Source: Candidatus Poribacteria bacterium
GTDB taxonomy: Bacteria > Poribacteria > WGA-4E > WGA-3G
DNA length: 64,000 nucleotides
Assembly: GCA_965215265.1 (NCBI GenBank)
Contig: OZ244048.1
Location: 1-64,000 of the forward strand
Direction: 5' to 3'
The notes under the pieces are model-generated. The model had not been told where the DNA came from. It saw only the letters and a program-made list of their open reading frames with translations, and searched no databases. Below are positions 1 through 64,000 of the stretch, piece by piece (positions within the stretch are counted from its first letter, which is position 1; each line of letters begins with the position of its first letter). The translations under genes were made by a program, and so were the position numbers.

Positions 1-368
1 TTTTTAAATCCTCCTTATGTGTTGTGTCCCAATAAGGTCCACTTACAACTTTATTAATATGGGCTAGCTTTCCGGTGTTGCTCCAGGTTCATTTCGCAAT
101 CACACTCACGCACGTTTTCAAAAAACAACCACCGTTCACTATCGGACCGGTTTTCGGTGCGCTGCAGCATCGCCCTTATAACACTTATACTTACAAAAGT
201 AAGCAATATCTGTGCCAATCTCCTGAAAACCACAGCTGCCACAGATATCAAGCATACGTGACATTTTGACATCTTTCTTTGTGAGACAAATTGTCATAGC
301 GTACGCAACTCCATGGTGAAGTGTGCCATTTTGGCACATATTGTTCCCATGAAAAACCGAACTCAGAG

Positions 369-1361
369 TCATGAAGAGGATGGTGCACACTGTACAACCT
401 GGCCCGTTTGCGCGGAGCGGTACGCCGCAGCTAAAATCTGATTGGCTCTTAACCCATCAATACCGTCAGTGATTGGGGAGATACCCTGGTGAACACATGC
501 CCCAAAATGTTCAAACTGATGTTGATACAGATCTTCGTATTGAGAAGGTATTAATTGTTTTTGGCCATCAAAATTAGTCTGTATTTTCCAGCCATCATCG
601 TTATAGACGCAGATGGTGCCTTCTGTGCCGTAGAGTTCGAGCACAATGTCACAGTGCACGACAGAAAAACTGAGATCGGTGAATGCTTGTGCGCCGTTCT
701 CAAAGTTCATCAGGATGCCGCCTGTCTCCTCAACAGCCGAGTTGTAAATATTGCTATTGTGGAATGCGCTCACTTCGGTAACCTCCGCAATGAGGAAACG
801 AAGAAGATCTACACTGTGCGGTCCCAAATCCATGAAACATCCACCACCGCCTTTTTCGGGTTGTGCACGCCATTCATCCGCTGTGAGCTGGTACTGTTTC
901 AAAAATGGCATTCTCCCATGAACGATCTGCCCTAACCTGCCGGCGCTTATCCATACTTGGATCTGCTGGAAGCAGGAGTGAAACCGAAACAGAAAACAGA
1001 TTTGTAAATGCACGTCATTGGCATCGCAGGCAGAAATCATTTCTCTGCACTCCGCGGGCGTGAGTGCCATTGGTTTATCACAGAGAATATGCAGCCCTTG
1101 TTCCGCAGCGGCGATGACCTGGCTGCAATGTAGATAAACGGGGGTTGATACGTAAATTGCATCCAAGGTATTGTCTGCCAAAAGTTCATCAACAGTGGTG
1201 TAGTAGGTGGCTGCACCATATTCTGTGGCGAGTTGTTTAGCACGAGTAACATCTCGTGAAAGCAGTGCGTGTAATTCAGAACCTTCTGCCTTTAGTATCG
1301 CTGGTATGGCTCTGCGTTGTGCAACGCTTCCAGCCCCGAGAACACCCCATTTTAAGTTCAT
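369..1361 (-). CDS. Gfo/Idh/MocA family oxidoreductase
   Basis: N-terminal WGVLGAGSVA Rossmann motif, DKPMA motif, GGG..MDLGPHSVD catalytic motif. Confidence 0.9.
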   Translation of the reverse strand: MNLKWGVLGAGSVAQRRAIPAILKAEGSELHALLSRDVTRAKQLATEYGAATYYTTVDELLADNTLDAIYVSTPVYLHCSQVIAAAEQGLHILCDKPMALTPAECREMISACDANDVHLQICFLFRFHSCFQQIQVWISAGRLGQIVHGRMPFLKQYQLTADEWRAQPEKGGGGCFMDLGPHSVDLLRFLIAEVTEVSAFHNSNIYNSAVEETGGILMNFENGAQAFTDLSFSVVHCDIVLELYGTEGTICVYNDDGWKIQTNFDGQKQLIPSQYEDLYQHQFEHFGACVHQGISPITDGIDGLRANQILAAAYRSAQTGQVVQCAPSSS

Positions 1362-1443
1362 TTATTTCGTACCCTTCATTTTTTGCTGTAAGTATAAACC
1401 TTTTCTATAGATATTTCAAGTAAAGAAACCCTGCATTGCCACC

Positions 1444-2217
1444 TTAGGTTAACAACAAATGCAGGCCCGTTGCGAAGAGAAAGAAGAGGACGATTCGCGA
1501 AAAGAGTCGCTCCGGCACGCAACTGTTTAACGAAATCCCTGTCAGGACCCCTAATCCGATAAACGGGAGAAGGGCGAACGACTCAACAAGAATCTCAAAC
1601 GAGAACAGTTCAAGCCTTGTATAAAATGGGATTTTGATAAAATTCATTAAGAAGTAGATCACTGTTGTTGTTGCAACAAAGGTTGTGTTGCCGAGACGTT
1701 GTGGCAGGAGATACATGATGACAACGAGTCCTCCCATGTGCGCTAGAGTTGAGAACCCACCTGTTAGGACACCGGCACCAAACCCTAACACTACTTTGAA
1801 TCGAGGCCCCGTTTCAGAAGTACCCAGGCGGATGTCCCAGTACGGACGAAAAAATTCTAAGAGGGCAAACAGACAGGCGATGCCGCCAATTACTTTCTTC
1901 AGATGGCTGTCCGAAATATCTTTCAAAATGAGACTCGCCAAAACGATACCGAGAATTGAACCCGGTATTAACAACAAGATACTCTCATGGTGCCACCGCT
2001 TCCAATAATGCTTCAGTGACAGAACGTCCGTTGAAAAGAGAAGCATGAGCATCAGCCCTACGACGTTGCGTGCAGCACGAAAATGTGTGAACATCGGAAC
2101 GACAATCATGCCGATGCCACCGCCAAAGCCTGCCTTGCTTACACCGGTTAGCCATGCGCCGAAACATAAGATAATGACTTCGTAGATACTATATCTCCTA
2201 TTTGAAGGTACATCCAA
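1444..2217 (-). CDS. TauE/SafE (TSUP) family membrane transporter
   Basis: Hydrophobic 257 aa protein with GVSKAGFGGG and GGFSTLAHMGG internal repeat motifs; start uncertain. Confidence 0.85.
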   Translation of the reverse strand: MDVPSNRRYSIYEVIILCFGAWLTGVSKAGFGGGIGMIVVPMFTHFRAARNVVGLMLMLLFSTDVLSLKHYWKRWHHESILLLIPGSILGIVLASLILKDISDSHLKKVIGGIACLFALLEFFRPYWDIRLGTSETGPRFKVVLGFGAGVLTGGFSTLAHMGGLVVIMYLLPQRLGNTTFVATTTVIYFLMNFIKIPFYTRLELFSFEILVESFALLPFIGLGVLTGISLNSCVPERLFSRIVLFFLFATGLHLLLT

Positions 2218-2380
2218 AACAGCTAATCAACTACGTGGACAGAAAGATGCATGGTCTCCTCTATGATGAAAACAGCATAACAGATTTTAGCACGATTGTC
2301 AAATTTTACCTGCCTAGGTGGATGTGGATTGTGTCGTTTAACTCAGCCAGCTGGGCAATCAATTACTCGCGGAAAAAGTT

Positions 2381-2409
2381 TTGACATTTGATATAGAATG
2401 TGGTATAAT
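2381..2409 (+). promoter_or_regulatory. sigma70 promoter of the rpsU operon
   Basis: TTGACA (2381-2386), 17 bp spacer, TG extension, TATAAT (2404-2409): perfect consensus. Confidence 0.85.
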
Positions 2410-2525
2410 ACACTATACTTTTTGGATCCGGCTTCGTTTAAAATAATTTTCGAATGAACGTTCTTTGATGCTTTTCGTTGGAGACGTTTGGTTTCTATTT
2501 TTATAACTCATGGAGGAATGAAAAA

Positions 2526-2747
2526 ATGGTTCAAGTAGAAGTTAGCGTTGACTCAGGTGAGCAATTTGACCGGGCGCTTGCACGTTTTAAGAAAATGTGC
2601 GGGAAAGCGGGAATCGTGACAGAAATTAAGAAGCGCAGTTTTTATGAAAAGCCGAGCGAGAAACGGCGGAGAATTGAGATGAAACGTCAGCGGAAGGTTA
2701 AACCACGCACGATGGAATACCGGCCTCGCTACAATAACGGCCGTTAG
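2526..2747 (+). CDS. rpsU: 30S ribosomal protein S21
   Basis: ALARFKK...KKRSFYEKPSEKRRR S21 signature; GGAGGA RBS before ATG 2526. Confidence 0.95.
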   Translation: MVQVEVSVDSGEQFDRALARFKKMCGKAGIVTEIKKRSFYEKPSEKRRRIEMKRQRKVKPRTMEYRPRYNNGR

Positions 2748-2767
2748 CGCTATACGAGGAGGAAGGT

Positions 2768-3295
2768 ATGGCAGAACAGGCTACCGTGGATACTGCGGAA
2801 AATTACAAGGGGCTTTTGATTCAATACTGCCAGGAACGTGGATTGAGCCAACCAATATATACCGAAACACAGTCAGGTCCACCGGACGCACCTAGCTGGA
2901 AAGTCACAGTGCGTTATGGAGATTGGATTCATGAGACAACCGAGTCTATCCCTGGTTCTAAAAAACTTGCACATCAAATTGCATCGAAGCAGGCACTTGA
3001 CGAAATAGATTCTCGACGCGAACGTTTTTTGTCAGGGGAAATACCAGATGAAAAAGTCGAACCTGCCCCAACTGTAGCTGCTACAGAAGTGACAGAAGTG
3101 GAAGTTCTTGAAATCCCGACTCACATTGTTTCAAGCGCACTGACTATTGCAAATGAAAGGTTGACAGCCTCGCAGCCTACCCGCTACCGAACCTTCACAG
3201 ATGAAGAATTCTCACGAAAACTCGCTAACATGACGTTAAAGATTGTCCGAAACCTGGTGAAGAAGGCAGAAAAAGAAAAAATTACGTTTGTCTAA
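2768..3295 (+). CDS. Stand-alone double-stranded RNA-binding motif (dsRBD) protein
   Basis: NYKGLLIQYCQ...P.Y...GPPDAP.W.VTV...GSKKLAHQIASKQAL matches the dsRBD consensus; no RNase III catalytic domain; strong RBS. Confidence 0.8.
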   Translation: MAEQATVDTAENYKGLLIQYCQERGLSQPIYTETQSGPPDAPSWKVTVRYGDWIHETTESIPGSKKLAHQIASKQALDEIDSRRERFLSGEIPDEKVEPAPTVAATEVTEVEVLEIPTHIVSSALTIANERLTASQPTRYRTFTDEEFSRKLANMTLKIVRNLVKKAEKEKITFV

Positions 3296-3307
3296 TACCG
3301 CTTTCTG

Positions 3308-3335
3308 AGGACAAGGCACTATGCCTTGTCCTTTT
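3308..3335 (+). terminator. Intrinsic terminator after the rpsU-dsRBD operon
   Basis: AGGACAAGGCA-cta-TGCCTTGTCCT 11 bp perfect stem followed by TTT. Confidence 0.8.
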
Positions 3336-3356
3336 ACGTTTATGCTTTCGAACAAG

Positions 3357-4607
3357 TTAGAGAAGCGATTCAACGGTGATGTTCTTGAGGGTATTTGCCT
3401 GCATCGCTTGGATATCCTCGAATATCCGCGTCCCCTTTGACGTAAGCGGTATTGCTTCCATCAGCTGATTCGTGAGCCCCGCGTCAATGACTTCGACCAA
3501 TTGATACAACGTGATATCACTTAAAGCTTGCGCAGGAAGATAACCGGTCGTATCCCCTTCCACTTCATAGATGAGCCCAGATGATTTGAAACGTTTGAAA
3601 CACGCCTGCACCACGTCAGAGGGAACACCGGAGATTGCAGCAATGTTCTCTGCAGAACATGCCCCATTTCCACGGTAGTAACGCTCCGCTACGATGAGGA
3701 ACAACGTAATTGCACCAGGAACGTTAATATAATTTACCTGTTCACCCAGTCTCTGGAAGGTGCCGGACGGCGGTTTCCGGAAATGCTGAGCCGAATTTGT
3801 AACCTCCGCACCGAGCAGAATGACAACCCATGTCACATAAGTCCAAATAGCTAAAATCATAAGTAACGCCAAAGCACCGTAAATCTCATTATAGTTTGTC
3901 CACGCAAGTTCAAAGTAGTGCCCGAAGGCAAGACGTGCGATTTGGAACAGTGTCCCCGCTATGAACGTTCCAATTAGTGCAGCACTCCATTTTACAGAGG
4001 TATTCGGCAACGCAATGTACATTAATAAAAAAAGACAGTAGACAAGTAAGGAGGGGAATAGGTCGCTAAACAACCAATGTGTAGCCGTCGAAAACAGAAG
4101 CCAGATTAATAGCGGGCCCAGTGACAGCAGTGTGTAAAACACAGTGTACTTTTGAAAGGCTTGGAGGAGTGGCAAACGATATCGCGCACCCCAAATATTA
4201 TTGAAATGCTGTTCTACAGACATAAACAGCATTGTAGAAACGAGCAGAAAAAAAAGGAATCCACCGCTGCTTAACTTACCCAAATTTTGATTTGCAAATT
4301 CGGAGAGTTGTGAAACGATTTCTTCGGCACCATAGCGAGGCAGGAAGTTGTCACGCAGCGAAGCGATTAACGGAGATTCTTCGTTTTCAACAACACCAAA
4401 AGTTTTTAGTAGGACAAGCGCAACAGCCGACAAAGGCACAAGACAGAGAAGTGTACTGAAAGCCAATGATGAAGCTTGCTGAAGACAATTGTGCTCAATG
4501 AATTGATGCCAAACTTTTGCACTAACCTGTAATACATACGTACGAAACGAGCCGAGGGTACGAAGATATCTTTCCATTTCTTTTCTTTTTTTAAAGGTTT
4601 GCGTCAA
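3357..4607 (-). CDS. YihY/BrkB family membrane protein with C-terminal Rrf2-like winged helix
   Basis: ASSLAFSTLLCLVP, FNNIWG, YNEIYGALA...W.Y..W.VILLGAE motifs; C-terminal GYLPA..LSDITL. Confidence 0.88.
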   Translation of the reverse strand: MTQTFKKRKEMERYLRTLGSFRTYVLQVSAKVWHQFIEHNCLQQASSLAFSTLLCLVPLSAVALVLLKTFGVVENEESPLIASLRDNFLPRYGAEEIVSQLSEFANQNLGKLSSGGFLFFLLVSTMLFMSVEQHFNNIWGARYRLPLLQAFQKYTVFYTLLSLGPLLIWLLFSTATHWLFSDLFPSLLVYCLFLLMYIALPNTSVKWSAALIGTFIAGTLFQIARLAFGHYFELAWTNYNEIYGALALLMILAIWTYVTWVVILLGAEVTNSAQHFRKPPSGTFQRLGEQVNYINVPGAITLFLIVAERYYRGNGACSAENIAAISGVPSDVVQACFKRFKSSGLIYEVEGDTTGYLPAQALSDITLYQLVEVIDAGLTNQLMEAIPLTSKGTRIFEDIQAMQANTLKNITVESLL

Positions 4608-4875
4608 AACCAGTCGTTTTTTTTGCTTTTGTAAAATTCAATAGACACTGGGACTAAAAAATTTTGAAAACCTTTACATAAAGAGAGAAAAAGCAATTTG
4701 TCAGAAGCCATAACTTTTCGGAAGCCGATGAACCTGCAGCAAGACAGAATTCAATTTCACAGTTTCACAGCGTTTTTCTCGTTACATCTATCTATAAAGT
4801 AATACTCTCAAAAATTTCATGGTAAATTAAATTGGATACAGAATAATATTCAAACGTGCGTGCGAAGAAAATTGT

Positions 4876-5577
4876 ATGCTTTCCCAACGTCCTGATTTAA
4901 TAGCGAAGATAAAACGCCGTTTGCGACAAAATCGCATGCTTGCTCCTTTTATCGGATGTCCCTATCCGGCACCACGATGGAACCGATGTGTTAACGGGGT
5001 TCTGCGGTGCCTCGGACCCGATGCCTCTATCCTGGAACTCGGTTCTGGTACCCGCCGCCGGGCATCCAATATCATCAATCTCGAAATTGAATCAGGCCCA
5101 GAAGTTGACATCGTCGCCGATGGACATCTCTTACCTTTCAAGGATAACTCGTTTGATGCAGTCATCTCTGAAGCAGTACTCGAACATGTACGTGCACCGA
5201 CCCGGGTTGTTTCAGAAATCTATCGGGTCTTAAAACCGGGTGGGTTTGTCTGTGCCGCAGTACCATTTCTACAAGGATACCATGCCTCACCACACGATTA
5301 TCAACGTTGGACGCTGCCCGGAATTGTGCAGCTTTTCTCTGCTTTTGTCGAAGTCGAGAGCGGTGCCTGTGCTGGCCCCACTGCATCCTTACATTGGATT
5401 TTCCGGGAATATGCAGGGCTCGTCTTTTCTTTTGGGAACCTATTATTAGCAAAGTTTTTATCGCTTCTTATCGGGTGGTTAACGTCTCCTTTCGTGTTTT
5501 TAGATTCGCTCCTTCTATGGAACTCGCATGCTCACATCCTGGCATCTGCTGTATATTTTCTTGGCAAGAAGCCGTGA
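4876..5577 (+). CDS. Class I SAM-dependent methyltransferase (type 11)
   Basis: ILELGSG motif I, LPFKDNSFDAV, VLEHV, RVLKPGG. Confidence 0.88.
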   Translation: MLSQRPDLIAKIKRRLRQNRMLAPFIGCPYPAPRWNRCVNGVLRCLGPDASILELGSGTRRRASNIINLEIESGPEVDIVADGHLLPFKDNSFDAVISEAVLEHVRAPTRVVSEIYRVLKPGGFVCAAVPFLQGYHASPHDYQRWTLPGIVQLFSAFVEVESGACAGPTASLHWIFREYAGLVFSFGNLLLAKFLSLLIGWLTSPFVFLDSLLLWNSHAHILASAVYFLGKKP

Positions 5578-5646
5578 ATCTGTCATAATAAAGCACAAGT
5601 TAGCCCTTATTCTTATAGTTGGATAACTTCTCATCAAGGGTTCACG

Positions 5647-7527
5647 CTATTCTGAGGGCTGCTCAGAGGTAAACTCATTCGCTTTGACATAGTAGAGGAA
5701 TCCGATACACATTTCATCTGTTGTCCTTTCTCCCCAGCCTACAGGAACTGGAGGACTATGGGGATTGGCCGGATTCTCCGCAGAATTGTCGAAATGTGCT
5801 ACCAAGTTCACTTGCGTCCCTGCCGGTAAGAAGAGCGGTTCTCGGTAATGATAGATATCCTGCCAGTTGAAATCCCAGTCTTGGATCCAGATTAAGTCGA
5901 TCGATTTGCCTTTCGGTGTTGTAGCAACCAGATGCATATCTCGTCCGAGCAGATGCATGTGAGGCATTGCTGCCAATAGATAGACATCAGTTTTGAACTT
6001 CCGCGACGCAAGGACTTCATGCCAATTCGCGCCGGCCGGTATCTCAAATTCAGAATTAATCGCGGAAGTTATATGCAGCTTGGTTGTCCGCGGCGTTTTG
6101 GAGAAGTAGAGTCCTAAACGGGAGCGATCGCGTTCAAGGTGCCCGGTACGGTAGTAATGCACCTGCATGACGATGTCCGCGCCTTTTGGTAAAAGGTAGC
6201 CGACTCCTTCCGGCAACACTGCCGGTGTTACCCCGGGTGCCCAACCCCCTACCGTTCCAGCGTCGTCGAAGCCAGGGCTGGTGCCTTCTGTTACATACCC
6301 GGGTTTCTCGTCTTGCGCATCCAGTTTCCGTGCCTCACCGCTCACATCAAGGTAGGCGATAACGTGATGTACAGTCTTCCTATTGCCGGGTTGCACATCA
6401 ACTGCTCGAACGTACATGTCTTGCTCAAAGTTTGTTGGAATAATAAAGTGCCGGTATTCATCTTCCCCTTCAGGCTCAATTTCATATTCGACCGGCATTT
6501 CGATAATCCAATCTGGTTGACCGAGGGCCCATCCTTCTGGAAAGTTAGGCGCGGGCGGAACGTTGTCCAGATTGCCTGCCGGCGTGCCCATTTCAACCCA
6601 TCGAGAGATAGTTTCAATTTCAGTATCCGTTAAGCGACGTTCGTTTTTAAAACTTCCGTAACCAGGTGCCGGTTTCCACGGTGGCATGAGCCGTGCCCGG
6701 GTATATTCGGCAATTTCTGTTGCCCATGCCTTCGCATCGCTATAATCCACTAGTGAGAAAGGCGCGACTTCTCCATCCCGATGGCATGACTGGCACTGTT
6801 TTTGAAGAATAGGTGCTATATGCTCGCTATAGGTTGCATCCTCTGCAACTCTTGGGTCCGGTAGATGAACGGTGCATCCGAACGCGGACGTTTGTTCTAC
6901 CGGCAGAGCGCGGCCGCTTAAAATGGCGTAGAGTGTATTTTTTAGATAGTGGTGCCTCACCCGCGTTTCATACCGGTTATCATCAATCGCACCACGATAA
7001 CGCAGGGTACCTGCTGTGTCAACGACCATGGCTTGGGGTGTTATGTTCGCACCGAATTCGTGAGTTAACTGCCCAGCTGTATCCTTCACAATCGGAAACA
7101 AGAAACCTGCTTTCGCGACGCAAGCTTTTATATCCTCTACCGATTCGTTAAAGTTCGGATATACCGCGACGAAAGTAACTGGTTTATGAGCATCGTGAAC
7201 TGCAGAAGACTCACCTGCAAATTCTGCCTGCAGGCGGTTTAACCGCATAGTATAGCGTTGGGCAACCGGGCATTCTGTCGCGAGGAATACGAACACAACA
7301 GGGCCTTGTTTAACGAGAGCGTCTAAGTGGTACTTTTCTCCATCCAAAGTCGTAAAAGCGATATCCTCTAACTTTGTACCAATTGGCACGCGGCTCATCT
7401 GTACCGATGCCTCTTGTATGACGCGATGTCTATTTGTAATTGTGTACTCCGGTTCTGTTGCTGCTTGTAGGCCTATTAAAAGAGAAAATAGTAGTAGGAG
7501 CACGAGAATTTGGTATTGGTTCATCAT
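5647..7527 (-). CDS. Secreted redoxin + c-type heme + copper type II (PHM/DBM-like) monooxygenase fusion
   Basis: Signal peptide; redoxin (ECPVA...YRGAIDD...AFGC); CQSCH heme motif; HHVI, QVHY, PHMH and EMC copper ligands; start placed at 7527 by RBS and promoter. Confidence 0.8.
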   Translation of the reverse strand: MMNQYQILVLLLLFSLLIGLQAATEPEYTITNRHRVIQEASVQMSRVPIGTKLEDIAFTTLDGEKYHLDALVKQGPVVFVFLATECPVAQRYTMRLNRLQAEFAGESSAVHDAHKPVTFVAVYPNFNESVEDIKACVAKAGFLFPIVKDTAGQLTHEFGANITPQAMVVDTAGTLRYRGAIDDNRYETRVRHHYLKNTLYAILSGRALPVEQTSAFGCTVHLPDPRVAEDATYSEHIAPILQKQCQSCHRDGEVAPFSLVDYSDAKAWATEIAEYTRARLMPPWKPAPGYGSFKNERRLTDTEIETISRWVEMGTPAGNLDNVPPAPNFPEGWALGQPDWIIEMPVEYEIEPEGEDEYRHFIIPTNFEQDMYVRAVDVQPGNRKTVHHVIAYLDVSGEARKLDAQDEKPGYVTEGTSPGFDDAGTVGGWAPGVTPAVLPEGVGYLLPKGADIVMQVHYYRTGHLERDRSRLGLYFSKTPRTTKLHITSAINSEFEIPAGANWHEVLASRKFKTDVYLLAAMPHMHLLGRDMHLVATTPKGKSIDLIWIQDWDFNWQDIYHYREPLFLPAGTQVNLVAHFDNSAENPANPHSPPVPVGWGERTTDEMCIGFLYYVKANEFTSEQPSE

Positions 7528-7593
7528 GTAATTTGTTCCTCCATACAAGTTTATCCCTAAAACGTAAATATCGTTGGTGTTAGTGATGAAACA

Positions 7594-7622
7594 ATTATAC
7601 CGCAATTCAGAAAATATGTCAA
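7594..7622 (-). promoter_or_regulatory. sigma70 promoter for the redoxin/monooxygenase gene
   Basis: Minus strand TTGACA, 17 bp spacer, TATAAT. Confidence 0.8.
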
Positions 7623-7723
7623 ATTCGATTCTCTTCTCTATATCAGGTCAAGGTAGATTATAGTTGTAGAAAACTTAGATGCTTAATTTCATTAAGAACG
7701 CTTAAACGAGAAATAAGAAAAAG

Positions 7724-7752
7724 TGGACAAACGCGAGATTTTGTGGTATCAT
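7724..7752 (+). promoter_or_regulatory. sigma70 promoter upstream of rpsT
   Basis: TGGACA, 17 bp spacer, TG extension, TATCAT. Confidence 0.6.
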
Positions 7753-7921
7753 GAATATAAGGACATTACTAACGATTCTGGCAGTAAAAACATATTGTCG
7801 GAACTTCCTTATGAGTAGAATCAATATAGGGTTGTGAGCTGCAACACTAATGAATTTATTTCGTATAGACATTATGCCCCGAATTTGCTTTTTGGGGCGT
7901 TAAAGGATGGTACTGTTAGAT

Positions 7922-8200
7922 ATGCATCGAAAATCAGCCATGAAACACGCGCGTGCAGATCAAGCGAAACGTGAAAGAAACAGGCACCGTAAAGCGACGC
8001 TCCGAACGTTGCTAAAACAGACAGAAGCAGCACTCGCTGAAGGTAATATCGAGGCCTCGCGTGCCTTGTACAAATCGGCGGCAAGTCAGTTGGATCGTGC
8101 CGCGGGCAAGGGTGTAATAAAAAAAGGCACCGCCAATCGCCAGAAGTCCCGGCTCAACAGTAAACTTAATGCCCTCGCTGTCCAAGCGACACAGTCGTAA
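7922..8200 (+). CDS. rpsT: 30S ribosomal protein S20
   Basis: KSAMKHAR...RNRHRK..LRT...LDRAAGKGVIKKGTANRQKSRL; start is 7922 or 7907. Confidence 0.95.
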   Translation: MHRKSAMKHARADQAKRERNRHRKATLRTLLKQTEAALAEGNIEASRALYKSAASQLDRAAGKGVIKKGTANRQKSRLNSKLNALAVQATQS

Positions 8201-8328
8201 TCTGGAGAATCTGTGTGCACTGCCCTAAAGAGAAACTTGTCAGAATGTTTCTGACAAGGTACACGGAAATACTCATGCTACATCAGACTTATCGCTTTCT
8301 ACGAGAAAAAAAATAGGAAAAATGGGAC

Positions 8329-9705
8329 ATGAACGTCCGCGAAGTTGCTTTAGAATGCTTGTTAAATATTTCTCAAACCCGTATCTCTATAGTAGCTGCA
8401 ATTGACAAGGCATTCCAAAAGCAGAGCTTGAATGGGCGCGAATGTCGTTTGCTAAACGCACTTGTCTACGGTGTTGTACGGTGGCAGAAACAACTGGATT
8501 GGGTACTAAATCACTTTATCAATCCACGTTTTCGGCTAGACACGAGGCACAGTGCGCTCCTTCGGCTCGGGGCGTTTCAATTGTTGCACCTGGATGGAAT
8601 ACCTGCCCACGCAGCAATTTTTGAAACCGTTCAACTTGCAAAAGGCGGACGAAAGGCCAGAGGCTTTATCAACGCAATCTTGCGAAAAGTAGAACGCGAG
8701 GCACAGACGTTAACCTATCCATCGTTTGAATCTAATCCTATTGAGCATATCTCATTCTCTTTGTCATATCCAAAATGGTTAGTCAGCCGGTGGATTAAGA
8801 CACGCGGTGTTCCATGGACATTGGCGTTCTGCCAAGCAAGTAATGAGATTGCCCCATTGGCTTTTCGCGTCAATAGCTTCGTGAAGGAGCGAGACAGACT
8901 CCGCGAATCACTCCGTGCAAATGGGTTATCTACAAAGGTTTCCAGAATTTCGCCGGATGGATTGGTGCTCCTGAACCGAGAAGATACAGGGCTTGCCAGC
9001 GGCTCGCCCAGCTTAAAATCCGTGCTTAATACGGATAACATCTATGTTCAAGATGAGAGTGCCATGTTAGTTGCACCGCTTGTTGCACCGAAAAATGCAC
9101 AGATAGTAGTTGATCTTTGTGCAGCACCAGGGGGAAAAACGACGCATCTCGCATCCCTGATGAGCAATTCTGGCAAAATTATCGCTGTCGATATTTCGGA
9201 TAAAAGACTCGCGTTGTTGAAAGAAAACTGCCGGCGCATGGGAACTCTCAATGTAGAAACTCAGGTTCTGGATGCAACAAAGGCAAACCTCAGTTTTATT
9301 GCAAACGCGGATGCTGTTCTGATTGATACTCCGTGCTCCGGGTTCGGTACGCTCCGGCGACATCCGGATATCCGTTGGAACAAAACGCCTGAGCAGCTTC
9401 GCTCGCTCTGCGATATACAATACAGTTTGCTCAAAAATGCAGCATCATACCTCAAACCCGGCGCGGTTCTCGTCTACAGCACTTGTAGTATTGAACCTAT
9501 GGAAAATGAAGAACTCATCCGCCGCTTTTTGGCGGATTTCCCAATGTACGCCATAGAGCATGCCCACAGGTTTTTGACTGATGTCCCGCAAAGTGCTATA
9601 ACTCAAGACGGATTTCTCCAGACATTCCCCCATGAACACGGTGTTGATGGTGCTTTTGCCGCACGTCTCCGGCGTAAAGGTAGTCGTGGCGAAAATATAC
9701 CATAA
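8329..9705 (+). CDS. rsmB: 16S rRNA m5C967 methyltransferase RsmB/Sun
   Basis: NusB-like N-terminal domain, VQDESA, DLCAAPGGKT, DTPCSGFG, YSTCSI. Confidence 0.95.
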   Translation: MNVREVALECLLNISQTRISIVAAIDKAFQKQSLNGRECRLLNALVYGVVRWQKQLDWVLNHFINPRFRLDTRHSALLRLGAFQLLHLDGIPAHAAIFETVQLAKGGRKARGFINAILRKVEREAQTLTYPSFESNPIEHISFSLSYPKWLVSRWIKTRGVPWTLAFCQASNEIAPLAFRVNSFVKERDRLRESLRANGLSTKVSRISPDGLVLLNREDTGLASGSPSLKSVLNTDNIYVQDESAMLVAPLVAPKNAQIVVDLCAAPGGKTTHLASLMSNSGKIIAVDISDKRLALLKENCRRMGTLNVETQVLDATKANLSFIANADAVLIDTPCSGFGTLRRHPDIRWNKTPEQLRSLCDIQYSLLKNAASYLKPGAVLVYSTCSIEPMENEELIRRFLADFPMYAIEHAHRFLTDVPQSAITQDGFLQTFPHEHGVDGAFAARLRRKGSRGENIP

Positions 9706-9803
9706 CCTTTATTGATTAGGTTGCTGAATCGACGTGGAATGCACGCATAACATTCAGCAAGTCTGAGCATCCTGTTACACATCTCGTCGGACACTTTTCG
9801 TGT

Positions 9804-10448
9804 ATGATTGATTTTAAACTGTATGCTATCACGGACAGGTACTGTTGCGCCCCAACTCCACTATTTGATGTCATCCTCCAATTGCTGGATGTCGGAGTGA
9901 AGTCCATCCAATTGCGCGAAAAGGCATTAGATGATGCAGCTTTGTACAAACTGGCAAAACCGATTGCGGAACGGTGTAATCTTTATGGCGCAGCCCTCTT
10001 TATCAATACAAATGTAACAGTTGCACAGGATGTAGGTGCTGCCGGTGTTCATTTACCTGCGTATACAGGTTCTGTTGAAGCAGTGAAAGAGCAACTAGGA
10101 GTGTGTCGAGTCGGATGTTCAATCCACAATTTTGAGGAGGCAGAAAGACGTGAACAGGAAGAGGCAGATTTCATGACGTATAGTCCGATCTATCCAACAC
10201 GAAGCAAGCCGGGATATCGTCCTGCACTCGGTGTGGAGAATCTCGCCGCCTTGATAGAACAAGTTAAGCTGCCCATTTTTGCGCTCGGTGGAATTACACC
10301 AGATCGGGTTGCTGCATGCATGGACGCAGGTGCCTCCGGGATAGCGGTTATGTCAGGTCTGATGTCTGACACCGATGCCGCGGTACAAGCATCCGCCTAT
10401 CTCAATGCTTTGCGTTCCGTTCCGAAGGGTCAAGTCAGCGGAAAATGA
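9804..10448 (+). CDS. thiE: Thiamine phosphate synthase
   Basis: LYAITD, IQLREK, GVHL, SPIYPTRSKPG, ALGGIT. Confidence 0.9.
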   Translation: MIDFKLYAITDRYCCAPTPLFDVILQLLDVGVKSIQLREKALDDAALYKLAKPIAERCNLYGAALFINTNVTVAQDVGAAGVHLPAYTGSVEAVKEQLGVCRVGCSIHNFEEAERREQEEADFMTYSPIYPTRSKPGYRPALGVENLAALIEQVKLPIFALGGITPDRVAACMDAGASGIAVMSGLMSDTDAAVQASAYLNALRSVPKGQVSGK

Positions 10449-11230
10449 AACAGATTTTAACAATTGCAGGCTCAGATTCGGGGGGTGGCGCGGGGATACA
10501 GGCAGATATCAAGGCGATTTCCGCAAACGGTGGGTTCGCCATGTCCGCCATAACCTCTGTGACTGCCCAGAATACCGTCGCAGTTACAGAAGCATTTGAA
10601 CTACCGGTGTCGTTGATTGAAGCGCAGCTAGATGCTGTGTTTACTGATTTTGAGGTAGCCAGTGTCAAAACAGGGATGCTTTCTTCGTCAGCGATTGTGG
10701 AAACGGTAGCACGCAAATTGTCTGAATACACGCCTCCAATACTCGTTATAGATCCAGTGATGATTTCTAAAAGTGAATTCCCGCTTTTGAAGACTGAAGC
10801 GATTGAGAACCTTAAAAGGTCGCTGATTCCCCTCGCCACAGTGATTACCCCCAACATTTACGAGGCAGAGTTACTCGCACAACAGAATATCAAAGATATT
10901 GAGGAAGCCAAAGCCGCGGCAACAGCCATTGCTGATTTAGGCTGTGACGCGGTGCTTGTAAAGGGCGGACATCTGCCAGAAAAGCAAGCCACTGATGTAC
11001 TCTATTGGCAAGACGAGTGGACGTTGTTTGAAGCAGAAAGGATTAACACCAAAAATACACATGGTACTGGCTGTACCTATGCAGCTGCTATTGCCACACA
11101 TCTCGCTCACGGAAAGAACTTAGTTCAAGCGATCCGGGCAGCGAAAGCCTATCTCACCAAGGCTATTGAACAAGCGCTCGATATTGGACATGGCAGTGGG
11201 CCGACGAACCATTTCTATTTTTTAACCTAA
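10445..11230 (+). CDS. thiD: Hydroxymethylpyrimidine/phosphomethylpyrimidine kinase
   Basis: LTIAGSDSGGGAGIQAD, KTGML, DPVM, KGGH, THGTGCT. Confidence 0.96.
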   Translation: MKQILTIAGSDSGGGAGIQADIKAISANGGFAMSAITSVTAQNTVAVTEAFELPVSLIEAQLDAVFTDFEVASVKTGMLSSSAIVETVARKLSEYTPPILVIDPVMISKSEFPLLKTEAIENLKRSLIPLATVITPNIYEAELLAQQNIKDIEEAKAAATAIADLGCDAVLVKGGHLPEKQATDVLYWQDEWTLFEAERINTKNTHGTGCTYAAAIATHLAHGKNLVQAIRAAKAYLTKAIEQALDIGHGSGPTNHFYFLT

Positions 11231-11611
11231 CTATAAAGGCTTTCGACCGGAAAAACCGGTATCCATTTCATGCCAATATTGAATTTCAGGTTCACCGAAT
11301 CGCCAGCAGAGGTAAACCTCCCGGCCGTCACGCAGATGTGGGAAATCGATTAACCCGGGATCAAGTCCTTTGAGATGACAGCCTCGCGCCTCAATCCGTT
11401 GAACAGCCTGGCGAAACTGTTCTGCAGTTTGGAGAAAAAGGGGTGCTTTTTTATCGCCTCCGTTTAAGGAAATCACTTCAAAAAGCGGAGTGAGTTCCGC
11501 ATGAAGTTCCTGCAACTCGCTTTTCAGGGTTTGTAGTACTGAGATGTCCTTAACTAAGAAAGGGATGCACCGGTTCGCCTCTTCAAGCGTAAAATACCGC
11601 TTTGTCTCCAT
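11231..11611 (-). CDS. DUF2203 family protein
   Basis: RYFTLEEAN...GLIDFP...VYLCWRFGE..I.YWH....GFSGRKPL. Confidence 0.88.
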   Translation of the reverse strand: METKRYFTLEEANRCIPFLVKDISVLQTLKSELQELHAELTPLFEVISLNGGDKKAPLFLQTAEQFRQAVQRIEARGCHLKGLDPGLIDFPHLRDGREVYLCWRFGEPEIQYWHEMDTGFSGRKPL

Positions 11612-11815
11612 GGATTGTCTCCTTTCTATACTATTTCTGTTTACAATTTACACGAATTTGGGTTAATTGTCAAGCTTAATACCATTTCAGTATAAGCAGG
11701 TCTCTATAAATATTCAGAATTTAATAGTGAGGAGCCCTGCAGTGGGGGTGGCACATCTGGATGCACGGATAGCTTCTTTGCAATGCACGGTGTAACAGTA
11801 TCAAGTGGAGACGCG

Positions 11816-13468
11816 ATGGAAAACGCGAGGCAACCTTCAGAAAAACTCAATGAAAATGAAAACGTGACTCGCGCCGCCGGGATTGTTAGTCTCGCTGTGA
11901 TGCTTTCGCGTGTGTTGGGGCTCGCCCGCGAAATCGCTATACGTTACTTTTTTCGTGCTGAGTGGGGGGCGGACGCTTTTAATCTCGCGTTTCGCATCCC
12001 AAATTTTCTCCGAGACCTTTTCGGCGAAGGTATTCTGAGCAAGGCGTTTATCACGACATTTTTGGCAACAGAAATTGAAGACGGTGAAGAAGCGGCGTGG
12101 CGCTTAGCAAACCGCGTTTTTACGTTAACCTCCTTGCTCTTGTCATGCCTGATTGGACTCGGCATCGTTTTCGCCCCTGCCATCGTTAATGTGCTAACGC
12201 GCGATGGTTTTGAGACGCAATTAGACTATGTACAACACTATGGGTTTAACAGCAAAGTTGAATTGACTATCTACTTGACCCAATTGATGTGTCCTTACCT
12301 TGTCTGTGTATCGCTTGCAGCAATTGCGATGGGTTTACTCAACAGTAAGAGCAAATTTGGGGTGCCTGCATGTGCGTCCGCCTTCTTTAACATCAGTTCA
12401 CTTATTATCGGGGTGGGCGGCTACTACGTATGCACGAGGGCAGGGCTTCATCCGACGACAGGAATGGCTGTCGGGGTTGTCGTTGGCGGAATGGCCCAGC
12501 TCCTCATCCAAGTCCCCTCAATGTGGAAAGTAGGATTCCGTTACCGGCCGCAGCTGAGCCTTCGAGATGCGAGGGTTCAACAAGTTATTCAGTTAGTTGG
12601 GCCATCCGTGTTAGGGGTTGCAGCGCTACAGGTTAATCTGTTTGTCAATACGCACTTTATCACATCAGAGAAGGCATGGTTGACATGGAATACGAGTGCC
12701 TACCGAGTGATGCATCTGCCGATTGGAATTTTCGGCGTTGCCATTTCAACCGTCGCGCTTCCGCAATTAGCTAGGTTCGTAACGGCAGGGGATACCGCGA
12801 ATTTTCGCAATGCACTCTCGTATGCATTACGCTTGATGCTAACGTTAACGATACCAGCTGCCATTGGTTTGATGGTGTTGGCAGAGCCGATATGTCGCTT
12901 GCTTTATGAACGGGGTGCTACAAATGAAGTCGACACGAGCGCAACCGCGAGTATCTTGTTTGTTTATGCTTTTGGGTTGTGTGGGTTCTCTGCCGTTAAG
13001 ATTGTGACAGACGGGTTTTATGCTTACAAAGACCTACGCGCCCCGGTTATCGTCAGCATTGGCACAGTTGCACTCAATATCGGCCTGAATTATCTATTTA
13101 TTTACCAAGAACTCTTTTTAGACCATCGTGCGGTGGCACTGTCAACTGCTTTCACCGTCACTCTAAACTTTTCCGTTTTACTGCTGATGCTACATCGTAA
13201 AGTTGGCGGTTTAGGGCTCCGTCCGCTTATCCGGCTGACGACGAAAATCTTAACTGCTACCACTGTGATGGGGTTTGTGTGTTGGATTACAAACGGAACT
13301 ATTGAGCAGGACTGGCTCGGTACGGAAGGGCTTCTCACGCGACTCGTCGGAGTGTTTGGCCCAATAATGTTCGGTATACTTGCCCTCGGGACGATGTATA
13401 AAATACTAAAGGTTCCAGAATTTGCAGATATTTCGCGACTTTTACGACTTCAAACACGTAAAAAATAG
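11816..13468 (+). CDS. murJ: Lipid II flippase MurJ (MviN)
   Basis: [45 protein letters not shown]; many TM segments; start 11816 chosen by RBS. Confidence 0.95.
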
Positions 13469-13508
13469 AGACAATATTGGCAACCTTGTCTACAATACTG
13501 GAGGTACG

Positions 13509-14288
13509 ATGCTAACCAAACGGATAATTCCATGTTTAGATGTACGTGCCGGGAAAGTGACTAAAGGCATTGCTTTCAAAGGCAACGTTGATGTCGGTGA
13601 CCCGGTGGAGATGGCGCGATTTTACTATGAAGGGGGCGCTGATGAGTTAGTCTTCTATGATATTACGGCTAGCAATGAACGCCGCGATATTATGATTGAG
13701 GTCGTCTCGGCTGTTGCCGCCGAAATCTTCATCCCTTTTTCTGTCGGCGGCGGATTGCGAACGCTGGAGGAGATGCGCAGAGTACTCCTCGCTGGTGCAG
13801 AAAAGGTGAGTATTGACTCCGGGGCAGTGCGAAACCCGAAACTCATCGCAGAAGGTGCGCAGGCATTCGGTAGTCAGTGCATCGTGTTGAGCATGCAAGT
13901 AAAACGCGTGCCCAAAAGTGAACAGATTCCGAGCGGCTATGAAATTTATATTGATGGCGGAAGGAAACCTGTCGGCTGGGATGCTCTCGAATGGGCGGTA
14001 CGAGGAGTAGATATGGGGGCAGGTGAAATTGTTGTCAATAGTATTGATGCAGACGGCACTAAAGCTGGGTATGAACTTACGTTGACCGGTGCAATCGCCA
14101 ATCTGGTACCGGTCCCTATTATCGCATCTGGAGGTGCCGGAAATCCACAACACCTGCGCGATGTCTTTGTTGAAAGCGGGGCTGATGCCGCGATTGTGGC
14201 TTCTATCACACACTACGGCGAATTCACAATCGAAAACATCAAAACTTATTTAGAAACAGAAGGCGTTAGCGTGCGAGATACGTGGTAG
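13509..14288 (+). CDS. hisF: Imidazole glycerol phosphate synthase cyclase subunit
   Basis: [42 protein letters not shown]. Confidence 0.97.
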
Positions 14289-14556
14289 ATGAAAAATTCA
14301 ATCGATGAACACCAACGTGGCCCTCTAGGACAATGGTAGGCGTGTCGGCAAAACTATCTGCCGATGATAGACATCTGCCGATTTTTGAAAAAAGACATGC
14401 ATCCGCTCAATATACCGGATGCCTTTCCGCCGCTGCTGATGCGTCGTCAGTGGGACACAGACAATCTCATCCAGCGACGTATAACCGCGGAGACTTCTGC
14501 CTCTATTTTGCACTAGATGTGCAATCCCAGCGGCAATCGCGTCATGACATTTCATG

Positions 14557-16533
14557 CTATAGATAAGGCTTCATATCCCACAGCAGGATAGTGCCGTCAA
14601 AACTACCACTCGCTAATAACGTGCCATCGGGCGAAAACACCAAATCTTGCACATCCGTCGAGTGGCCCCAGAACGTCGCAACATTCTCACCCGTCGCAAT
14701 ATCCCACAACCGGATCGACACTTTATCCGTGCCTTGCCACCAAGAACCGGAGGCAAGATACTGACCGCACGGAGAAAAGGCTAACGCAAATGGATAATAA
14801 CACCCCAACGGTAAAAGAATGGACATTCGGATGTCATAAGTTGTCGCATCCCACAAGCGTATCTCTCGAAAGCACCCACCTGCGATGAAGTCGCCACAAG
14901 GGGAAAAGGCGAGTGCCTCGATCCAGTTTGGGCGCGGTTGAGGCACGGCTTTGGCACGTGAGTTACGCCGTTTTTGAATTTCACCAGTATCCCCTTTATA
15001 TAGGCACGCATCTAATAACGGAGTTAAGACGAGCGAGACAACCTCTTCCCCTGATGCAACATCCCACACCCGCGCCGTTTTATCCCTTGACGCACTCGCA
15101 AGATGCTTCTCATCCGGAGAGAACGCCAGGGACTGAATAGACTCGGTATGCCCTCTGCAGGCCGTCTGTTTCCCAGAACCATCCCACACATACACTGTCC
15201 CTTCTACATCTCCACTTGCCCAAAGCCCACTTGTGGGGGAAAATGCCACTTCATTTACACTTTTCTCATGAGCCTTGAGTGTCGCAATGGTTTCGTTGGT
15301 TTCAACATTCCACACACGGAGCGTGCTTCCCGATTTGCCCTGGGTGCCCAGTGCCTGTCTGCTGCCATCCGGGGAAAAAGAGAGCGAACGGACGCGTGTT
15401 TGGGCACGGCAGATACGCCGAGGTTGTTTTGTCGCTACATCCCAACAGGTGGCAAGTCCGGAGCCGACACTTGTCAAGGTCTTCCCATCAGGTGAGAATA
15501 TCAGAGAAACGGGGATGTGAGTGTGCCCAGAAATAGAAGAAACCTGATGAGCGGTATCCGCAATCCATACTTTGAAATCAGAGTGGCTTACGACGGCCAG
15601 ATGTGTGCCATTTGAAAAGCACATCGCACTAGTGTTCCCACGATGTTCAAACGTGGCCAGCTTCTCATCGCGTTCCACATTCCACACGGTGATGGTAGAT
15701 TCATTAACCCCGGCAGCAAGCAAGGCACCCGATAGAGAATAGGAAGGAATTACCGGATACTTTTCAGTATACTCAGAGGGCCCTCTCACCGTTTTTGCAG
15801 TGACGACATCCCAGACTCGTAAGATGCCTAACTTGTCTCCGGAGGCAAGGAATCGACCACAAGGTGAAAAGGAGAGGGCATATACATACTCCGTATGCCC
15901 TCTGAGACAGGCAATGCGTTCACTAGTATTCACATGCCACACCGAGATAAAATCAGCGGTTTGATAGGTGTCATCGGGACTTGCACATGCCAAAAGGCTG
16001 CCATCAGGTGAAAAGGTAAGGGGTACAGCAGCTCTACAGCTGGGATAAGCCGTGTTGCCTTTGAATTGGGCAATCTCTCCGGTCTTTGGGCCCCAGATGG
16101 AAACAATCGCGTCTCGTTGGCTGGATGCAGCGAGCTGCTGTCCAGCCGGTGAAAAAACGATTTGGGAAATCTTATTTCGTTCCCCGGGCTGCTCGAACTG
16201 AGCTATACAGGCACCGGTTAGAACGTCCCATACCTTAACAATACCATCCCAATTGCCAGTAGCTAGCCACCTACCACAGGATGAAAAAGCAACAGCAGAA
16301 ACCAGGCCACGTTCTGTTTCCCACAATGCAATAGGAGACATTGTCGATAGTTCATACCACCAGAGACCGAGACGAGTTCCTACAATGAGGTACGTCCCCT
16401 CTGGTGAAAAGGTAATATCCTGGACCCACCCGCGCCCCAATCGGGCAATTGCCCCCTTGGGGAGTGCCCATGTAGTGACATTCTTGTTTCTGTTTGCACT
16501 GTGTCTCGGAATCTGGAGTATTTGATGTTTCAC
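14557..16533 (-). CDS. WD40 repeat protein
   Basis: Many FSPDG..LAS.S.D...R.WD repeats; LPKGAIARLGRG N-terminal motif. Confidence 0.92.
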   Translation of the reverse strand: MKHQILQIPRHSANRNKNVTTWALPKGAIARLGRGWVQDITFSPEGTYLIVGTRLGLWWYELSTMSPIALWETERGLVSAVAFSSCGRWLATGNWDGIVKVWDVLTGACIAQFEQPGERNKISQIVFSPAGQQLAASSQRDAIVSIWGPKTGEIAQFKGNTAYPSCRAAVPLTFSPDGSLLACASPDDTYQTADFISVWHVNTSERIACLRGHTEYVYALSFSPCGRFLASGDKLGILRVWDVVTAKTVRGPSEYTEKYPVIPSYSLSGALLAAGVNESTITVWNVERDEKLATFEHRGNTSAMCFSNGTHLAVVSHSDFKVWIADTAHQVSSISGHTHIPVSLIFSPDGKTLTSVGSGLATCWDVATKQPRRICRAQTRVRSLSFSPDGSRQALGTQGKSGSTLRVWNVETNETIATLKAHEKSVNEVAFSPTSGLWASGDVEGTVYVWDGSGKQTACRGHTESIQSLAFSPDEKHLASASRDKTARVWDVASGEEVVSLVLTPLLDACLYKGDTGEIQKRRNSRAKAVPQPRPNWIEALAFSPCGDFIAGGCFREIRLWDATTYDIRMSILLPLGCYYPFALAFSPCGQYLASGSWWQGTDKVSIRLWDIATGENVATFWGHSTDVQDLVFSPDGTLLASGSFDGTILLWDMKPYL

Positions 16534-16620
16534 CTAATCCCTCCCTTTTTGAATGACATAAACCTGGCTTTGCAGGGCGGTAGGACAGACAGGCCGACCT
16601 TCGCACCGGCGAGTTTCTCG

Positions 16621-16657
16621 AAAACAGCGGCAAGAAAACCGAGACAGCCTGCCACCG
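16621..16657 (-). terminator. Possible intrinsic terminator downstream of the methyltransferase
   Basis: Minus strand CGGTGGCAGG...CTTGCCGCTG stem with G-U pairs, followed by TTTT. Confidence 0.4.
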
Positions 16658-16703
16658 GACAGTGTGCTAAAATGGTACCTTGTTCGCGTTTCAATTGACT
16701 CCG

Positions 16704-19700
16704 TCACTTTCCCAATCCCATCCGATACTTGATGTCGTAGTTGAGGATGAAATCTAATTCCTCATCCGTAAAACCGTAGTGTTGTGCAAGCACATGGTCA
16801 ATTTTGTCTATGATGGATTTGGAATGACGCGGGTGAAACTCATCATAGACAACACGCCCGGTGGTTTTGTAGGTTGTCTTCTTGCGGATTGCATGATAAC
16901 GATAATCCTCCATCAGTTCCGCTGCTATTTCGCATAGCCGGGCTATTTTTCTCTTATCCATTTCTTTGGGATTAAAAGGAAAATTGACGATTTCTCGCAT
17001 ATTGAGAGATCGGCAATCTGAACGGATGAGGAACCACCAATAGAACAAAGAACTGTTCATTGTAGCTGCAACAACGGCTGCCTCGAGTGCGGTTGTTAAA
17101 TATAGAGATTTGAGATGTGTTGATATTTTTTCTCCGTCTCGTTCGTTCCAAAAGTAAGGCACGAAATCCATTGCCCGAATCCAATAGCGCGGTGAATTAT
17201 GGAAATAGATTGTGTAGGGGGCCCGTCTCGTAATGAGATGCGTCTCTAATATTGAGAATTGAGCCAGTTTTTTCCAGATGCTTTGTTCAATGGCGCTGTG
17301 AACCTTGGGAACCGAATTTTCAAACGGCATCTGTGTGACATCTGTATATTCCATAAGGGCGAAGAGATGTTCGCGAAACGGTTCATGCCATCTGTTGTAG
17401 CGCGTCGCGTATAACGCTGGAGAGGGTTGTGAGCTCTGTTGAACGATATAGATTGCTAAACGTTGATTTGCTTCAAGAAACAATTTGGTGGGACTGGTCC
17501 CGTATGTTGAAATCCACCCAACTGGCTTGGAACGATGAAATAGAGCTTGAAGAGGTGCCATTCTATCTGTACAGTATGCGGAGTGTGGAATTATCATCGA
17601 TTTCCAACCGCTCTTTTGAAGCAGCTGGAAACTCCTTTCAAACACAAACGCATAAAGATTGCCGCAACTCTCTGTCTCATATCCCTTGATGGTGTACTCT
17701 TTCTTCACCTTGCTATATTCCACATACGGCGGATTGCCAATAATCACATCGAACCCGCCCTTCTTGAGGATGCCGTAAAACGCGATGAACCAATGGAACG
17801 GTTTATGTGAAGAAAGCCACGCCTGATAAGCAGCGTCACCTATAATTTCTCTATTTCCCCCCCCCTTCCACTATACATTTGTGTAGTCTTCACACCGTAT
17901 TCTCCCGCAAGGTACTGATTCAGTTCGGACCCTAACTCCTTCAGTTTACCCTGCAACTTCTGTTTGTCAGACGGGTTCACTGTCCCGCCCAACGCGGTTT
18001 GCTGCTGGCGAAACAGGGCAAACAACTCTTCAACGTCCTCGGCGCGTGCTTGAATCCGCCCCATCGTGTCGTCAAAGTCTAATTTACCGGTGACGGCTTT
18101 TTCTACCTCCTCATAAGTCGCATAGCCGACGAGTGTGTTGCCTGCCTGCACATTAAAGTCTATGTCCGGCAGCGGTTCAATCTGCCTCACATTTTCAATC
18201 TGCGCCACCAGTTTCAGGAACATCCGCAGCTTGCAAATCTCAACAGCCTCGTCCATAATGTCTACCCCGTAAAGGTTGTTGACGATGATGGATTTAAGGA
18301 TAAAATAGCGGCGGTTAGGGTGCTGCTGGATACGCTCAAGCAGTTGTCGGAAGTCGGTATATTTACGGGAGTGGTGCGCTTCCTCGTCCAAGAAAGCCTG
18401 CATCCGATTTAGGCACGCCTCATAGAGCGGCTCTAAGATGTTGAGTGCCGCAAATAGAAACGCACCTGAACCGCACGTCGGATCCAGCACAGTTAGCTGC
18501 GTCATCGCTTTCCAAAACGCGCGGAGTAGTTCGGGGCCCTCGCAATTCTCAATCACGTCTTGCGCGAATTGACGAATGTTCAGGTTGTCTGTTATCAGTG
18601 CGTTGATGTCCCTTATTTCGCCATTTGCGAGTTTAGTGCGGACGGTTTCGTAACGTTGCCGGCGTGCTACAACTTCCCGCCAAATGTCCGTCGGCAACCC
18701 GTATTCAGCAGGGGACAACGTGTTCCATTCCTTGCGTTTAGTGGGCTCGTTGATACCGACAGCGATTTCTGGCGGAAGGGCTCGCTTGACACCGTGTTTC
18801 ACCGCATCGTAGACGTAGCGCTCAGGCTCCGCTTGTAGCAGCTGCCACACGGACGTGTCCCCTTCAAACGCGATTCTACACGAACGCCGCGCCGCATCAA
18901 ATAGGAACGGAAGCATCGTATTTTTGCTGATATATTCCGTTATGTCCTCTTTCGTGTAGTAGGCACCCATCTGCTTCTGGTTAATGTACTTTTCAAAGAT
19001 GTAACCCAGCACATCAGGGTTTATCTCGTTATCGTTTCGCAGCGGGCGTTCATCTAGATGCCACTGGTAACGTTCAAAGAAGGTGAAAATCTGTTCAAAA
19101 GCCGCGTCTGGAATCTCAATCTTTTCCCCGTGAAGTTTTTCAATCTCGTGTTTTTGAAAGATGCCGCCGTTGAGGTATGGGATGTTTCCGAGCAAGCGGT
19201 GCATCTCTCGGCTGCGTTCCGCTTCCGGTTTCGCAAACCCTTCAAAGAAGAGCGGACAGAGGAAGTGTTTGTAGTATCTATTAGTTTGGGGGTGCGCGGT
19301 GTCTGCAGCACTAGCTGCTTGGTTCTCTGCCAGTTTGGTGCGTAGATAGTTGTCGTCGTTATCGAGGAACCCCTTCTTTTGGATGAAGTAGATGAACATC
19401 AAGCGATTGAGCATCACAGAGGCATACCCGCGCTGCATCTCTTCATCAGGAATCCCTTTGAGGAAGGCGAGAAAGGCGGCGTGTTCCCTTTTGAACTGCT
19501 CATAAAAGCGTTTGGTGACTTTTTCAACGTCGAAGCCTGCCTGAACACGTCCAGTCACGTCTGGCAGTGTGAGTTGTTCTTCCTCCGCCAAGCTAAAAGC
19601 GATGGTTTGCAGTTTTTGGAGTAGCGAGTCGCCAGATTGTGTTATCTGATACCGATGTTCCCGAGAAGCAGTGGGTTTGCCTGTCTCGTGTTTGAGCCAC

Positions 19701-20008
19701 TGCCATATCTGTGTGTTTTTCTCTGCGTCCGTGTAGATAATAAAGTGTTCGTGTACAGATTTGGCGACGTGTCGTTGAATGCTACGGCGTGTTGCGTAAT
19801 CGGGGGGATGTCCTTCCGTTTCGGTTGCCGGTAGACATTCAAACACTACCAGGCCGCGTTTCTGGGCGATGGCGGTGAGTTGATAGTCGGTTTCATCTAC
19901 CGTGACGGTGAGGGTTTGGGCATGCGCATCCCAACCGAGTTCATTAAAGAGGCGTTCGAAGTCGAATGCTTTCAGGTGTTGACGTATCTCTGGAAGATTG
20001 ATTTGCAT
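16704..20008 (-). pseudogene. Eco57I/type IIG-like N6-adenine DNA methyltransferase, frameshifted at a G9 tract (1101 aa if one G is added)
   Basis: ORF 20008-17840 has PYLNGG, GAYYT and VLDPTCGSGAFL (motif I); the -1 frame reads ...HKPFHWFIAFYGILKKGGFDVIIGNPPY (motif IV) through to 16704. Confidence 0.9.
17857..17865 (-). repeat. G9 homopolymer at the methyltransferase frameshift
   Basis: C9 on the plus strand; lies within the ~30 nt window where both reading frames are open. Confidence 0.9.
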
Positions 20009-20288
20009 CGGTGTTTCCTTGTGAAACCTCTATCTAGCAAAATATGATAGGACGCGCTGTCTCTTGCACGTTTGGGAACCTCCAAATGCAGAGAGATTCC
20101 CCAATGATTTTTAATCGTTATCAAAGCGCACCGAGCGACGGTGTTCGGTTAATTCTAAAACTTTACTATAAGTCCCTTTATTTCTCTGAGTGGTAATTAG
20201 GCGCTTCCTCATAAAAAGTCAGCAAATTTACACAAATCTATTTTTTCTTGTAAGATTATACAAAATAGAGAGAAGCTTTCATGATTGT

Positions 20289-21179
20289 TTAGTTATCCAC
20301 GAACAACCTGTTCCAATCGTGATGAGATGTGGCAACCCGTTCAGGAGTTAACTGACTGCGAGCAACGAAGCCCGGAACATTTTCCCTGCCAGTTGGTAGA
20401 CCTAATTGGCTATAGCGTGTATCAACACTCCATCTAACGGTGTCTCCAAGGTTTGGTAGCCCTCGATGAACGACTCGTTCACTTGTTAGCAAAACGTCAC
20501 CGACATCTAATTCTGCCGTGACGATGTCACCAGGCGGTAATTCAACTTCACTAATACCTTTCCCCCCAGTATGACTAGGTGTCTGGTCTTGATAGTTATG
20601 CGCGATGAGGTTGAAGCGATGTGAACCGCGAATCACTTGCATACACCCATTTTGGGCAGTTGCTTTTACTAGTGGAAGCCAGACATTGACAACCAATGTA
20701 TCGCCTGCTTCCTCGGGTATGAGATACGCCAAATCTTGATGCCACGGAATGACAGTAATTTCTTGATTTGGCAATTTGGCGCGAAAATTAAACTGCGGAT
20801 GCGCAAAAATTTCATCGCCTATCAGGGATGCAACGACATCAAGTAACTGAATGGCTGTTCTCAGGGTAAACATGCCGGCTGTTCGTATTTTCTGGTCTCG
20901 AAAATAGTTTCGCCAGATCCAATTTGTGTCCGAACACGCCTCGGATACCTTTGCCAATCGGGTTTCAAATGGTGCATCCTTAAACGTATCCCACGGCTTG
21001 AGGATGCCTTCTTTGACTGCAGCCTGAGTCCCTTTTTCGACTTGCTCTGCTAACTCATCAATTAACGGTTGAAGCGTTCGGTTCGGAAGCAGCCCTTTGA
21101 TAAACAGAAAACCATCGGCATGAAATTGCTGCTTCTGCCGCACTGTAAGTCCGCGGTGCTGATGTCTTTGTATAGACAT
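20289..21179 (-). CDS. Phytanoyl-CoA dioxygenase (PhyH) family protein
   Basis: F..DGFL, PWHQD, VWLPL, GCMQVIRGSH, VHRG..N...VRWS. Confidence 0.9.
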   Translation of the reverse strand: MSIQRHQHRGLTVRQKQQFHADGFLFIKGLLPNRTLQPLIDELAEQVEKGTQAAVKEGILKPWDTFKDAPFETRLAKVSEACSDTNWIWRNYFRDQKIRTAGMFTLRTAIQLLDVVASLIGDEIFAHPQFNFRAKLPNQEITVIPWHQDLAYLIPEEAGDTLVVNVWLPLVKATAQNGCMQVIRGSHRFNLIAHNYQDQTPSHTGGKGISEVELPPGDIVTAELDVGDVLLTSERVVHRGLPNLGDTVRWSVDTRYSQLGLPTGRENVPGFVARSQLTPERVATSHHDWNRLFVDN

Positions 21180-21228
21180 TGCTTATCTCCGTTTTGAATT
21201 GCGGTTTGCATCCGAGAAAACCTAAGTT

Positions 21229-21963
21229 TCAATCTAATAAAGAGGCGGAACCTGCATCCAAATATACCGTGCAATCTGGATGCGTTTGCAAGATAGACGC
21301 AGGATGCATTGGCGTTACCTCACCTTTTAAGCAGTTGCGAACTGCTTCCGCTTTTCGTTCATCAGGAACGGTGCAAATAATCGTCTTCGACTTCATAATT
21401 TGGCAGATGGACATGGAAATGGCGCGGGATGGTACTTCGTCAAGTCCTGAGAACCAGCCTTCTCCTACCTGCTGTAGACGGCACGCTTCATCCAACTCAA
21501 CTATAATATACGGTTCATCGATTTCAAAATTCGCAGGTGGGTCGTTAAAAGCGAGGTGCCCATTTTCACCGATGCCGACAAAAGCGACATCAATCTGATG
21601 TGTCGAGATAATTTCGCTGAGCCGTGCGCATTCTGCGTGCGGTTCATCAGCTTCGCCCCTCAGAAAATGCACGGTTCCGGGATGGGCAACGTCGACAAGC
21701 CTTTCTCGCAAATACTTGCGAAAACTCGCCGGGTGCGTCTCTGGAATTCCGAGGTACTCATCCAGATGGAACATCGTCGTTTTGTCCCAGTCGATTGCCT
21801 TGTCCGCGGTGAGCGCGGATAGAAAATCGAATTGCGAAGCACCGGTTGCGACGATGAAGCTAGCACATCCATTTTTAACTATCGCCTCGCGTAGTTTTGT
21901 GCTTGCAGCTTTTGCCGCTGCTTCACTGGTTTCTCGTTTCGTTGCCGCTTTAAAAATGTTCAT
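21229..21963 (-). CDS. nagB: Glucosamine-6-phosphate deaminase/isomerase family protein
   Basis: [36 protein letters not shown]; start 21963 overlaps the MOSC stop. Confidence 0.85.
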
Positions 21964-22622
21964 GGATCGAGATGAACCCCCGCTTTCGATAAAATTTGGG
22001 TAAATTCCCGTTTCCAACTGGGTGATAAGGCACGGAGGACACGCGCACGCCTAATTTGAGTGTAGTTGCTCGTATCAAAATAGCGTAGATTTAGGATTTC
22101 TGTGACACTCATCTGTTCTGATGGACTCTCAATTCGCGCAATTGGATCGCCGGTGGTAAGTTTTCCTTCCGCCAGCACGCGAAAATAGAAACCGACACGC
22201 TTACTCCGTAAAAAATGTTTTGGGAACTCCGGCAGCCCCATTTTGTATGCCAATTTAAAACAAGGCACGCGCGGTTGCGTGACTTGCAGCCTCGCGGTTT
22301 TGCCTACCTGAAAGACATCGCCGATGTAGACTTCATCTTCCAATATGCCTTCAACCGTAAGGTTTTCACCGAACTGTCCAGGTGTCAAGTCATCTCGGTG
22401 TAATTTTTGTTTCCAGTAAGCGTAGTGTTCAATAGGATAGGCGTAAACGGCTTTATAGGTCCCACCGTGTACACGCAAGTCGCCTTGACCATCACCGTCA
22501 ATGTTCTTCTCTCTCAGCATGACGGTGCCTGCTACCGGTGCTTTGAAAATCCCAGTCCGGATAGTTCTACCACCGTATTGGATGGGTTTCGGTTTTGAGA
22601 CGTTAACGGATAAGAGTTTCAT
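21960..22622 (-). CDS. MOSC domain protein (YiiM-like, with 3-alpha domain)
   Basis: [41 protein letters not shown]. Confidence 0.93.
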
Positions 22623-22632
22623 GATGGACTAC

Positions 22633-22661
22633 AGTATACCTTTTTTTTAAAAAAGAATCAA
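22633..22661 (-). promoter_or_regulatory. Promoter immediately upstream of the MOSC gene (near-leaderless mRNA)
   Basis: Minus strand TTGATT, 17 bp spacer, TATACT; -10 box ends about 10 nt before the ATG. Confidence 0.55.
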
Positions 22662-22703
22662 GCATGTCTCCAACCGCCCCGGTCGATTAACGTATCCCAA
22701 CAT

Positions 22704-23183
22704 TCATGTCAGCCCAAAAACTGCTGCGTGCCGGCAGGCAGCCTCCGTGGTCCATGCCTTTGACTTGCCAACTCTGTCGCAGAAACGGGTAGGTGGGCAG
22801 CACCCCAATACACACTCGGATTCGGGAGTTAGAATCAATTTGTCATAATGGCTGACCTTCTTGACCCAATCCCATTTCTCAAAGGGCGCTGTTTCTTTAA
22901 AGTCTCGCAAATTCCGGAATGGAAAGTTCAGCTATGTATTGAACCGTTTTGGGGAAACCCTGCAAAGATTTATGCAGGGTATCAACCTCATAATCCTTGA
23001 TGACCAGGGAATCTCATCCGATCTGAAGAAACTAAGATGCCTCGAAAATGGCTCATTGATTGTATCAACTTCAAGGTGATGTCTGCTTATATCAAGTAAG
23101 TAGGAAGTTCCGGAACGATGTTGTCCTAACAAAACGAAATTCGTATCACTAGTCCTCTCTGTCGACATCCTGCAGCCTCTCAC
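22704..23183 (-). pseudogene. Sulfotransferase remnant (frameshifted)
   Basis: FVLLGQHRSGTSYL PAPS-binding loop and INEPF; the continuation (DFKETAPFEK) is in another frame. Confidence 0.6.
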
Positions 23184-23758
23184 AAACGAGAAAAATAAAG
23201 ATTTTCTTGAATAAAAGGCACCAATGCAAACGTTACGCCTTGAACATGATTTTTCAACCTATCAACTTTACCTTTTGTCAAAAATCCAATAGCCCCATAT
23301 TTTTCCTTCGTAGAGTTATCTTTAGCGAGATCATCAATGACATGTCCCAATTCTTTTCCAGCAAAAAGTTTCTCGGATATCCCATCGGGCAATTCATAAA
23401 GTCCTGTTGTCCCAAAACTGTATCGATTGTGTTCATCTAAAATATAAATCACACTAAAACTAAACCACCTATTATGCAATCGAAGAATACCGCCTTCGAT
23501 TCCAACAAAAAATGTTGCACCAAGGTTCTGTTCATGATTTATTCGCTTAACGTTTTCAGCACGGTTTTGGGCTCCTTTAAATGTATCTTCATTAACAGGC
23601 TGACTGGAAACCTCTGAATCAACGAGCATCCCTTCAACCTCTATATCCTTGAAAAATTTAGAAAAACTTTTCCTGACGCTCTCAATTTTTATCGGATTTT
23701 CGGAGCCCACCAAGACTCTCATAGGGATATCCTGTGTGTGTCGATTGTTTTCGGCCAT
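23180..23758 (-). CDS. yjjX: Inosine/xanthosine triphosphatase
   Basis: VGSENPIK, SEVSSQP, GAQNRA, VGIEGG, KELG, GAIGFLT; GAGGAGG RBS; locally AT-rich. Confidence 0.9.
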   Translation of the reverse strand: MAENNRHTQDIPMRVLVGSENPIKIESVRKSFSKFFKDIEVEGMLVDSEVSSQPVNEDTFKGAQNRAENVKRINHEQNLGATFFVGIEGGILRLHNRWFSFSVIYILDEHNRYSFGTTGLYELPDGISEKLFAGKELGHVIDDLAKDNSTKEKYGAIGFLTKGKVDRLKNHVQGVTFALVPFIQENLYFSRL

Positions 23759-23894
23759 GCGGCACCTCCTCAAGGTTTCACTACAAGTGGTGTGTATTGT
23801 GATACAATTCAACGAGTGCTGCTATATCGTAATTCTGATAGGGTTTTCCGCGTAGGTGGGTGTGGTTTCGACTGGAGGGCCCCTCTAAAAAAGA

Positions 23895-24048
23895 GGGAAT
23901 TCCGATGGAATTAAAAGGCGTGCTGGCAAAGCACACCTGCGTTTTTTTCACCGTTTCGATTCCAAATTGGTGCGATTAAAAAAAGCGTATCGTTCAGCCC
24001 TGATGGCCCGTAAAGGTTGTTTTGATTCCAAACTGGTACGATTAAAAG
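23895..24048 (-). CRISPR. Orphan mini-CRISPR array, type I-B-like repeat: two 30 bp repeats, one 36 bp spacer, possible degenerate third repeat
   Basis: Plus strand GTTTCGATTCCAAATTGGTGCGATTAAAAA (23953-23982) and GTTTTGATTCCAAACTGGTACGATTAAAAG (24019-24048), 26/30 identical; spacer 23983-24018; degenerate copy ending ATTAAAAG at 23917, 35 bp away. Confidence 0.75.
23910..23938 (-). terminator. Hairpin plus U-tract closing the mini-CRISPR transcript
   Basis: Minus strand AGGTGTGCT-ttgcc-AGCACGCCT-TTTAATT (9 bp stem, one G-U pair). Confidence 0.55.
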
Positions 24049-24068
24049 ACACTCTAAAATTGATATAT

Positions 24069-24098
24069 AGTATACCACAAACTTATGCTGCTTGTCAA
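24069..24098 (-). promoter_or_regulatory. sigma70 promoter reading into the mini-CRISPR
   Basis: Minus strand TTGACA, 18 bp spacer with TG extension, TATACT; 20 nt upstream of the first repeat. Confidence 0.75.
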
Positions 24099-24296
24099 GT
24101 TAATTTTTATTGTTCTCTATTGTTTTAATTGCGTTTCTTCTTGTCCATGGTTTGCATCACATTCCACAGTATGCGAGTTTCGTTGTAGATCTTAACCCAT
24201 TGTGCTGACAGTAGCGTAGCCGTTGCCTCGAAATCGAGTGCTATGGATCTCTTTGTAAGTTGTGATGGTTGCAGTTTTTTGCGTTGCAGCTTTAGA

Positions 24297-25178
24297 CTAT
24301 TTTTTCTCAAGTTGTGCTGCCAAAATTGCAATAAGTTTTGCCAGAGTTGGGAATTGGTGGCGTGCTTCTGGGGCGAGGTCAGCAATGGACGTTTTGCCAA
24401 CAAGGCGGTACATATCTGCTGCGCCTGCCAAAATTTTTGGGGTTAATCCAACGGATTCAAACGTTGCCGAGATCTCTTCCATTTCACCTATCCAGCGTTT
24501 TGCCTTAGGCGGCATGCTCGGTAACCCTTTTTCCATACGCTCAAAAAGGGCAGGTTGACTTACCTGAAACTCTGCCTTGAGTGCCTCTGAAACGCCTAAA
24601 ACCTCTGCCGCGGTGAGTAATTCGGTGCAGAGTGCGGTTAACCCTTTTGTCAAGGAAGCATAACACATCTTAATCGCTGAAGCGAGTCCTATTTCATTGC
24701 CGATTGGACGGGCATCGAGCCCATGCTGGCTGAGTGCCAAAAAAAGTTCCGGCTGCGGTCCTGAAACATAGAAGCGCGTCGTGCCGCGGGTACGAGGAGG
24801 CGGGCCGATGATAGACGCATCCACAAAAGTCCCACCGGCTCCTACGATAACCTGTCCAAGTTCCCGAACCGTATGTGGCGCGATTGCATTGCAGTCGGCA
24901 TACGTCAACGTTGTGTCCGTCTGTTTCAGTGCGTTTGCTACTGCCTTAGCGGCAGACATCGCTTGTGCAGGTACTAGGATGGAGAGGATTAGCTCAGCTT
25001 CAGTGACAAGTTTTGGGTACGTTGAAACGTTCTCGATTCCGACTTTCTCAGCGAGTGCACGAGTTCGCTCACTTCTGCCGTCAAGACAGGTGATGACACG
25101 TAAACCGTTGTGACGCAGAACATTGCCCACGGTATGTCCCATATCGCCGGGACTCAAAATTCCAATAGTGTAAGACAT
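24297..25178 (-). CDS. NAD(P)-dependent oxidoreductase, 6PGD/3-hydroxyisobutyrate dehydrogenase-like (DUF1932)
   Basis: IGILSPGDMG, FVDASIIGPPP, ASAIKMCYASLTKG, RWIGEMEEI. Confidence 0.88.
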   Translation of the reverse strand: MSYTIGILSPGDMGHTVGNVLRHNGLRVITCLDGRSERTRALAEKVGIENVSTYPKLVTEAELILSILVPAQAMSAAKAVANALKQTDTTLTYADCNAIAPHTVRELGQVIVGAGGTFVDASIIGPPPRTRGTTRFYVSGPQPELFLALSQHGLDARPIGNEIGLASAIKMCYASLTKGLTALCTELLTAAEVLGVSEALKAEFQVSQPALFERMEKGLPSMPPKAKRWIGEMEEISATFESVGLTPKILAGAADMYRLVGKTSIADLAPEARHQFPTLAKLIAILAAQLEKK

Positions 25179-25313
25179 CGCTAAAATTTCCTTTTTAGTC
25201 TACAGAAGCGATAAGACTGCTAAATCAAAGTAGAATATAGGCGCGGTAGGTCGCCGGTGTAAACAACGTTTGTGTTCTATATCGTTACAGCCTTTTTTCG
25301 CCCTTTCCGTCCT

Positions 25314-26243
25314 TTAAAACTGGATACCTACATCGTTGAGAGCCTTGAATACTAAAACAACACCGAGGAGGATCACGACAGCAGCACTGATAATAGGCAA
25401 TCGTTTGAGCCAGATGCCTTCGCCGGTAAAACGTTCAATAATCGGTTTTGCCAATACCATTAGTATACCGATGGCTATTAATACAGCAGCGAGCCCTAAT
25501 GAAAACGCACAGAGGATGATGATACCCCAGACAAGTTGATTGAGACTGATGGCGAAGAGAAGCCCGACTAGCGCGTCTACACACGGTACAATACCACCTG
25601 AGATGCCGAGGGAGAGCAATCCCCAAAAACTTGTTCGCTTTGAAGAATCAGCAGGCACGTGTGTATGCGTGTGTGTAGTGCCACCATGAGAATGTGTGTG
25701 AGTGTGCGAGTGACCCTGTTCATGTGAAGCATTGTGCGAATGTTCATGGTGATGGCCGGGGGCGTGTGTATGGGAATGTCCGTGACCGTGGGAATGTCCG
25801 GTATAGTACTGTTTCATATTTCTTGTCAGAAGCCATGCCCCGATACCAGCAATCAATAGACCAGAAAAGAGGCTGAGCCACGGAACGATATCATCAGGAA
25901 CAAGGTAATTATCAGCTAACAGCATGATAACACCGAGCGTAATAACGCTGAAGGTGTGGGTGAAGGTTACCACGATTCCCAGAAAGATTGCGTCGATAAC
26001 TCTCCCTTTAGAACCGACTAAGTAAGCGGCGACAACTGCTTTCCCGTGTCCGGGCGTTAAGGCATGCAGACCACCGAGCACAAATGAGACAACTAACGCA
26101 ACAACTGCTAATTGAAGTGTCAAAGGTTGGGAAATCAATTTCTTGATGCGTTCACCGGAGTGATCTCCGTCTGCAAAAACTTTTAAGCATATAATAGCAC
26201 TTATAAAAATGAGAATGATAAAACAGATATAACGTTTCTTCAA
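25314..26243 (-). CDS. rcnA: RcnA-like Ni/Co efflux transporter with His-rich loop
   Basis: HALTPGHGKA, HTFSV, poly-His loop, GIVPC; TTG start after AGGAGG. Confidence 0.85.
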   Translation of the reverse strand: MKKRYICFIILIFISAIICLKVFADGDHSGERIKKLISQPLTLQLAVVALVVSFVLGGLHALTPGHGKAVVAAYLVGSKGRVIDAIFLGIVVTFTHTFSVITLGVIMLLADNYLVPDDIVPWLSLFSGLLIAGIGAWLLTRNMKQYYTGHSHGHGHSHTHAPGHHHEHSHNASHEQGHSHTHTHSHGGTTHTHTHVPADSSKRTSFWGLLSLGISGGIVPCVDALVGLLFAISLNQLVWGIIILCAFSLGLAAVLIAIGILMVLAKPIIERFTGEGIWLKRLPIISAAVVILLGVVLVFKALNDVGIQF

Positions 26244-26353
26244 AAGAAAGCTCCTCCTAAGTTTGATGAAAAAGACGAGTGGATTGCAGTCCTCTTGGAA
26301 AGCGTGCGTTGTGGATGTATCTGCCCACATTCCAAAATTTCCGAAATTTCGCC

Positions 26354-27202
26354 CTAAACTCTTACGAATTTCTGGAATCGTCTTTCGGCGACGACTTCGC
26401 TGACGTAGATATCCCCTTGTGAATCGATCCAGATGCCGTGTGGAGAATCACTGAATTGCCCCGGTGCGCTGCCTTTTTCACCCCATCGACCGATAACTTC
26501 TCCGTCCAATGTCATGATACTGATGCGTTGCCCGCCCTCAGCGATATGGATGATATTATCAGTATCAATGAAGAGATCGTTTGGGGAGCGGAGGTCTGTC
26601 CATTCGGTTAGGTATTCTCCATCGGAATTGAAAATCTGACAGCGAAGATTTCCACGGTCGAGGATGTAGACTCGCTCATTGTTGTCCACTGTGACATCAT
26701 GCGGTAGGTTAAATTCGCCGGGTCCTGTGCCCGGTGCTCCCCACGAAACGATGACATCACCGTCAGTGTTCATTCGATGCACCCGCGATTGCCCGTATCC
26801 ATCAGACACGTACATTTCCGCAGCGGGAGAGAGGACAGCGCGCGTCGGTTCGTTAAACGGTTTCCCCGGGGTCCCCGGCTGATTAACAGTCCCGAACGTC
26901 TGTAACAATTCCCCGTCAAGCGAAAATTTCCGTACAGTGTGGTCGATGGTGTCCGTTGTATAGATTTCATCATCTGAACTCATCCAAATGCCGTGTGGTT
27001 TCCGGAAAGTTTCCATGCCCCACTCTGCAATAAAGGTCCCATCTGGCTCAAAAACAAGCATCGCGGGACGTGGACTGCGGTTATAGACATAGACGCGGTC
27101 GTTTGAGTCACAAGCGACACCTGAAACAAGCCCAAGTTGTGGAATCATTCCCCAACCTTCCACAACTTCATATCGATAATCGCCGGTTCCAAAAGTTGCC
27201 AT
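26354..27202 (-). CDS. NHL-repeat protein, peptidyl-alpha-hydroxyglycine amidating lyase (PAL)-like
   Basis: PHGI, FNEPT, YVSDGYG.SRVH, FNLPH, DRGN.R.Q. Confidence 0.85.
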   Translation of the reverse strand: MATFGTGDYRYEVVEGWGMIPQLGLVSGVACDSNDRVYVYNRSPRPAMLVFEPDGTFIAEWGMETFRKPHGIWMSSDDEIYTTDTIDHTVRKFSLDGELLQTFGTVNQPGTPGKPFNEPTRAVLSPAAEMYVSDGYGQSRVHRMNTDGDVIVSWGAPGTGPGEFNLPHDVTVDNNERVYILDRGNLRCQIFNSDGEYLTEWTDLRSPNDLFIDTDNIIHIAEGGQRISIMTLDGEVIGRWGEKGSAPGQFSDSPHGIWIDSQGDIYVSEVVAERRFQKFVRV

Positions 27203-27383
27203 AGTAATGCCTCCTATTCGTTATGAATTCGCCTTTTAACAATACGGATTAGAATCTCCCCGGTGCTCTCTGCCTTCGAAACATTATTGTATACCAATGT
27301 AGATTGAATATCAAGTGTCGTGGGTAACTTAAGAGTTAATTTAAATCTGATAGCATCGGTGGTAGATGCTCTTTGTATTAGAT

Positions 27384-29183
27384 TTAAAAAAAACCGTTGA
27401 TGAACAAAACAGCCCGGATCGTATCAGCTTCTTGAAAGCCGGTTGCATAGAGTACGTTTGTTTCATCAAGATAGGTATAGTTATTTGCTCCAAAAAAGTG
27501 TGTAATTTCAAAATTCAAGCGGAACGTTCGGCTTAAGTCGTAGTAAACGCCTCCGCCCCAATCGGACAGGTTTGCAGTAAAATCAAAGAATCGGAAGTTC
27601 CGTGGGTCGAGTGCGTCGGTTTCGAAATTCAACCGGATCGTGCTAAAATAGGCAAACGCGCGGGCTTCTCTATAGTTATAGATATTATGGTTGCGAACCC
27701 AAATAAAGTCAAGTTGAATTCGGTTATCCCAAGTCGTTTGGCTGGATTTATCATCCTGATTGAAAGTGCCTCGGAAGTCCTCAAAATCTTGTGAGCGATA
27801 GTAGTTTGTGTCACTCATACGGATGTAGGCGAGACGGTTAGATATAGCAAGCCGGAGAGCCTCGTTGACATCATAGGTAACAGTGAATTTTGCATCAGCA
27901 GTATCTTGCAAAATCTGCTGATCGAAATCGGCTTTTGTATATAAATCGGCATCCAGGTCGTCCTGATTGTCAATTTCAACGTCCTGCAAGTCACGGGTAT
28001 AACGGAGTTTCAACTCTGTTTGGAACAGTGATGACATCAAGGTTGTCTGCCGGGCATATTTCCTGAATTTGCGTTCGGCAAGATTGAGATAATAGAGATT
28101 TCCATCCTTGTCAATTCCCTTTAAGTGGAGTGCAGCATCTACTTCTCTTTCTCGCTGAAACGGAATGAGCAGCTTTTGGCTGTATTTTCCATCTGTTGTA
28201 AACCTTTGTATGCGTCGTAGACGGTAGCGAAATGTGCGGACACCTATATTGAGGAATCGCCTCGGATCATCAAGTCTCTGCGGAAGCGAGGAGATAAAAT
28301 CCTTTTCATATTTTGCGGTGTCGGCGACGAGAAGCGTGCCATCTGTTAACGCGGCTATGCGGAAAGGTGCGATAAATTGTCCGTTAGCGTCGCCATATTC
28401 TCCAAAGGTAAGCAAAAACGTGCCGTCCGAACTATATTTCAAGACGCGGTGCCCCTTTTCATCGACAATATAGAGATTGCCTGTTTTGTCTACAGTTAGA
28501 TCCGCGGGGTGAATTACCTGACCTTGGCCTGGATGAGATACAGAATATCGTGCAACAAGTTTTCCCTCATGATTTAGTTTGTAAATGAGCCCACTGTCGC
28601 AAACATAGAGGTTGTTATCCGAGTCCACCGTCAACAAAAAGTGGCGCTTTGTGTCACCGTCTGGAATAATAATAGCGTAATTTCCTTCAGCATCGAGCCC
28701 GGGGACGACTGTCTCGTAATCCTGCTTTTGCTGTCTGTTTCTTAAATTAGGTACCTGAAGGGGGTAACTAGCCACAAACTGCCCTTGTGCATCAAATTTG
28801 TGAACACAAGGAGTATAGCTAAAGATCTTTGGGTTATTTGTCTCTGAAATTTGCATCATCATCCAATCCATTAGATAGATGGTGCTATCCGACCCGACGG
28901 CGATAGCCGTTGGGTTGGTGAACTGGAACGCTGCTTCGTCTTCTATATGAATGTCAAAAATAAAGGTGCCTGATTTACTAAACTTCTGGATTCTGTAGTT
29001 GTCAGTATCCGTAATGTAGATGGCACCCTCAGGTCCGAATGCCATGAACACAGTTTTTGCAAATTGTGCATTTCCTTCACCTTTTCCACCAAATTCACCA
29101 ACGAATTTAAATTCGTTGGCTGCGTGTACATGCAGCGGAATGAGCAGTAAAAGAAAAAGCATGACTTTTTTTATGGAATGCAT
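27384..29183 (-). CDS. Secreted NHL-repeat protein with putative C-terminal beta-barrel
   Basis: Signal peptide (VHA-A); NHL repeats (IYITDTDNYRIQKF); C-terminal amphipathic strands ending in F. Confidence 0.7.
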   Translation of the reverse strand: MHSIKKVMLFLLLLIPLHVHAANEFKFVGEFGGKGEGNAQFAKTVFMAFGPEGAIYITDTDNYRIQKFSKSGTFIFDIHIEDEAAFQFTNPTAIAVGSDSTIYLMDWMMMQISETNNPKIFSYTPCVHKFDAQGQFVASYPLQVPNLRNRQQKQDYETVVPGLDAEGNYAIIIPDGDTKRHFLLTVDSDNNLYVCDSGLIYKLNHEGKLVARYSVSHPGQGQVIHPADLTVDKTGNLYIVDEKGHRVLKYSSDGTFLLTFGEYGDANGQFIAPFRIAALTDGTLLVADTAKYEKDFISSLPQRLDDPRRFLNIGVRTFRYRLRRIQRFTTDGKYSQKLLIPFQREREVDAALHLKGIDKDGNLYYLNLAERKFRKYARQTTLMSSLFQTELKLRYTRDLQDVEIDNQDDLDADLYTKADFDQQILQDTADAKFTVTYDVNEALRLAISNRLAYIRMSDTNYYRSQDFEDFRGTFNQDDKSSQTTWDNRIQLDFIWVRNHNIYNYREARAFAYFSTIRLNFETDALDPRNFRFFDFTANLSDWGGGVYYDLSRTFRLNFEITHFFGANNYTYLDETNVLYATGFQEADTIRAVLFINGFF

Positions 29184-29251
29184 TTTCAGAATTCTGAATC
29201 ACCCTTTTTTGAAAGCGAGTCTTTCGATCTACGTTGAATGTCTGTGTGACA

Positions 29252-29665
29252 TTAGACCTGTTTTAAATGCTTTTTTCGGATGCTATCCAACACACCGTTA
29301 ATAAATTTAGGTGAGTCCAAAGTGCTATAAATTTTGGCAATCTCAACTGCTTCGTTGATTGAGGTGGCCGGATCTATGTCGTCAATATAGAGGATTTCAC
29401 AAGTGGCACACCGCAAAATAGATAGGTCTACGATAGGCATTCTATGGAGTTTCCAATTTTTGGAAGTGACTTGGAGTTCTAAGTCAATTCTGTCCATATA
29501 TGCTGTGGTATTTTCAACAAGCGTCTTAGCAAATGGACGAAGTTTCTCTGGCGTGTTGTGATTTTGCCAAAATCCGTCTATGACGTGTTGCACCGGGGCA
29601 TTCGTTATATGTATCTGATAAAGCATCTGTATCGCGATGATGCGTGAGTGTCTCCGGGGAAGCAT
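29252..29665 (-). CDS. nusB: Transcription antitermination factor NusB
   Basis: RRHSR..AIQMLYQ, W..HRM..VD..ILR, INEAVEIAK, FINGVLD. Confidence 0.96.
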   Translation of the reverse strand: MLPRRHSRIIAIQMLYQIHITNAPVQHVIDGFWQNHNTPEKLRPFAKTLVENTTAYMDRIDLELQVTSKNWKLHRMPIVDLSILRCATCEILYIDDIDPATSINEAVEIAKIYSTLDSPKFINGVLDSIRKKHLKQV

Positions 29666-29721
29666 TAAGTATCCTTATTTTTTTTGTTATTCTTTTCATG
29701 TTGTAGTTTGACGTATTTTAT

Positions 29722-29750
29722 ATTATACATAATTTTCGACGGGCTGTCAA
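29722..29750 (-). promoter_or_regulatory. sigma70 promoter of nusB
   Basis: Minus strand TTGACA, 17 bp spacer, TATAAT. Confidence 0.8.
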
Positions 29751-29888
29751 GTTTTTTGTGATTGTTCAAGGTATCATCTCGTTTTCGCAGAACTAAATTC
29801 TTCAAATACTTGACAAAAAATTGAATATCGTTAAAAATAGAGGGAAATTTTAAATTAGACGTATTCGTAAGATCAGAAAGGAAAGACA

Positions 29889-30515
29889 ATGACACAGACA
29901 TCTCCAGAATCCGCAGTGGTTCTTTTTAACGGCAAAGACTTGAACAATTGGACCGCCCGAGACGGTGGCGAACCGGGCTGGGCAGTAGAAGACGGAGTCA
30001 TGGCAGTTGTCCCGCGCACCGGGGATATTATGAGCAAAGAACGGTTTACTGACCATTTCCTCCATCTTGAATTTATGACACCGGATATGCCGGAAGCAAC
30101 CGGTCAGGCTAAGGGGAACAGCGGTGTGTTTCTCCAAGGTCGGTATGAAGTTCAAGTCTTGGATTCGTATGGCATTGAAGTTCCTGGCATGGGCGATTGC
30201 GGTGCTATTTATAACCAGTTTGCGCCTCTTGTCAATGCCTGCAAACCACCATTGGAATGGCAAACCTACGATGTCATTTTCCGAGCCCCCCGTCTCAACG
30301 ACGCAGGCGACGTAGTTGAAGGGACACGCATTACGGTGCTGCAAAACGGCCTTGTCATCCTGAACAATGTCATCTTATCTGGAACAACCGGTGCTAACAT
30401 TGGAGGTGGGGTTGGAGAACCAGGACCTCTGTTGCTCCAGGACCATGGGAATCTTGTTAAGTTCCGGAACATCTGGGCAGTTCCACTGCCCCTTGAAGGT
30501 TCGGACAAGTATTGA
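29889..30515 (+). CDS. DUF1080 (3-keto-disaccharide hydrolase family) protein
   Basis: LFNGKDL..W, GNSGVFL, YEVQVLDS, LQDHG..V.FRNIW. Confidence 0.92.
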   Translation: MTQTSPESAVVLFNGKDLNNWTARDGGEPGWAVEDGVMAVVPRTGDIMSKERFTDHFLHLEFMTPDMPEATGQAKGNSGVFLQGRYEVQVLDSYGIEVPGMGDCGAIYNQFAPLVNACKPPLEWQTYDVIFRAPRLNDAGDVVEGTRITVLQNGLVILNNVILSGTTGANIGGGVGEPGPLLLQDHGNLVKFRNIWAVPLPLEGSDKY

Positions 30516-30620
30516 TACTGTTTTTTCGTCGTTCTCGAATTGTGAGTTTGCACGATAAGTACTCAACTTGTCGGGGCGGATTTTCATATCCGCTCCCCTT
30601 TTTTAACGTGGAGAAATTTT

Positions 30621-31571
30621 ATGACAAATCAGTCTTTACCGACAATTCCTCGAAGGCGGTTAGGAAGAACCGAATTGAGTATCCCGGTCATTCCGTTCGG
30701 TACCCAGGGATTCGGCAACAATTTCGGGTTTGTTTCAGATAAGGATGCCGTGACATTGGTTAAACATGCTGTGTCTATCGGTGTCAACCATTTTGATTGT
30801 GCCCGCTGCTATGGCGATTCGATGCGGAAACTGGGACTCGCTATGGAGGAGATTCCGCGCGAAGATGTTATTATTACAGCAAGACTCTGTTGTCATTCCG
30901 CATCAGCTTGGGGCGGTTATGGCCAAGGCAGACCTGATTATTCTGCTGAGCGCGCAATTGCAGACCTGGAAGACCAGCTTCAACTTCTTGGAATTGATTA
31001 TCTGGATGGAATGCTCATTCACGACCCGGGAGAAATTGACCCGACGCTTGAAAAAGGCGGAACGTTGGACGGACTGCTCCAGTGCAGAGCGAGAGGATTG
31101 GTGCGTTTCGTCGGATACGGAATGCGCCCACATGATTTTCACCTTAAGGCGATGGCCACCGGTGATGTAGATCTTATCTTGTGCTTTAACGATTACAACC
31201 TTATTCGTCAGACAGCCGCTGATGATATTCTACCTGCCGCTGCGGAAGCCGATATCGGTGTCATGAACGGCTGGTCTATCCTGCGAGGCATCCTGACAGG
31301 CGTTGATATTGATGCTGAAATCGCGAAAGGACGTTGGAGAAATGATGGCGATGTACCACAAGCCAGAGAAATTTGGAAGTGGTGCTTAGAAGAAGGCGTT
31401 GATTTGCTGCAACTTGCACTGCGGTTCTGCCTGCGAGAAGAACGCATCCACGGCAATAATATCGGCAATCTTAACATTGAGCAGCTTGAAGCTAACGTTC
31501 GTGCTGCGAGTACCCCGATACCCGATGAGGTGTGGGAAAAATATGAAGCACGGTTCGGTTCTTTGTCGTAG
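30621..31571 (+). CDS. Aldo/keto reductase
   Basis: RRLGRTEL, GVNHFDCARCYG, LGIDYLD..LIHDP. Confidence 0.9.
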   Translation: MTNQSLPTIPRRRLGRTELSIPVIPFGTQGFGNNFGFVSDKDAVTLVKHAVSIGVNHFDCARCYGDSMRKLGLAMEEIPREDVIITARLCCHSASAWGGYGQGRPDYSAERAIADLEDQLQLLGIDYLDGMLIHDPGEIDPTLEKGGTLDGLLQCRARGLVRFVGYGMRPHDFHLKAMATGDVDLILCFNDYNLIRQTAADDILPAAAEADIGVMNGWSILRGILTGVDIDAEIAKGRWRNDGDVPQAREIWKWCLEEGVDLLQLALRFCLREERIHGNNIGNLNIEQLEANVRAASTPIPDEVWEKYEARFGSLS

Positions 31572-31599
31572 AAAGCGATGCGGTGTGTTTAGTGTGAAC

Positions 31600-32097
31600 G
31601 TTCCTGTGCCCAATCTTAAGAGAGATATATGCCGGAGTATCGGTTCTGCGCGCTAAGAGCGAAATAAATTTATGATTGGCGTGTGGAAACGGGTATTGAG
31701 CAATCTCCTTGGCAACTATTGGACCGTTCAACGTTTCGAAAATACGGCGGATGTAGGTTGCTCTGGGTGTCTCGCCTTCCGCAATCCGACCGTACGGGAA
31801 CTCCCAGAGGCCACAGAGGAATCTGTCCAGGGGCCGCTCGGTTATCAAAATTTCTGAGGCAATCAGAGATACCTCGGAGCCCGGCTCCGCCACGAAGCAC
31901 TTAGATGGTATCGTTTCTGGACGGGCGTTCTGAATAACGCTAACGGCGATATGAGATGCTGGAATCGGTTCTGCTTTCTGCCGCGCCGGCACTTCATCTT
32001 GCCAAGCGGTTTGGAAGGCTTTACAGAAAGCAGGCACTGGGTACACAATACAAGATGGAGATTGTGGAGAGCACTTGTTTGAAAATTTCGAGGCCAC
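31600..32097 (-). pseudogene. mutY: C-terminal remnant of adenine glycosylase MutY
   Basis: CSPQSPSCIVYPV..FC (decayed FeS motif) and NUDIX-like RP....GLWEFP.G...EGET; HhH catalytic N-terminus absent; boundaries approximate. Confidence 0.65.
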
Positions 32098-32350
32098 ACC
32101 GTCTGAAAGTTTGTCTGCTTGCTATCGATATCGCTTTTAAAATATGTTTTGCTCTTTTTTCTTCTAATTGGGGAAAATTGAATTTATATTCTTCAGAATC
32201 AGCGAAAGTATCTGCTACGTGTTTAAATTCACTTTGACTAGAAGCAGGTTGCTTGCCCTGAAGACTTGATGCCTTCTGTCCGCCACAAGTGTATGTATAC
32301 CTTTAACAATCGTTAATATCAATAATCGAAAAAGGAAGGAATTTCTAAAC

Positions 32351-33082
32351 ATGACAGGCGAAGAAAAATTTACTGTCGACCTAGAGGGTTATCTCGTGAT
32401 AAAAGACGTTTTGACGGATGATGAAGTGGCTGAGATGAACGCTATCATTGACGCAGGTAACCTTCAGGGCCCACCGAGTCTCTGGGGTGAACCGTTCAAG
32501 AGGCTTATTAACCATCCGAAAATTCTGCGTTATCTTATTGAGTTATTGGGCCCTCATGTCCGGCTGGACCACGATTATGCCATTTTCATGAACGCGGGCG
32601 AAGGACGTGGTGGGTTGCACGGTGGTGAAGATGGAGGCCGCCCGGGCGGGCACGAGGGCGATCATTGGTACAAATATCGTGATGGTGTCATGCGGAACGG
32701 CTTGTGCGTGATGACTTACAATTTGGTAGACGCACCTGAAGGTGCCGGTGGGTTTGCTTGTGTACCAGGTAGCCACAAGAGTAATTTCACTACCGATATT
32801 CCGGCAGAGGTTCGCCGGTTTGAAAGGGCCGTCCACTATGTCGTGCAACCTGCACTTAAGGCGGGGGATGTCCTCTTTTTTACTGAGGCTGTTGTTCACG
32901 GTACAATGCCGTGGCGTGCAGAACACCAGCGGCGCGCGTTGCTGTATAAATATAGTCCGGGACATTCCGCATGGTCAGGTAATTATTATGACATCAGCAA
33001 ATACGGTGAATTGACTGAACAACAGCACCGGATGCTTTTGCCCCCTTCTATTGGCGGTCGGCCTCGTGTGCTCGATGCCTAG
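32351..33082 (+). CDS. PhyH family dioxygenase
   Basis: DLEGYLVIKDVL, LHGG, GGFACVPGSHK, EAVVHGT.PW, RRALLYKY. Confidence 0.9.
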   Translation: MTGEEKFTVDLEGYLVIKDVLTDDEVAEMNAIIDAGNLQGPPSLWGEPFKRLINHPKILRYLIELLGPHVRLDHDYAIFMNAGEGRGGLHGGEDGGRPGGHEGDHWYKYRDGVMRNGLCVMTYNLVDAPEGAGGFACVPGSHKSNFTTDIPAEVRRFERAVHYVVQPALKAGDVLFFTEAVVHGTMPWRAEHQRRALLYKYSPGHSAWSGNYYDISKYGELTEQQHRMLLPPSIGGRPRVLDA

Positions 33083-33105
33083 TTAAACAGAGCGAGGATA
33101 ACATA

Positions 33106-34272
33106 ATGTCAAGTATACAACTCACCGGAAACCAGAGTGACTTCCTGAAAATAGTTGCGGCAGCGGCGGGTAGAGGCGATCTTGAAACCGTTCGCCAATT
33201 GGTTGATGACAATCCGGGTTGGGTTCACACAGTCGGTTCGCACGGCCGTACAATGCTGTGGGAAGCGGCTTATCGCGGAAAATTGGAAGTCGTCCAATTT
33301 CTTCTTGGGCGCGGTGCAGATATAAATCTACCCGGTTGCTATCATATCCAACATCGCGTAGAAATAACGCCTTACTGCGTAGCGAGGTACGAAGGGCACG
33401 GCGAGGTGGCGGATTATCTACGGGCACACGGTGCGAAAATTGACATTCATACTGCCGCTTACCTCGGAGATTACGAAGTAGTTCGCTCGCTTCTCGACGA
33501 GGATAAACGTCTTGTCAATAGTGGATACCTTCAAGCAGTGATGCTTCCAGCGGGGGCACCTGTCACTTTTGAACATAGAGATGCAGCATGGGCAACCCCT
33601 CTCTGCTACGCAGTTGTAGGCGGACACAAAGCTATTGTTGAATTGCTCATCTTACGCGGTGCTGCGATCGCACTTCATAGCAAACGGCTGCTTGATTATG
33701 CTGTCGCGTTAAATCGGATAGACCTCGTTAAGTTGTTACTTGACAATGGCGCAGATTTGAGCAAAGCCCCTCGTATTTTGGACGATAATGGCGAAATGGT
33801 TAATCTCCTAAAGACTTACGGTGTCCTCCCTGCAGACATCAATGCTAAAAACCACATGGGGTGGCCCCCATTCGTTATTGCCTGCCGAGGCGACAACGGA
33901 GAGCATCCCGACGAAATTCAGAGGCTTTTAAAACTTGGTGCTGATATCGATGTTCGGAATTACAAAGGCAAAACGGCGTTGCATTGTGCCGCAAAAGCCG
34001 GTTTTCTCAAAGTCATCAATCTGCTCATCGAGCAAGGGGCTACAATTGATGCTCCCGATAAGAATGGAGAAACGCCGTTATTTGATGCAATCCGCTCAAC
34101 GATAAAGAACAGAGAAAAGCAACGTGCATCACTGGAAACGTTGCTCGTCAAAGGGGCAAACCCGAATGCCAAAAATCTGAAAGGATTGACACCGCTAAAG
34201 GTTACCCAGCGGATGCGAAGGGCAGAGGCAGGGAAAATTGTGACGTTGTTGCGAACCTACGGTGCTGTTTAG
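33106..34272 (+). CDS. Ankyrin repeat protein
   Basis: Repeated GRTML/GKTALH/GETPL...LL..GADI ankyrin units. Confidence 0.92.
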   Translation: MSSIQLTGNQSDFLKIVAAAAGRGDLETVRQLVDDNPGWVHTVGSHGRTMLWEAAYRGKLEVVQFLLGRGADINLPGCYHIQHRVEITPYCVARYEGHGEVADYLRAHGAKIDIHTAAYLGDYEVVRSLLDEDKRLVNSGYLQAVMLPAGAPVTFEHRDAAWATPLCYAVVGGHKAIVELLILRGAAIALHSKRLLDYAVALNRIDLVKLLLDNGADLSKAPRILDDNGEMVNLLKTYGVLPADINAKNHMGWPPFVIACRGDNGEHPDEIQRLLKLGADIDVRNYKGKTALHCAAKAGFLKVINLLIEQGATIDAPDKNGETPLFDAIRSTIKNREKQRASLETLLVKGANPNAKNLKGLTPLKVTQRMRRAEAGKIVTLLRTYGAV

Positions 34273-34305
34273 GTATCCTGTCTATCCAATTACAAAGGAG
34301 TGTGT

Positions 34306-35115
34306 ATGTTAACATCTGACGAAAAATGGTTTTTTGACCATCACGGATTCATTATTCTTCGTCAAGTTGTGCCAGTCGAGGATATCCGGTTAATGATTGA
34401 ATTGGGCGAGCTATGGCACGAGATGAGTTTAGAGGCCTTGCCGCCGCCACTTACTTCTACTTCCCGGACTGGTACCCATTCTCCGACGATTGCACATTGG
34501 ATTAATCATGTCCAGTACGGTCATCAGGTATTCCAGCGGCTAGTGCTTAATGTAGAGATTATGCGGGTGATCATCGCACTGACACGAAACACTCCGTGTC
34601 TTGTGGACTGTGCTTTGACTCAGAACCATAAAACCTCGGATGATATCGGTTTTCATGCTGCTGGACAGGATTACGGTGTAGAAAATGGCATGCCTTACGC
34701 AGGCTTTCTCAACGCAGCGACATCATTGGTTGATGTACCACCTGGAACCGGGTTCGTCTGTCTGCCTGGCAGTCATAAGCGTCACTTCGATCCTCCAGAT
34801 AACCTGTCAATTTACGGTGGTCCTCCAACGGTTATCAATGTTCCGCTCTGTGCAGGGGATTGCGTCATCTTTACTGAAGCACTCTACCACGGTGCGAGAC
34901 GTTGGACAGAAACATATCCACGTTATACCGTCTTCAATCGATACATTGCTGACGGATCGCACCGCGCACTGCCGATCGAATCCTATAAACATTTGATTTG
35001 CGAGGAAGTCTACGAATTGGAAAAGCCTGCGATTCGAGGACACCGGAAACAGGTAGTAGAACGTATCCTAAGTGGTATTTTCACCCGACAGCAAAACGCT
35101 TGCAAGTACTGCTAA
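34306..35115 (+). CDS. PhyH family dioxygenase
   Basis: FFDHHGFIIL, GFVCLPGSHK, EALYHG; 3' end runs into a WD40 remnant. Confidence 0.85.
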   Translation: MLTSDEKWFFDHHGFIILRQVVPVEDIRLMIELGELWHEMSLEALPPPLTSTSRTGTHSPTIAHWINHVQYGHQVFQRLVLNVEIMRVIIALTRNTPCLVDCALTQNHKTSDDIGFHAAGQDYGVENGMPYAGFLNAATSLVDVPPGTGFVCLPGSHKRHFDPPDNLSIYGGPPTVINVPLCAGDCVIFTEALYHGARRWTETYPRYTVFNRYIADGSHRALPIESYKHLICEEVYELEKPAIRGHRKQVVERILSGIFTRQQNACKYC

Positions 35116-35556
35116 GGACGAGGCTGTTATTCACTTGTGGGATATTACCTCAGGCAGAAAAATTACCCTATCTACAGAGCATCTGGCTGGAACTGTTGGG
35201 GCATTGGCATTCTCTCCATATGGCAAAACACTTGCTTGTGGACGTAGAGACAGATTAATTCAGGTATGGGACGTTAGGACCCATGAATTGCTATCGAATT
35301 TCATGGGAAATGCAGGGCGTGCACTGCATTGGCGTTTTCTCCAGATAGCACAAGACTAGCCAATGGAAGCTCAGATGGACTGATTCGAGTATGGGATGTC
35401 GATACAAAACGACAAATATTGGATGCTCTCACCGGGCACGCTTCTACTGTCACACAGTTATTATTTTCACAAAATAGCCAGACACTTGTAAGCGGCAGTA
35501 GGGATAATACAATTCTTGTCTGGGAATTAGATAAAATTGGAAACGTAGATAAATAG
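35072..35556 (+). pseudogene. C-terminal WD40 protein remnant (frameshifted)
   Basis: FSPDSKTLAS...IHLWD, then after a frameshift AFSPDSTRLA...SGSRDNTILVWE; no N-terminus. Confidence 0.75.
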
Positions 35557-35883
35557 TCGCTCCCCGTTATTGCTAAATGTGTCCCTAACTGAGATTGGAT
35601 TAGGATAGGGTGCTTTGGATAATTTCGCATCCTGTCTTAACCCAGACATCATTAAGCTGGGACGAGTCCCTTGGAGGTTTCCCATAATGAGATGATGAAT
35701 TAGGTCTGATCTTGTTTTTAAATTTCCTCAAAAAACGCCAAATATGATATAATGATACCATTGGACTGAAACAAAACACTCTGATTTAAACATCAAGACG
35801 TTGTCATCGTCTTAAAATAGTAAGCATACCGAGATTGCAAACCTGAACGATTTTATTAATTCTCATAAGAAAGGAATGGAAAT

Positions 35884-37239
35884 TTGAACCATAGAAAACG
35901 TATTCTAGGCACGCCGCACTGTTGCAAACGTCTATTGCAAAGTCGGTTCTTCATCTTATGTTTCATCGTTACCTTAGGAGTAAGTCCTGCTATGGCTGGC
36001 GAATGGCCGAGTTGGCGTGGCGCTCAACAGAACGGTACATCGGCTGAAACCAATTTGATTTCTAGCTGGTCGGTATCCGGAGATAACCTCCTCTGGCACG
36101 CAGAATTTATAGGCCGTTCTACACCTATCGTCTTAAATGAACGAGTGTACGTTATCGGGCGTACTGGTGAAGATATCACACAGCAAGAGCGTATTGCCTG
36201 TTTTGACGCAAAAACAGGTGAACTGCTTTGGAGCCACGAATTTAATGTCTTTCACACAACAATTTCCTTTAACCGCGTCGGTTGGGCGAGTCCTATAGGT
36301 GATTTGGAAACAGGAAACATCTACGTTCATGGGGTACAAGGGCTATTTTTCTGTTTTGATAAAGATGGTAATATTGTGTGGTCACGGTCGCTCACAGAAG
36401 AATATGGCAGGATTTCTGGTTACGGAGGTCGCATCCATACGCCGATTATCGCTGGAAATTTAGTCGTAATCAGTTACCTGAATTCAGGCTGGGGCGAGCA
36501 AACCGCTACACGGCACCGTTATTTTGCATTTGATAAACAGACTGGCGAATTAATATGGGTATCCACTCCGGGCGGTAGACCGCTCGACACGACCTATTCA
36601 ACACCGGTTGTTACGGAGATTGATGGACACCCTCTAATTATTGGTGGAAATGCCGATGGCAGCATTTATGCAATGAAGCAAGAGACCGGTGAAATGATAT
36701 GGGGCTTTAAGTTAAGTCAGCGCGGGATTAATACATCGGTTGTGGTTGAAGGTACTAAGGTCTACGCCTCACACGGTGAGGAGAACATAGATAGTACGAC
36801 AATGGGACGCGTTGTCTGCATTGATGCCACCGGCACAGGCGATGTTACCACTACGCATGAAGTCTGGCGATATGATGGGGTTAATTTTGGATACTCCTCT
36901 CCTACGATTCACGCGGGCCACGTCTACATTGTGGATAATTCGGCGAACGTTCACTGCCTCAACGCCGAGACCGGCGAATTACTTTGGGAACACAGCATTG
37001 GTACTGTCGGAAAGGGTTCGCCTGTCTGGGCAGACGGGAAATTGTACGTTACAGAGGTTAACGGCAAATTTCATATTCTGCAACCGACAGAAGAGGGGTG
37101 TGAATCCCTCGATGTAGAGCAGATTAACAGAAAAATTGACAGCCATTATGTAGAGATCTACGGATCGCCTGCAATTGCGGATGGGAAAATCTATTTTACC
37201 ACCGAAGAACACATCTATTGTATTGGGAGTATGAAATGA
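35884..37239 (+). CDS. Exported PQQ-binding-like (BamB-type) beta-propeller protein
   Basis: Signal peptide (AMA-G), EWPSWRG, repeated D..TGELLW and STP blade motifs. Confidence 0.88.
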   Translation: MNHRKRILGTPHCCKRLLQSRFFILCFIVTLGVSPAMAGEWPSWRGAQQNGTSAETNLISSWSVSGDNLLWHAEFIGRSTPIVLNERVYVIGRTGEDITQQERIACFDAKTGELLWSHEFNVFHTTISFNRVGWASPIGDLETGNIYVHGVQGLFFCFDKDGNIVWSRSLTEEYGRISGYGGRIHTPIIAGNLVVISYLNSGWGEQTATRHRYFAFDKQTGELIWVSTPGGRPLDTTYSTPVVTEIDGHPLIIGGNADGSIYAMKQETGEMIWGFKLSQRGINTSVVVEGTKVYASHGEENIDSTTMGRVVCIDATGTGDVTTTHEVWRYDGVNFGYSSPTIHAGHVYIVDNSANVHCLNAETGELLWEHSIGTVGKGSPVWADGKLYVTEVNGKFHILQPTEEGCESLDVEQINRKIDSHYVEIYGSPAIADGKIYFTTEEHIYCIGSMK

Positions 37240-38180
37240 TGAAAATTTCTTGTAGAAGCAATTTGCTGATCGCGAGTCTTTGTGTCATAGTTTGCTGCAT
37301 CGTGGCCGGATGCGCTAGTAAAGAGGTTGCTCTGGTACCCAGCGAACGGATGCAATCAAGAGAGCCTGCGGTGTCTATTTTGCTAACCCCCGCTGAAAGC
37401 TTAACCGATAGGCAACCTGTTCAATTCACACTTATAGCTTTTGATGTAAACGGGAAGCGTACGAACAAAATTGGCAACAGCGAATGGGGGCTCATAGGTT
37501 TAGCAGGAACTGTCCAAGATGGGTTATTCACACCTGATAAAAGTGCGGGAGCACAAGCCGGAACAGTCGTAGTCCGCTCGGGTGCCATGAAAGCGGCGGC
37601 CCGCATCCGGGTTATTCCGCCACTCCCATGGACAGAAGATTTTGAAGCAATGGAGCCGGAAAAAAGCCCATCCCACTGGATCGGTTCAACAAGGAAGTTT
37701 TTCATCCGAGAAAAAGATGGCAACAAAGTTCTCGTTAAAACACCTGTCCAGCGCGGGTTAAACCGTTCGAACGTCTACATCGGTCCGCCGAAGATGAAAG
37801 ATTACACTATCCAAATTGACCTTATGGGCACGAAAGATAAACGCAGGCTCCCCGATATGGGGCTAATTGCAAATCGGTATACGTTGGACATGCAAGGTAG
37901 ACATCAACGTTTACAAATCCGTTCATGGGCATCTGACCTTCGTATGGCAAAGACGATAGATTTCGCTTGGGAAACCGATGTCTGGTATACCATGAAAATG
38001 GGCGTAGAAATTATTGATGGCAAAGCGATTATCCGTGGTAAAGTATGGCGGACTAGTGAGCCTGAACCGGATGCGTGGACACTGACAGCCGAAGACCCGC
38101 TCCCGAACGTGGAAGGCAGCCCCGGCATTTACGGATACTCTGCAACTGAAATTTATTACGACAATTTAAAGGTATGGTGA
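37236..38180 (+). CDS. Lipoprotein with Ig-like and ConA/DUF1080-like domains
   Basis: IVAG-C lipobox; ATGA overlap with the upstream stop; WYTMKM...GKVW...EPDAW...GSPGIYG..EIYYDNLKV. Confidence 0.65.
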   Translation: MMKISCRSNLLIASLCVIVCCIVAGCASKEVALVPSERMQSREPAVSILLTPAESLTDRQPVQFTLIAFDVNGKRTNKIGNSEWGLIGLAGTVQDGLFTPDKSAGAQAGTVVVRSGAMKAAARIRVIPPLPWTEDFEAMEPEKSPSHWIGSTRKFFIREKDGNKVLVKTPVQRGLNRSNVYIGPPKMKDYTIQIDLMGTKDKRRLPDMGLIANRYTLDMQGRHQRLQIRSWASDLRMAKTIDFAWETDVWYTMKMGVEIIDGKAIIRGKVWRTSEPEPDAWTLTAEDPLPNVEGSPGIYGYSATEIYYDNLKVW

Positions 38181-38183
38181 TAT

Positions 38184-39719
38184 ATGCAAAAGAATTATAC
38201 GACGGCAACAAGTGCGTCGTCAATTATCAGAGGGCAAGGGCTTGTAACTTGCACAGATACCATTAAAATCATTAACGCAAATACGACATTATGGCGGTTT
38301 TCTGCCCTTATCGTTGGACTTCTCTTGAGTCTTGTAATTCCTTGCACCGCTGCCAAAAAGGAAATCGCGCTGTGGGGTGGCACGCTCAGTAGAAACATGG
38401 TCTCCGATGAAAAAAATATACCTGCAACATGGAATTATGAAACCGGCGAAAATATAAAATGGACAGCACAACTGGGCTCGCAAACGTACGCCGGGCCGCT
38501 TGTTATTGGAGGCAAGGTATTTGTTGGGACCAATAACCAAGCACTCCGAAATCCAAAGTTAACAGGTGACCGGGGTGTCATCATGGCGTTTCGTGAAGCA
38601 GATGGTAAATTTCTCTGGCAGTCAACGCACACCAAACTGCCCTCCGGGCGCGTTAACGACTGGCCGCAACAAGGTGTCTGCTCAACCCCGTTTATTGAGG
38701 GCGACCGGCTCTACTATATCTCCAACCGCTGTGAAGTTGTCTGTGTAGATACGGAAGGCTTCTTAGATGGCGAAAACGATGGTCTCGTTACAGACGAGGC
38801 AGAGACGAGTGAGATTGATGCAGATATCATCTGGAGTTATGATATGATGGATGAGTTGGATGTCTTTCCACACAACCTCGCCACCTGCTCTCCGCTCGCT
38901 GTAGGTGATTTGCTTTTCCTAGAGACAAGCAACGGTGTTGATGAGGGACACATCCACATTCCTTCTCCTGATGCCCCCAGTTTTATTGCGTTAAACAAAA
39001 ACACAGGGGAACTTGTCTGGGAAGATGCTTCCCCGGGCGAAAATATACTTCATGGCCAATGGGCAAATCCGGCTTACGGCGTTATAAAGGGTGTACCACA
39101 GGTTATTATTCCCGGTGGTGATGGTTGGATCTATGCGTTTGAGCCGGAAACCGGGAAGATTATCTGGAAGTTTGACTGCAACCCCAAAGACTCAGTGTGG
39201 GAACTCGGTGGGAGAGGGACCCGAAACAACATCATTTCAACCCCGGTTGTCTACGAAGATAGAGTCTACATTGCCGTCGGTCAGGATCCAGAGCATGGCG
39301 AAGGCGTAGGACACCTCTGGTGTATTGATGCATCTCAGACGGGTGATATAACGGAGACTGCCGCTGTGTGGCATTTCGGTGATGAACAATTTAACCGGAC
39401 TATGTCCACAGCTGCTATTAGCGAAGGGCTGCTCTACATATCTGATTTGAGTGGATTCCTCTATTGCTTAGATGCAAACACCGGAGACCTCTATTGGAAA
39501 CATGACACCTATGCTGCTATTTGGGGCTCGCCCTTTGTCGTAGATGGTAAGGTTTACCTCGGCGATGAAGATGGGGATGTCGTTATCTTAAAAACGGGTA
39601 AAACCGAGCAAGTCCTGTTTGAAACCAACATGGGAAGTGCTGTTTACACAACGCCGGTGGCGAAAGATGGCGTACTATACATCGTAACCCGTAACATGCT
39701 CTTTGCCATCTCAGAATAG
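38184..39719 (+). CDS. Exported PQQ-binding-like beta-propeller protein
   Basis: WGGT.SRNMVS, NIKW.AQLGSQTY, repeated TGELVW/TGKIIW blades, hydrophobic N-terminal segment. Confidence 0.88.
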   Translation: MQKNYTTATSASSIIRGQGLVTCTDTIKIINANTTLWRFSALIVGLLLSLVIPCTAAKKEIALWGGTLSRNMVSDEKNIPATWNYETGENIKWTAQLGSQTYAGPLVIGGKVFVGTNNQALRNPKLTGDRGVIMAFREADGKFLWQSTHTKLPSGRVNDWPQQGVCSTPFIEGDRLYYISNRCEVVCVDTEGFLDGENDGLVTDEAETSEIDADIIWSYDMMDELDVFPHNLATCSPLAVGDLLFLETSNGVDEGHIHIPSPDAPSFIALNKNTGELVWEDASPGENILHGQWANPAYGVIKGVPQVIIPGGDGWIYAFEPETGKIIWKFDCNPKDSVWELGGRGTRNNIISTPVVYEDRVYIAVGQDPEHGEGVGHLWCIDASQTGDITETAAVWHFGDEQFNRTMSTAAISEGLLYISDLSGFLYCLDANTGDLYWKHDTYAAIWGSPFVVDGKVYLGDEDGDVVILKTGKTEQVLFETNMGSAVYTTPVAKDGVLYIVTRNMLFAISE

Positions 39720-39820
39720 CGAAAAATCCTCTGTAGACAGGAGCGGCAAGGCTCATTTAGCACGCAAATTCTTGTTGCGTCCAGGCATTTGCTGCCAAAC
39801 TTGCAAGTCTGTATTACGTT

Positions 39821-40900
39821 ATGCAAATGAAACTCTCTCAAAAAATTACGAAAGCCCAAACCGAACTCGATGCCCACGTGAGGGACATTGTCAACTGGCA
39901 TTTTAGTCCGGAGACTGGCTGCCCTTTCTGGTTGGAGTTTGCTGAAACCCTTACTTTTGATCCAAAAAAAGAAATTGCTGGTTACGCAGACCTCAAACGC
40001 CTTGGGCATTTTCAAGATGAGTGGCTCCGGGGTGGCCCGGTGCGGCGATGGGTGCCAAAGGCATACGCGAATCAACCGATTTACGTGTTTGAGACCGGCG
40101 GTTCCACCGGCATCCCGAAGTGCCGGATTAGCGTCCAAGATTTCCATATCGATTATGAGCAATTTAGCACGACACTCTCTGATGAGGGATTCCCGCTCGG
40201 CAGCGATTGGCTCATGCTGGGACCGACAGGGCCCCGGCGTTTACGGCTTGCTGTTGAACACCTCGCCCAACATCGTGGCGGTATCTGTTTCCTTGTAGAT
40301 CTGGATCCACGCTGGGTGAACCAACTTGTGCGGTACGGCAAGCACCAAGAATTGGATGCTTACAAAAATCATGTCATCGCGCAAGCACTCAACGTCCTGA
40401 GGGCGCATGAAAACGTTCAGTGTCTTTTTACCACCCCTAAGCTGCTTGAAGCATTGTGTGAAAAAATTTCGTTGCAAAAAGCCGGCATTAAGGGTATCTT
40501 TTGTGGTGGAACGGAGATGGATGCACAGTTTCACCGATTTGCGCGTGAAGAGCTCGTTCAAGGCATCGATTTTGTCCCTACCTATGGCAATACGTTGATG
40601 GGGCTAGCTACTTGCAAACCATTTAATCCATCGGATAGCTATGCCATAATCTATTACCCGCCCCAACCACGTGCTGTGATTGAATTGGTAAATCCGGCGG
40701 ATCCGGAGGAACCGGTTGATTATGGCGAAACGGGGCGTGTCATGCTCACAACGTTGACAAAAGAATTTTTCATGCCGCGTTTTTTGGAGCGCGACGAAGC
40801 TGAACGTGCAAAACCGATTCCGGAGTACCCTTGGGACGGTGTTGAGAATCTACGCCTACTCACAGAGCTCCAAGAAAGCGTTGTCGTGGGTGTTTACTAA
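39821..40900 (+). CDS. GriC/EhpF-like atypical adenylate-forming (ANL) enzyme
   Basis: WHFSPETGCPFWL N-terminal motif, FETGGSTGIPK P-loop, DLDPRWV, YGNTLMG, ERD; family recalled from EhpF/GriC, not searched. Confidence 0.7.
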   Translation: MQMKLSQKITKAQTELDAHVRDIVNWHFSPETGCPFWLEFAETLTFDPKKEIAGYADLKRLGHFQDEWLRGGPVRRWVPKAYANQPIYVFETGGSTGIPKCRISVQDFHIDYEQFSTTLSDEGFPLGSDWLMLGPTGPRRLRLAVEHLAQHRGGICFLVDLDPRWVNQLVRYGKHQELDAYKNHVIAQALNVLRAHENVQCLFTTPKLLEALCEKISLQKAGIKGIFCGGTEMDAQFHRFAREELVQGIDFVPTYGNTLMGLATCKPFNPSDSYAIIYYPPQPRAVIELVNPADPEEPVDYGETGRVMLTTLTKEFFMPRFLERDEAERAKPIPEYPWDGVENLRLLTELQESVVVGVY

Positions 40901-41012
40901 TCCACCGGACCGGATATTGTCCACGTGATCCGAAGAGGGGTTCAAAATATGCAATTGCACATAGATTTTCTTTTTTCCGACCGGTAGCTCTATAAGATAC
41001 AAAAGAAAAATT

Positions 41013-41827
41013 ATGAATATTGAAAACCGAACCGTTTTTTCTAACGACAACTTGTTTGTTCTTCGGGGCTTAGACAGCGAGTCTATAGACTTAATTTATT
41101 TGGATCCACCCTTCAATTAGGAATTATGCCGCTCCTATAGGGAGCCAGGCGGCAGGCGCAGCGTTTAAAGATACGTGGACGTTATCGGATGTTGATAATG
41201 CATGGCATGGCGAGATTGCCGACCGTGAACCTGCGTTGTATCAAGCGATCACGCCGCTGAGTTAACGCATGGCAAAAGCATGAAATCTGATCTGATTACT
41301 ATGGCGGTGCGCGTGATAGAGATGAAACGCGTTAAAAAAAACGGGAGTATCTATCTGCATTGCGATCCGACAGCCAGCCATTATCTGAAGGTGATGATGG
41401 ATAGCATCTTCGGAAAAAATAACTTCAGGTCTGAGATTACGTGGAAGCGTACAACCTCTACGCAAAAAGGATCTCAGCATCGTAGCACACGGTGGGGCAA
41501 CAACGCTGATATACTTCTGTATTATGCTGCATCGCCATCCACATGCTTGCGTCCAGAAAGAGAATTGTTTGTATACAGGTGCCCAACACCAATCTATGTT
41601 ATGATAACCCTTGCATAAATCTCGTCTGAGCCGTCCGGTGTTTTGACTTTAAAGACATAACCTAAGAAATCTCCGACGAGATCTACATCGGATTTAACAC
41701 AACATAACCCTTTATGGTACGGAGATAGACAAAAAAGTTTGTGAACCCGCATCCGTCTGTTGCAAAGGGACGAGGCATGTAGGAGGAATTGATCACTCGT
41801 TTAAAAGGACAAGGTGTTCTAAAATAA
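41013..41827 (+). pseudogene. Decayed N4/N6 DNA methyltransferase (possibly an MTase-HNH fusion)
   Basis: DNLFVLRGLDSESIDLIYLDPPFN, AFKDTW, GSIYLHCDPTASHYLK spread over several frames with stops; tail EELITRLKGQGVLK. Confidence 0.8.
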
Positions 41828-42012
41828 AGAAGTAGAGATTTGTAGAGCCTAAATACCTGTTTGGATGTCCACTAACAATATAAGAAGGGTTTGAAATCGT
41901 GCTGGGCCGGAAAGTAAGACTTGGTGGTATTTGCGAATTCGGATTTTGTTGGAGGCACTTTGTCCGCCTCCGTCCAATGAAAGTTCAATATAACTCAAAG
42001 AGGAGCCTGACT

Positions 42013-42717
42013 ATGCCAACGAAAATTGAAAAAATGTTCCGGTCACCCTATTCGGTACCGAACGGTTTGCAAGTTACAGACGATGGCTTATGGGTCGTCG
42101 ATCAGATTACTGACAGAGTCGCTTTAGTTGAAATCATAGCAGATCCGGACTATACCGTGCCGAAACTCATCCGCGACATCTCCAGTGAGTCTTCTAACAC
42201 CAGCGGTATGACGTATGGCGAAGGCGCGCTCTGGCTAGCAGCAAATGGCCCTGGAGAACGCTGGCGTCCGGTTAGAGACACAGATGCCAAACCCGGTGCG
42301 AGCGAGATTTTCAAAGTCGACCCTGATACCGGTGAAACCCTTGGACGCTATCCAATCCCTGATGGCGGGGGAACGCACGGTGTCGAATATGACAATTACG
42401 ATGAAGGACATCTCTGGGTTCAGACGCTGAAAAACCGTGAGATACACAAGATTAGCACTTCAGACTGGTCTATCCAGCACACGTTGCCCCTACCGTACGA
42501 CCGGGGACACGGCACTGTTCGTGTTCCAGACGGCCTCTGGGTAACACATACCTCCAACCGTGTTATTGCCAAGCTCGACCTGGCAGATGGCACTATCCTA
42601 GACGAGATCGAGGTAGATGAGGCGTACCCTGAACCGCATGGGCTTTCTATCTATGGAGAAGATTTTCTGTACTGCGATGCTGCCTCCGGCTGGATCGCAA
42701 AGATTACACACACATGA
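42013..42717 (+). CDS. Cytoplasmic beta-propeller protein (Vgb/glutamine cyclotransferase-like)
   Basis: Repeated GLWV/ALWL/HLWV blades with THG, GHG and PHG motifs; AGGAG RBS; stop overlaps the next start. Confidence 0.6.
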   Translation: MPTKIEKMFRSPYSVPNGLQVTDDGLWVVDQITDRVALVEIIADPDYTVPKLIRDISSESSNTSGMTYGEGALWLAANGPGERWRPVRDTDAKPGASEIFKVDPDTGETLGRYPIPDGGGTHGVEYDNYDEGHLWVQTLKNREIHKISTSDWSIQHTLPLPYDRGHGTVRVPDGLWVTHTSNRVIAKLDLADGTILDEIEVDEAYPEPHGLSIYGEDFLYCDAASGWIAKITHT

Positions 42718-44123
42718 TGAGACACATTCCAATTTTGCGAGCGGGACGTTCCTACAGAAGTTTGAACACCGTTTGTCTTTACCATATTAAAACAGGTGAG
42801 CCCTTAGCCGAAGTCAGCCAAGCCAATCGTGGGCTCATTTCCAAAGACTTGGGCGACATGAGACTCCACAAGCAGGCACTTGGACAGCATTCTGTTGCCG
42901 AATTGCTTTCAATTTGCACAGAAGCTGCGAGGCTTTTCACAACGGCCGAACTTCCGCTTGACCAAGATGTTCAATCCCCCACGGATTATCTTCGACAGGT
43001 CTCGGGCACAACAGGGCTTCCGGAAACTCTCTGTCAACAGAATATGGATAAGATTCAGAGTGTGCTGGAGAAAATGCCAGAGGTCCTTGATGGGTTAACC
43101 CGTGGTTTAGATTTGTCTCTCCTTGATACTGGCTGGGGTGCCCAAAACGGCCGCACGCTGAGTTACGTTTGTGAAACGGATATGCTGTCAGCCGTGCTTC
43201 CGAGCAATTCTCCCGGTGTCCACTCGTTGTGGTTACCTGCCATCCCGCTAAAAGTCCCTCTCGTGCTAAAACCGGGGCGAGAGGAGCCCTGGACTCCGTA
43301 TCGGATTGCCCAAGCGTTTATCGCTGCAGGGTGTCCCGCCGCCGCATTTAGTTTCTACCCGACTGGTCACGCGGGTGTAAACGAGATCCTGTTCCGTTGT
43401 GGCAGATCTATGCTATTCGGTGGTGGTTCAACTGTTGCACCGTGGATGAACGATCCGTGCGTCGAAATCCACGGACCAGGTCGAAGCAAAATCATCATGG
43501 ATAAGGAGCAGAGTGCACACTGGAAAAACTATTTGGAACTGATTGTAGAATCAGTCGCCAAAAATGGTGGTAGATCCTGCATTAATGCCTCTGGCGTATG
43601 GGTAACGTCCCATGGGCACGACATTGCAATGGCGTTAGCAGAACGTTTAGCACAGATACAACCGAAACCGCTTGATCATCCTGAAGCACAACTCGCGGCA
43701 TGGGCGAATCCCAAAGCCGCCCACGGCATCTCATCCCTAATTGACCTGCACCTTAAAGAACCTGGGGCAACAGAATTGACAGCGAGTGACCGAGTCGTTG
43801 AGTTAGATGGCTGTACCTTCCTCAGGCCGACTGTGATATGGTGTGAGGATGCGGAGCATCCATTAGCAAATACAGAGTTTCCCTTTCCATTCGTCAGTGT
43901 TGTCGAAGTACCATCAGCGAAGTTAGTAGAATCCATTGGTGCGACACTGGTTGCCACGGCAATCACAGAAGACCCGGCACTTATTGGAGAATTGCTAGCA
44001 ACTCCGTTAATCGACCGGTTGAATCTCGGACCAATCCCGACAACACAAATTTCTTGGGATAGTCCGCACGAGGGAAATCTGTTTGCATTTCTCTATCGGC
44101 AACGGGCGTTTCAATTTGCGTAA
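42714..44123 (+). CDS. GriD/LuxC-like acyl reductase (aldehyde dehydrogenase fold)
   Basis: LPSNSPGVH, KPG, FGG, HGPGRSK in place of ELGGK, catalytic Cys in GGRSCINAS, EFPFPF. Confidence 0.8.
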   Translation: MMRHIPILRAGRSYRSLNTVCLYHIKTGEPLAEVSQANRGLISKDLGDMRLHKQALGQHSVAELLSICTEAARLFTTAELPLDQDVQSPTDYLRQVSGTTGLPETLCQQNMDKIQSVLEKMPEVLDGLTRGLDLSLLDTGWGAQNGRTLSYVCETDMLSAVLPSNSPGVHSLWLPAIPLKVPLVLKPGREEPWTPYRIAQAFIAAGCPAAAFSFYPTGHAGVNEILFRCGRSMLFGGGSTVAPWMNDPCVEIHGPGRSKIIMDKEQSAHWKNYLELIVESVAKNGGRSCINASGVWVTSHGHDIAMALAERLAQIQPKPLDHPEAQLAAWANPKAAHGISSLIDLHLKEPGATELTASDRVVELDGCTFLRPTVIWCEDAEHPLANTEFPFPFVSVVEVPSAKLVESIGATLVATAITEDPALIGELLATPLIDRLNLGPIPTTQISWDSPHEGNLFAFLYRQRAFQFA

Positions 44124-44153
44124 TAACTTCAAAGAATCGGAAAGGAGCATTAT

Positions 44154-45218
44154 ATGAAAAAAATAGAAGAAAAAGAAAGTCGTTGGCACGGTCGAGACTC
44201 CACACTGTGGATAGGATCTATCGGCGAACTCCGTCAGTTAATTCCTTATTTTAAAATTTTGGATTTTCGTATAGGTCAAGGAATAAATAGATACTTAGAC
44301 CTCATAGTGAGGGAACCCCTAGGTGAAGCCGATCTTGGGAATGAAACTAATTCTATGAACAGCGTCCGCATACCAGTTGCTGCAGTTAGAAAGCCATATA
44401 AAGTTTCTCTACTCCGGAATTGGAAACACGAAGACGTTTCTCAAGGCTATAAACTCGTTCAACACCATGAGATTCTTGAGAGCGTATTGGGAACATTAAA
44501 GGTGTTCAGCCAACAAAGCAAAACGGATTCCAAAGTTCGTATCTTACCAATTACGGATCCCGATTCTCTTGAAGCAAGCCTTCGGATATCCGAATATGGT
44601 GCCCGCATGCGAATTGAGTTTCGCGTGCCCAACTACAAATTTTATCACAACGAAAATCCGTTTGTCCTCAAAGTGATTTGTCTCAATTCGGTAGATAAAA
44701 GCATAGCTTTGAGAATTGGTTTGTCTTTGGTTGGGAACAGCGAAATTTTTATGGCCGGATTCAGGCGCAACCACGATCAAGCACTTAAAGATGGGGCGAT
44801 CGAAGTGTTCTTGTCTAGAGAATTTAACCAATTCGTAAACGGGGCATGGATCAGGAAAACCGTTTCTGAGAAAGAGATTGAAGTTTTAATTAAGAAGGTT
44901 AATCTTGATCTTGATATCCAAGAAGTAAAAGATCTGTATAAAAAACTTTTGGAAGCACTTGATAAAGTAGAAACTCACGTCCAGCACGAGGCAGGCAAAC
45001 TCCGCGAGGCAGGCAAACTCCGCGAGGCAGGCAAACTCCGCGAGGCAGACAAATTTAATTTCCTTGTATTAATGCACATGTTAAGTAACCGCTTGGTTGC
45101 TGAGCAGGAAACACTACACTTGCAAGAGCAAAAGATGGCAAAGACGTTAGATTTGTTAGTGGAGTATCAGAAGCGAGCTGACAGAGGCAGGCAAACTGCA
45201 CGAGGCAGACGAATTTAA
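44154..45218 (+). CDS. DUF932/DUF945-like protein with an EAGKLR tandem repeat
   Basis: YKLVQH.E, SEYGARM, CLNSVDKS motifs; AT-rich. Confidence 0.55.
   Translation: MKKIEEKESRWHGRDSTLWIGSIGELRQLIPYFKILDFRIGQGINRYLDLIVREPLGEADLGNETNSMNSVRIPVAAVRKPYKVSLLRNWKHEDVSQGYKLVQHHEILESVLGTLKVFSQQSKTDSKVRILPITDPDSLEASLRISEYGARMRIEFRVPNYKFYHNENPFVLKVICLNSVDKSIALRIGLSLVGNSEIFMAGFRRNHDQALKDGAIEVFLSREFNQFVNGAWIRKTVSEKEIEVLIKKVNLDLDIQEVKDLYKKLLEALDKVETHVQHEAGKLREAGKLREAGKLREADKFNFLVLMHMLSNRLVAEQETLHLQEQKMAKTLDLLVEYQKRADRGRQTARGRRI
44987..45053 (+). repeat. 18 bp tandem repeat, 3 full copies plus one partial
   Basis: CGAGGCAGGCAAACTCCG at 44987, 45005 and 45023, partial at 45041; encodes EAGKLR. Confidence 0.95.
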
Positions 45219-45340
45219 TTTCCTTGTATTAAGGCGCATGTTAAGTAGCCTCGTTGCTGAGCAGGAAACACTACACTTGCAAGAGCAAGAGATGGCAAAG
45301 ACGTTAGATCTGTTAGTGGAGTGTCAGAAGCGAGCTGACA
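45024..45340 (+). repeat. Imperfect ~160 bp tandem duplication
   Basis: 45024-45183 repeated at 45184-45340, with a 3 bp indel and about ten substitutions. Confidence 0.92.
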
Positions 45341-45342
45341 AA

Positions 45343-45486
45343 CGAACTTCTGCTTGACCGGGACGTTCGATCCTCGGCGGATTATCTCCGACAGGTCTCG
45401 GGCACAACAGGGCTTCCGGAAACCCTCTGTCAACAGAACATGGATAAGATTCAGAGCCCGACCGGTCACGTAGGTGTAAACGAAAT
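45343..45486 (+). pseudogene. Diverged partial copy of the GriD-like gene
   Basis: 45343-45456 matches 42947-43060 (about 11 mismatches in 114 bp), joined directly to a match of 43358-43387. Confidence 0.85.
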
Positions 45487-46040
45487 TCAGAATGGCAAAA
45501 GTGGCTGGGAAAAGTTTAGCTTTTTTTTCAAAAAGCGATTTTTTTAACGGCCTTTTTTAGCGTCTCCCGCCCCCTATATCCCTCTGCAAGCGAGGTCATA
45601 ATTCGGGTTCGGTTTATCCAATTATTTTTTCTTCATGAAGGAGCAAAATTTTTTATCTATACGTTTTGCCAAATCTGCTATAATAATGGCGTTTACCCTA
45701 TGAGATTGCGAACTTCAGAGAGGTTTTTGCTAATTTTCGCATCATTATTTCGTTAAAACCGTAAAAAAACAAAGAGTTGCATAATATTACAGAATCTGAT
45801 AAACTAAAAAAGTGTAGTACTTACACAGAGTCCATTGTTGTTGGCACAAAGCGTTTAAACAACAAACTATAGTTTCACCTGATTGGGATTTATGCAGCTT
45901 ACTTACGTAGTTTCCAAGATGGTGCAATAAATTGTGCGACGACGAAAAAGTAGGTTTGCAGTTGGGAAACCATTTATCGCCCTTGTACAAACCTTGAAAT
46001 GTTTATTTTAATTAAATTTCTGCTTAAAGGAGAGCAAAAT

Positions 46041-46820
46041 ATGATGAACTTAAAATTAGGAAGCTTGCTATTATTATTCCTTCTGGTCGCTTTGGTTGGC
46101 TGTGATTCAGCGCGAGACGCTGTATTGGACACGACACAGTCATCAAATCCGGTCATTGGGGATGCCACAGCTGACGTAGAAGCATCACCTATAAAACTTC
46201 TGTGGCTTATCAACTATCCGCGCGGCGGAAAAGATGCATACCTAGAATGGGTTGCATCCGTCTCCCCGACGCTTGCCGCACCCGCAGAGTTAAAACGCAT
46301 CGCCTCTTACGATAACTATTATGGCGAAAATCCGCATCGACTTGTTGAATTTGAATTTGGCAGTTTTGTTGATGCCATGACCTACTTAAATAGGCCCGAC
46401 ATTGCAGCGGTTCTTGAAGCACTACCTGACTACAGCAGTGAATCAAGAACATACACGTTCATTCAACGGTCAGATTACTCAAAAGTATTGGATACCAACC
46501 GAGCAATCAAATCGATTTACCTAATTGACTATCCCCTGGGAGGCAAAGACGAGTATTTGACGTGGGTTGAGACTAAGGCACTCGCACTTATAGCGCCCGA
46601 CGAACTCAAACGCATCGCCTCTTATGATAATTATTATGGCGAATCACCGCATAGGCTCGTTGAACTTGAGTTTGATAGCATGGAAGAAGCGAACCGTTAT
46701 CAAATTTTAGAGGGGCCACGGGGCGTTAGTGCAGAACTTCCAAATCAAGCAGGCAGAGTAACGATGCATGTATTTGAACTACGTGGAGATTACGTCAATT
46801 TGAATCAATCTGTTGAGTGA
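46041..46820 (+). CDS. Lipoprotein with two tandem EthD-like (dimeric alpha/beta barrel) domains
   Basis: LVG-C lipobox; two copies of YP.GGKD.YL.WV...LKRIASYDNYYGE.PHRLVE.EF. Confidence 0.75.
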   Translation: MMNLKLGSLLLLFLLVALVGCDSARDAVLDTTQSSNPVIGDATADVEASPIKLLWLINYPRGGKDAYLEWVASVSPTLAAPAELKRIASYDNYYGENPHRLVEFEFGSFVDAMTYLNRPDIAAVLEALPDYSSESRTYTFIQRSDYSKVLDTNRAIKSIYLIDYPLGGKDEYLTWVETKALALIAPDELKRIASYDNYYGESPHRLVELEFDSMEEANRYQILEGPRGVSAELPNQAGRVTMHVFELRGDYVNLNQSVE

Positions 46821-47344
46821 GAAACAGAAGGACGAATATCACTGTTAGTGATGTCGTACGGCACGGTTATTTCGCCGCTGCGTTCGGTGATTTAGCGTTG
46901 AACTCTATTGTTAAAGCCGGGGATGTGATTGAAATTCAGGTTGTGGATACAGCAGGGAATCTCATCACGAAGCCGTTAGCGTACACAGTAACATCCGATA
47001 TGCTCAAAACCGCGTTCATCTCTGTCGTGCTTGAAGCGAACCCGCTACCGAAGACGATTGTACTCCTCCAGAATTATCCGAATCCGTTCAATCCAGAGAC
47101 GTGGATTCCCTACCAACTCAGTGAAGCGGCCTCCGTTATGATCACTATCTATGATGTGACAGGCAAGCAGGTCCGCTCACTGGACCTCGGACATCAAGGT
47201 GCAGGATTCTATATGAGTCGTTCCCAAGCGGCCTATTGGGATGGACGAAACGCTGTGAATGAACCTGTCGCTTCCGGTATCTATTTCTATCAGATTGAAG
47301 CAGGGACGTTCTCGGCAACGCGCCGCATGTTGATTCTGAAGTAG
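46817..47344 (+). CDS. Orphan FlgD-Ig / secretion C-terminal sorting-like domain (likely a gene fragment)
   Basis: LLQNYPNPFNPETWIPYQL...YWDGRN...VASGIYFY...RRMLILK; no signal peptide. Confidence 0.75.
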   Translation: MRNRRTNITVSDVVRHGYFAAAFGDLALNSIVKAGDVIEIQVVDTAGNLITKPLAYTVTSDMLKTAFISVVLEANPLPKTIVLLQNYPNPFNPETWIPYQLSEAASVMITIYDVTGKQVRSLDLGHQGAGFYMSRSQAAYWDGRNAVNEPVASGIYFYQIEAGTFSATRRMLILK

Positions 47345-47366
47345 TGCGCGAATCAAGAAAACCGAT

Positions 47367-47398
47367 GCAAAGACGCAGAAACAGGTCTGCGTCTTTGC
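47367..47398 (+). terminator. Hairpin terminator
   Basis: GCAAAGACGCAGA-aacagg-TCTGCGTCTTTGC 13 bp perfect stem. Confidence 0.7.
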
Positions 47399-47554
47399 CT
47401 TATGTTATCCTTGAATTTAGAGAAAGGAGTGTAGTATACTAACGTCATGGTGATAAAGAGAGGAAGCAGTGTACGAACCGATAAACAGAAAAGGATTTTT
47501 GCCCGTGCTCTATGTGTTGAATGCCGTTTGATTATTCACAATAAGGAATAGACA

Positions 47555-48733
47555 GTGAATTCATATCTATCATACAAATTACAGTATAGACAAAACAGAA
47601 AGACCTTTTTTCTGCTGATAGGGTTGGTTTTAATTCTGTTTTCACAGTGTGTGAGCCTTTATTCAGCTTCAAGCGATTGGACAGGTTTTCGGGGTAACCC
47701 ACAGCTCACTGGTGCTGCAGCAACCGAACTCCCGGATGCATTAGAACTTCTCTGGACGTTTCAAGCTGCAGATATGATTGAGGGAACTGCAGCAGTCGTT
47801 AAGGGCATTGTGTACGTCGGGGCGTTAGACGGTTATCTCTATGCAATTGACGCGAGAAACGGCGAACTGCAATGGAAGTATCAAGCCGGTGAGAGCGATT
47901 CTCCAGTTTCAATAAAGGCATCCCCTGCTGTTTATAACGGAGTCATCTATGTCGGGGATGGCGAAGGAGTCTTTCATGCTATAGAGGTGAACGCCGGAAA
48001 ACAGAAGTGGAAGTTCCAATCGGACGGGGAAATTTTCTCCTCGGCAAACTTCGGTGGAGCTAACGTTCTATTCGGTTCCTACGACGGCTTCCTCTATTGT
48101 CTCAATAGAGAGAGTGGTGCCTTAGTTTGGAAATTTGAAACCGAAGGCTACATTCACGGTACACCGGCGATTTTCGGGAATTCTGTGGTTATCACAGGAT
48201 GCGATAGTTATCTCCGCGTCATCAATATTGGTGATGGCAGTCAGACACAACAGGTTTACCTCGGTGCGTATGTCGGGGCAAGTCCCGCGATTTTAGAAAA
48301 CCGGGCTTACGCAGGGACGTACGGTACCGAAGTGCTGGGTGTAGAATTAGGGACAGGCAATATTGCGTGGCGGTATCAACATCCGAAGCGCAGATTTCCG
48401 TTTTTTGCCTCTGCGGCTGTAACCGAAGACGTTGTTATCATTGGGGGGCGCGATAAGATGCTACATGCACTCTCGCCAGATACTGGGGCCCCGCAATGGA
48501 TTTACACCGCTAAATCGCGTATTGAGTCCTCCGCGGTCATTGTCGGCAAACGTGTCTTCTTTGGTACAACCCGTGGCGTTTTGATTGCCTTAGATATATC
48601 GAACGGAGAGCCGGTATGGGAATTCGAAACCGGTTCAGCGATTGTCGCCTCGCCGAGTGTCGCCGACGGTCAGCTGTATATCGGCACAGAGTCAGGTACC
48701 CTATACTGCTTTGGAGAAAAAAATAATCCGTGA
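47555..48733 (+). CDS. Exported PQQ-binding-like (BamB-type) beta-propeller protein
   Basis: Signal peptide, DWTGFRGNPQLTG, about eight G...W.F.T...I.SSP blades. Confidence 0.9.
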   Translation: MNSYLSYKLQYRQNRKTFFLLIGLVLILFSQCVSLYSASSDWTGFRGNPQLTGAAATELPDALELLWTFQAADMIEGTAAVVKGIVYVGALDGYLYAIDARNGELQWKYQAGESDSPVSIKASPAVYNGVIYVGDGEGVFHAIEVNAGKQKWKFQSDGEIFSSANFGGANVLFGSYDGFLYCLNRESGALVWKFETEGYIHGTPAIFGNSVVITGCDSYLRVINIGDGSQTQQVYLGAYVGASPAILENRAYAGTYGTEVLGVELGTGNIAWRYQHPKRRFPFFASAAVTEDVVIIGGRDKMLHALSPDTGAPQWIYTAKSRIESSAVIVGKRVFFGTTRGVLIALDISNGEPVWEFETGSAIVASPSVADGQLYIGTESGTLYCFGEKNNP

Positions 48734-48785
48734 TGCCGCGTACTACTCGGCACAGTAACAACGGTATAATGTTCCATGAGAGATT

Positions 48786-49052
48786 TTAATAGCTCTTAAT
48801 CACCGCCCAACTTGTGGCTAACTTCCCTTGCGGGTTGACCCCGAGTGCCGCTTGTAAGCCGTTTTCTCAAATGGCGTTAATCTGATCGCCACTCAAATCC
48901 ACATTAAAGATAGCGACTTCATCGAAAATACCGAACATAAATTCGTGGTCGTGGTGGGCCAGAAAGTCACCCATTGTAACCTCCTGCTCCTTCGGATTCG
49001 TGTCCATTGCTTGATCGGTGCCTTGCTTTGATCGAAGTTTACTATACAGCAT
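48786..49052 (-). pseudogene. C-terminal remnant of a LamG-like protein with a KLATxW tail
   Basis: GIFDEVAIFNVDLSGDQINAI, in-frame TGA at 48869-48867, then ENGLQAALGVNPQGKLATSWAVIKSY and stop. Confidence 0.65.
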
Positions 49053-49124
49053 GCATTCAGGCGAAAAATCATATTTTAGAAGAACTTAAAGTCAAATTTA
49101 TTTTTAAGTTATGCCAATTTTACC

Positions 49125-49153
49125 TTGAAATCTTGATTCTCAGCGTGTATAAT
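49125..49153 (+). promoter_or_regulatory. sigma70 promoter upstream of the radical SAM gene block
   Basis: TTGAAA, 17 bp spacer, TATAAT. Confidence 0.6.
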
Positions 49154-49649
49154 TTTGTAAGTGCGTGGTAACTCATGTCAAATAAATTAAATAGGATTGT
49201 TTTTCCACAAAGGTAGAAAAGGAATGTTCTTTAAGAAGATTGCCATGAATTTGAATTTTGTCAGGGAGGCATAGATGCGAAAACATTCCTACCTATTTGG
49301 CTTAATTCTCACAATTTTCCTCACAATAGCAGGTATTCTTCCGATATTAGACGCGCAGCTGAAAATCTACCTTAGGAACCCTACAGACCAATTCGATAAG
49401 AGTCGCTTGATGGGAATTGAGTGTAAAAGAGCCTGCTGTTTCTCAGGATTACCATCTTAGTTACAGTGTGATTCACAGTGAAAATGCGATTGAAATTACA
49501 GTTTTCTACTATTCGTGGTTCGACCATGCTAATCTGAACAAAGCGGTTGATCTTGCCCTGCAGCGAACTCACTGAATGCAAAATTATGGGGGTAGGGCAC
49601 GTGGTTGAAAAGCTAAGGAACATATTGAGTTGCTTGAATGGAGAGAGTG

Positions 49650-50984
49650 ATGTCTCAAACACAGCCTGAGCCTGCAACAGCAGGTATAGATTCAAAACAA
49701 ACAACCGTCGGGAGCGTTTTCGTTTCCAATTACCCGCCCTATTCTGTATGGGGTGAATCAGCTATTCCAGATGTGAGGCGCGCCTTGGCAGAACCGCCAC
49801 GGCTGGATACCCCCCTTGGACTGTATCTACATGTTCCGTTCTGTCGCAAACGGTGCAAGTTCTGCTATTTTCGTGTCTATACAGATAAGAACAGTTCGGA
49901 GATTGATACGTATCTGAACGCGCTCGCGAAAGAGATTGAGATTTACAGTGCCAAGCCAGCAATTGCAGGTAGAACGCTGAAATTCGTCTATTTCGGGGGT
50001 GGTACCCCATCTTATATTAGCGTTAACCACCTCAAGACGCTGGTAGAGCGAGTCAAACGCGCGATGCCGTGGGATGATGCGGAAGAGATCGCTTTTGAGT
50101 GTGAACCTGGCACATTGACAAAAAAGAAATTAGAGGCGATCAGAGCCATTGGCGTAACCCGATTAAGCCTGGGTGTTGAGAATTTGAACGACGACATCCT
50201 TGCCGAAAACGGTAGGGCGCACCTCTCCAAAGAGGTCTACCGTATCGCGCCGTGGATACAGGCGTTAGGGTTCGCGCAAGTCAATATAGATCTCATCGCC
50301 GGCATGGTAGGCGAAACCTGGGAGAGCTGGCGGGAAACGGTGGAAAAGACGATAGAACTCGACCCGGATAGCATTACTATCTATCAGATGGAACTCCCGT
50401 TTAATACCGTCTACTCCAAGGATATTCTGGGCGGAGACGCGCTACCGGTAGCAGATTGGAAGTTGAAGCGTGAATGGCACCAGTACGCGAATGAGCAGTT
50501 TGCAAAGATAGGATATCGCCGCTCTAGTGCATATACTATGGTTAAGAAGCAGAAGCCTGCACAATTTGTCTATCGCGATGCAGTGTGGCAAGGGAGTGAT
50601 ATGCTGGGCACCGGGGTTGCCTCATTCTCACATTTAAGCGGAATTCATTTCCAGAACGCGCCGTCATGGGGAGACTATCTCGGACAGCTGGAGCAAAATC
50701 AGTTACCCTTACACCGCGCACTAGCCCCAGCGAACACCGAACAGTTGACGCGCGAGATGATACTTCAACTCAAGCTAGGAGAAATTAAAACCTCCTATTT
50801 TAGAGAGAAATTTAACGCTGATATTCTCACGTTGTTCGCTGATGCATACGAGAAACTGCAGAATGACGGTATGCTGACGTTCACTGAAGATGAAATTCAA
50901 TTAAGCGAACGCGGCCTGCTCCAGGTCGATAGTTTACTCCCTGCCTTTTATGCCCCTGAGTATCAGAATAGACGCTATACTTAA
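49650..50984 (+). CDS. HemN-like (class C) radical SAM enzyme
   Basis: LYLHVPFCRKRCKFC, YFGGGTPS, RLSLGV, NIDLIAG, HemN-type C-terminal domain. Confidence 0.9.
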   Translation: MSQTQPEPATAGIDSKQTTVGSVFVSNYPPYSVWGESAIPDVRRALAEPPRLDTPLGLYLHVPFCRKRCKFCYFRVYTDKNSSEIDTYLNALAKEIEIYSAKPAIAGRTLKFVYFGGGTPSYISVNHLKTLVERVKRAMPWDDAEEIAFECEPGTLTKKKLEAIRAIGVTRLSLGVENLNDDILAENGRAHLSKEVYRIAPWIQALGFAQVNIDLIAGMVGETWESWRETVEKTIELDPDSITIYQMELPFNTVYSKDILGGDALPVADWKLKREWHQYANEQFAKIGYRRSSAYTMVKKQKPAQFVYRDAVWQGSDMLGTGVASFSHLSGIHFQNAPSWGDYLGQLEQNQLPLHRALAPANTEQLTREMILQLKLGEIKTSYFREKFNADILTLFADAYEKLQNDGMLTFTEDEIQLSERGLLQVDSLLPAFYAPEYQNRRYT

Positions 50985-51069
50985 GCCGAATCAGGATGCT
51001 GCTCTAGTGATAGAAGAGCGAGTAAATCGGACTATCAACCAGATATACCTTAAAAGCCTCATAATAAAA

Positions 51070-52314
51070 ATGGATACAAAAATACAGTTACGTCGCCTTC
51101 GCTGCATGCTCGCCCCGGTATTAGAGACGAATGCATTTTATAAACAGAAACTCATGGCATCCGGAGTTTCCCATCCAAACGATGTCCAAACATTAGAGGA
51201 TTACCAACGTTTACCCTTTACCACTAAGGAAGAGTTTAGTGCGGACCAGGTGGCACATCCCCCTTACGGCACCAACCTCACCTATCCATTGGAGAAGTAT
51301 ACGTGCCTTCATCAAACTTCTGGCACAACGGGAGAACCGATGCGGTGGTTAGATACAGCAGAGTCGTGGTATTGGTGGGGGAAATGTTGGCGGGAAATCT
51401 ACCGGGATGCAGGCGTGACAGCCGTTGACCGGCTGATGATCGCTTTTACGTTCGGTCCGTTTATCGGTTTCTGGAGTGCTTATCATGGTGCCCAACAGCT
51501 AGGTGCGTTGACAATTCCGAATGGCGGAATGACTTCTGATCAGCGTATACGTGCTATCCTCTACAACGATGTCACTGTGCTGCTTTCCACGCCGACATAC
51601 GCGCTGCGGCTCGCCGAAGCTGCCGAAAAAGCGGGGATTAACCTAGCACGTGAGGCGAGTGTTAACGTTACCATTCACGCTGGCGAACCGGGTGCGAGTT
51701 TATCTTCTACAAAACAGCGCATCGAAAGGCTGTGGGGTGCACGCACTTACGACCATGCCGGGGCGACAGAGGTCGGTGCATGGGGAATTATGTGCCTCCG
51801 ACAGGCAGGAATGCATCTCAATGAAGAGGAGTTCATCTGTGAAATCATTGACCCGGCCACTGGCAAACCTGCTGACGAAGGTGAACTTGTCATCACGAAT
51901 CTTGGGCGCGTCGGTATGCCGGTCATACGATACCGCACGGGTGATTACGTCAAACTAAAAGCGTCGCCATGCGAATGTGGTAAGCAGAGCCGGGTGCTTG
52001 ATGGCGGTGTCAAAGGTAGAATAGACTCCCTCCTCATCATTCGCGGTCTGAACCTTTATCCTACCACGATTGAAAACATCATTTTCCAATTCCCTGACGT
52101 GCTTGAATTTTCCGTGCAGGTTTATCGTGCCGGCACGCTTGATGAACTTGAAATTCAGATTGAATCTAAAAGTCATACGCCTGAACACACGGCAACGGCA
52201 GTAGCCGCTAAGATTCGAGACGTTTTAGGACTGCGCACCATTGTAAAAGCTGTACCAGTCGGTACATTTCCACGAGCGAGTCTCAAAGCGAATAGATTTT
52301 CAGATACACGTTAG
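51070..52314 (+). CDS. Phenylacetate-CoA ligase (PaaK)-like adenylating enzyme
   Basis: LPFTTK, TSGTTGEP, AGEPG, DHAGATE, RYRTGD, GRID. Confidence 0.88.
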   Translation: MDTKIQLRRLRCMLAPVLETNAFYKQKLMASGVSHPNDVQTLEDYQRLPFTTKEEFSADQVAHPPYGTNLTYPLEKYTCLHQTSGTTGEPMRWLDTAESWYWWGKCWREIYRDAGVTAVDRLMIAFTFGPFIGFWSAYHGAQQLGALTIPNGGMTSDQRIRAILYNDVTVLLSTPTYALRLAEAAEKAGINLAREASVNVTIHAGEPGASLSSTKQRIERLWGARTYDHAGATEVGAWGIMCLRQAGMHLNEEEFICEIIDPATGKPADEGELVITNLGRVGMPVIRYRTGDYVKLKASPCECGKQSRVLDGGVKGRIDSLLIIRGLNLYPTTIENIIFQFPDVLEFSVQVYRAGTLDELEIQIESKSHTPEHTATAVAAKIRDVLGLRTIVKAVPVGTFPRASLKANRFSDTR

Positions 52315-52328
52315 GTCCCTGATTTTGC

Positions 52329-52357
52329 TTGACGTTTAACACTCTGGTAGTTATAAT
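52329..52357 (+). promoter_or_regulatory. Promoter directly upstream of the halogenase gene (near-leaderless mRNA)
   Basis: TTGACG, 17 bp spacer, TATAAT; 9 nt before ATG 52367; no SD sequence. Confidence 0.7.
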
Positions 52358-52366
52358 TTTAAATAA

Positions 52367-53638
52367 ATGAAAAAAGATCAAAACTATGACATCACTGTTA
52401 TAGGCGGCGGCCCCGCCGGAAGCACCGTTGCAGCCCTTGTTGCAGAGCAAGGGTATCGTGTCTTGCTGCTCGAACGTGAACCACAACCGAGTTTCAAAAT
52501 AGGCGAATCGCTCATCCCGGCAACATACTGGACGTTTAAACGGCTTGGGGTTCTTGACAAACTGCGAACGAGCCACTTTCCCAAAAAGTACAGTGTGCAA
52601 TTCTACTCACGCAACGGAAAAGCCTCTACACCGTTCTACTTCTTTGAAACGAACCCGCATGAAAGTGCTGTGACTTGGCAAGTTTTGCGGAGTGAATTCG
52701 ATCAGATGCTTCTTGAGAATGCTGAAGAAAAAGGAGCGGAAATTCGACGAGGCATGAGAGTAAACGACGTGCTCTTTGAGGGTAACAAGGCGGTCGGCGT
52801 TGTTATCTCGCCCGCACGGCGAGATGCGCGGTGCGAAATCATTCACGCCTCTGTCATCGTTGATTCCACGGGGCAGCGTTCTCTCCTCGGAAGGCAGTTA
52901 AACCTAAACGCGACGGAACCGAACTTAAAAATGGCATCCCTCTTTACCCATTTTGAAGGGGCACACCGCGATACGGGAATTGACGAGGGTGCGACGCTTA
53001 TCCTGCACACCAAGGCGAAGGAATCTTGGTTCTGGTCGATTCCGCTTCCTTACAACTGCACAAGCATTGGCGTTGTCGGGGAATTAGGATATCTGCTTCA
53101 GAATCGCAGGGATTCTAATGGAAAACTGGATGCACAGAAAATATTCGACGAAGAGTTGGAGAAGTGTCCAGCATTGAAGCAACGCCTTAACGGTGCAAAG
53201 CAGCTTTTTGGGATAAAGACGACCAAGGATTTCTCCTATCGCGCCAAACGTATTGCAGGCAATGGGTGGGTTTTGGTAGGAGATGCATTCGGATTTCTAG
53301 ATCCGGTTTATTCAACGGGGCTGTTTTTGGCCCTGAAATCCGGCGAGATGGCAGCTGATGCAATTATGGAAGCGTTTAAAAAGAACGACTTTTCTGAGGC
53401 GCGGTTGGGAAATTTCGGACCGACATTTGTTAAGGGCATGGAAGCGTTCCGGAAATTAGTTTACGCCTTCTATACAAAGGAATTTAGTTTCGCCCGGTTC
53501 CTCGCACAACATCCGGAGCAGCAGGATAATATCATTGATATTCTCAGTGGAGATGTCTTTAGAAAAGACGTAACTTCCCTTTTTCCGGCGATGGCAGAGA
53601 TGTGCCAACTTCCGCCGGACATCCAGTTAATACCGTAG
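52367..53638 (+). CDS. FAD-dependent halogenase-like oxidoreductase (CndH/PltA/CmlS type)
   Basis: GGGPAGS, KIGESL, FPKKY lysine, WFWSIP (WxWxIP), GDAFGFLDPVYSTG. Confidence 0.82.
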   Translation: MKKDQNYDITVIGGGPAGSTVAALVAEQGYRVLLLEREPQPSFKIGESLIPATYWTFKRLGVLDKLRTSHFPKKYSVQFYSRNGKASTPFYFFETNPHESAVTWQVLRSEFDQMLLENAEEKGAEIRRGMRVNDVLFEGNKAVGVVISPARRDARCEIIHASVIVDSTGQRSLLGRQLNLNATEPNLKMASLFTHFEGAHRDTGIDEGATLILHTKAKESWFWSIPLPYNCTSIGVVGELGYLLQNRRDSNGKLDAQKIFDEELEKCPALKQRLNGAKQLFGIKTTKDFSYRAKRIAGNGWVLVGDAFGFLDPVYSTGLFLALKSGEMAADAIMEAFKKNDFSEARLGNFGPTFVKGMEAFRKLVYAFYTKEFSFARFLAQHPEQQDNIIDILSGDVFRKDVTSLFPAMAEMCQLPPDIQLIP

Positions 53639-53740
53639 ACGATTTCTTAGCAGAACTTCTTTTTCAGTCCCAGTGGAGTGGCATGTGACGCGTCAACCGA
53701 AACTTATGGGTAATAGTAAACTAATTTGTAAGGAGAGCAC

Positions 53741-54712
53741 ATGAAAATAATTACAAACGTTATAACCGTAATCTGTCTCATCTCAGCGTTATCCATTAAC
53801 ATGGGGTGCGACAACAGTGCTAAGCGCCGCTATATCAGCATCGGGACTGCTCCTGCCGGAGGCGCGTTTTTTCCCGTGGGTGGTGCAATTGCAGAGGTTG
53901 TTGGTAGTAACCCTCCGGAGAAAAATTGGGAAGTTACTGCTGAAGCGACGAAAGGGACGCAGGAAAATATCCGACATCTTGTGAATGGTGATTTAGAATT
54001 CGCACTTGCGAACGCGGCAATTTCTTATTTTGCTGTGCGCGGTGAAGGTGTGTGGGGAGAACCACACAATATCCGCGTAGTCATGACACTTGCTCCGAAT
54101 GTTGCACTGTTTGTCACACCAAAATCCTCGGGCATCCAAACAATTGCCGATTTGAAAGGCAAACGTGTCGTTGTAGGTCCCGCCGGGGCAGGTTTTGAAC
54201 ATTTCCTTCAGCCTCTACTCGCTGAGCACGGTGTTACATATAAGGATTTTACCGACATTAACAGTACTTACATCGGTGCCGTGGATCTGCTTGCTGACGG
54301 TTCAGCCGCTGCAGCGTTCATGGGTGGGGCAATTCCGACCCCTGCTGTTATCCAAGCCTCTACATCTCAAGACATATTTTTGATTCCGTTTGATGACTCG
54401 GCAACACGGTCACTGTTTAAAAAGTATCCCTTCTTTAATGCAATTACCCTTCCCGCTAATACTTATAAGGGTCAGACCGAACCGTTTGCAACCATGAATG
54501 TAGGCGCGATGCACCTTATCACTTCCGAGAAGGTCGATGAATCCCTCGTCTATCAATTTACCAAGGTTCTGTACACAAATCGTGCGGAAGTTGTCAAACG
54601 TCATGGAGCCGGCAAGGCAATTAATCCGAAAAATGTTGTGAAAAATACCGGCACGCCTTTTCATCCGGGGGCTATCCGTTTTTATCGTGAAATTGGTATT
54701 TGGACCGAATGA
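53741..54712 (+). CDS. TAXI family TRAP transporter solute-binding lipoprotein
   Basis: Lipobox [36 protein letters not shown]. Confidence 0.92.
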
Positions 54713-55208
54713 ACCAGATCTGCGTAAACAAAGGAACCTTCCGGACCTTTCAGCTTGACGTGCGCGGTGGGATAAAAGAGTTGTCAAAAATCAGTACAAT
54801 TATTAAAATCGCATTGGGCAGTATCGCCGGTTTCTCTCTGCTTGTGGGTGGTATTGGCATTATGAACATGATGTTGGTGGCTGTCGGGGAATGGACCCGT
54901 GAGTTCGGGTTGCGCAGGGCACTCGGCGCGAAACGCTTGGATATTCTCTTACAGTTTTTGAGCGAAGCTATGATGATGTGTAGTATTGGCGGCGTGCTTG
55001 GAGTGGGGTGAGGCGTTGTCTTCAGCAAAGGGCTGGCGTATCTGGCGGTGCGAATTGCGAAGATAGTACCCAATGGCCCGCGGTTCTCTCGCTGGAGTGG
55101 GTGCTGATTTCGGTCTCTTTTTCCGCGTTCCTTGGCATTTGCTTCGGCTTGTATCCTGCAATAAAAGCGACGCGACTGTCACCTATTGAAGCATTGCGCG
55201 CTGAGTAA
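54709..55208 (+). pseudogene. MacB/FtsX-type ABC permease C-terminal remnant
   Basis: [28 protein letters not shown]...QFL.E; internal TGA and a frameshift before GLYPAIKATRLSPIEALR. Confidence 0.85.
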
Positions 55209-55237
55209 TCAGAATCAGAAAAAAATTAGTAAAAAAC

Positions 55238-55266
55238 TTGACAATCCTTCTATTTTGTGGTATTAT
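55238..55266 (+). promoter_or_regulatory. sigma70 promoter of the tRNA pair
   Basis: TTGACA, 17 bp spacer, TG extension, TATTAT. Confidence 0.8.
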
Positions 55267-55290
55267 TATATAGTCTAATATAATTCTGAT

Positions 55291-55363
55291 GCCGAGATAG
55301 CTCAGTCGGTAGAGCAGTAGACTGAAAATCTATGTGTCGGCAGTTCGATTCTGCCTCTCGGCA
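55291..55363 (+). tRNA. tRNA-Phe(GAA)
   Basis: GCCGAGA/TCTCGGC acceptor stem, AGCTCAGTCGGTAGAGC D-arm, CTGAAAA anticodon loop, GTTCGATT T-loop; CCA not encoded. Confidence 0.96.
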
Positions 55364-55371
55364 TTTCCGCA

Positions 55372-55443
55372 GCCGGTGTAGCTCAGTGGAAGAGCAACTG
55401 ATTCGTAATCAGTAGGTCGGAGGTTCAAATCCTCTCATCGGCT
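55372..55443 (+). tRNA. tRNA-Thr(CGT)
   Basis: GCCGGTG/CATCGGC acceptor stem, ACTGA-TTCGTAA-TCAGT anticodon arm, GTTCAAAT T-loop; CCA not encoded. Confidence 0.95.
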
Positions 55444-55608
55444 TTTCTTTATTTTTGAGGTTTTTTTGTTAAAAAATGATACAATTCTTGTCCGTCCGAC
55501 CACTGATGTATTGCATGTGATTACTTTTGCGACTTATATTGCGCCTTTCCTTGTGGCTTACTCGTACGCAGAAGTTCCTGCATCGCCATGACAGTTCTGT
55601 TGCCAGCC

Positions 55609-56709
55609 TTATTCTGCTTCATACGCCAGATCTTCTTCAAGAGATTTGATATTCGCCAGGACTGTGGGATGTGGTTCTAGTTCATAGACTTTTCGATACA
55701 TTTCTAGAGCGGCTGCTTTGTCGTCGAGGAAGCCGGCATAAATTTCGCCCATCCGTTCCCATGCGCGAACTTCTTCCGGATCAAGTTGTACAATCCGTTC
55801 ATAAACTTCGAGAGCGTCTGCGTATGGACGCGTTTCTGCTTCGCGCTCAAGTGCCGTGGCACGAGCAAAGAGGAGAGCGATGAGGGCATCTTTGGCTTCT
55901 ATCATATCCTGTTGTTTTGTAACCGCCTCTTCTAACAACAGGATTGCCTGAGTTTCCAGCATCGTTATCTGTTCCATATCCTTTTCCGTGAATTCCCTAT
56001 CCAAGAATCGATAATTTTGAAGCATTCTGCTGTATGTTCGTGAGAGTTGAAGGCGGGCCAACACGCCGATCGGTGCTTTTTCAGACGAAATATCTTGTAG
56101 ATGCGGGTCGTTTTCGATGGCTTGTTTATAGTGTGACGCTGCCTCTGCAAATTGTTTGTTTCCTTGGTACAGAACACCGAGGAGATAATGTGCTTCTGCA
56201 TTACCGGGATTTTTTTGTATGACTGCTAAGAATTGTTCTGCAGCTTCAGCAAGTAGGCCTTCATCGCGAAACAGTTTGCCGCGTAAGAGGCGAACATCTT
56301 GATGTTGAGGTTGGATACGTTCTGCATATTCCAAACGTGCCTTGGCATCTTCCAGCCAGCTGCTCTGTGAATAAATTTCAGCGAGACGTAGATTGGCATG
56401 CAGGCGTGCGGTATCGTTATTAGGAAATTTGGCTGACAGTAAATCGTTGATAGGTTCTGAGTCGAGTGCCTGCAGTGCCTGCCAATAGAGAAATACTGCG
56501 CTGGCAAGGTCTTGATTCTCAAAGTCAGCATCAGCTTTTTCTATGAAGGTTACTACTTGAGACAACGGTGGCGGTTCAGGTTCTGCCCCGCCTCTGCGTA
56601 TGAGGAAAGCTGCTAATACGACAAAACTAATAATTGCAACCGTTTCAGCGTAAAAAAGCCAATGCTGTAGTGACGGTCGCAAGCTGCGTGCTAAAAATGA
56701 TTTGAACAT
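55609..56709 (-). CDS. Membrane-anchored tetratricopeptide repeat protein
   Basis: N-terminal TM helix; TPR units (AEAHYLLGVLYQ...EAASHYKQAIENDP). Confidence 0.85.
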   Translation of the reverse strand: MFKSFLARSLRPSLQHWLFYAETVAIISFVVLAAFLIRRGGAEPEPPPLSQVVTFIEKADADFENQDLASAVFLYWQALQALDSEPINDLLSAKFPNNDTARLHANLRLAEIYSQSSWLEDAKARLEYAERIQPQHQDVRLLRGKLFRDEGLLAEAAEQFLAVIQKNPGNAEAHYLLGVLYQGNKQFAEAASHYKQAIENDPHLQDISSEKAPIGVLARLQLSRTYSRMLQNYRFLDREFTEKDMEQITMLETQAILLLEEAVTKQQDMIEAKDALIALLFARATALEREAETRPYADALEVYERIVQLDPEEVRAWERMGEIYAGFLDDKAAALEMYRKVYELEPHPTVLANIKSLEEDLAYEAE

Positions 56710-56777
56710 GTGAGTGCCTCTATTTCTTTGCCAGATGTGGAGGGGTATAACTTCGGAGATACCCGGCCGCATGTGAC

Positions 56778-58619
56778 TTATTGCTGCTCAATCTCCTCAA
56801 GCAGTTCGAGCATTTTTTCAGCATTGATAAATCCGGAGACGCGCTTGCGAATATTTTCCTGTGCGTCCATGAAAATGATGACAGGTAATCCGGGTATTTG
56901 ATACTTCTGTGTCAGGGCCTGTGTCGTCTTAGAGCTTCGAGTGAAGTCGAGTTTGATATTAACATAGTTCTCAAGTTTTGCAGCGACAGCTGGATCTGAG
57001 TAGGTTTCGTGGTCAAGTTCTTTGCAAGCGGCACACCAAGAAGCATAAAAGTCAAGCATCACCAATTTGTTTTCGCGTTTAGCTATCTCCAATCCTTCTG
57101 TTTCATCGTAAACCCAGTTAAGTTCGGGCCCGGCAGGTTGTTGAATTCCACCAATAAGCATATAACTGCCGAGTACAGCTAACAGAATACCGCAGGCTTT
57201 GCGGAGCTGCGTGCGGTGCGGAATGTCACTAAAACGTTGTGTCAACTTGCCAAGTAATAGCCCACTGACAATGAGCAACAAGGCGATTCCAAAAAATACG
57301 AGGGAATTCTGCAGGAAACTCTGCAACGGTTCAAATACATCTTTGAGGAAATAGAGTGCCATTGTTATGATAGCAATGCCGAAAAGATTTTCTAAGACAT
57401 ACATCCATCCGCCGGAACGAGGCAACGCAGAGAGCAGACCGGAGAAGGTCCCTATGCCGATAAATAGCAACCCCATGCCGAGTGCGTAGGTAAACATGAG
57501 CCAGAATCCGAGAAAAAGGCTGCCCGTTGTGGCTATGTAGGTTAAAACGACGGCTAAGGCAGGTCCAGTGCAAGGTGCAGCGATAACCCCGGCGACGGTG
57601 CCCATGGCGAATGCCCCGGCGAATCCGGTCCCGCCCACCGTGTTAAGACGACTCTGGATGGCGTACGGCAAGCGGAGCTCAAACACGCCTAGCATTGACA
57701 GCCCAAGTGATACGAGAATCACGCTAATAAAGCCGACAACCCACGGGTTTGCCATAATCTGGCCGAAGACTGCCCCGGTGGAGGCAACTGCTACGCCTAA
57801 AATGGCATAGGTAACGACGATGCCAAGCACATAGATAACAGAGAGTAAAAAGGACTTGAGAAGCCCTGTTGACTCATTTGCCCCGAAAATGGAGACGGTT
57901 ATCGGAATGAGTGGATACACACACGGTGTCAGACTAGTCAGGATGCCCCCTGCGAACACGAGTAGGAAGGCGAGCCAGACCTGTCCACCGGACAAGGCGC
58001 GTGCAAGGCTCCCTTTTTCTTCGCCTGGACTTGCACCCATCTCTGGAAGACTGCCGAATTTGAGAGTGGCGAAAATTGCATCATTTTCACGCCGGATAGG
58101 TTGATCGAGCCCTACCACTTCAATCGGAATCGGGATAGCAACCGTTTCCGGGAATAGACAGGCTTCATCACTACAAGCTTGGTAGCGCAGCTGCAGTGCC
58201 AAAGTTGTTGCTTCAAGGGGTGCAGTCTCACGCAATTCGGTTTGAATCCCGATAACCACCTCATCATGATACACAGGGGCTTTTCCGATTGATGCAATCT
58301 CAAGTATTTCCCCGGGTGGGTATACGACTTCTCCGAAGGTGAAATTGGAGGCCTCGGGTAAAAGCACCTCTGTCGGAATTAGATTCTGACCGGCAGGATT
58401 GGCATTCGCATGCCACCCCTCTGCAAACTGTATGACAATCGCAATTTGGAATTGACTACTGGGTTGTACTTTGTTAACTGAGAGGTACCCATTTGCGCTG
58501 AGTTTCTCAACTGCTGCATTCTCGGAAATCCCAAAATCAGTTAATTGTCCCCATGCGTTCATAGAGCTCGCTGTGTTCAGCACAAAGAACAAAATCCAAA
58601 GCAAATTTATCTTAGTCAT
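56778..58619 (-). CDS. dsbD: Protein-disulfide reductase DsbD
   Basis: N-terminal domain QACSDEAC, TM domain LTPCVYP and AAPCTGP, thioredoxin WCAAC. Confidence 0.94.
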   Translation of the reverse strand: MTKINLLWILFFVLNTASSMNAWGQLTDFGISENAAVEKLSANGYLSVNKVQPSSQFQIAIVIQFAEGWHANANPAGQNLIPTEVLLPEASNFTFGEVVYPPGEILEIASIGKAPVYHDEVVIGIQTELRETAPLEATTLALQLRYQACSDEACLFPETVAIPIPIEVVGLDQPIRRENDAIFATLKFGSLPEMGASPGEEKGSLARALSGGQVWLAFLLVFAGGILTSLTPCVYPLIPITVSIFGANESTGLLKSFLLSVIYVLGIVVTYAILGVAVASTGAVFGQIMANPWVVGFISVILVSLGLSMLGVFELRLPYAIQSRLNTVGGTGFAGAFAMGTVAGVIAAPCTGPALAVVLTYIATTGSLFLGFWLMFTYALGMGLLFIGIGTFSGLLSALPRSGGWMYVLENLFGIAIITMALYFLKDVFEPLQSFLQNSLVFFGIALLLIVSGLLLGKLTQRFSDIPHRTQLRKACGILLAVLGSYMLIGGIQQPAGPELNWVYDETEGLEIAKRENKLVMLDFYASWCAACKELDHETYSDPAVAAKLENYVNIKLDFTRSSKTTQALTQKYQIPGLPVIIFMDAQENIRKRVSGFINAEKMLELLEEIEQQ

Positions 58620-58644
58620 AATTCAGTTTCCTCATTTATCATAG

Positions 58645-60198
58645 TTACTTCGGTTCAAGTACAACACAAGGCAAGATCATCTCTTCTAGCGAAATGCCGC
58701 CGTGCTGGAAGCTGCCATCAAAGAGTTCTTTGTAGATATTAAACTGCGGCTCATAAACAAAATAGTAGTTCTCTTTCGCGAGGAGGTAGTGTGATGCTTC
58801 TTTGCTGCCGGGTAACCGATAGGCTTCGGGTTTTTTTATCATCAGGCCGGCTTCTGGATTGCAGAGAATATTCTTTCCCTCTTTAAACCTGAGTCCGGTG
58901 GAGAACTTGGAACGACTAGAAACTTTTACAGCATTTTGACAAAGCACAGAACCGTGGTCGGAGGTTAAGACGACAGTGATGCCGCGCTCAGCAGCGATTC
59001 TCAACATTTTATACAGAGCTGAATGTTGAAACCATGCTGGTATGAGCGTTCTAAACGCTTCCTCGTTGGGAATAAGTTGTTGAAGCAAAGGCACCTCACA
59101 CCGAGTATGCGTCAGCATATCCAGGAAGTCAATAACCAGTGCTGCTAAACTGACCTGTTCTACGGTGTTTAACCATTGAAGGTATTGTGCTTCTCCGCGA
59201 GCATCAAAAATTTTAAAGTAATGCGGAGGGGGTTTGAGAAGTATGCCATGCCGTTCGAGTTGTAAACGCATGAATTCCTTCTCATAACGGTTACCACTCG
59301 TAGGGGATTCATCTGTTCCGGCGTATAAATCGGGGTGTCTTTGTGCGAATTCACGTGGGAAAAGTCCACTAAAAATAGCATTGCGTGCATAACGAGTCGC
59401 TGTCGGGACAATAGAGTAGTAATAGTCTTTGGTGATGTAGAAGATCGGATAGAGGAGCGGTTCAATTTTTAACCAGTGGTCAAGGCGCATACAGTCGATG
59501 GTGACAAACAGTACTTTTTTTCCTGCTTGTATTTCCGGAATGACATACTTGTAAAAGATATCCACGGAGAAGGTCGGTGAATCTGCGCTCTCGATCCAAT
59601 GGCAGTAATTTTCCTCTATAGCCTTAGAGAAAGCGGCATTAGCTTCCTGTTTTTCCATGGTGTGGATATTTTTCAGTTCATCCGCGTTTTGAAGTACGTC
59701 AAGTTTGAGGTCCCACTCAACAAGATGTACGTATGTATCTACCCAGGCTTGCCAATCGTTTAAGTTGTGTTGTCCTAACGCGTGCTGTGTATTAAAGTTG
59801 TGTACGTATGCTTGCGGTGTGTGTGCTTCTCGCATTGCATTCTTTTTAAGGAAAAAAGTGAGACCCGCTGCCAACTGCTGTGGGCTTGTAGGCATGATTA
59901 AAACATCGTCGGCTTCATGCAGGTGAGCCTGAAGTTTCCCGTCCTTTATCAATAGGATGACCGGGATGTGGGCATCTTCTTTGCGGATGTGTGAAAGCAG
60001 ATGGTACCCGTTTAGTTTGGGTACATCCTGATTCAGAAGTACTGCGTTGTAGCTCCAGTCTCTGAGTAGCCCGATGCCCTCTTCAACGTTTGCTGTAAAT
60101 GACACGTCGTATCCTTGGTACTCTAAAAATCGAACGTACGGTTTCAACTCAGAAATCGTATTATCAATCCACAAAATCCTCCCTTTTTTCTCTTTCAT
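58645..60198 (-). CDS. porX: PorX-like receiver/PglZ alkaline-phosphatase-family protein
   Basis: IDCMR.DHW, PTATRYARNAIFSG, DMLTH, TSDHG, FQHGGISLEEM; N-terminal receiver fold is degenerate. Confidence 0.85.
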   Translation of the reverse strand: MKEKKGRILWIDNTISELKPYVRFLEYQGYDVSFTANVEEGIGLLRDWSYNAVLLNQDVPKLNGYHLLSHIRKEDAHIPVILLIKDGKLQAHLHEADDVLIMPTSPQQLAAGLTFFLKKNAMREAHTPQAYVHNFNTQHALGQHNLNDWQAWVDTYVHLVEWDLKLDVLQNADELKNIHTMEKQEANAAFSKAIEENYCHWIESADSPTFSVDIFYKYVIPEIQAGKKVLFVTIDCMRLDHWLKIEPLLYPIFYITKDYYYSIVPTATRYARNAIFSGLFPREFAQRHPDLYAGTDESPTSGNRYEKEFMRLQLERHGILLKPPPHYFKIFDARGEAQYLQWLNTVEQVSLAALVIDFLDMLTHTRCEVPLLQQLIPNEEAFRTLIPAWFQHSALYKMLRIAAERGITVVLTSDHGSVLCQNAVKVSSRSKFSTGLRFKEGKNILCNPEAGLMIKKPEAYRLPGSKEASHYLLAKENYYFVYEPQFNIYKELFDGSFQHGGISLEEMILPCVVLEPK

Positions 60199-60299
60199 TT
60201 AATTTCCCCTTTGGCTGAGTGCCTTAACCATGCATTTATTTTTGCTTCTGCTTCTGATGAGGCGTTTATGATATCCTCATAAAATTCTCCTCCGTCCAT

Positions 60300-61634
60300 T
60301 TAGATACCTGATACAAAACGCCCTGGATTCAACAAGCCCGCTGCATCAAACTTCGCTTTTACCTGCTTCATCAAGCGGAGTTTGTTGCCAACCGTTCCCC
60401 ACACGTCAATGAGCGCTTTAAATTCGTGCGGTGCTGACACTATAGTAAGGCTACCTTGTTTCATTATAACCTGTTGACGAAGCTGCGCTAATTTATCAGC
60501 TAGCGACTGCGGCGTTGTTCCGGAATGATCTGTCGGAATTCTGAGGTATAGCACGCCATTTCCGAGTAACGCCATCATCTCTCCGGCTTCTTTCTGTATC
60601 TGTTCAGCACATTCAGCAATATCCGTCCGTTTTAGGTGAATTTGGACAGATATGTGCTTGGCGATGCTGCTGCGTTGTGAAGCCTTCTGCGCGGGAAATT
60701 CATGAATAGCCTCCTGAAGCCGTTGGTACGATTCTTGTTCTTCTTCTATAATTGTCACACCTATCGCGCCATTTTGTTCCAGAATTCTGTCCGTTTCATT
60801 CAGCTGCCACGTGACCGTTTCAGAATCCCCTCCGAATCCGACTATCACCGTTGGATGCTTCTGTGAGAATTGATTGAACGCAGTATTCACAAATAGGTTG
60901 ACAAAAGTCGGTAGGGCCTGCGATTGCAAAATATTTAAGCCTGCGTTAGCTGCTTCCTTAACGTTTTTAAATTGGGCAATCAGTACTGCTTGTCGTGCCG
61001 GCAGCGGGGCTAACTTAAGCGTTAGTTCGGAAATGATACCGAGTGTTCCAAAGGAGCCGATGTACAGTTTATTAAGATCGTAGCCTGCAACATTTTTCAC
61101 GACTCTGCCGCCGCTTCTGACAACGGTGCCGTCTGCTAGAACCACTTGTAGGCCGAGGACTTGATTTCGAGCAGTGCCGTATCGTAGACGGAGCGAGCCG
61201 TTAGCATTTGCTGCGACGATGCCGCCGATGGTGCATTGTTCTGCATAAGGGGGATGCAGTGGCAGAAACTGTCCGTTTTGTGCTAGTTTTTTTTGCAGGG
61301 CAGCCAGCCGGATTCCTGCTTCCACGGTAACGGTTAAATCTGCGGGTTCATATTCTACCACGTCGTTGAGGCGCGTTGTCGAGAGCATGATATCTACTTT
61401 TGGTGGCAGGTTCCCGATGCCGAGTTTGGTACCGCTGCCTGTTGGAATAACAGAGAGGTGCCGGTTTGTCGCGTAACGCAGAACGTCTTGTATCTCCGGA
61501 ACAGATGCCGGTAAAACAACAGCCTTCGGGAGGAGGCCGTCAACCGTATAAGATGGTAGCTGCGCCTCCGGTAAGATGCCTACTTCCCCAACAATTGGCT
61601 TAAGCTCATTGTGCAATGCACCTGAAGTTTCCAT
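60300..61634 (-). CDS. glcE: Glycolate oxidase FAD-binding subunit GlcE-like
   Basis: EYEPADLTVTVEAG, TIGGIVA, GGRVVKNVAGYDL, GSFGTLG, LNPGRF. Confidence 0.88.
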   Translation of the reverse strand: METSGALHNELKPIVGEVGILPEAQLPSYTVDGLLPKAVVLPASVPEIQDVLRYATNRHLSVIPTGSGTKLGIGNLPPKVDIMLSTTRLNDVVEYEPADLTVTVEAGIRLAALQKKLAQNGQFLPLHPPYAEQCTIGGIVAANANGSLRLRYGTARNQVLGLQVVLADGTVVRSGGRVVKNVAGYDLNKLYIGSFGTLGIISELTLKLAPLPARQAVLIAQFKNVKEAANAGLNILQSQALPTFVNLFVNTAFNQFSQKHPTVIVGFGGDSETVTWQLNETDRILEQNGAIGVTIIEEEQESYQRLQEAIHEFPAQKASQRSSIAKHISVQIHLKRTDIAECAEQIQKEAGEMMALLGNGVLYLRIPTDHSGTTPQSLADKLAQLRQQVIMKQGSLTIVSAPHEFKALIDVWGTVGNKLRLMKQVKAKFDAAGLLNPGRFVSGI

Positions 61635-61703
61635 GTGCTATCTCATTCTCCGTCCAAATTATCGTTGTCAACAGAAAAGCGAAAAATGCAGTTGAGACAT
61701 CAG

Positions 61704-63137
61704 TTAGAAGTTGCTGGCTACGTCCGGTTGCAAACCGAGTTTCTCATAAGATTCTGCTGTCGGAAAAATCTTGCCCGGGTTGCATAGCCCTGTGGGATTA
61801 AAAATGTCCTTCACTGCTGCCATTATCTGCAAATCAGCGGGGCTAAAAATCAAGGGCATATAGTCCATCTTCTCGATGCCGATGCCGTGTTCACCGGTAA
61901 TTGTCCCGCCGACTTCAGCACAGACAGTGAGAATCTCCCTATTGACATGCTCTACGCGCTCACACTGTTCTGCTTCGCGTTCGTTAAAGAGGACGATAGG
62001 GTGGATATTGCCGTCGCCGGCGTGGAAAACGTTTGCAATAGGTATCTGATATTTTTCAGAAATTTCAGCGATCCGTCGAAGGACTTTGGGTAGGCGCGTG
62101 CGTGGTACAACGCCATCTTGGGTTATATAATTGGGTGCGAGCCGTCCGAAGGACCCGAACGCGCTTTTACGTGCCTTCCAGAGTTGTTGTCGTTCGGCTT
62201 CATCTTTGGCATAACTCACATCCCGTGCGTTATGTTGGGTGAAGATCTCAAGGATGCAGTCGGTCTGTTTCTGCATACCTGCTTTTATGCCGTCAAGTTC
62301 AACGATTAGGATAGCTTGTGCATCAAGCGGGAAGCCGAAATGGAATGCTTCCTCTAAGGCACGAATGACGAGGCTATCCATCATTTCTAGTGCTGCGGGT
62401 ATGATACCTGCGCCAATAATAGTTGAAACGGCGTTGGAGGCATCATCCATTGTTTCAAAAACCGCCAAGGCGGTTTGGTAGGCTTGTGGGTTGCGCGTCA
62501 GACGGACGACAGCCTTTGTCACTATCCCGAAGGTGCCTTCTGAACCTATCATTACGCCGCGCAAATCGTAACCGGGTGTCTCCTCAACGACACTGCCAAA
62601 TTCGATAATCTCCGCATCCGGCAGTACAACTTCTAATCCGAGTACATGGTCAGAAGTAACCCCATATTTAAGCGTGTGCGGTCCGCCAGAGTTTTCTGCG
62701 ATATTGCCGCCTATGGTACACGCTTTCTGACTTGACGGGTCCGGAGCATAGTGGTAACCTTGATGTTGGACTGCTTGGCTAAGCAATAGGTTGACGACAC
62801 CTGGTTCAACGACGGCATATTCGTTTTCATAATCAATTTCAAGGATGCGATCCATTCGATTAAGTGCAATGATGATACCGCCTTGAACTGAGAGCATACC
62901 GCCACTCAAGCCGGTCCCGCCGCCACGTGCAATAAATGGGACCTCATATTTATTCGCCAATTTCACAATGTCCGATACCTGCTGCGTGGTATCGGCAAAC
63001 ACAACAACATCGGGCAATGCTTTAAACGTCGGTGCTGCATCGCATTCGTAGACGGACAGAGCAGTTGCATCGGTTAAAACGTTTCTGGTACCGAGGAGCT
63101 CGGAGAGTTCTGCAGTGAGTGCTTTTTTTGAATGCAT
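61704..63137 (-). CDS. glcD: Glycolate oxidase subunit GlcD-like FAD-linked oxidase
   Basis: RGGGTGLSGG, APDPSSQ, GGPHTLKYG, HAGDGNIHP, GEHGIG, NPGK. Confidence 0.92.
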   Translation of the reverse strand: MHSKKALTAELSELLGTRNVLTDATALSVYECDAAPTFKALPDVVVFADTTQQVSDIVKLANKYEVPFIARGGGTGLSGGMLSVQGGIIIALNRMDRILEIDYENEYAVVEPGVVNLLLSQAVQHQGYHYAPDPSSQKACTIGGNIAENSGGPHTLKYGVTSDHVLGLEVVLPDAEIIEFGSVVEETPGYDLRGVMIGSEGTFGIVTKAVVRLTRNPQAYQTALAVFETMDDASNAVSTIIGAGIIPAALEMMDSLVIRALEEAFHFGFPLDAQAILIVELDGIKAGMQKQTDCILEIFTQHNARDVSYAKDEAERQQLWKARKSAFGSFGRLAPNYITQDGVVPRTRLPKVLRRIAEISEKYQIPIANVFHAGDGNIHPIVLFNEREAEQCERVEHVNREILTVCAEVGGTITGEHGIGIEKMDYMPLIFSPADLQIMAAVKDIFNPTGLCNPGKIFPTAESYEKLGLQPDVASNF

Positions 63138-63381
63138 AATCTATTTTCCTTCACACAGCGTAATACGATATCTGTTAGCTGCTTTTCGCTATCCGGATTT
63201 CATCATAGGTTACCACATTTTCAATTTAATGTCTACTTAAGAAATAGGGAGTGCAGCTGGTACATTTCTCACTTACACGCCGTTTTTTGTAGCAGGTTTG
63301 TGAGAAAGTGTTTGAGTCGGTGTCTGAATCAGGATTTATAGGAGTAGCGGCCACCAAAAAAATGGGGGTAAATGATTTTTT

Positions 63382-64000
63382 TTACGTCTGTTTGAAAATT
63401 GGTGCGAGGTATGTGGTATCGGTAGGGTTTGGGAAAAGGATATGCCACTGCTCGAAAGTCAGTTTGTCGAGTCCGCATTTTTTCTGCATCTGTGTGAAAT
63501 CGGTGTGGGAGATGATATAGGCATCCATTTCGACGGGCTGCCTGCGGAACCGTGTATCGCTGATGTGGCGGAGTGTTTTGAATAGCGTGATTTTGTGGTT
63601 GTGTGGGTTGATGGCTTCATGCATCAGGCCGTGCGGTTCAATGAAGACGATGCGTTGTTTGCCGTCGTGAAGCATCCAGAGGATGAAGTCGGGGTAGAAT
63701 CCGTGGTTTTGATAGAATCCGATGCCTTTGCCTCGGCTGTGGTTGCGTAAGAGGACAATCTGTTTTCTGTTGTGATGTTTTCGGATGTAGCGGTGCATAT
63801 CTTCGACAAACGCTTTTTCGCTTGCGTTCAAAGGGGGTGGGGTGGTGCGTTCTATGGTGCGGTTGTCCTCGGCGAGGAGGGGTTGGTAGAGGTGGCATTC
63901 GTTATAGGCGGTGGGTAGCGCGGTGAAGTCGGGGCCGTAGATGGTGCCAGCCTCTATGAGGGCTGTGAGGTGCGGCACCAGTTCCTGTGCGTTGTTTTGG
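63382..64000 (-). CDS. C-terminal nuclease domain of a type III Res-like / DEAD-box restriction protein (5' end outside the window)
   Basis: LNASEK.FV, LLRN, GFYPDFILW, IVFIEPHG (PD-(D/E)xK-like); frame open to the window edge. Confidence 0.7.
   Translation of the reverse strand, partial: QNNAQELVPHLTALIEAGTIYGPDFTALPTAYNECHLYQPLLAEDNRTIERTTPPPLNASEKAFVEDMHRYIRKHHNRKQIVLLRNHSRGKGIGFYQNHGFYPDFILWMLHDGKQRIVFIEPHGLMHEAINPHNHKITLFKTLRHISDTRFRRQPVEMDAYIISHTDFTQMQKKCGLDKLTFEQWHILFPNPTDTTYLAPIFKQT

Follow-up and report, generated by a model that had tools for sequence, protein, structure and literature searches.

A cas-less mini-CRISPR array in a poribacterial chromosome is probably a stranded fragment of the resident type I-B/III-A system

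An isolated type I-F array lying 1.3 Mb from its cas genes, whose leader is almost the same as that beside those genes, is active in both interference and adaptation (PMC13142298). That precedent lends plausibility to action in trans by the small array that we consider below. Mini-arrays have also been described in other roles. They regulate type I-B, I-E, I-F and V-A systems, and the described elements sit within CRISPR-cas loci (10.1101/2023.03.10.532045, 10.1101/2023.03.03.530964, PMC9458426). Viruses, too, carry such units: virus-borne mini-arrays, solitary repeat units (SRUs) and RNA anti-CRISPRs have one or two spacers and repeats that match the host system (PMC8616872, 10.1101/2024.10.29.618823).

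Here we compare with these systems a small CRISPR unit found in the window, by which we mean the whole stretch of 64,000 nucleotides that was analysed and with which a single-contig genome of 4.83 Mb begins. A sequence-only reading of the window had taken the unit for a self-contained, single-spacer element, possibly a CreA/CreR-like regulator or an RNA anti-CRISPR (Racr). The presence of a mini-array without cas genes in the 64-kb window is explained once the whole genome is considered. The reading that we favour, with a probability of roughly 0.65, is that this is an orphan mini-array belonging to the resident I-B/III-A system. On this view it came from the leader-proximal end of an older array, was stranded by rearrangement ~500 kb from the cas genes beside a relocated yjjX gene, and probably acts in trans via Cas6.

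The mini-array itself is real. On the minus strand it runs, in order, through an A/T-rich tract, a promoter, 20 nt of leader and then R1, S1, R2, S2 and R3, the whole feature spanning ~23865-24111 and being wider than the interval 23895-24098 in which it had been noticed. The features of the locus are as follows.

24062..24111, minus strand: copy of the core leader (A/T-rich tract plus promoter), recognized by homology to three other leaders in the genome.
24098-24069, minus strand: sigma-70-type promoter, TTGACA (24098), 18 nt, TATACT (24069), with TG extension; consensus score 11/12.
24048-24019, minus strand: repeat 1 (R1), a variant copy, 27/30 to the main-array consensus; it would supply the 8-nt handle ATCAAAAC.
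24018-23983, minus strand: spacer 1 (S1), 36 nt; over nt 12-36 it is the antisense of a sequence coding for the WD40 motif SVSFSPDG.
23982-23953, minus strand: repeat 2 (R2), near-canonical, 29/30 to the consensus; handle ATCGAAAC.
23952-23918, minus strand: spacer 2 (S2), 35 nt, containing most of the 9-bp hairpin.
23938-23908, minus strand: terminator-like hairpin and TTTTAATT; the stem-loop (23938-23916) has 9 bp (5 G-C), a 5-nt loop and a folding energy of -13.6 to -14 kcal/mol.
23917-23888, minus strand: repeat 3 (R3), a degenerate terminal repeat at the expected spacing, 35 nt after R2; 14/30 ungapped.
23180..23758, minus strand: yjjX-type NTPase gene (Pfam PF01931, E = 2.6e-48), with its start ~107 nt downstream of the array remnant.
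22632..24290, no strand: 1.66-kb segment (1659 bp) comprising the mini-array, yjjX and ~550 bp without family match; not present in the related genomes G001 and G004, where the two flanking genes adjoin.

Most of the layout seen by the sequence-only reading withstood closer inspection: two repeats flank a 36-nt spacer, R1 and R2 differ at four positions, and a 9-bp hairpin and a degenerate third repeat follow. The repeat pattern of R1 is not expected by chance (0 matches expected, 100 shuffles), and the lengths of S1 and S2 (36 and 35 nt) fit the spacers of the main array of this genome, which measure 33-40 nt with a mode of 36 (168 of 169 intervals, plus one of 73 nt). On the other hand, the second repeat had been regarded as the changed copy, whereas the scores against the 170-copy consensus (R2 29/30, R1 27/30) indicate that R2 is canonical and R1 is the variant; R1 carries three substitutions, one of them within the 8-nt handle, and R2 carries one. 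The initial 8 nt of R3 are identical to the consensus while the remainder decays, with a possible TCGAAAC remnant ending at 23865. Since S2 is followed by R3 at exactly the expected spacing, the unit consists of three repeats and two spacers, the last repeat being degenerate, and not of a single spacer between two repeats. The position of a variant R1 beside a canonical R2 further shows that no spacer has been gained since R1 mutated. One of the variant bases of R1, G16, is the canonical base in the repeat of the related genome G006.

The cas locus and the canonical repeat to which the mini-array relates lie elsewhere in the same genome, ~480-500 kb from the mini-array (24 kb). A cas6/III-A/I-B locus with its array occupies 505-536 kb and includes the main array of 170 repeats at 524242-535579. 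Directly upstream of this array are cas6 (506.8 kb), a type III-A module (cas10/csm1, csm2-5 and a TM1812/csx1-like gene) and a type I-B module (cas8b1, cas7, cas5, cas3, cas4, cas1 and cas2), together covering 506.8-524.0 kb. Matches of cas6, csm1-5, cas8b1, cas7, cas5, cas3, cas4, cas1 and cas2 to NCBIfam models exceed the curated cut-offs, and the genes are intact, so a cognate Cas6 is available in trans. The earlier assignment of the repeat to type I-B is upheld in that the same repeat forms the array beside cas8b1-cas7-cas5-cas3-cas4-cas1-cas2, in a locus that also has cas6 and csm genes. The canonical repeat ends in ATCGAAAC and is essentially unstructured when folded; a 3′ end of that form together with little structure is typical of I-B/III-A repeats that are cut 8 nt from the 3′ end. 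Elsewhere the genome encodes a type I-D system, which has a cas6 and an array to itself (1462-1482 kb), and a type III-B system with cmr genes (2677-2686 kb); a further array lies at 622.4-624.1 kb. I-B + III-A, I-D and III-B loci coexist here with at least four repeat families. Spacer 11 of the main array has hits at 3910.4-3910.7 kb. The statement that no cas gene lies in the window agrees with a search limited to the 13 Cas proteins of the I-B/III-A locus, none of which had a tblastn match (E <= 1e-3) in bases 1-64000.

A CreR-like candidate was observed within the cas locus, between the III-A and I-B modules (L009:10247-10460). It has at least three pseudo-repeats, which match the consensus at 19-20 of 30 positions, and its own TTGACA-17-TATAAT promoter. 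Its 32-nt pseudo-spacer matches a site just downstream of the -10 element of the next promoter at 10 of the first 12 nt and at 19/32 positions overall, a total of 19 identities being reached in 14 of 300 shuffles. R1 and R2 of the mini-array are far less degenerate than these pseudo-repeats.

The relationship between the mini-array and the main array extends to the leader. The TTGACA/TG-TATACT promoter, described as strong in the sequence-only reading, is real and is the sole 11/12 site between positions 23000 and 25000, where seven sites scoring at least 9/12 were observed against 3.2 +/- 1.6 in shuffles. The same promoter precedes the 170-repeat main array. The earlier impression that there is no room for a normal leader did not survive this comparison, as the 49-60 nt upstream of the mini-array share 88-92% identity with the core leader seen at the main array and in its other copies. 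Aligned with the end of the main-array leader (524176-524224), the mini-array copy is 91.8% identical over 49 nt; a six-repeat array at 4319.8 kb has a leader that agrees with it at 92% over 50 nt, and the copy at 4751.2 kb agrees with it at 88% over 60 nt. The -35 and -10 hexamers and the TG do not vary among the four copies, and where the mini-array leader departs from the main one, at four positions, it does so within the promoter spacer. The main leader is ~225 nt long, of which the mini-array keeps just a core of ~50-60 nt. The -10 hexamer is 20 nt from the first repeat in the mini-array and 22 nt in the main array, so that the short transcribed leader is a trait of the family and not a peculiarity of the mini-array. 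Among 40 relatives, the promoter core (<=3 mismatches) was detected in G006 alone, in two copies, each before a large array. The promoter-bearing leader core of ~60 nt behaves as a portable module, with four copies in the genome, one of them before an unrelated repeat.

Taken together with the resident cas genes, these features outline how the mini-array might work. The leader promoter would fire ~13 nt before R1, placing the predicted transcription start near 24062. The single Cas6 linked to the I-B/III-A locus, encoded at 506.8 kb, would then cut R1 and R2 8 nt from their 3′ ends and release one complete crRNA made of the handle AUCAAAAC, the 36-nt S1 and 22 nt of R2, which could be loaded into Cascade (I-B) and/or Csm (III-A). 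From the S2 unit, with its hairpinned guide and the degenerate R3, one would expect at best an ill-formed second crRNA. Part of the transcript would stop at the hairpin and the short U tract, and the rest may run into yjjX. Acquisition of spacers by the mini-array would have ceased. Judging from the sequence, transcription of the mini-array probably continues, as does cleavage of its RNA by Cas6 acting in trans.

The hairpin straddles the boundary between S2 and R3. Its T run is short, and termination is therefore probably leaky. Moreover, S2 is in the upper tail of folding stability without being unique, 7 of 168 main-array spacers folding at least as stably; the hairpin may thus have arisen by chance, and we do not claim an evolved terminator. 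The fold of the whole mini-array transcript is not unusual either (z = -1.63). In Rfam, the repeats gave only sub-threshold matches to CRISPR-DR2 (25.4 and 22.2 bits vs a gathering score of 37) plus two spurious miRNA matches, and no riboswitch or known sRNA was detected upstream of yjjX.

Comparison with related genomes sheds light on how the mini-array came to its present place. Both in G001, which belongs to the same genus, and in G004, from another genus, the gene for a DUF1932/NAD-binding dehydrogenase is followed after ~70-120 nt by a MOSC-domain gene; the remaining seven of the nine relatives' loci examined have unrelated sequence 3′ of the dehydrogenase gene. The yjjX gene is 76% identical to its G001 copy and the neighbouring genes are 78-80% identical, a similarity that fits the relocation of a resident gene and not import. 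In relatives yjjX is situated elsewhere, and at all six loci compared the similarity is confined to the coding region, with no repeat-like sequence (<=7 mismatches in 29) within ~2.5 kb of the gene. Conservation of the mini-array upstream of yjjX was considered and rejected, given that none of the six relatives has a repeat near yjjX. The profile scan of eight ORFs around the mini-array returned metabolic or transport families or no family, and its flanks are chromosomal genes that are syntenic in relatives.

Repeats of the mini-array family are also scattered over the rest of the chromosome. Six further loci with one to four repeats each lie at 935.5, 2273, 3923, 4318.5, 4463 and 4751 kb, and some of them are clearly broken. 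The 4751-kb locus is a sister unit, having the leader core, three repeats and two spacers, and is positioned where synteny with relatives stops. Of the variant bases in the repeats of the scattered fragments (A11, T11, G16 and A26), some are also those of the canonical G006 repeat, which points to old array material rather than to fresh copies of today's main array. In line with this, a recent duplicate of the main-array end was rejected as the source, since S1 and S2 occur nowhere else in the genome and both the leader and R1 have diverged. At five of the seven scattered repeat loci the array and the downstream ORF share orientation, which is uninformative. It is the six scattered loci, the absence of the segment in G001 and G004, the sister unit at a synteny break and the G16 of R1 that argue for an origin by array fragmentation. 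As to the possibility, raised in the sequence-only reading as a ground for refutation, that the unit is just the eroded end of a long array, the comparison with relatives and the scattered fragments indicate an array fragment, though one from the leader-proximal end.

The mini-array is fixed and static across samples, with no special constraint evident. We compared the window with contigs from four other runs (X5, X6, X8 and X9), which come from other studies. A single X8 contig spans 23871-24407 with one difference. The X6 contigs are ~1% diverged; two of them abut in R2 and between them reproduce the layout of the unit, S1 differing by one SNP (position 20) and S2 not at all. X5 has an unchanged yjjX-R3-S2-R2 arrangement, and the X9 contigs fall outside the mini-array. 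Both spacers are accordingly conserved across strains where they are covered, S1 being present in two of the four runs and S2 in three. The 247-nt unit accounts for 2 of the 25 substitutions listed for X6 and for 9.5% of the 2601 nt compared; substitutions are thus as dense there as in the flanks, and purifying selection is not evident.

What the spacers might recognize was addressed by several searches. Exact-match scans found no protospacer of nt 1-28 of S1 or S2 in viral contigs and none of S1 nt 1-26 or S2 nt 1-28 in metagenome contigs; since these collection scans demand exact matches, diverged protospacers would escape them. S1 with N at five wobble positions revealed no protospacer in one-genome-per-species contigs. 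When full S1 was compared, with <=3 mismatches, with 176 genomes of the phylum, its own genome matched and the other 175 were blank. Nor did the spacers point to the cas genes. No 5′-anchored match of at least 9 nt links S1 or S2 to the I-B/III-A cas locus, and across all three cas loci only one match of this kind turned up, a low-complexity 10-mer that S2 shares with the I-D array region. The best ungapped identities of S1 and S2 to the three loci are 18-21 of 35-36 positions, the top one being 21/36. The host cas promoters and viral contigs, where the sequence-only reading had proposed to look for a target, yielded neither a protospacer nor a seed match beyond chance. Genome-wide, the 5′-anchored matches of S1 comprise one 13-mer and two 12-mers, roughly what we estimate chance to produce in two strands totalling 9.7 Mb.

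A different kind of match was found for the 3′ part of S1. The reverse complement of nt 12-36, AGC GTA TCG TTC AGC CCT GAT GGC, encodes SVSFSPDG, a WD40 motif, and this part of S1 is antisense to 22 genomic sites in WD40-repeat genes of the host, distributed over at least seven chromosomal regions (25 nt, <=4 mismatches). By BLAST, the WD40 part matches best at 2493873, with 23 of 24 positions identical. The first 11 nt of S1, on the side of the handle, match none of the 22 sites, and the best total is 26/36; read in the WD40 frame, these 11 nt add one more codon and then a stop. On this basis, S1 was most likely taken from a WD40 gene. Interference by type I-B systems depends on the seed, and with its 5′ mismatch S1 should leave the present WD40 genes of the host safe from it. 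In type III systems, a 5′ mismatch geometry permits binding of target RNA and cleavage of its backbone without Cas10 activation. One could then imagine that the S1 crRNA is not immune memory at all, but a fixed type III-A guide against host WD40-repeat mRNAs, expressed from a promoter that also feeds yjjX. We regard this idea as a long shot. If true, the mini-array could trim the expression of a whole family of WD40 repeat proteins without autoimmunity. The antisense match would matter only with small-RNA and target data in support.

Several other explanations deserve to be weighed against an orphan mini-array that acts in trans. Much of the evidence above would also suit an inert relic, that is, a decaying fragment that is unexpressed, or expressed without consequence, and whose crRNAs do nothing. 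No target was found for S1 or S2 in the collections searched, SNP density in X6 is no different from that in the flanks, spacer turnover is absent, the first repeat is mutated and the last degenerate, and the unit is missing from the closest relative; in addition, the six other scattered fragments indicate that such debris is common in this genome. Against a relic of this kind stands the intact promoter (11/12, with TG), whose hexamers are the same in four paralogues despite a drifted spacer. Two of the repeats are still near canonical, and the cognate cas6 and both effector modules are intact; should the promoter fire, processing would follow by default. On balance, we consider an inert relic unlikely. 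The neighbouring gene offers another interpretation, in which the chief effect of the unit is that the strong leader promoter drives the relocated yjjX, while Cas6 cutting and the hairpin modulate its mRNA. The mini-array and yjjX are on the same strand with only ~107 nt between the array remnant and the start of the gene, they came together in the 1.66-kb segment, and the short T run would let transcripts pass. There is no other promoter-like site of at least 9/12 on the same strand from 24069 to the yjjX start codon, but a promoter scan based on consensus only misses weak or non-sigma-70 promoters. The basis of this interpretation is purely positional, and the shared orientation at five of seven scattered loci is unremarkable. 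Since yjjX is free of the repeat in all six relatives, the gene does not need the mini-array, and a role as promoter and 5′-UTR donor seems quite improbable.

The sequence-only reading had placed the unit among regulatory or decoy crRNA-like RNAs, either as a CreA/CreR-like repressor guided by Cascade or as a Racr-like RNA that titrates Cas6/Cascade. Its small size, its own strong promoter, the one variant repeat and the constancy of both spacers across samples are what one would look for in such an RNA, and mini-arrays with regulatory functions have been described for several CRISPR-Cas types, type I-B included. Nevertheless, the regulatory elements in the reports cited above sit within CRISPR-cas loci, whereas the mini-array is ~480-500 kb away from its cas locus. 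A CreR-like repressor would also be expected to pair with a promoter in that locus; neither spacer has a 5′-anchored match of 9 nt or more there, the genome-wide seed matches of S1 are at about chance level, and the canonical place between the III-A and I-B modules is occupied by a better CreR-like candidate. As to the decoy version, the mini-array is not on a virus or plasmid but among chromosomal housekeeping genes. We therefore find a regulatory or decoy function very improbable and return to the orphan mini-array of the I-B/III-A system.

By itself, the unit adds another example to the orphan mini-arrays and alters little. It does offer a natural test case of whether Cas6 cutting and effector loading still work when the leader-proximal repeat has three substitutions, including one in the handle.

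Overall, the mini-array resembles isolated or orphan arrays in that its repeats match, its leader copies the cas-adjacent one, and it is located hundreds of kb from the cas genes in a rearranged or acquired segment. It is unlike them in being far smaller (two spacers), in having a mutated R1 and a degenerate last repeat, and in keeping only a leader core of ~50-60 nt with no sign of ongoing acquisition. Of the traits of an isolated array, the repeat consensus (R3 in its first 8 nt only), spacing, leader homology and intact cognate Cas6 and effectors were all observed; foreign targets, in the collections searched, and acquisition were not. With CreA/CreR (PMC9458426, 10.1101/2023.03.10.532045, 10.1101/2023.03.03.530964), the mini-array shares two repeat-like sequences around a spacer, its own promoter and a type I-B context. 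It departs from them by lying outside a CRISPR-cas locus, by having no partial spacer complementarity to a cas or cargo promoter, by repeats that seem barely degenerate and by not being conserved in related genomes. Like virus-borne mini-arrays, SRUs and RNA anti-CRISPRs (PMC8616872, 10.1101/2024.10.29.618823), it combines few spacers with repeats of the host system and could in principle compete for Cas6 and effectors; unlike them, it is chromosomal and lies between housekeeping genes, with no viral or plasmid gene among the ORFs tested in the 1.66-kb segment. Membership of either the CreA/CreR or the Racr group is not supported, and the locus is best read as an orphan or isolated mini-array that arose by array fragmentation.

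Fragments with the 30-nt repeat family of the main I-B/III-A array are scattered over the chromosome (G000:C1, the single contig of this genome), and at one further locus a close copy of its leader precedes a different repeat. The features considered here include the following.

G000:C1:4319420-4319999 (L034, L027): orphan array with an I-B-like leader and six repeats
G000:C1 at 935.5, 2273.1, 3923.5, 4318.6, 4463.4 and 4751.1-4751.3 kb: six additional fragments of the I-B repeat family, 1-4 repeats each
Window 22632-23183: remainder of the inserted segment, with an 83-aa and a 68-aa ORF
L009:5192-5905 (G000:C1 about 510.2-510.9 kb; L009 is the stretch holding the cas locus): Csm2 ORF
L009:10247-10530 (G000:C1 about 515.25-515.53 kb): degenerate mini-array between a csx1-like gene and cas8b1

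The 4319-kb orphan array has a 225-nt leader that shares 96% identity with the leader of the I-B array, and its six copies of a 29-nt repeat are unrelated to the I-B repeat and occur at no other place in the genome. On the leader (upstream) side of this array, a stretch of about 16 kb contains no cas gene, and the neighbours there include malate and isocitrate dehydrogenase genes. Among the scattered fragments, the 3923-kb and 4751-kb loci have in common a 24-nt pseudo-spacer (21/24 identical) flanked by repeats, and a duplicated promoter (TTGACT...TATCAT) lies upstream of the 2273-kb locus.

Two spacers of the main array match the chromosome that carries them. Spacer 11 does so twice at 3910.4-3910.7 kb (G000:C1:3910388-3910706; 28/28 and about 30/32), and spacer 96 is identical at 36 of 37 positions to G000:C1:623045-623081, inside a separate array at 622-624 kb. 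These matches suggest self-targeting or a resident mobile element, as well as the presence of one spacer in two repeat families.

Neither short ORF of the inserted segment has a match in Pfam. The 83-aa ORF may be a gene fragment, because its GQHRSGTSY motif resembles a sulfotransferase N-terminus. Gene order is strongly scrambled relative to the closest relatives (whole genome against G001, a member of the same genus; L021, L022); the genes that flank yjjX in G001 have their counterparts here at 2.23, 0.35 and 2.98 Mb.

Within the cas locus, the predicted Csm2 ORF seems to combine two domains: a CspA/CspE-like cold-shock domain on the N-terminal side (residues 49-111) and, after it, the Csm2 domain (residues 153-234). 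The degenerate mini-array of the same locus comprises at least three pseudo-repeats, each matching the consensus at 19-20 of 30 positions, and a TTGACA-17-TATAAT promoter. Its 32-nt pseudo-spacer matches a neighbouring promoter at 10 of the first 12 nt and 19/32 in total, an identity equalled in 14 of 300 shuffles; the matched site lies directly 3' of the -10 hexamer in the promoter belonging to a 140-aa ORF that precedes cas8b1. Judged from its sequence, this mini-array is a candidate for a CreR/CreA-like element, that is, a crRNA-like regulatory mini-array located inside a CRISPR-cas locus.

Follow-up and report, generated by a model that had tools for sequence, protein, structure and literature searches.

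Do the genes between positions 35884 and 54712 of this Poribacteria contig belong to one system, and if so, on what kind of molecule might it act? The window, by which we mean the whole stretch of DNA analyzed, spans 64,000 nt of Candidatus Poribacteria bacterium (GCA_965215265.1, contig OZ244048.1, positions 1 to 64,000, forward strand). A first-pass annotation from the sequence alone had proposed an undescribed biosynthetic system in this region, with all intact genes on the plus strand and lacking PKS, NRPS or pqq genes. The gene positions and layout hold, as the plus strand carries every long ORF in 35884..54712, and no window ORF of 180 aa or more encodes a PKS, NRPS or pqq protein. In the whole genome nothing exceeds the cut-off for PqqE, and PqqC has no match, although the PqqC control was likewise silent in 14 of 14 control genomes. 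The features of the region are as follows.

35884..37239, plus strand: A, exported PQQ_2-type beta-propeller (PF13360, 102.6 bits)
37218..38180, plus strand: B, lipoprotein of no known family with lipobox VAGC, likely start 37236
38184..39719, plus strand: C, exported PQQ-repeat propeller, with the highest conservation among the exported proteins
39821..40900, plus strand: D, EhpF/GriC-like truncated adenylating enzyme (PDB EhpF, E 2.5e-43, full length)
41280..41736, plus strand: insertion between D and F, outside the system, with a DNA-methylase fragment and a ~170-bp dispersed repeat
41899..42717, plus strand: F, small cytoplasmic propeller, weakly Vgb-lyase-like, accessory, likely start 42013
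42714..44123, plus strand: G, ALDH-fold protein, candidate GriD-like reductase (Cys kept, general-base Glu replaced by His)
44154..47344, plus strand: insertion H-I-J between G and K, outside the system, with two proteins of no family and a T9SS-tail protein
47555..48733, plus strand: K, exported PQQ_2/Beta-prop_ACSF4 propeller (PF13570, 222.9 against a cut-off of 133)
49638..50984, plus strand: L, HemN-like class C radical SAM enzyme (CRKRCKFC, a CxxxCxxC motif, and a HemN_C domain)
51070..52314, plus strand: M, PaaK-type aryl/acyl-CoA ligase (PDB PaaK 4r1l, 2.4e-56, full length)
52367..53638, plus strand: N, flavin-dependent halogenase of the PltA/Bmp2/Mpy16 type (GGGPAG, FPKK Lys, WFWSIP)
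53741..54712, plus strand: O, TAXI-TRAP solute-binding protein (TIGR02122, 254.9 against a cut-off of 84)

The enzyme motifs reported in the first-pass annotation are all present: the atypical EhpF-like adenylating enzyme at 39821, the ALDH-like protein with its cysteine and without the glutamate, the CxxxCxxC HemN-like enzyme placed at 49650, the PaaK-like ligase, the WxWxIP halogenase at 52367 with its lysine, and the TAXI protein. Its three exported PQQ/BamB-type propellers correspond to A, C and K, each of which has a hydrophobic leader as judged by eye, that of K being retained in 14 of 14 orthologues. No propeller reaches the cut-off of the NCBIfam BamB model TIGR03300 (62.8 for A and 146.7 for K, against 285.2). 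The C protein shows 69–93% identity within the phylum and many invariant His, Asp and Glu positions, and a profile search against the PDB matches it at the level of blades only. The start of B overlaps the stop of A, and B ends 3 nt before C. B could be aligned with 14 orthologues from relatives and contigs and has no Pfam, NCBIfam or PDB sequence match; an hhalign comparison with a DUF1080 protein yields a probability of 0.3.

L misses every NCBIfam cut-off (hemN 195.9 against 324.95, HemW 167.7 against 205.4). Its PDB matches are HemN (1olt, 2.8e-38), the nearest solved relative, and NocN (3e-27), and no SPASM domain was matched in Pfam. A true HemW is encoded elsewhere in the source genome, and L is a second HemN-like gene beside it. 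M scores 227–234 bits on the NCBIfam PaaK models, under their cut-offs, and is also matched by the FlxY and BagE/FevW models; homology begins near the annotated start at 51070 and not at 50950. The best solved matches of N are Mpy16, PltA and Bmp2, and Lys74, WFW[YS]IP and GxGxxG are retained in five of five aligned Poribacteria sequences and in all 70 metagenome homologues. Neither a carrier protein nor a flavin reductase occurs in the cluster. In two genomes (G040 and G025) a DctM permease follows O, and the source-genome orthologue of this permease lies at C1:1338230-1339978. The TRAP transporter, like the TonB receptors described below, fits import as well as export.

D is present in 39 of 41 genomes of the order (74–91% identity) and immediately follows C in 14 of the 15 genomes examined. 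In another lineage a homologue of D (40% identity) is directly followed by a homologue of G, and D-like proteins are also seen as fusions to an aminotransferase or to a Zn-ADH. G retains the catalytic Cys (GRSCIN), and the Glu of ELGG is His, or Phe in a distant homologue. G adjoins D in G027, L053, L073, L081 and L119, while in G026 and G109 it is found with Fe-ADH-K-L and D lies elsewhere. The stop of F is overlapped by the start of G. F scores 31.6 on PF24684, short of the cut-off of 50, and matches virginiamycin B lyase in the PDB at ~1e-7; it lies between D and G in nine relatives, and the stretches retrieved from G032, G027 and family f5 yielded no copy of it.

The genes of the proposed system are present, but the region is not an intact cluster. 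In the source genome the block is broken at three places, which the first-pass annotation had overlooked, and all three interruptions are missing from relatives. The D-F insertion contains a 112-aa ORF with a partial PF01555 match in Pfam, and the spacer gives 256 blastn hits genome-wide, mostly to ~41565-41736. H and I have no counterpart in the relatives' blocks, and only the T9SS tail of J matches elsewhere in their stretches. In 13 of 14 relatives an Fe-ADH gene takes the place of H-I-J, immediately ahead of K. GC content is 0.418 in 44001-46000, which overlaps this insertion, and a duplicated H end and a G fragment are found at 45175-45457. K and L are separated by the third interruption, a spacer of 904 bp. 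The Fe-ADH, chorismate lyase and TRAP permease genes of the source genome all lie outside the window.

Across Poribacteria the units themselves are consistently linked. A-B-C is contiguous in all 15 relatives examined, and K is immediately followed by L in 14 of 14. Of nine L-centred regions, six have M and N no farther than 20 kb from L. Dispersed units are still retained in the genome: in G026 and G044/G045 they occupy three or more loci. Of 121 phylum genomes, 115 encode C and 113 encode L, the latter always together with C; the six without C have no L, N, D, G or chorismate lyase either. These relatives are kin genomes, so that the counts overstate the number of independent events, and the deep linkage rests mostly on two lineages.

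The second of these lineages is represented by distant metagenome contigs. A-B-C-K-L-thioesterase-N is found on one strand in five of them (L102, L124, L126, L127, L129) and in two that are cut (L128, L130). Identity to the source proteins is 40–41% for A, 34–39% for B, 56–60% for C, 41–44% for K, 53–55% for L and 48–50% for N. Among the 25 distant loci with at least 2 kb of upstream sequence, 20 have L immediately before N, and a 4HBT thioesterase adjoins N in the distant contigs. M, D and G are absent from these contigs, with M upstream of N in none of the 25 loci. The named relatives of the C protein are from Vicinamibacterales and Acidobacteriota. To judge from these matches, the gene system is also present in putative soil-type Acidobacteria, and the source stretch is its apparent sponge-symbiont copy.

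The earlier proposal that these genes belong together is thus upheld: given their linkage, co-occurrence and joint loss across genomes, we read the stretch as a conserved multi-operon system that is rearranged in this Poribacteria copy, and not as a chance neighbourhood. We hold the explanation as a whole tentatively, at slightly less than even chances. It is built from gene content, motifs, linkage and co-occurrence, from which we infer substrate, product, step order and the role of the propellers.

An aromatic-acid substrate gains support from a chorismate pyruvate-lyase gene in the M-N operon, from the 4HBT thioesterase by N, and from the D-like fusions. The lyase gene overlaps the start of M in one family (G044/G045). 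Nine of 14 genomes that have the system also have the lyase, as against none of the six that lack the system. Neither family f2, with the single-contig genomes G037 and G040 among its members, nor g12 has the lyase. Chorismate lyase and a flavin-dependent halogenase acting on 4-hydroxybenzoate are described in an excerpt of PMC10579414. The accessory genes, namely PaaK ligase or 4HBT thioesterase, lyase, and GriC/GriD-like reductase with Fe-ADH, point to a putative aryl-acid thioester. Our best reading, at odds just below even, is a molecule of the hydroxybenzoate type that is halogenated and otherwise tailored and has a link to the exported propellers.

The core would consist of three pieces, the A-B-C trio, the exported propeller K coupled to L, and the halogenase N, with lineage-specific accessories that would handle an aryl acid as a thioester. 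Chorismate pyruvate-lyase could supply a 4-hydroxybenzoate-type acid, or the acid might be imported through the TAXI-TRAP transporter or a TonB receptor. M would form the CoA thioester, N would halogenate the ring, and L would perform a radical step, most likely C-methylation. In the distant contigs the 4HBT thioesterase may release the acid. In Poribacteria the carboxylate would be adenylated by D and reduced to the aldehyde by the Glu-less ALDH-like G, and Fe-ADH could convert the aldehyde to the alcohol. For the exported propellers, the product may serve as a ligand, a cofactor or a substrate.

An unlikely alternative, though the one to which we give most weight, is uptake and breakdown or salvage of an aromatic, halogenated or tetrapyrrole-like compound from outside the cell. 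Its entry and processing would fall to a TonB receptor and the propellers, TAXI-TRAP would import the acid, and M, the thioesterase, N, L, D, G and Fe-ADH would degrade or recycle it in the cytoplasm. PaaK ligases are classic catabolic enzymes, and L reaches 180 bits with the model of heme-degrading ChuW/HutW, near its HemN score. TonB-dependent receptors recur in three lineages: upstream of PhyH-lyase-M-N in G044/G045, between L and M in L072-L074, L081 and L085, and divergent from A in distant contigs. The TAXI binding protein and permease follow N in G040 and G025. However, the lyase in the M-N operon produces an aryl acid and does not consume one, the hallmarks of a halogenase are all retained among the 70 homologues of N, and the clusters examined showed neither ring-cleavage nor beta-oxidation genes. 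In the GriC/GriD chemistry set out in PMC10179220, acid reduction is anabolic. It is improbable, far more so than uptake, that these are unrelated housekeeping genes side by side by descent, with L as the cell's HemN, K as a BamB-like assembly factor, O as a general transporter and D/G as a separate pathway. HemN is both the best model and the best solved match for L, no HemF is present, K ranks second among the BamB-like matches of a genome without a true BamB hit, and the two halves of the system lie far apart in many genomes. Within family f1 the unrelated P-Q-R genes (TPR protein, DsbD, PorX) keep synteny with O-N-M-L-K to the same degree as the latter do among themselves. At family distance, however, P-Q-R is absent from the neighbourhood while K-L, M-N and A-B-C-D persist; the gene order recurs in the distant contigs, and all families are lost together in six genomes. 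One genome (G030) has a strong UroD (436 bits) and no L, and a ChdC-like gene is indicative of the coproporphyrin route, for which HemN is not required.

Marginally less probable still is that N and L mature a protein-derived cofactor inside an exported protein, after QhpG and QhpD or LodB of the tryptophylquinone cofactors. The cytoplasmic flavoprotein and radical SAM enzyme beside exported proteins resemble a quinohemoprotein amine dehydrogenase operon, and C has many invariant residues. N does score on QhpG (121 bits), LodB (102) and GoxB (75), but it is nearer to halogenases (CmlS 171, Mpy16 and PltA 196–197 bits, full length) and keeps the Lys and WxWxIP; L is HemN-like, without a SPASM hit, and M, the thioesterase, the lyase, D/G and Fe-ADH are all small-molecule enzymes. 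There is perhaps a slim chance, a little better than for the housekeeping and cofactor explanations, of an ordinary sponge-symbiont cluster of the Halo_AMP type that makes a small brominated natural product for the host, with the propellers as bystanders. Core-gene behaviour across the phylum (113–115 of 121 genomes, 60–93% identity) argues against it, as do the contigs with Vicinamibacterales or Acidobacteriota relatives of C and the lack of amide-forming or peptide-building enzymes in the window (Pfam and NCBIfam, ORFs of 180 aa or more). In its favour, a 2026 preprint (10.64898/2026.08.03.742642) describes Halo_AMP clusters of sponge microbiomes that combine a flavin-dependent halogenase with a PaaK-like ligase, often with PQQ-like domains and also with radical SAM enzymes and TonB transporters. 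Poribacteria are the source of 8% of the families, and the families are mostly host-specific, a further point against the bystander explanation. The system is accordingly undescribed only in part, since such clusters with PQQ-like domains and radical SAM enzymes are already named there. The best hits given there for Halo_AMP clusters, BagE and Bmp2, resemble in kind those obtained for M and N.

Every long open reading frame (ORF) between 35884 and 54712 lies on the plus strand. The gene positions and identities proposed in the first-pass annotation are borne out, each call being matched by family scans and PDB sequence searches. The principal genes are as follows:

A (at 35884), C (38184) and K (47555), plus strand: PQQ_2/PQQ-repeat propellers with hydrophobic leaders
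B, plus strand: lipoprotein, overlapping the stop of A and ending 3 nt before C
D, plus strand: EhpF-like adenylating enzyme; aligns over its full length with PDB EhpF (3hgu/3l2k, E 2.5e-43; residues 16-359 against 23-369)
G, plus strand: ALDH fold with the catalytic Cys retained and the general-base Glu replaced by His
L, plus strand: HemN-like radical SAM enzyme with CRKRCKFC, GGGTP and a HemN_C domain; full-length match to PDB HemN (1olt)
M, plus strand: PaaK-type ligase, full length (PDB 4r1l, 2.4e-56)
N, plus strand: halogenase, aligning over its whole length with Mpy16, PltA and Bmp2
O, plus strand: TAXI binding protein

D is a truncated ANL adenylating subunit of the EhpF/GriC type. At the position of the ELGG-type glutamate, G carries histidine in the window, and a distant homologue carries phenylalanine. 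M falls under both PaaK equivalog cut-offs (226.7 against 646.3 and 233.9 against 700) and is clearly related at the level of the fold, so that it is a PaaK-family ligase. The halogenase contains GGGPAG (GxGxxG), WFWSIP (WxWxIP) and an FPKK that aligns to FPKKFGAAW of PltA and Mpy16, corresponding to the catalytic lysine; the lysine, WFW[YS]IP and GxGxxG are kept in 70 of the 70 homologues that cover these sites. The lipoprotein B matched no known family in the family scans or the PDB sequence search, and a guess that its C-terminal domain is DUF1080-like was dropped (hhalign probability 0.3).

The named close homologues of D assign the organism to Candidatus Poribacteria. As noted in the first-pass annotation, PKS, NRPS and pqq genes are missing from the window, at least among its ORFs of 180 or more amino acids. 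No PP-binding match that would indicate a carrier protein near N was found among the scanned proteins of the window or of the relatives' clusters, and the spacers between M and N (52 nt) and between N and O (102 nt) leave no room for a carrier-protein gene. In place of a carrier protein the clusters encode a CoA ligase or a thioesterase.

We compared the window proteins by tblastn with stretches of related genomes around D, L or C, of at most 40 kb, or 30 kb for set 3. The A-B-C unit is contiguous in 15 of 15 genomes and is followed by D in all except G026 (14 of 15), and K and L are adjacent in 14 of 14. In six of nine L-centred regions M and N occur within 20 kb of L. The complete single-strand order A-B-C-D-F-G-Fe-ADH-K-L...M...N...O, in which F is a small propeller, is kept in G040, G037 and G025. 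The units are spread over three or more loci in G026 and in G044/G045, and all are still present. D and G are directly adjacent in G027, L053, L073, L081 and L119, separated only by F in nine relatives, and unlinked in family f5 and in G026. The identity of D is 74-91% across the order. Within family f1 the unrelated genes P-Q-R beyond O, encoding a TPR protein, DsbD and PorX, are equally syntenic, so that conserved gene order is weak evidence at that depth. Between families and classes P-Q-R drop away and the units of the system remain.

A lack of co-occurrence in other genomes would, by the first-pass annotation, have refuted its reading; homologues do co-occur, both across Poribacteria and in distant metagenome contigs. 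C is found in 115 and L in 113 of the same 121 genomes of the phylum. No genome has L without C, and C is found without L only in G116 and G061, whose assemblies consist of 180 and 100 contigs, respectively. From the six genomes lacking C (G030, G063, G105, G041, G042 and G043; completeness 88-97%), L, N, D, G and the chorismate lyase are absent as well, although close relatives of three of these genomes carry everything. Because the genomes are kin, the independent losses are few, perhaps three. Chorismate lyase occurs in nine of 14 genomes with the system and in none of the six without it; family f2 has no copy.

Beyond Poribacteria, scanning metagenomes with an N alignment identified 80 loci at 47-79% identity to N. 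For loci with N below 55% identity and at least 2 kb of upstream sequence, L is directly upstream of N in 20 of 25 and M is upstream of N in none of the 25. Of the 56 loci in which N is below 57%, 36 have a match to a 4HBT-family hotdog thioesterase (counted from the table of loci). The order A-B-C-K-L-thioesterase-N on one strand is found in L102, L124, L126, L127 and L129, as well as in two cut contigs, L128 and L130. In these distant contigs a TonB receptor gene is divergent from A; a 751-amino acid plus-strand ORF upstream of A was rejected as the antisense of this gene. The C protein of one distant contig has thousands of close relatives, and the two that bear organism names among the 120 listed are from Vicinamibacterales and from Acidobacteriota. 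Three loci (L073, L081 and L119) show the order D-G-Fe-ADH-K-L-...-N. On this comparative-genomic evidence, functional coupling of the propellers, the radical SAM enzyme and the halogenase is well supported.

The window itself is a rearranged copy of the cluster, with three pieces that have no counterpart in relatives. The D-F spacer (40901-41898) contains a DNA-methylase fragment and a dispersed repeat, and gives 256 blastn matches genome-wide. Most of these (71-97% identity) fall on the repeat of approximately 170 bp at 41565-41736, which looks like a MITE-type element. The 112-amino acid N6/N4 DNA methylase fragment (41280-41618) has 24 related places in the genome by tblastn, and methylase copies, intact or partial, also occur in relatives' regions. 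The H-I-J insertion (44154-47344; GC 0.418 over 44001-46000) separates G from K. H belongs to no family and contains EAGKLR repeats, I belongs to no family and is an internally repeated lipoprotein-like sequence, and J carries a T9SS sorting tail (46817-47344) with 30 tblastn matches in the genome. The C-terminus of H together with residues 67-116 of G is duplicated just downstream of H (45175-45457, the G fragment being 45308-45457). The K-L spacer is 904 bp in this genome, and is unseen in relatives. At the position of H-I-J, 13 of 14 relatives carry an iron-type alcohol dehydrogenase (Fe-ADH) immediately before K, and this genome has its orthologue at C1:4595648-4596754. The chorismate pyruvate-lyase (C1:371463-372017) is far from the window. 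In G040 and G025 O is followed by a TRAP permease gene, whose orthologue here (C1:1338230-1339978) is also remote.

Promoter and terminator scans found sites to be no commoner than in shuffled sequence (22 against 27.3 and 13 against 19.2), and neither the window nor four related loci contained an Rfam riboswitch. The strongest terminator-like site of the region is a perfect hairpin with a 13-bp stem directly after J (47367-47398). Two tRNA genes (55291-55443) lie between O and the convergent TPR gene, where the syntenic block stops in this genome, and a PorX-type T9SS response regulator (58645-60198) scores 479 bits, over its cut-off. PhyH-type dioxygenase genes are found near the block (32351-33082, 34300-35115 and 20289-21179), and in G044 and G045 a PhyH gene also occurs just upstream of an operon of chorismate lyase, M and N. 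The G040 cluster includes a glucose/sorbosone dehydrogenase-family propeller (L030:12919-14121; PF07995, 303 bits) that is located between M and N and overlaps the stop of M, in addition to Kelch, HAD, DUF488 and DuOB genes and another PQQ_2 propeller.

L has the domains of a class C (HemN-like) radical SAM enzyme (PF04055, 73.6 bits; PF06969, 37.2 bits), and complementation of hemN or hemW by it was a second result that, by the first-pass annotation, would refute the reading. L misses the NCBIfam cut-offs for hemN (195.9/324.95), HemW (167.7/205.4), ChuW (180/400) and HemZ. The HemN motif contains four cysteines, the fourth of which, as read from the sequence, is phenylalanine in L. A second HemN-like gene elsewhere in the genome is a true HemW (318.8 bits against 205.4), HemF is absent from the genome, and a ChdC-like gene is present. 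In addition, G030 keeps UroD (436 bits) without L; this is the only match used from a URO-D Pfam search of the six genomes lacking the system, which was swamped by paralogues. With UroD kept in a genome that has no L, L is unlikely to be the housekeeping enzyme. URO-D Pfam matches number 18 to 77 each in G041, G042, G043, G063 and G105, all without the system, against two in the window's own genome and two in G030, a large paralogue expansion in those five genomes.

As to plain BamB orthology, the third refuting result named in the first-pass annotation, all propellers stay below the TIGR03300/PRK11138 cut-off of 285.2, scoring 62.8 (A), 74.8 (C) and 146.7 (K). As no protein anywhere in the genome matches BamB over the cut-off, K may nevertheless act in a BamB-like role. 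A, C and K reach 45-98 bits against the cut-off of 480 for the PQQ-dependent dehydrogenase model TIGR03075. No match to PqqC was found in the genome, a search for which the PqqC control was uninformative, and none to PqqE over the cut-off. The leaders of A and C are, by eye, of the non-lipoprotein type.

Clues to the chemistry come from the partners of D and M. A scan of genome contigs with one distant D homologue returned one locus, and in another lineage a D homologue (40% identity) is directly followed by a full-length G homologue (31% identity) that also lacks the glutamate. D-like genes are otherwise sporadic; in the order to which G125 belongs, for example, one genome out of 41 has such a gene. 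The EhpF-like domain is fused to a class III aminotransferase in P0207 (Streptomyces, 824 amino acids) and to a Zn-dependent alcohol dehydrogenase in P0229 (725 amino acids), both of which would make sense as a step after aldehyde formation. G044 and G045 have a single lyase-M-N operon, in which the chorismate pyruvate-lyase gene (PF01947, 59.9 bits) runs into the start of M. The adjacency of D and G, the fusions, this operon and the distribution of the lyase together point to a hydroxybenzoate-type acid. Aromatic-acid chemistry is therefore plausible from the gene content, with D and G as a candidate ATP- and NAD(P)H-dependent reductase of an aryl acid to the aldehyde; we infer that G and Fe-ADH resemble a split acyl-thioester-to-alcohol reductase. 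The acid would be handled as a CoA thioester, halogenated, and then modified by L, and in Poribacteria the carboxylate would also be reduced.

The observation made in the first-pass annotation is confirmed, in that the genes, positions and motifs hold. Its interpretation, that these enzymes supply an aromatic compound to the propellers, is partly supported, by the coupling of propellers, radical SAM enzyme and halogenase and by the plausibility of aromatic-acid chemistry. A more far-reaching proposal, to which we give a rather slim chance, is that the cytoplasmic enzymes make a halogenated, radical SAM-modified hydroxybenzyl compound (acid, aldehyde or alcohol) for use by the exported PQQ-like propellers. 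Such a compound could be a non-PQQ cofactor of the propellers. Alternatively, it could be a recyclable redox shuttle: the propellers would oxidise it outside, the TRAP or TonB systems would bring the acid back in, and D/G and Fe-ADH would then reduce it again. Fungi operate a chlorinated aryl-alcohol cycle, of which this shuttle would be, by analogy, a bacterial counterpart.

If the hydroxybenzyl proposal is true, it would provide a function for "empty" quinoprotein-like propellers in two lineages, Poribacteria being uncultured sponge symbionts and Vicinamibacterales a group of Acidobacteriota that is widespread in soil. The halogenase-centred set is well conserved in both, suggesting that the production or use of a halogenated molecule reaches well outside the natural-product chemistry of sponges. 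That tailoring enzymes of the cytoplasm are so constantly paired with exported propellers could also explain the function of "orphan" propellers in organisms that do not make PQQ. As the parts are few and soluble, the idea is directly testable.

The first-pass annotation considered the system undescribed, which is only partly so: halogenase and ligase genes with PQQ-like domains have already been named Halo_AMP. In the accessible part of Loureiro et al. (bioRxiv 2026, 10.64898/2026.08.03.742642), Halo_AMP clusters in sponge metagenomes are defined by an FDH and an AMP-binding enzyme with best matches to BagE/YtkN and Bmp2, and are described as having radical SAM genes, TonB transporters and, frequently, "poorly characterized PQQ-like" domains. 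Poribacteria account for 8% of the families, and the same part of the text interprets the clusters as making host-specific brominated peptidic compounds, with no product assigned. The window falls within this definition, M and N being neighbours on the same strand, and shares with Halo_AMP as described there the halogenase beside a PaaK-like adenylating enzyme, the radical SAM, TonB and PQQ-like components and the poribacterial carriers. However, Halo_AMP is a two-domain definition, whereas the conserved core here consists of propellers, radical SAM enzyme and halogenase. The absence of M from the distant contigs indicates that the ligase is dispensable, unlike in that definition, and the system is near-universal in the phylum, in contrast to the host-specific reading. 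In the literature searched we found no earlier report of this near-universality in Poribacteria, of the recurrence of the core in contigs with Acidobacteriota-named relatives, or of its combination with a GriC/GriD-like reductase, Fe-ADH and chorismate lyase.

The propellers A, C and K share PQQ-type blades with PQQ-dependent dehydrogenases and BamB, but they score far below the corresponding cut-offs, and searches of the genome yielded neither pqqC nor pqqE. L shares CxxxCxxC, GGGTP and HemN_C with HemN and with NocN-type class C radical SAM methyltransferases. Unlike HemN it scores below the cut-offs, has phenylalanine for the fourth cysteine, and is always paired with an exported propeller.

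EhpG is the partner of EhpF in a two-protein carboxylate reductase. In the comparable pair, 3-amino-4-hydroxybenzoate is adenylated by GriC and reduced by GriD, which yields the aldehyde (PMC10179220, accessible part). As in GriC/GriD, D aligns with EhpF over its full length, has a Cys-bearing ALDH-fold partner in G, and is adjacent or nearly adjacent to it in most genomes. Unlike in GriC/GriD and EhpF/EhpG, D is welded to the exported A-B-C unit and G can sit elsewhere (f5, G026); F often lies between D and G, and Fe-ADH follows G. The conservation of D across the order also differs from the sporadic presence of EhpF-like proteins elsewhere.

In the accessible part of PMC10579414, a lyase, an FDH and a P450 make bromophenols from 4-hydroxybenzoate. 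The lyase-ligase-halogenase operon of G044/G045 is similar to these Bmp5/Bmp6-type clusters, and N resembles the thioester-dependent halogenases PltA and Mpy16 in its end-to-end alignment and in keeping the lysine and WxWxIP. Unlike lyase-FDH pathways, some carriers of the system are missing the lyase, and unlike the Bmp5/Bmp6-type and PltA/Bmp2/Mpy16 pathways the system has neither a carrier protein nor a P450, a CoA ligase or hotdog thioesterase standing in for the carrier-protein system. The constant partners of the system are instead a class C radical SAM enzyme and exported propellers, a combination that sets it apart from the Bmp/PltA-type pathways, in which both are absent.
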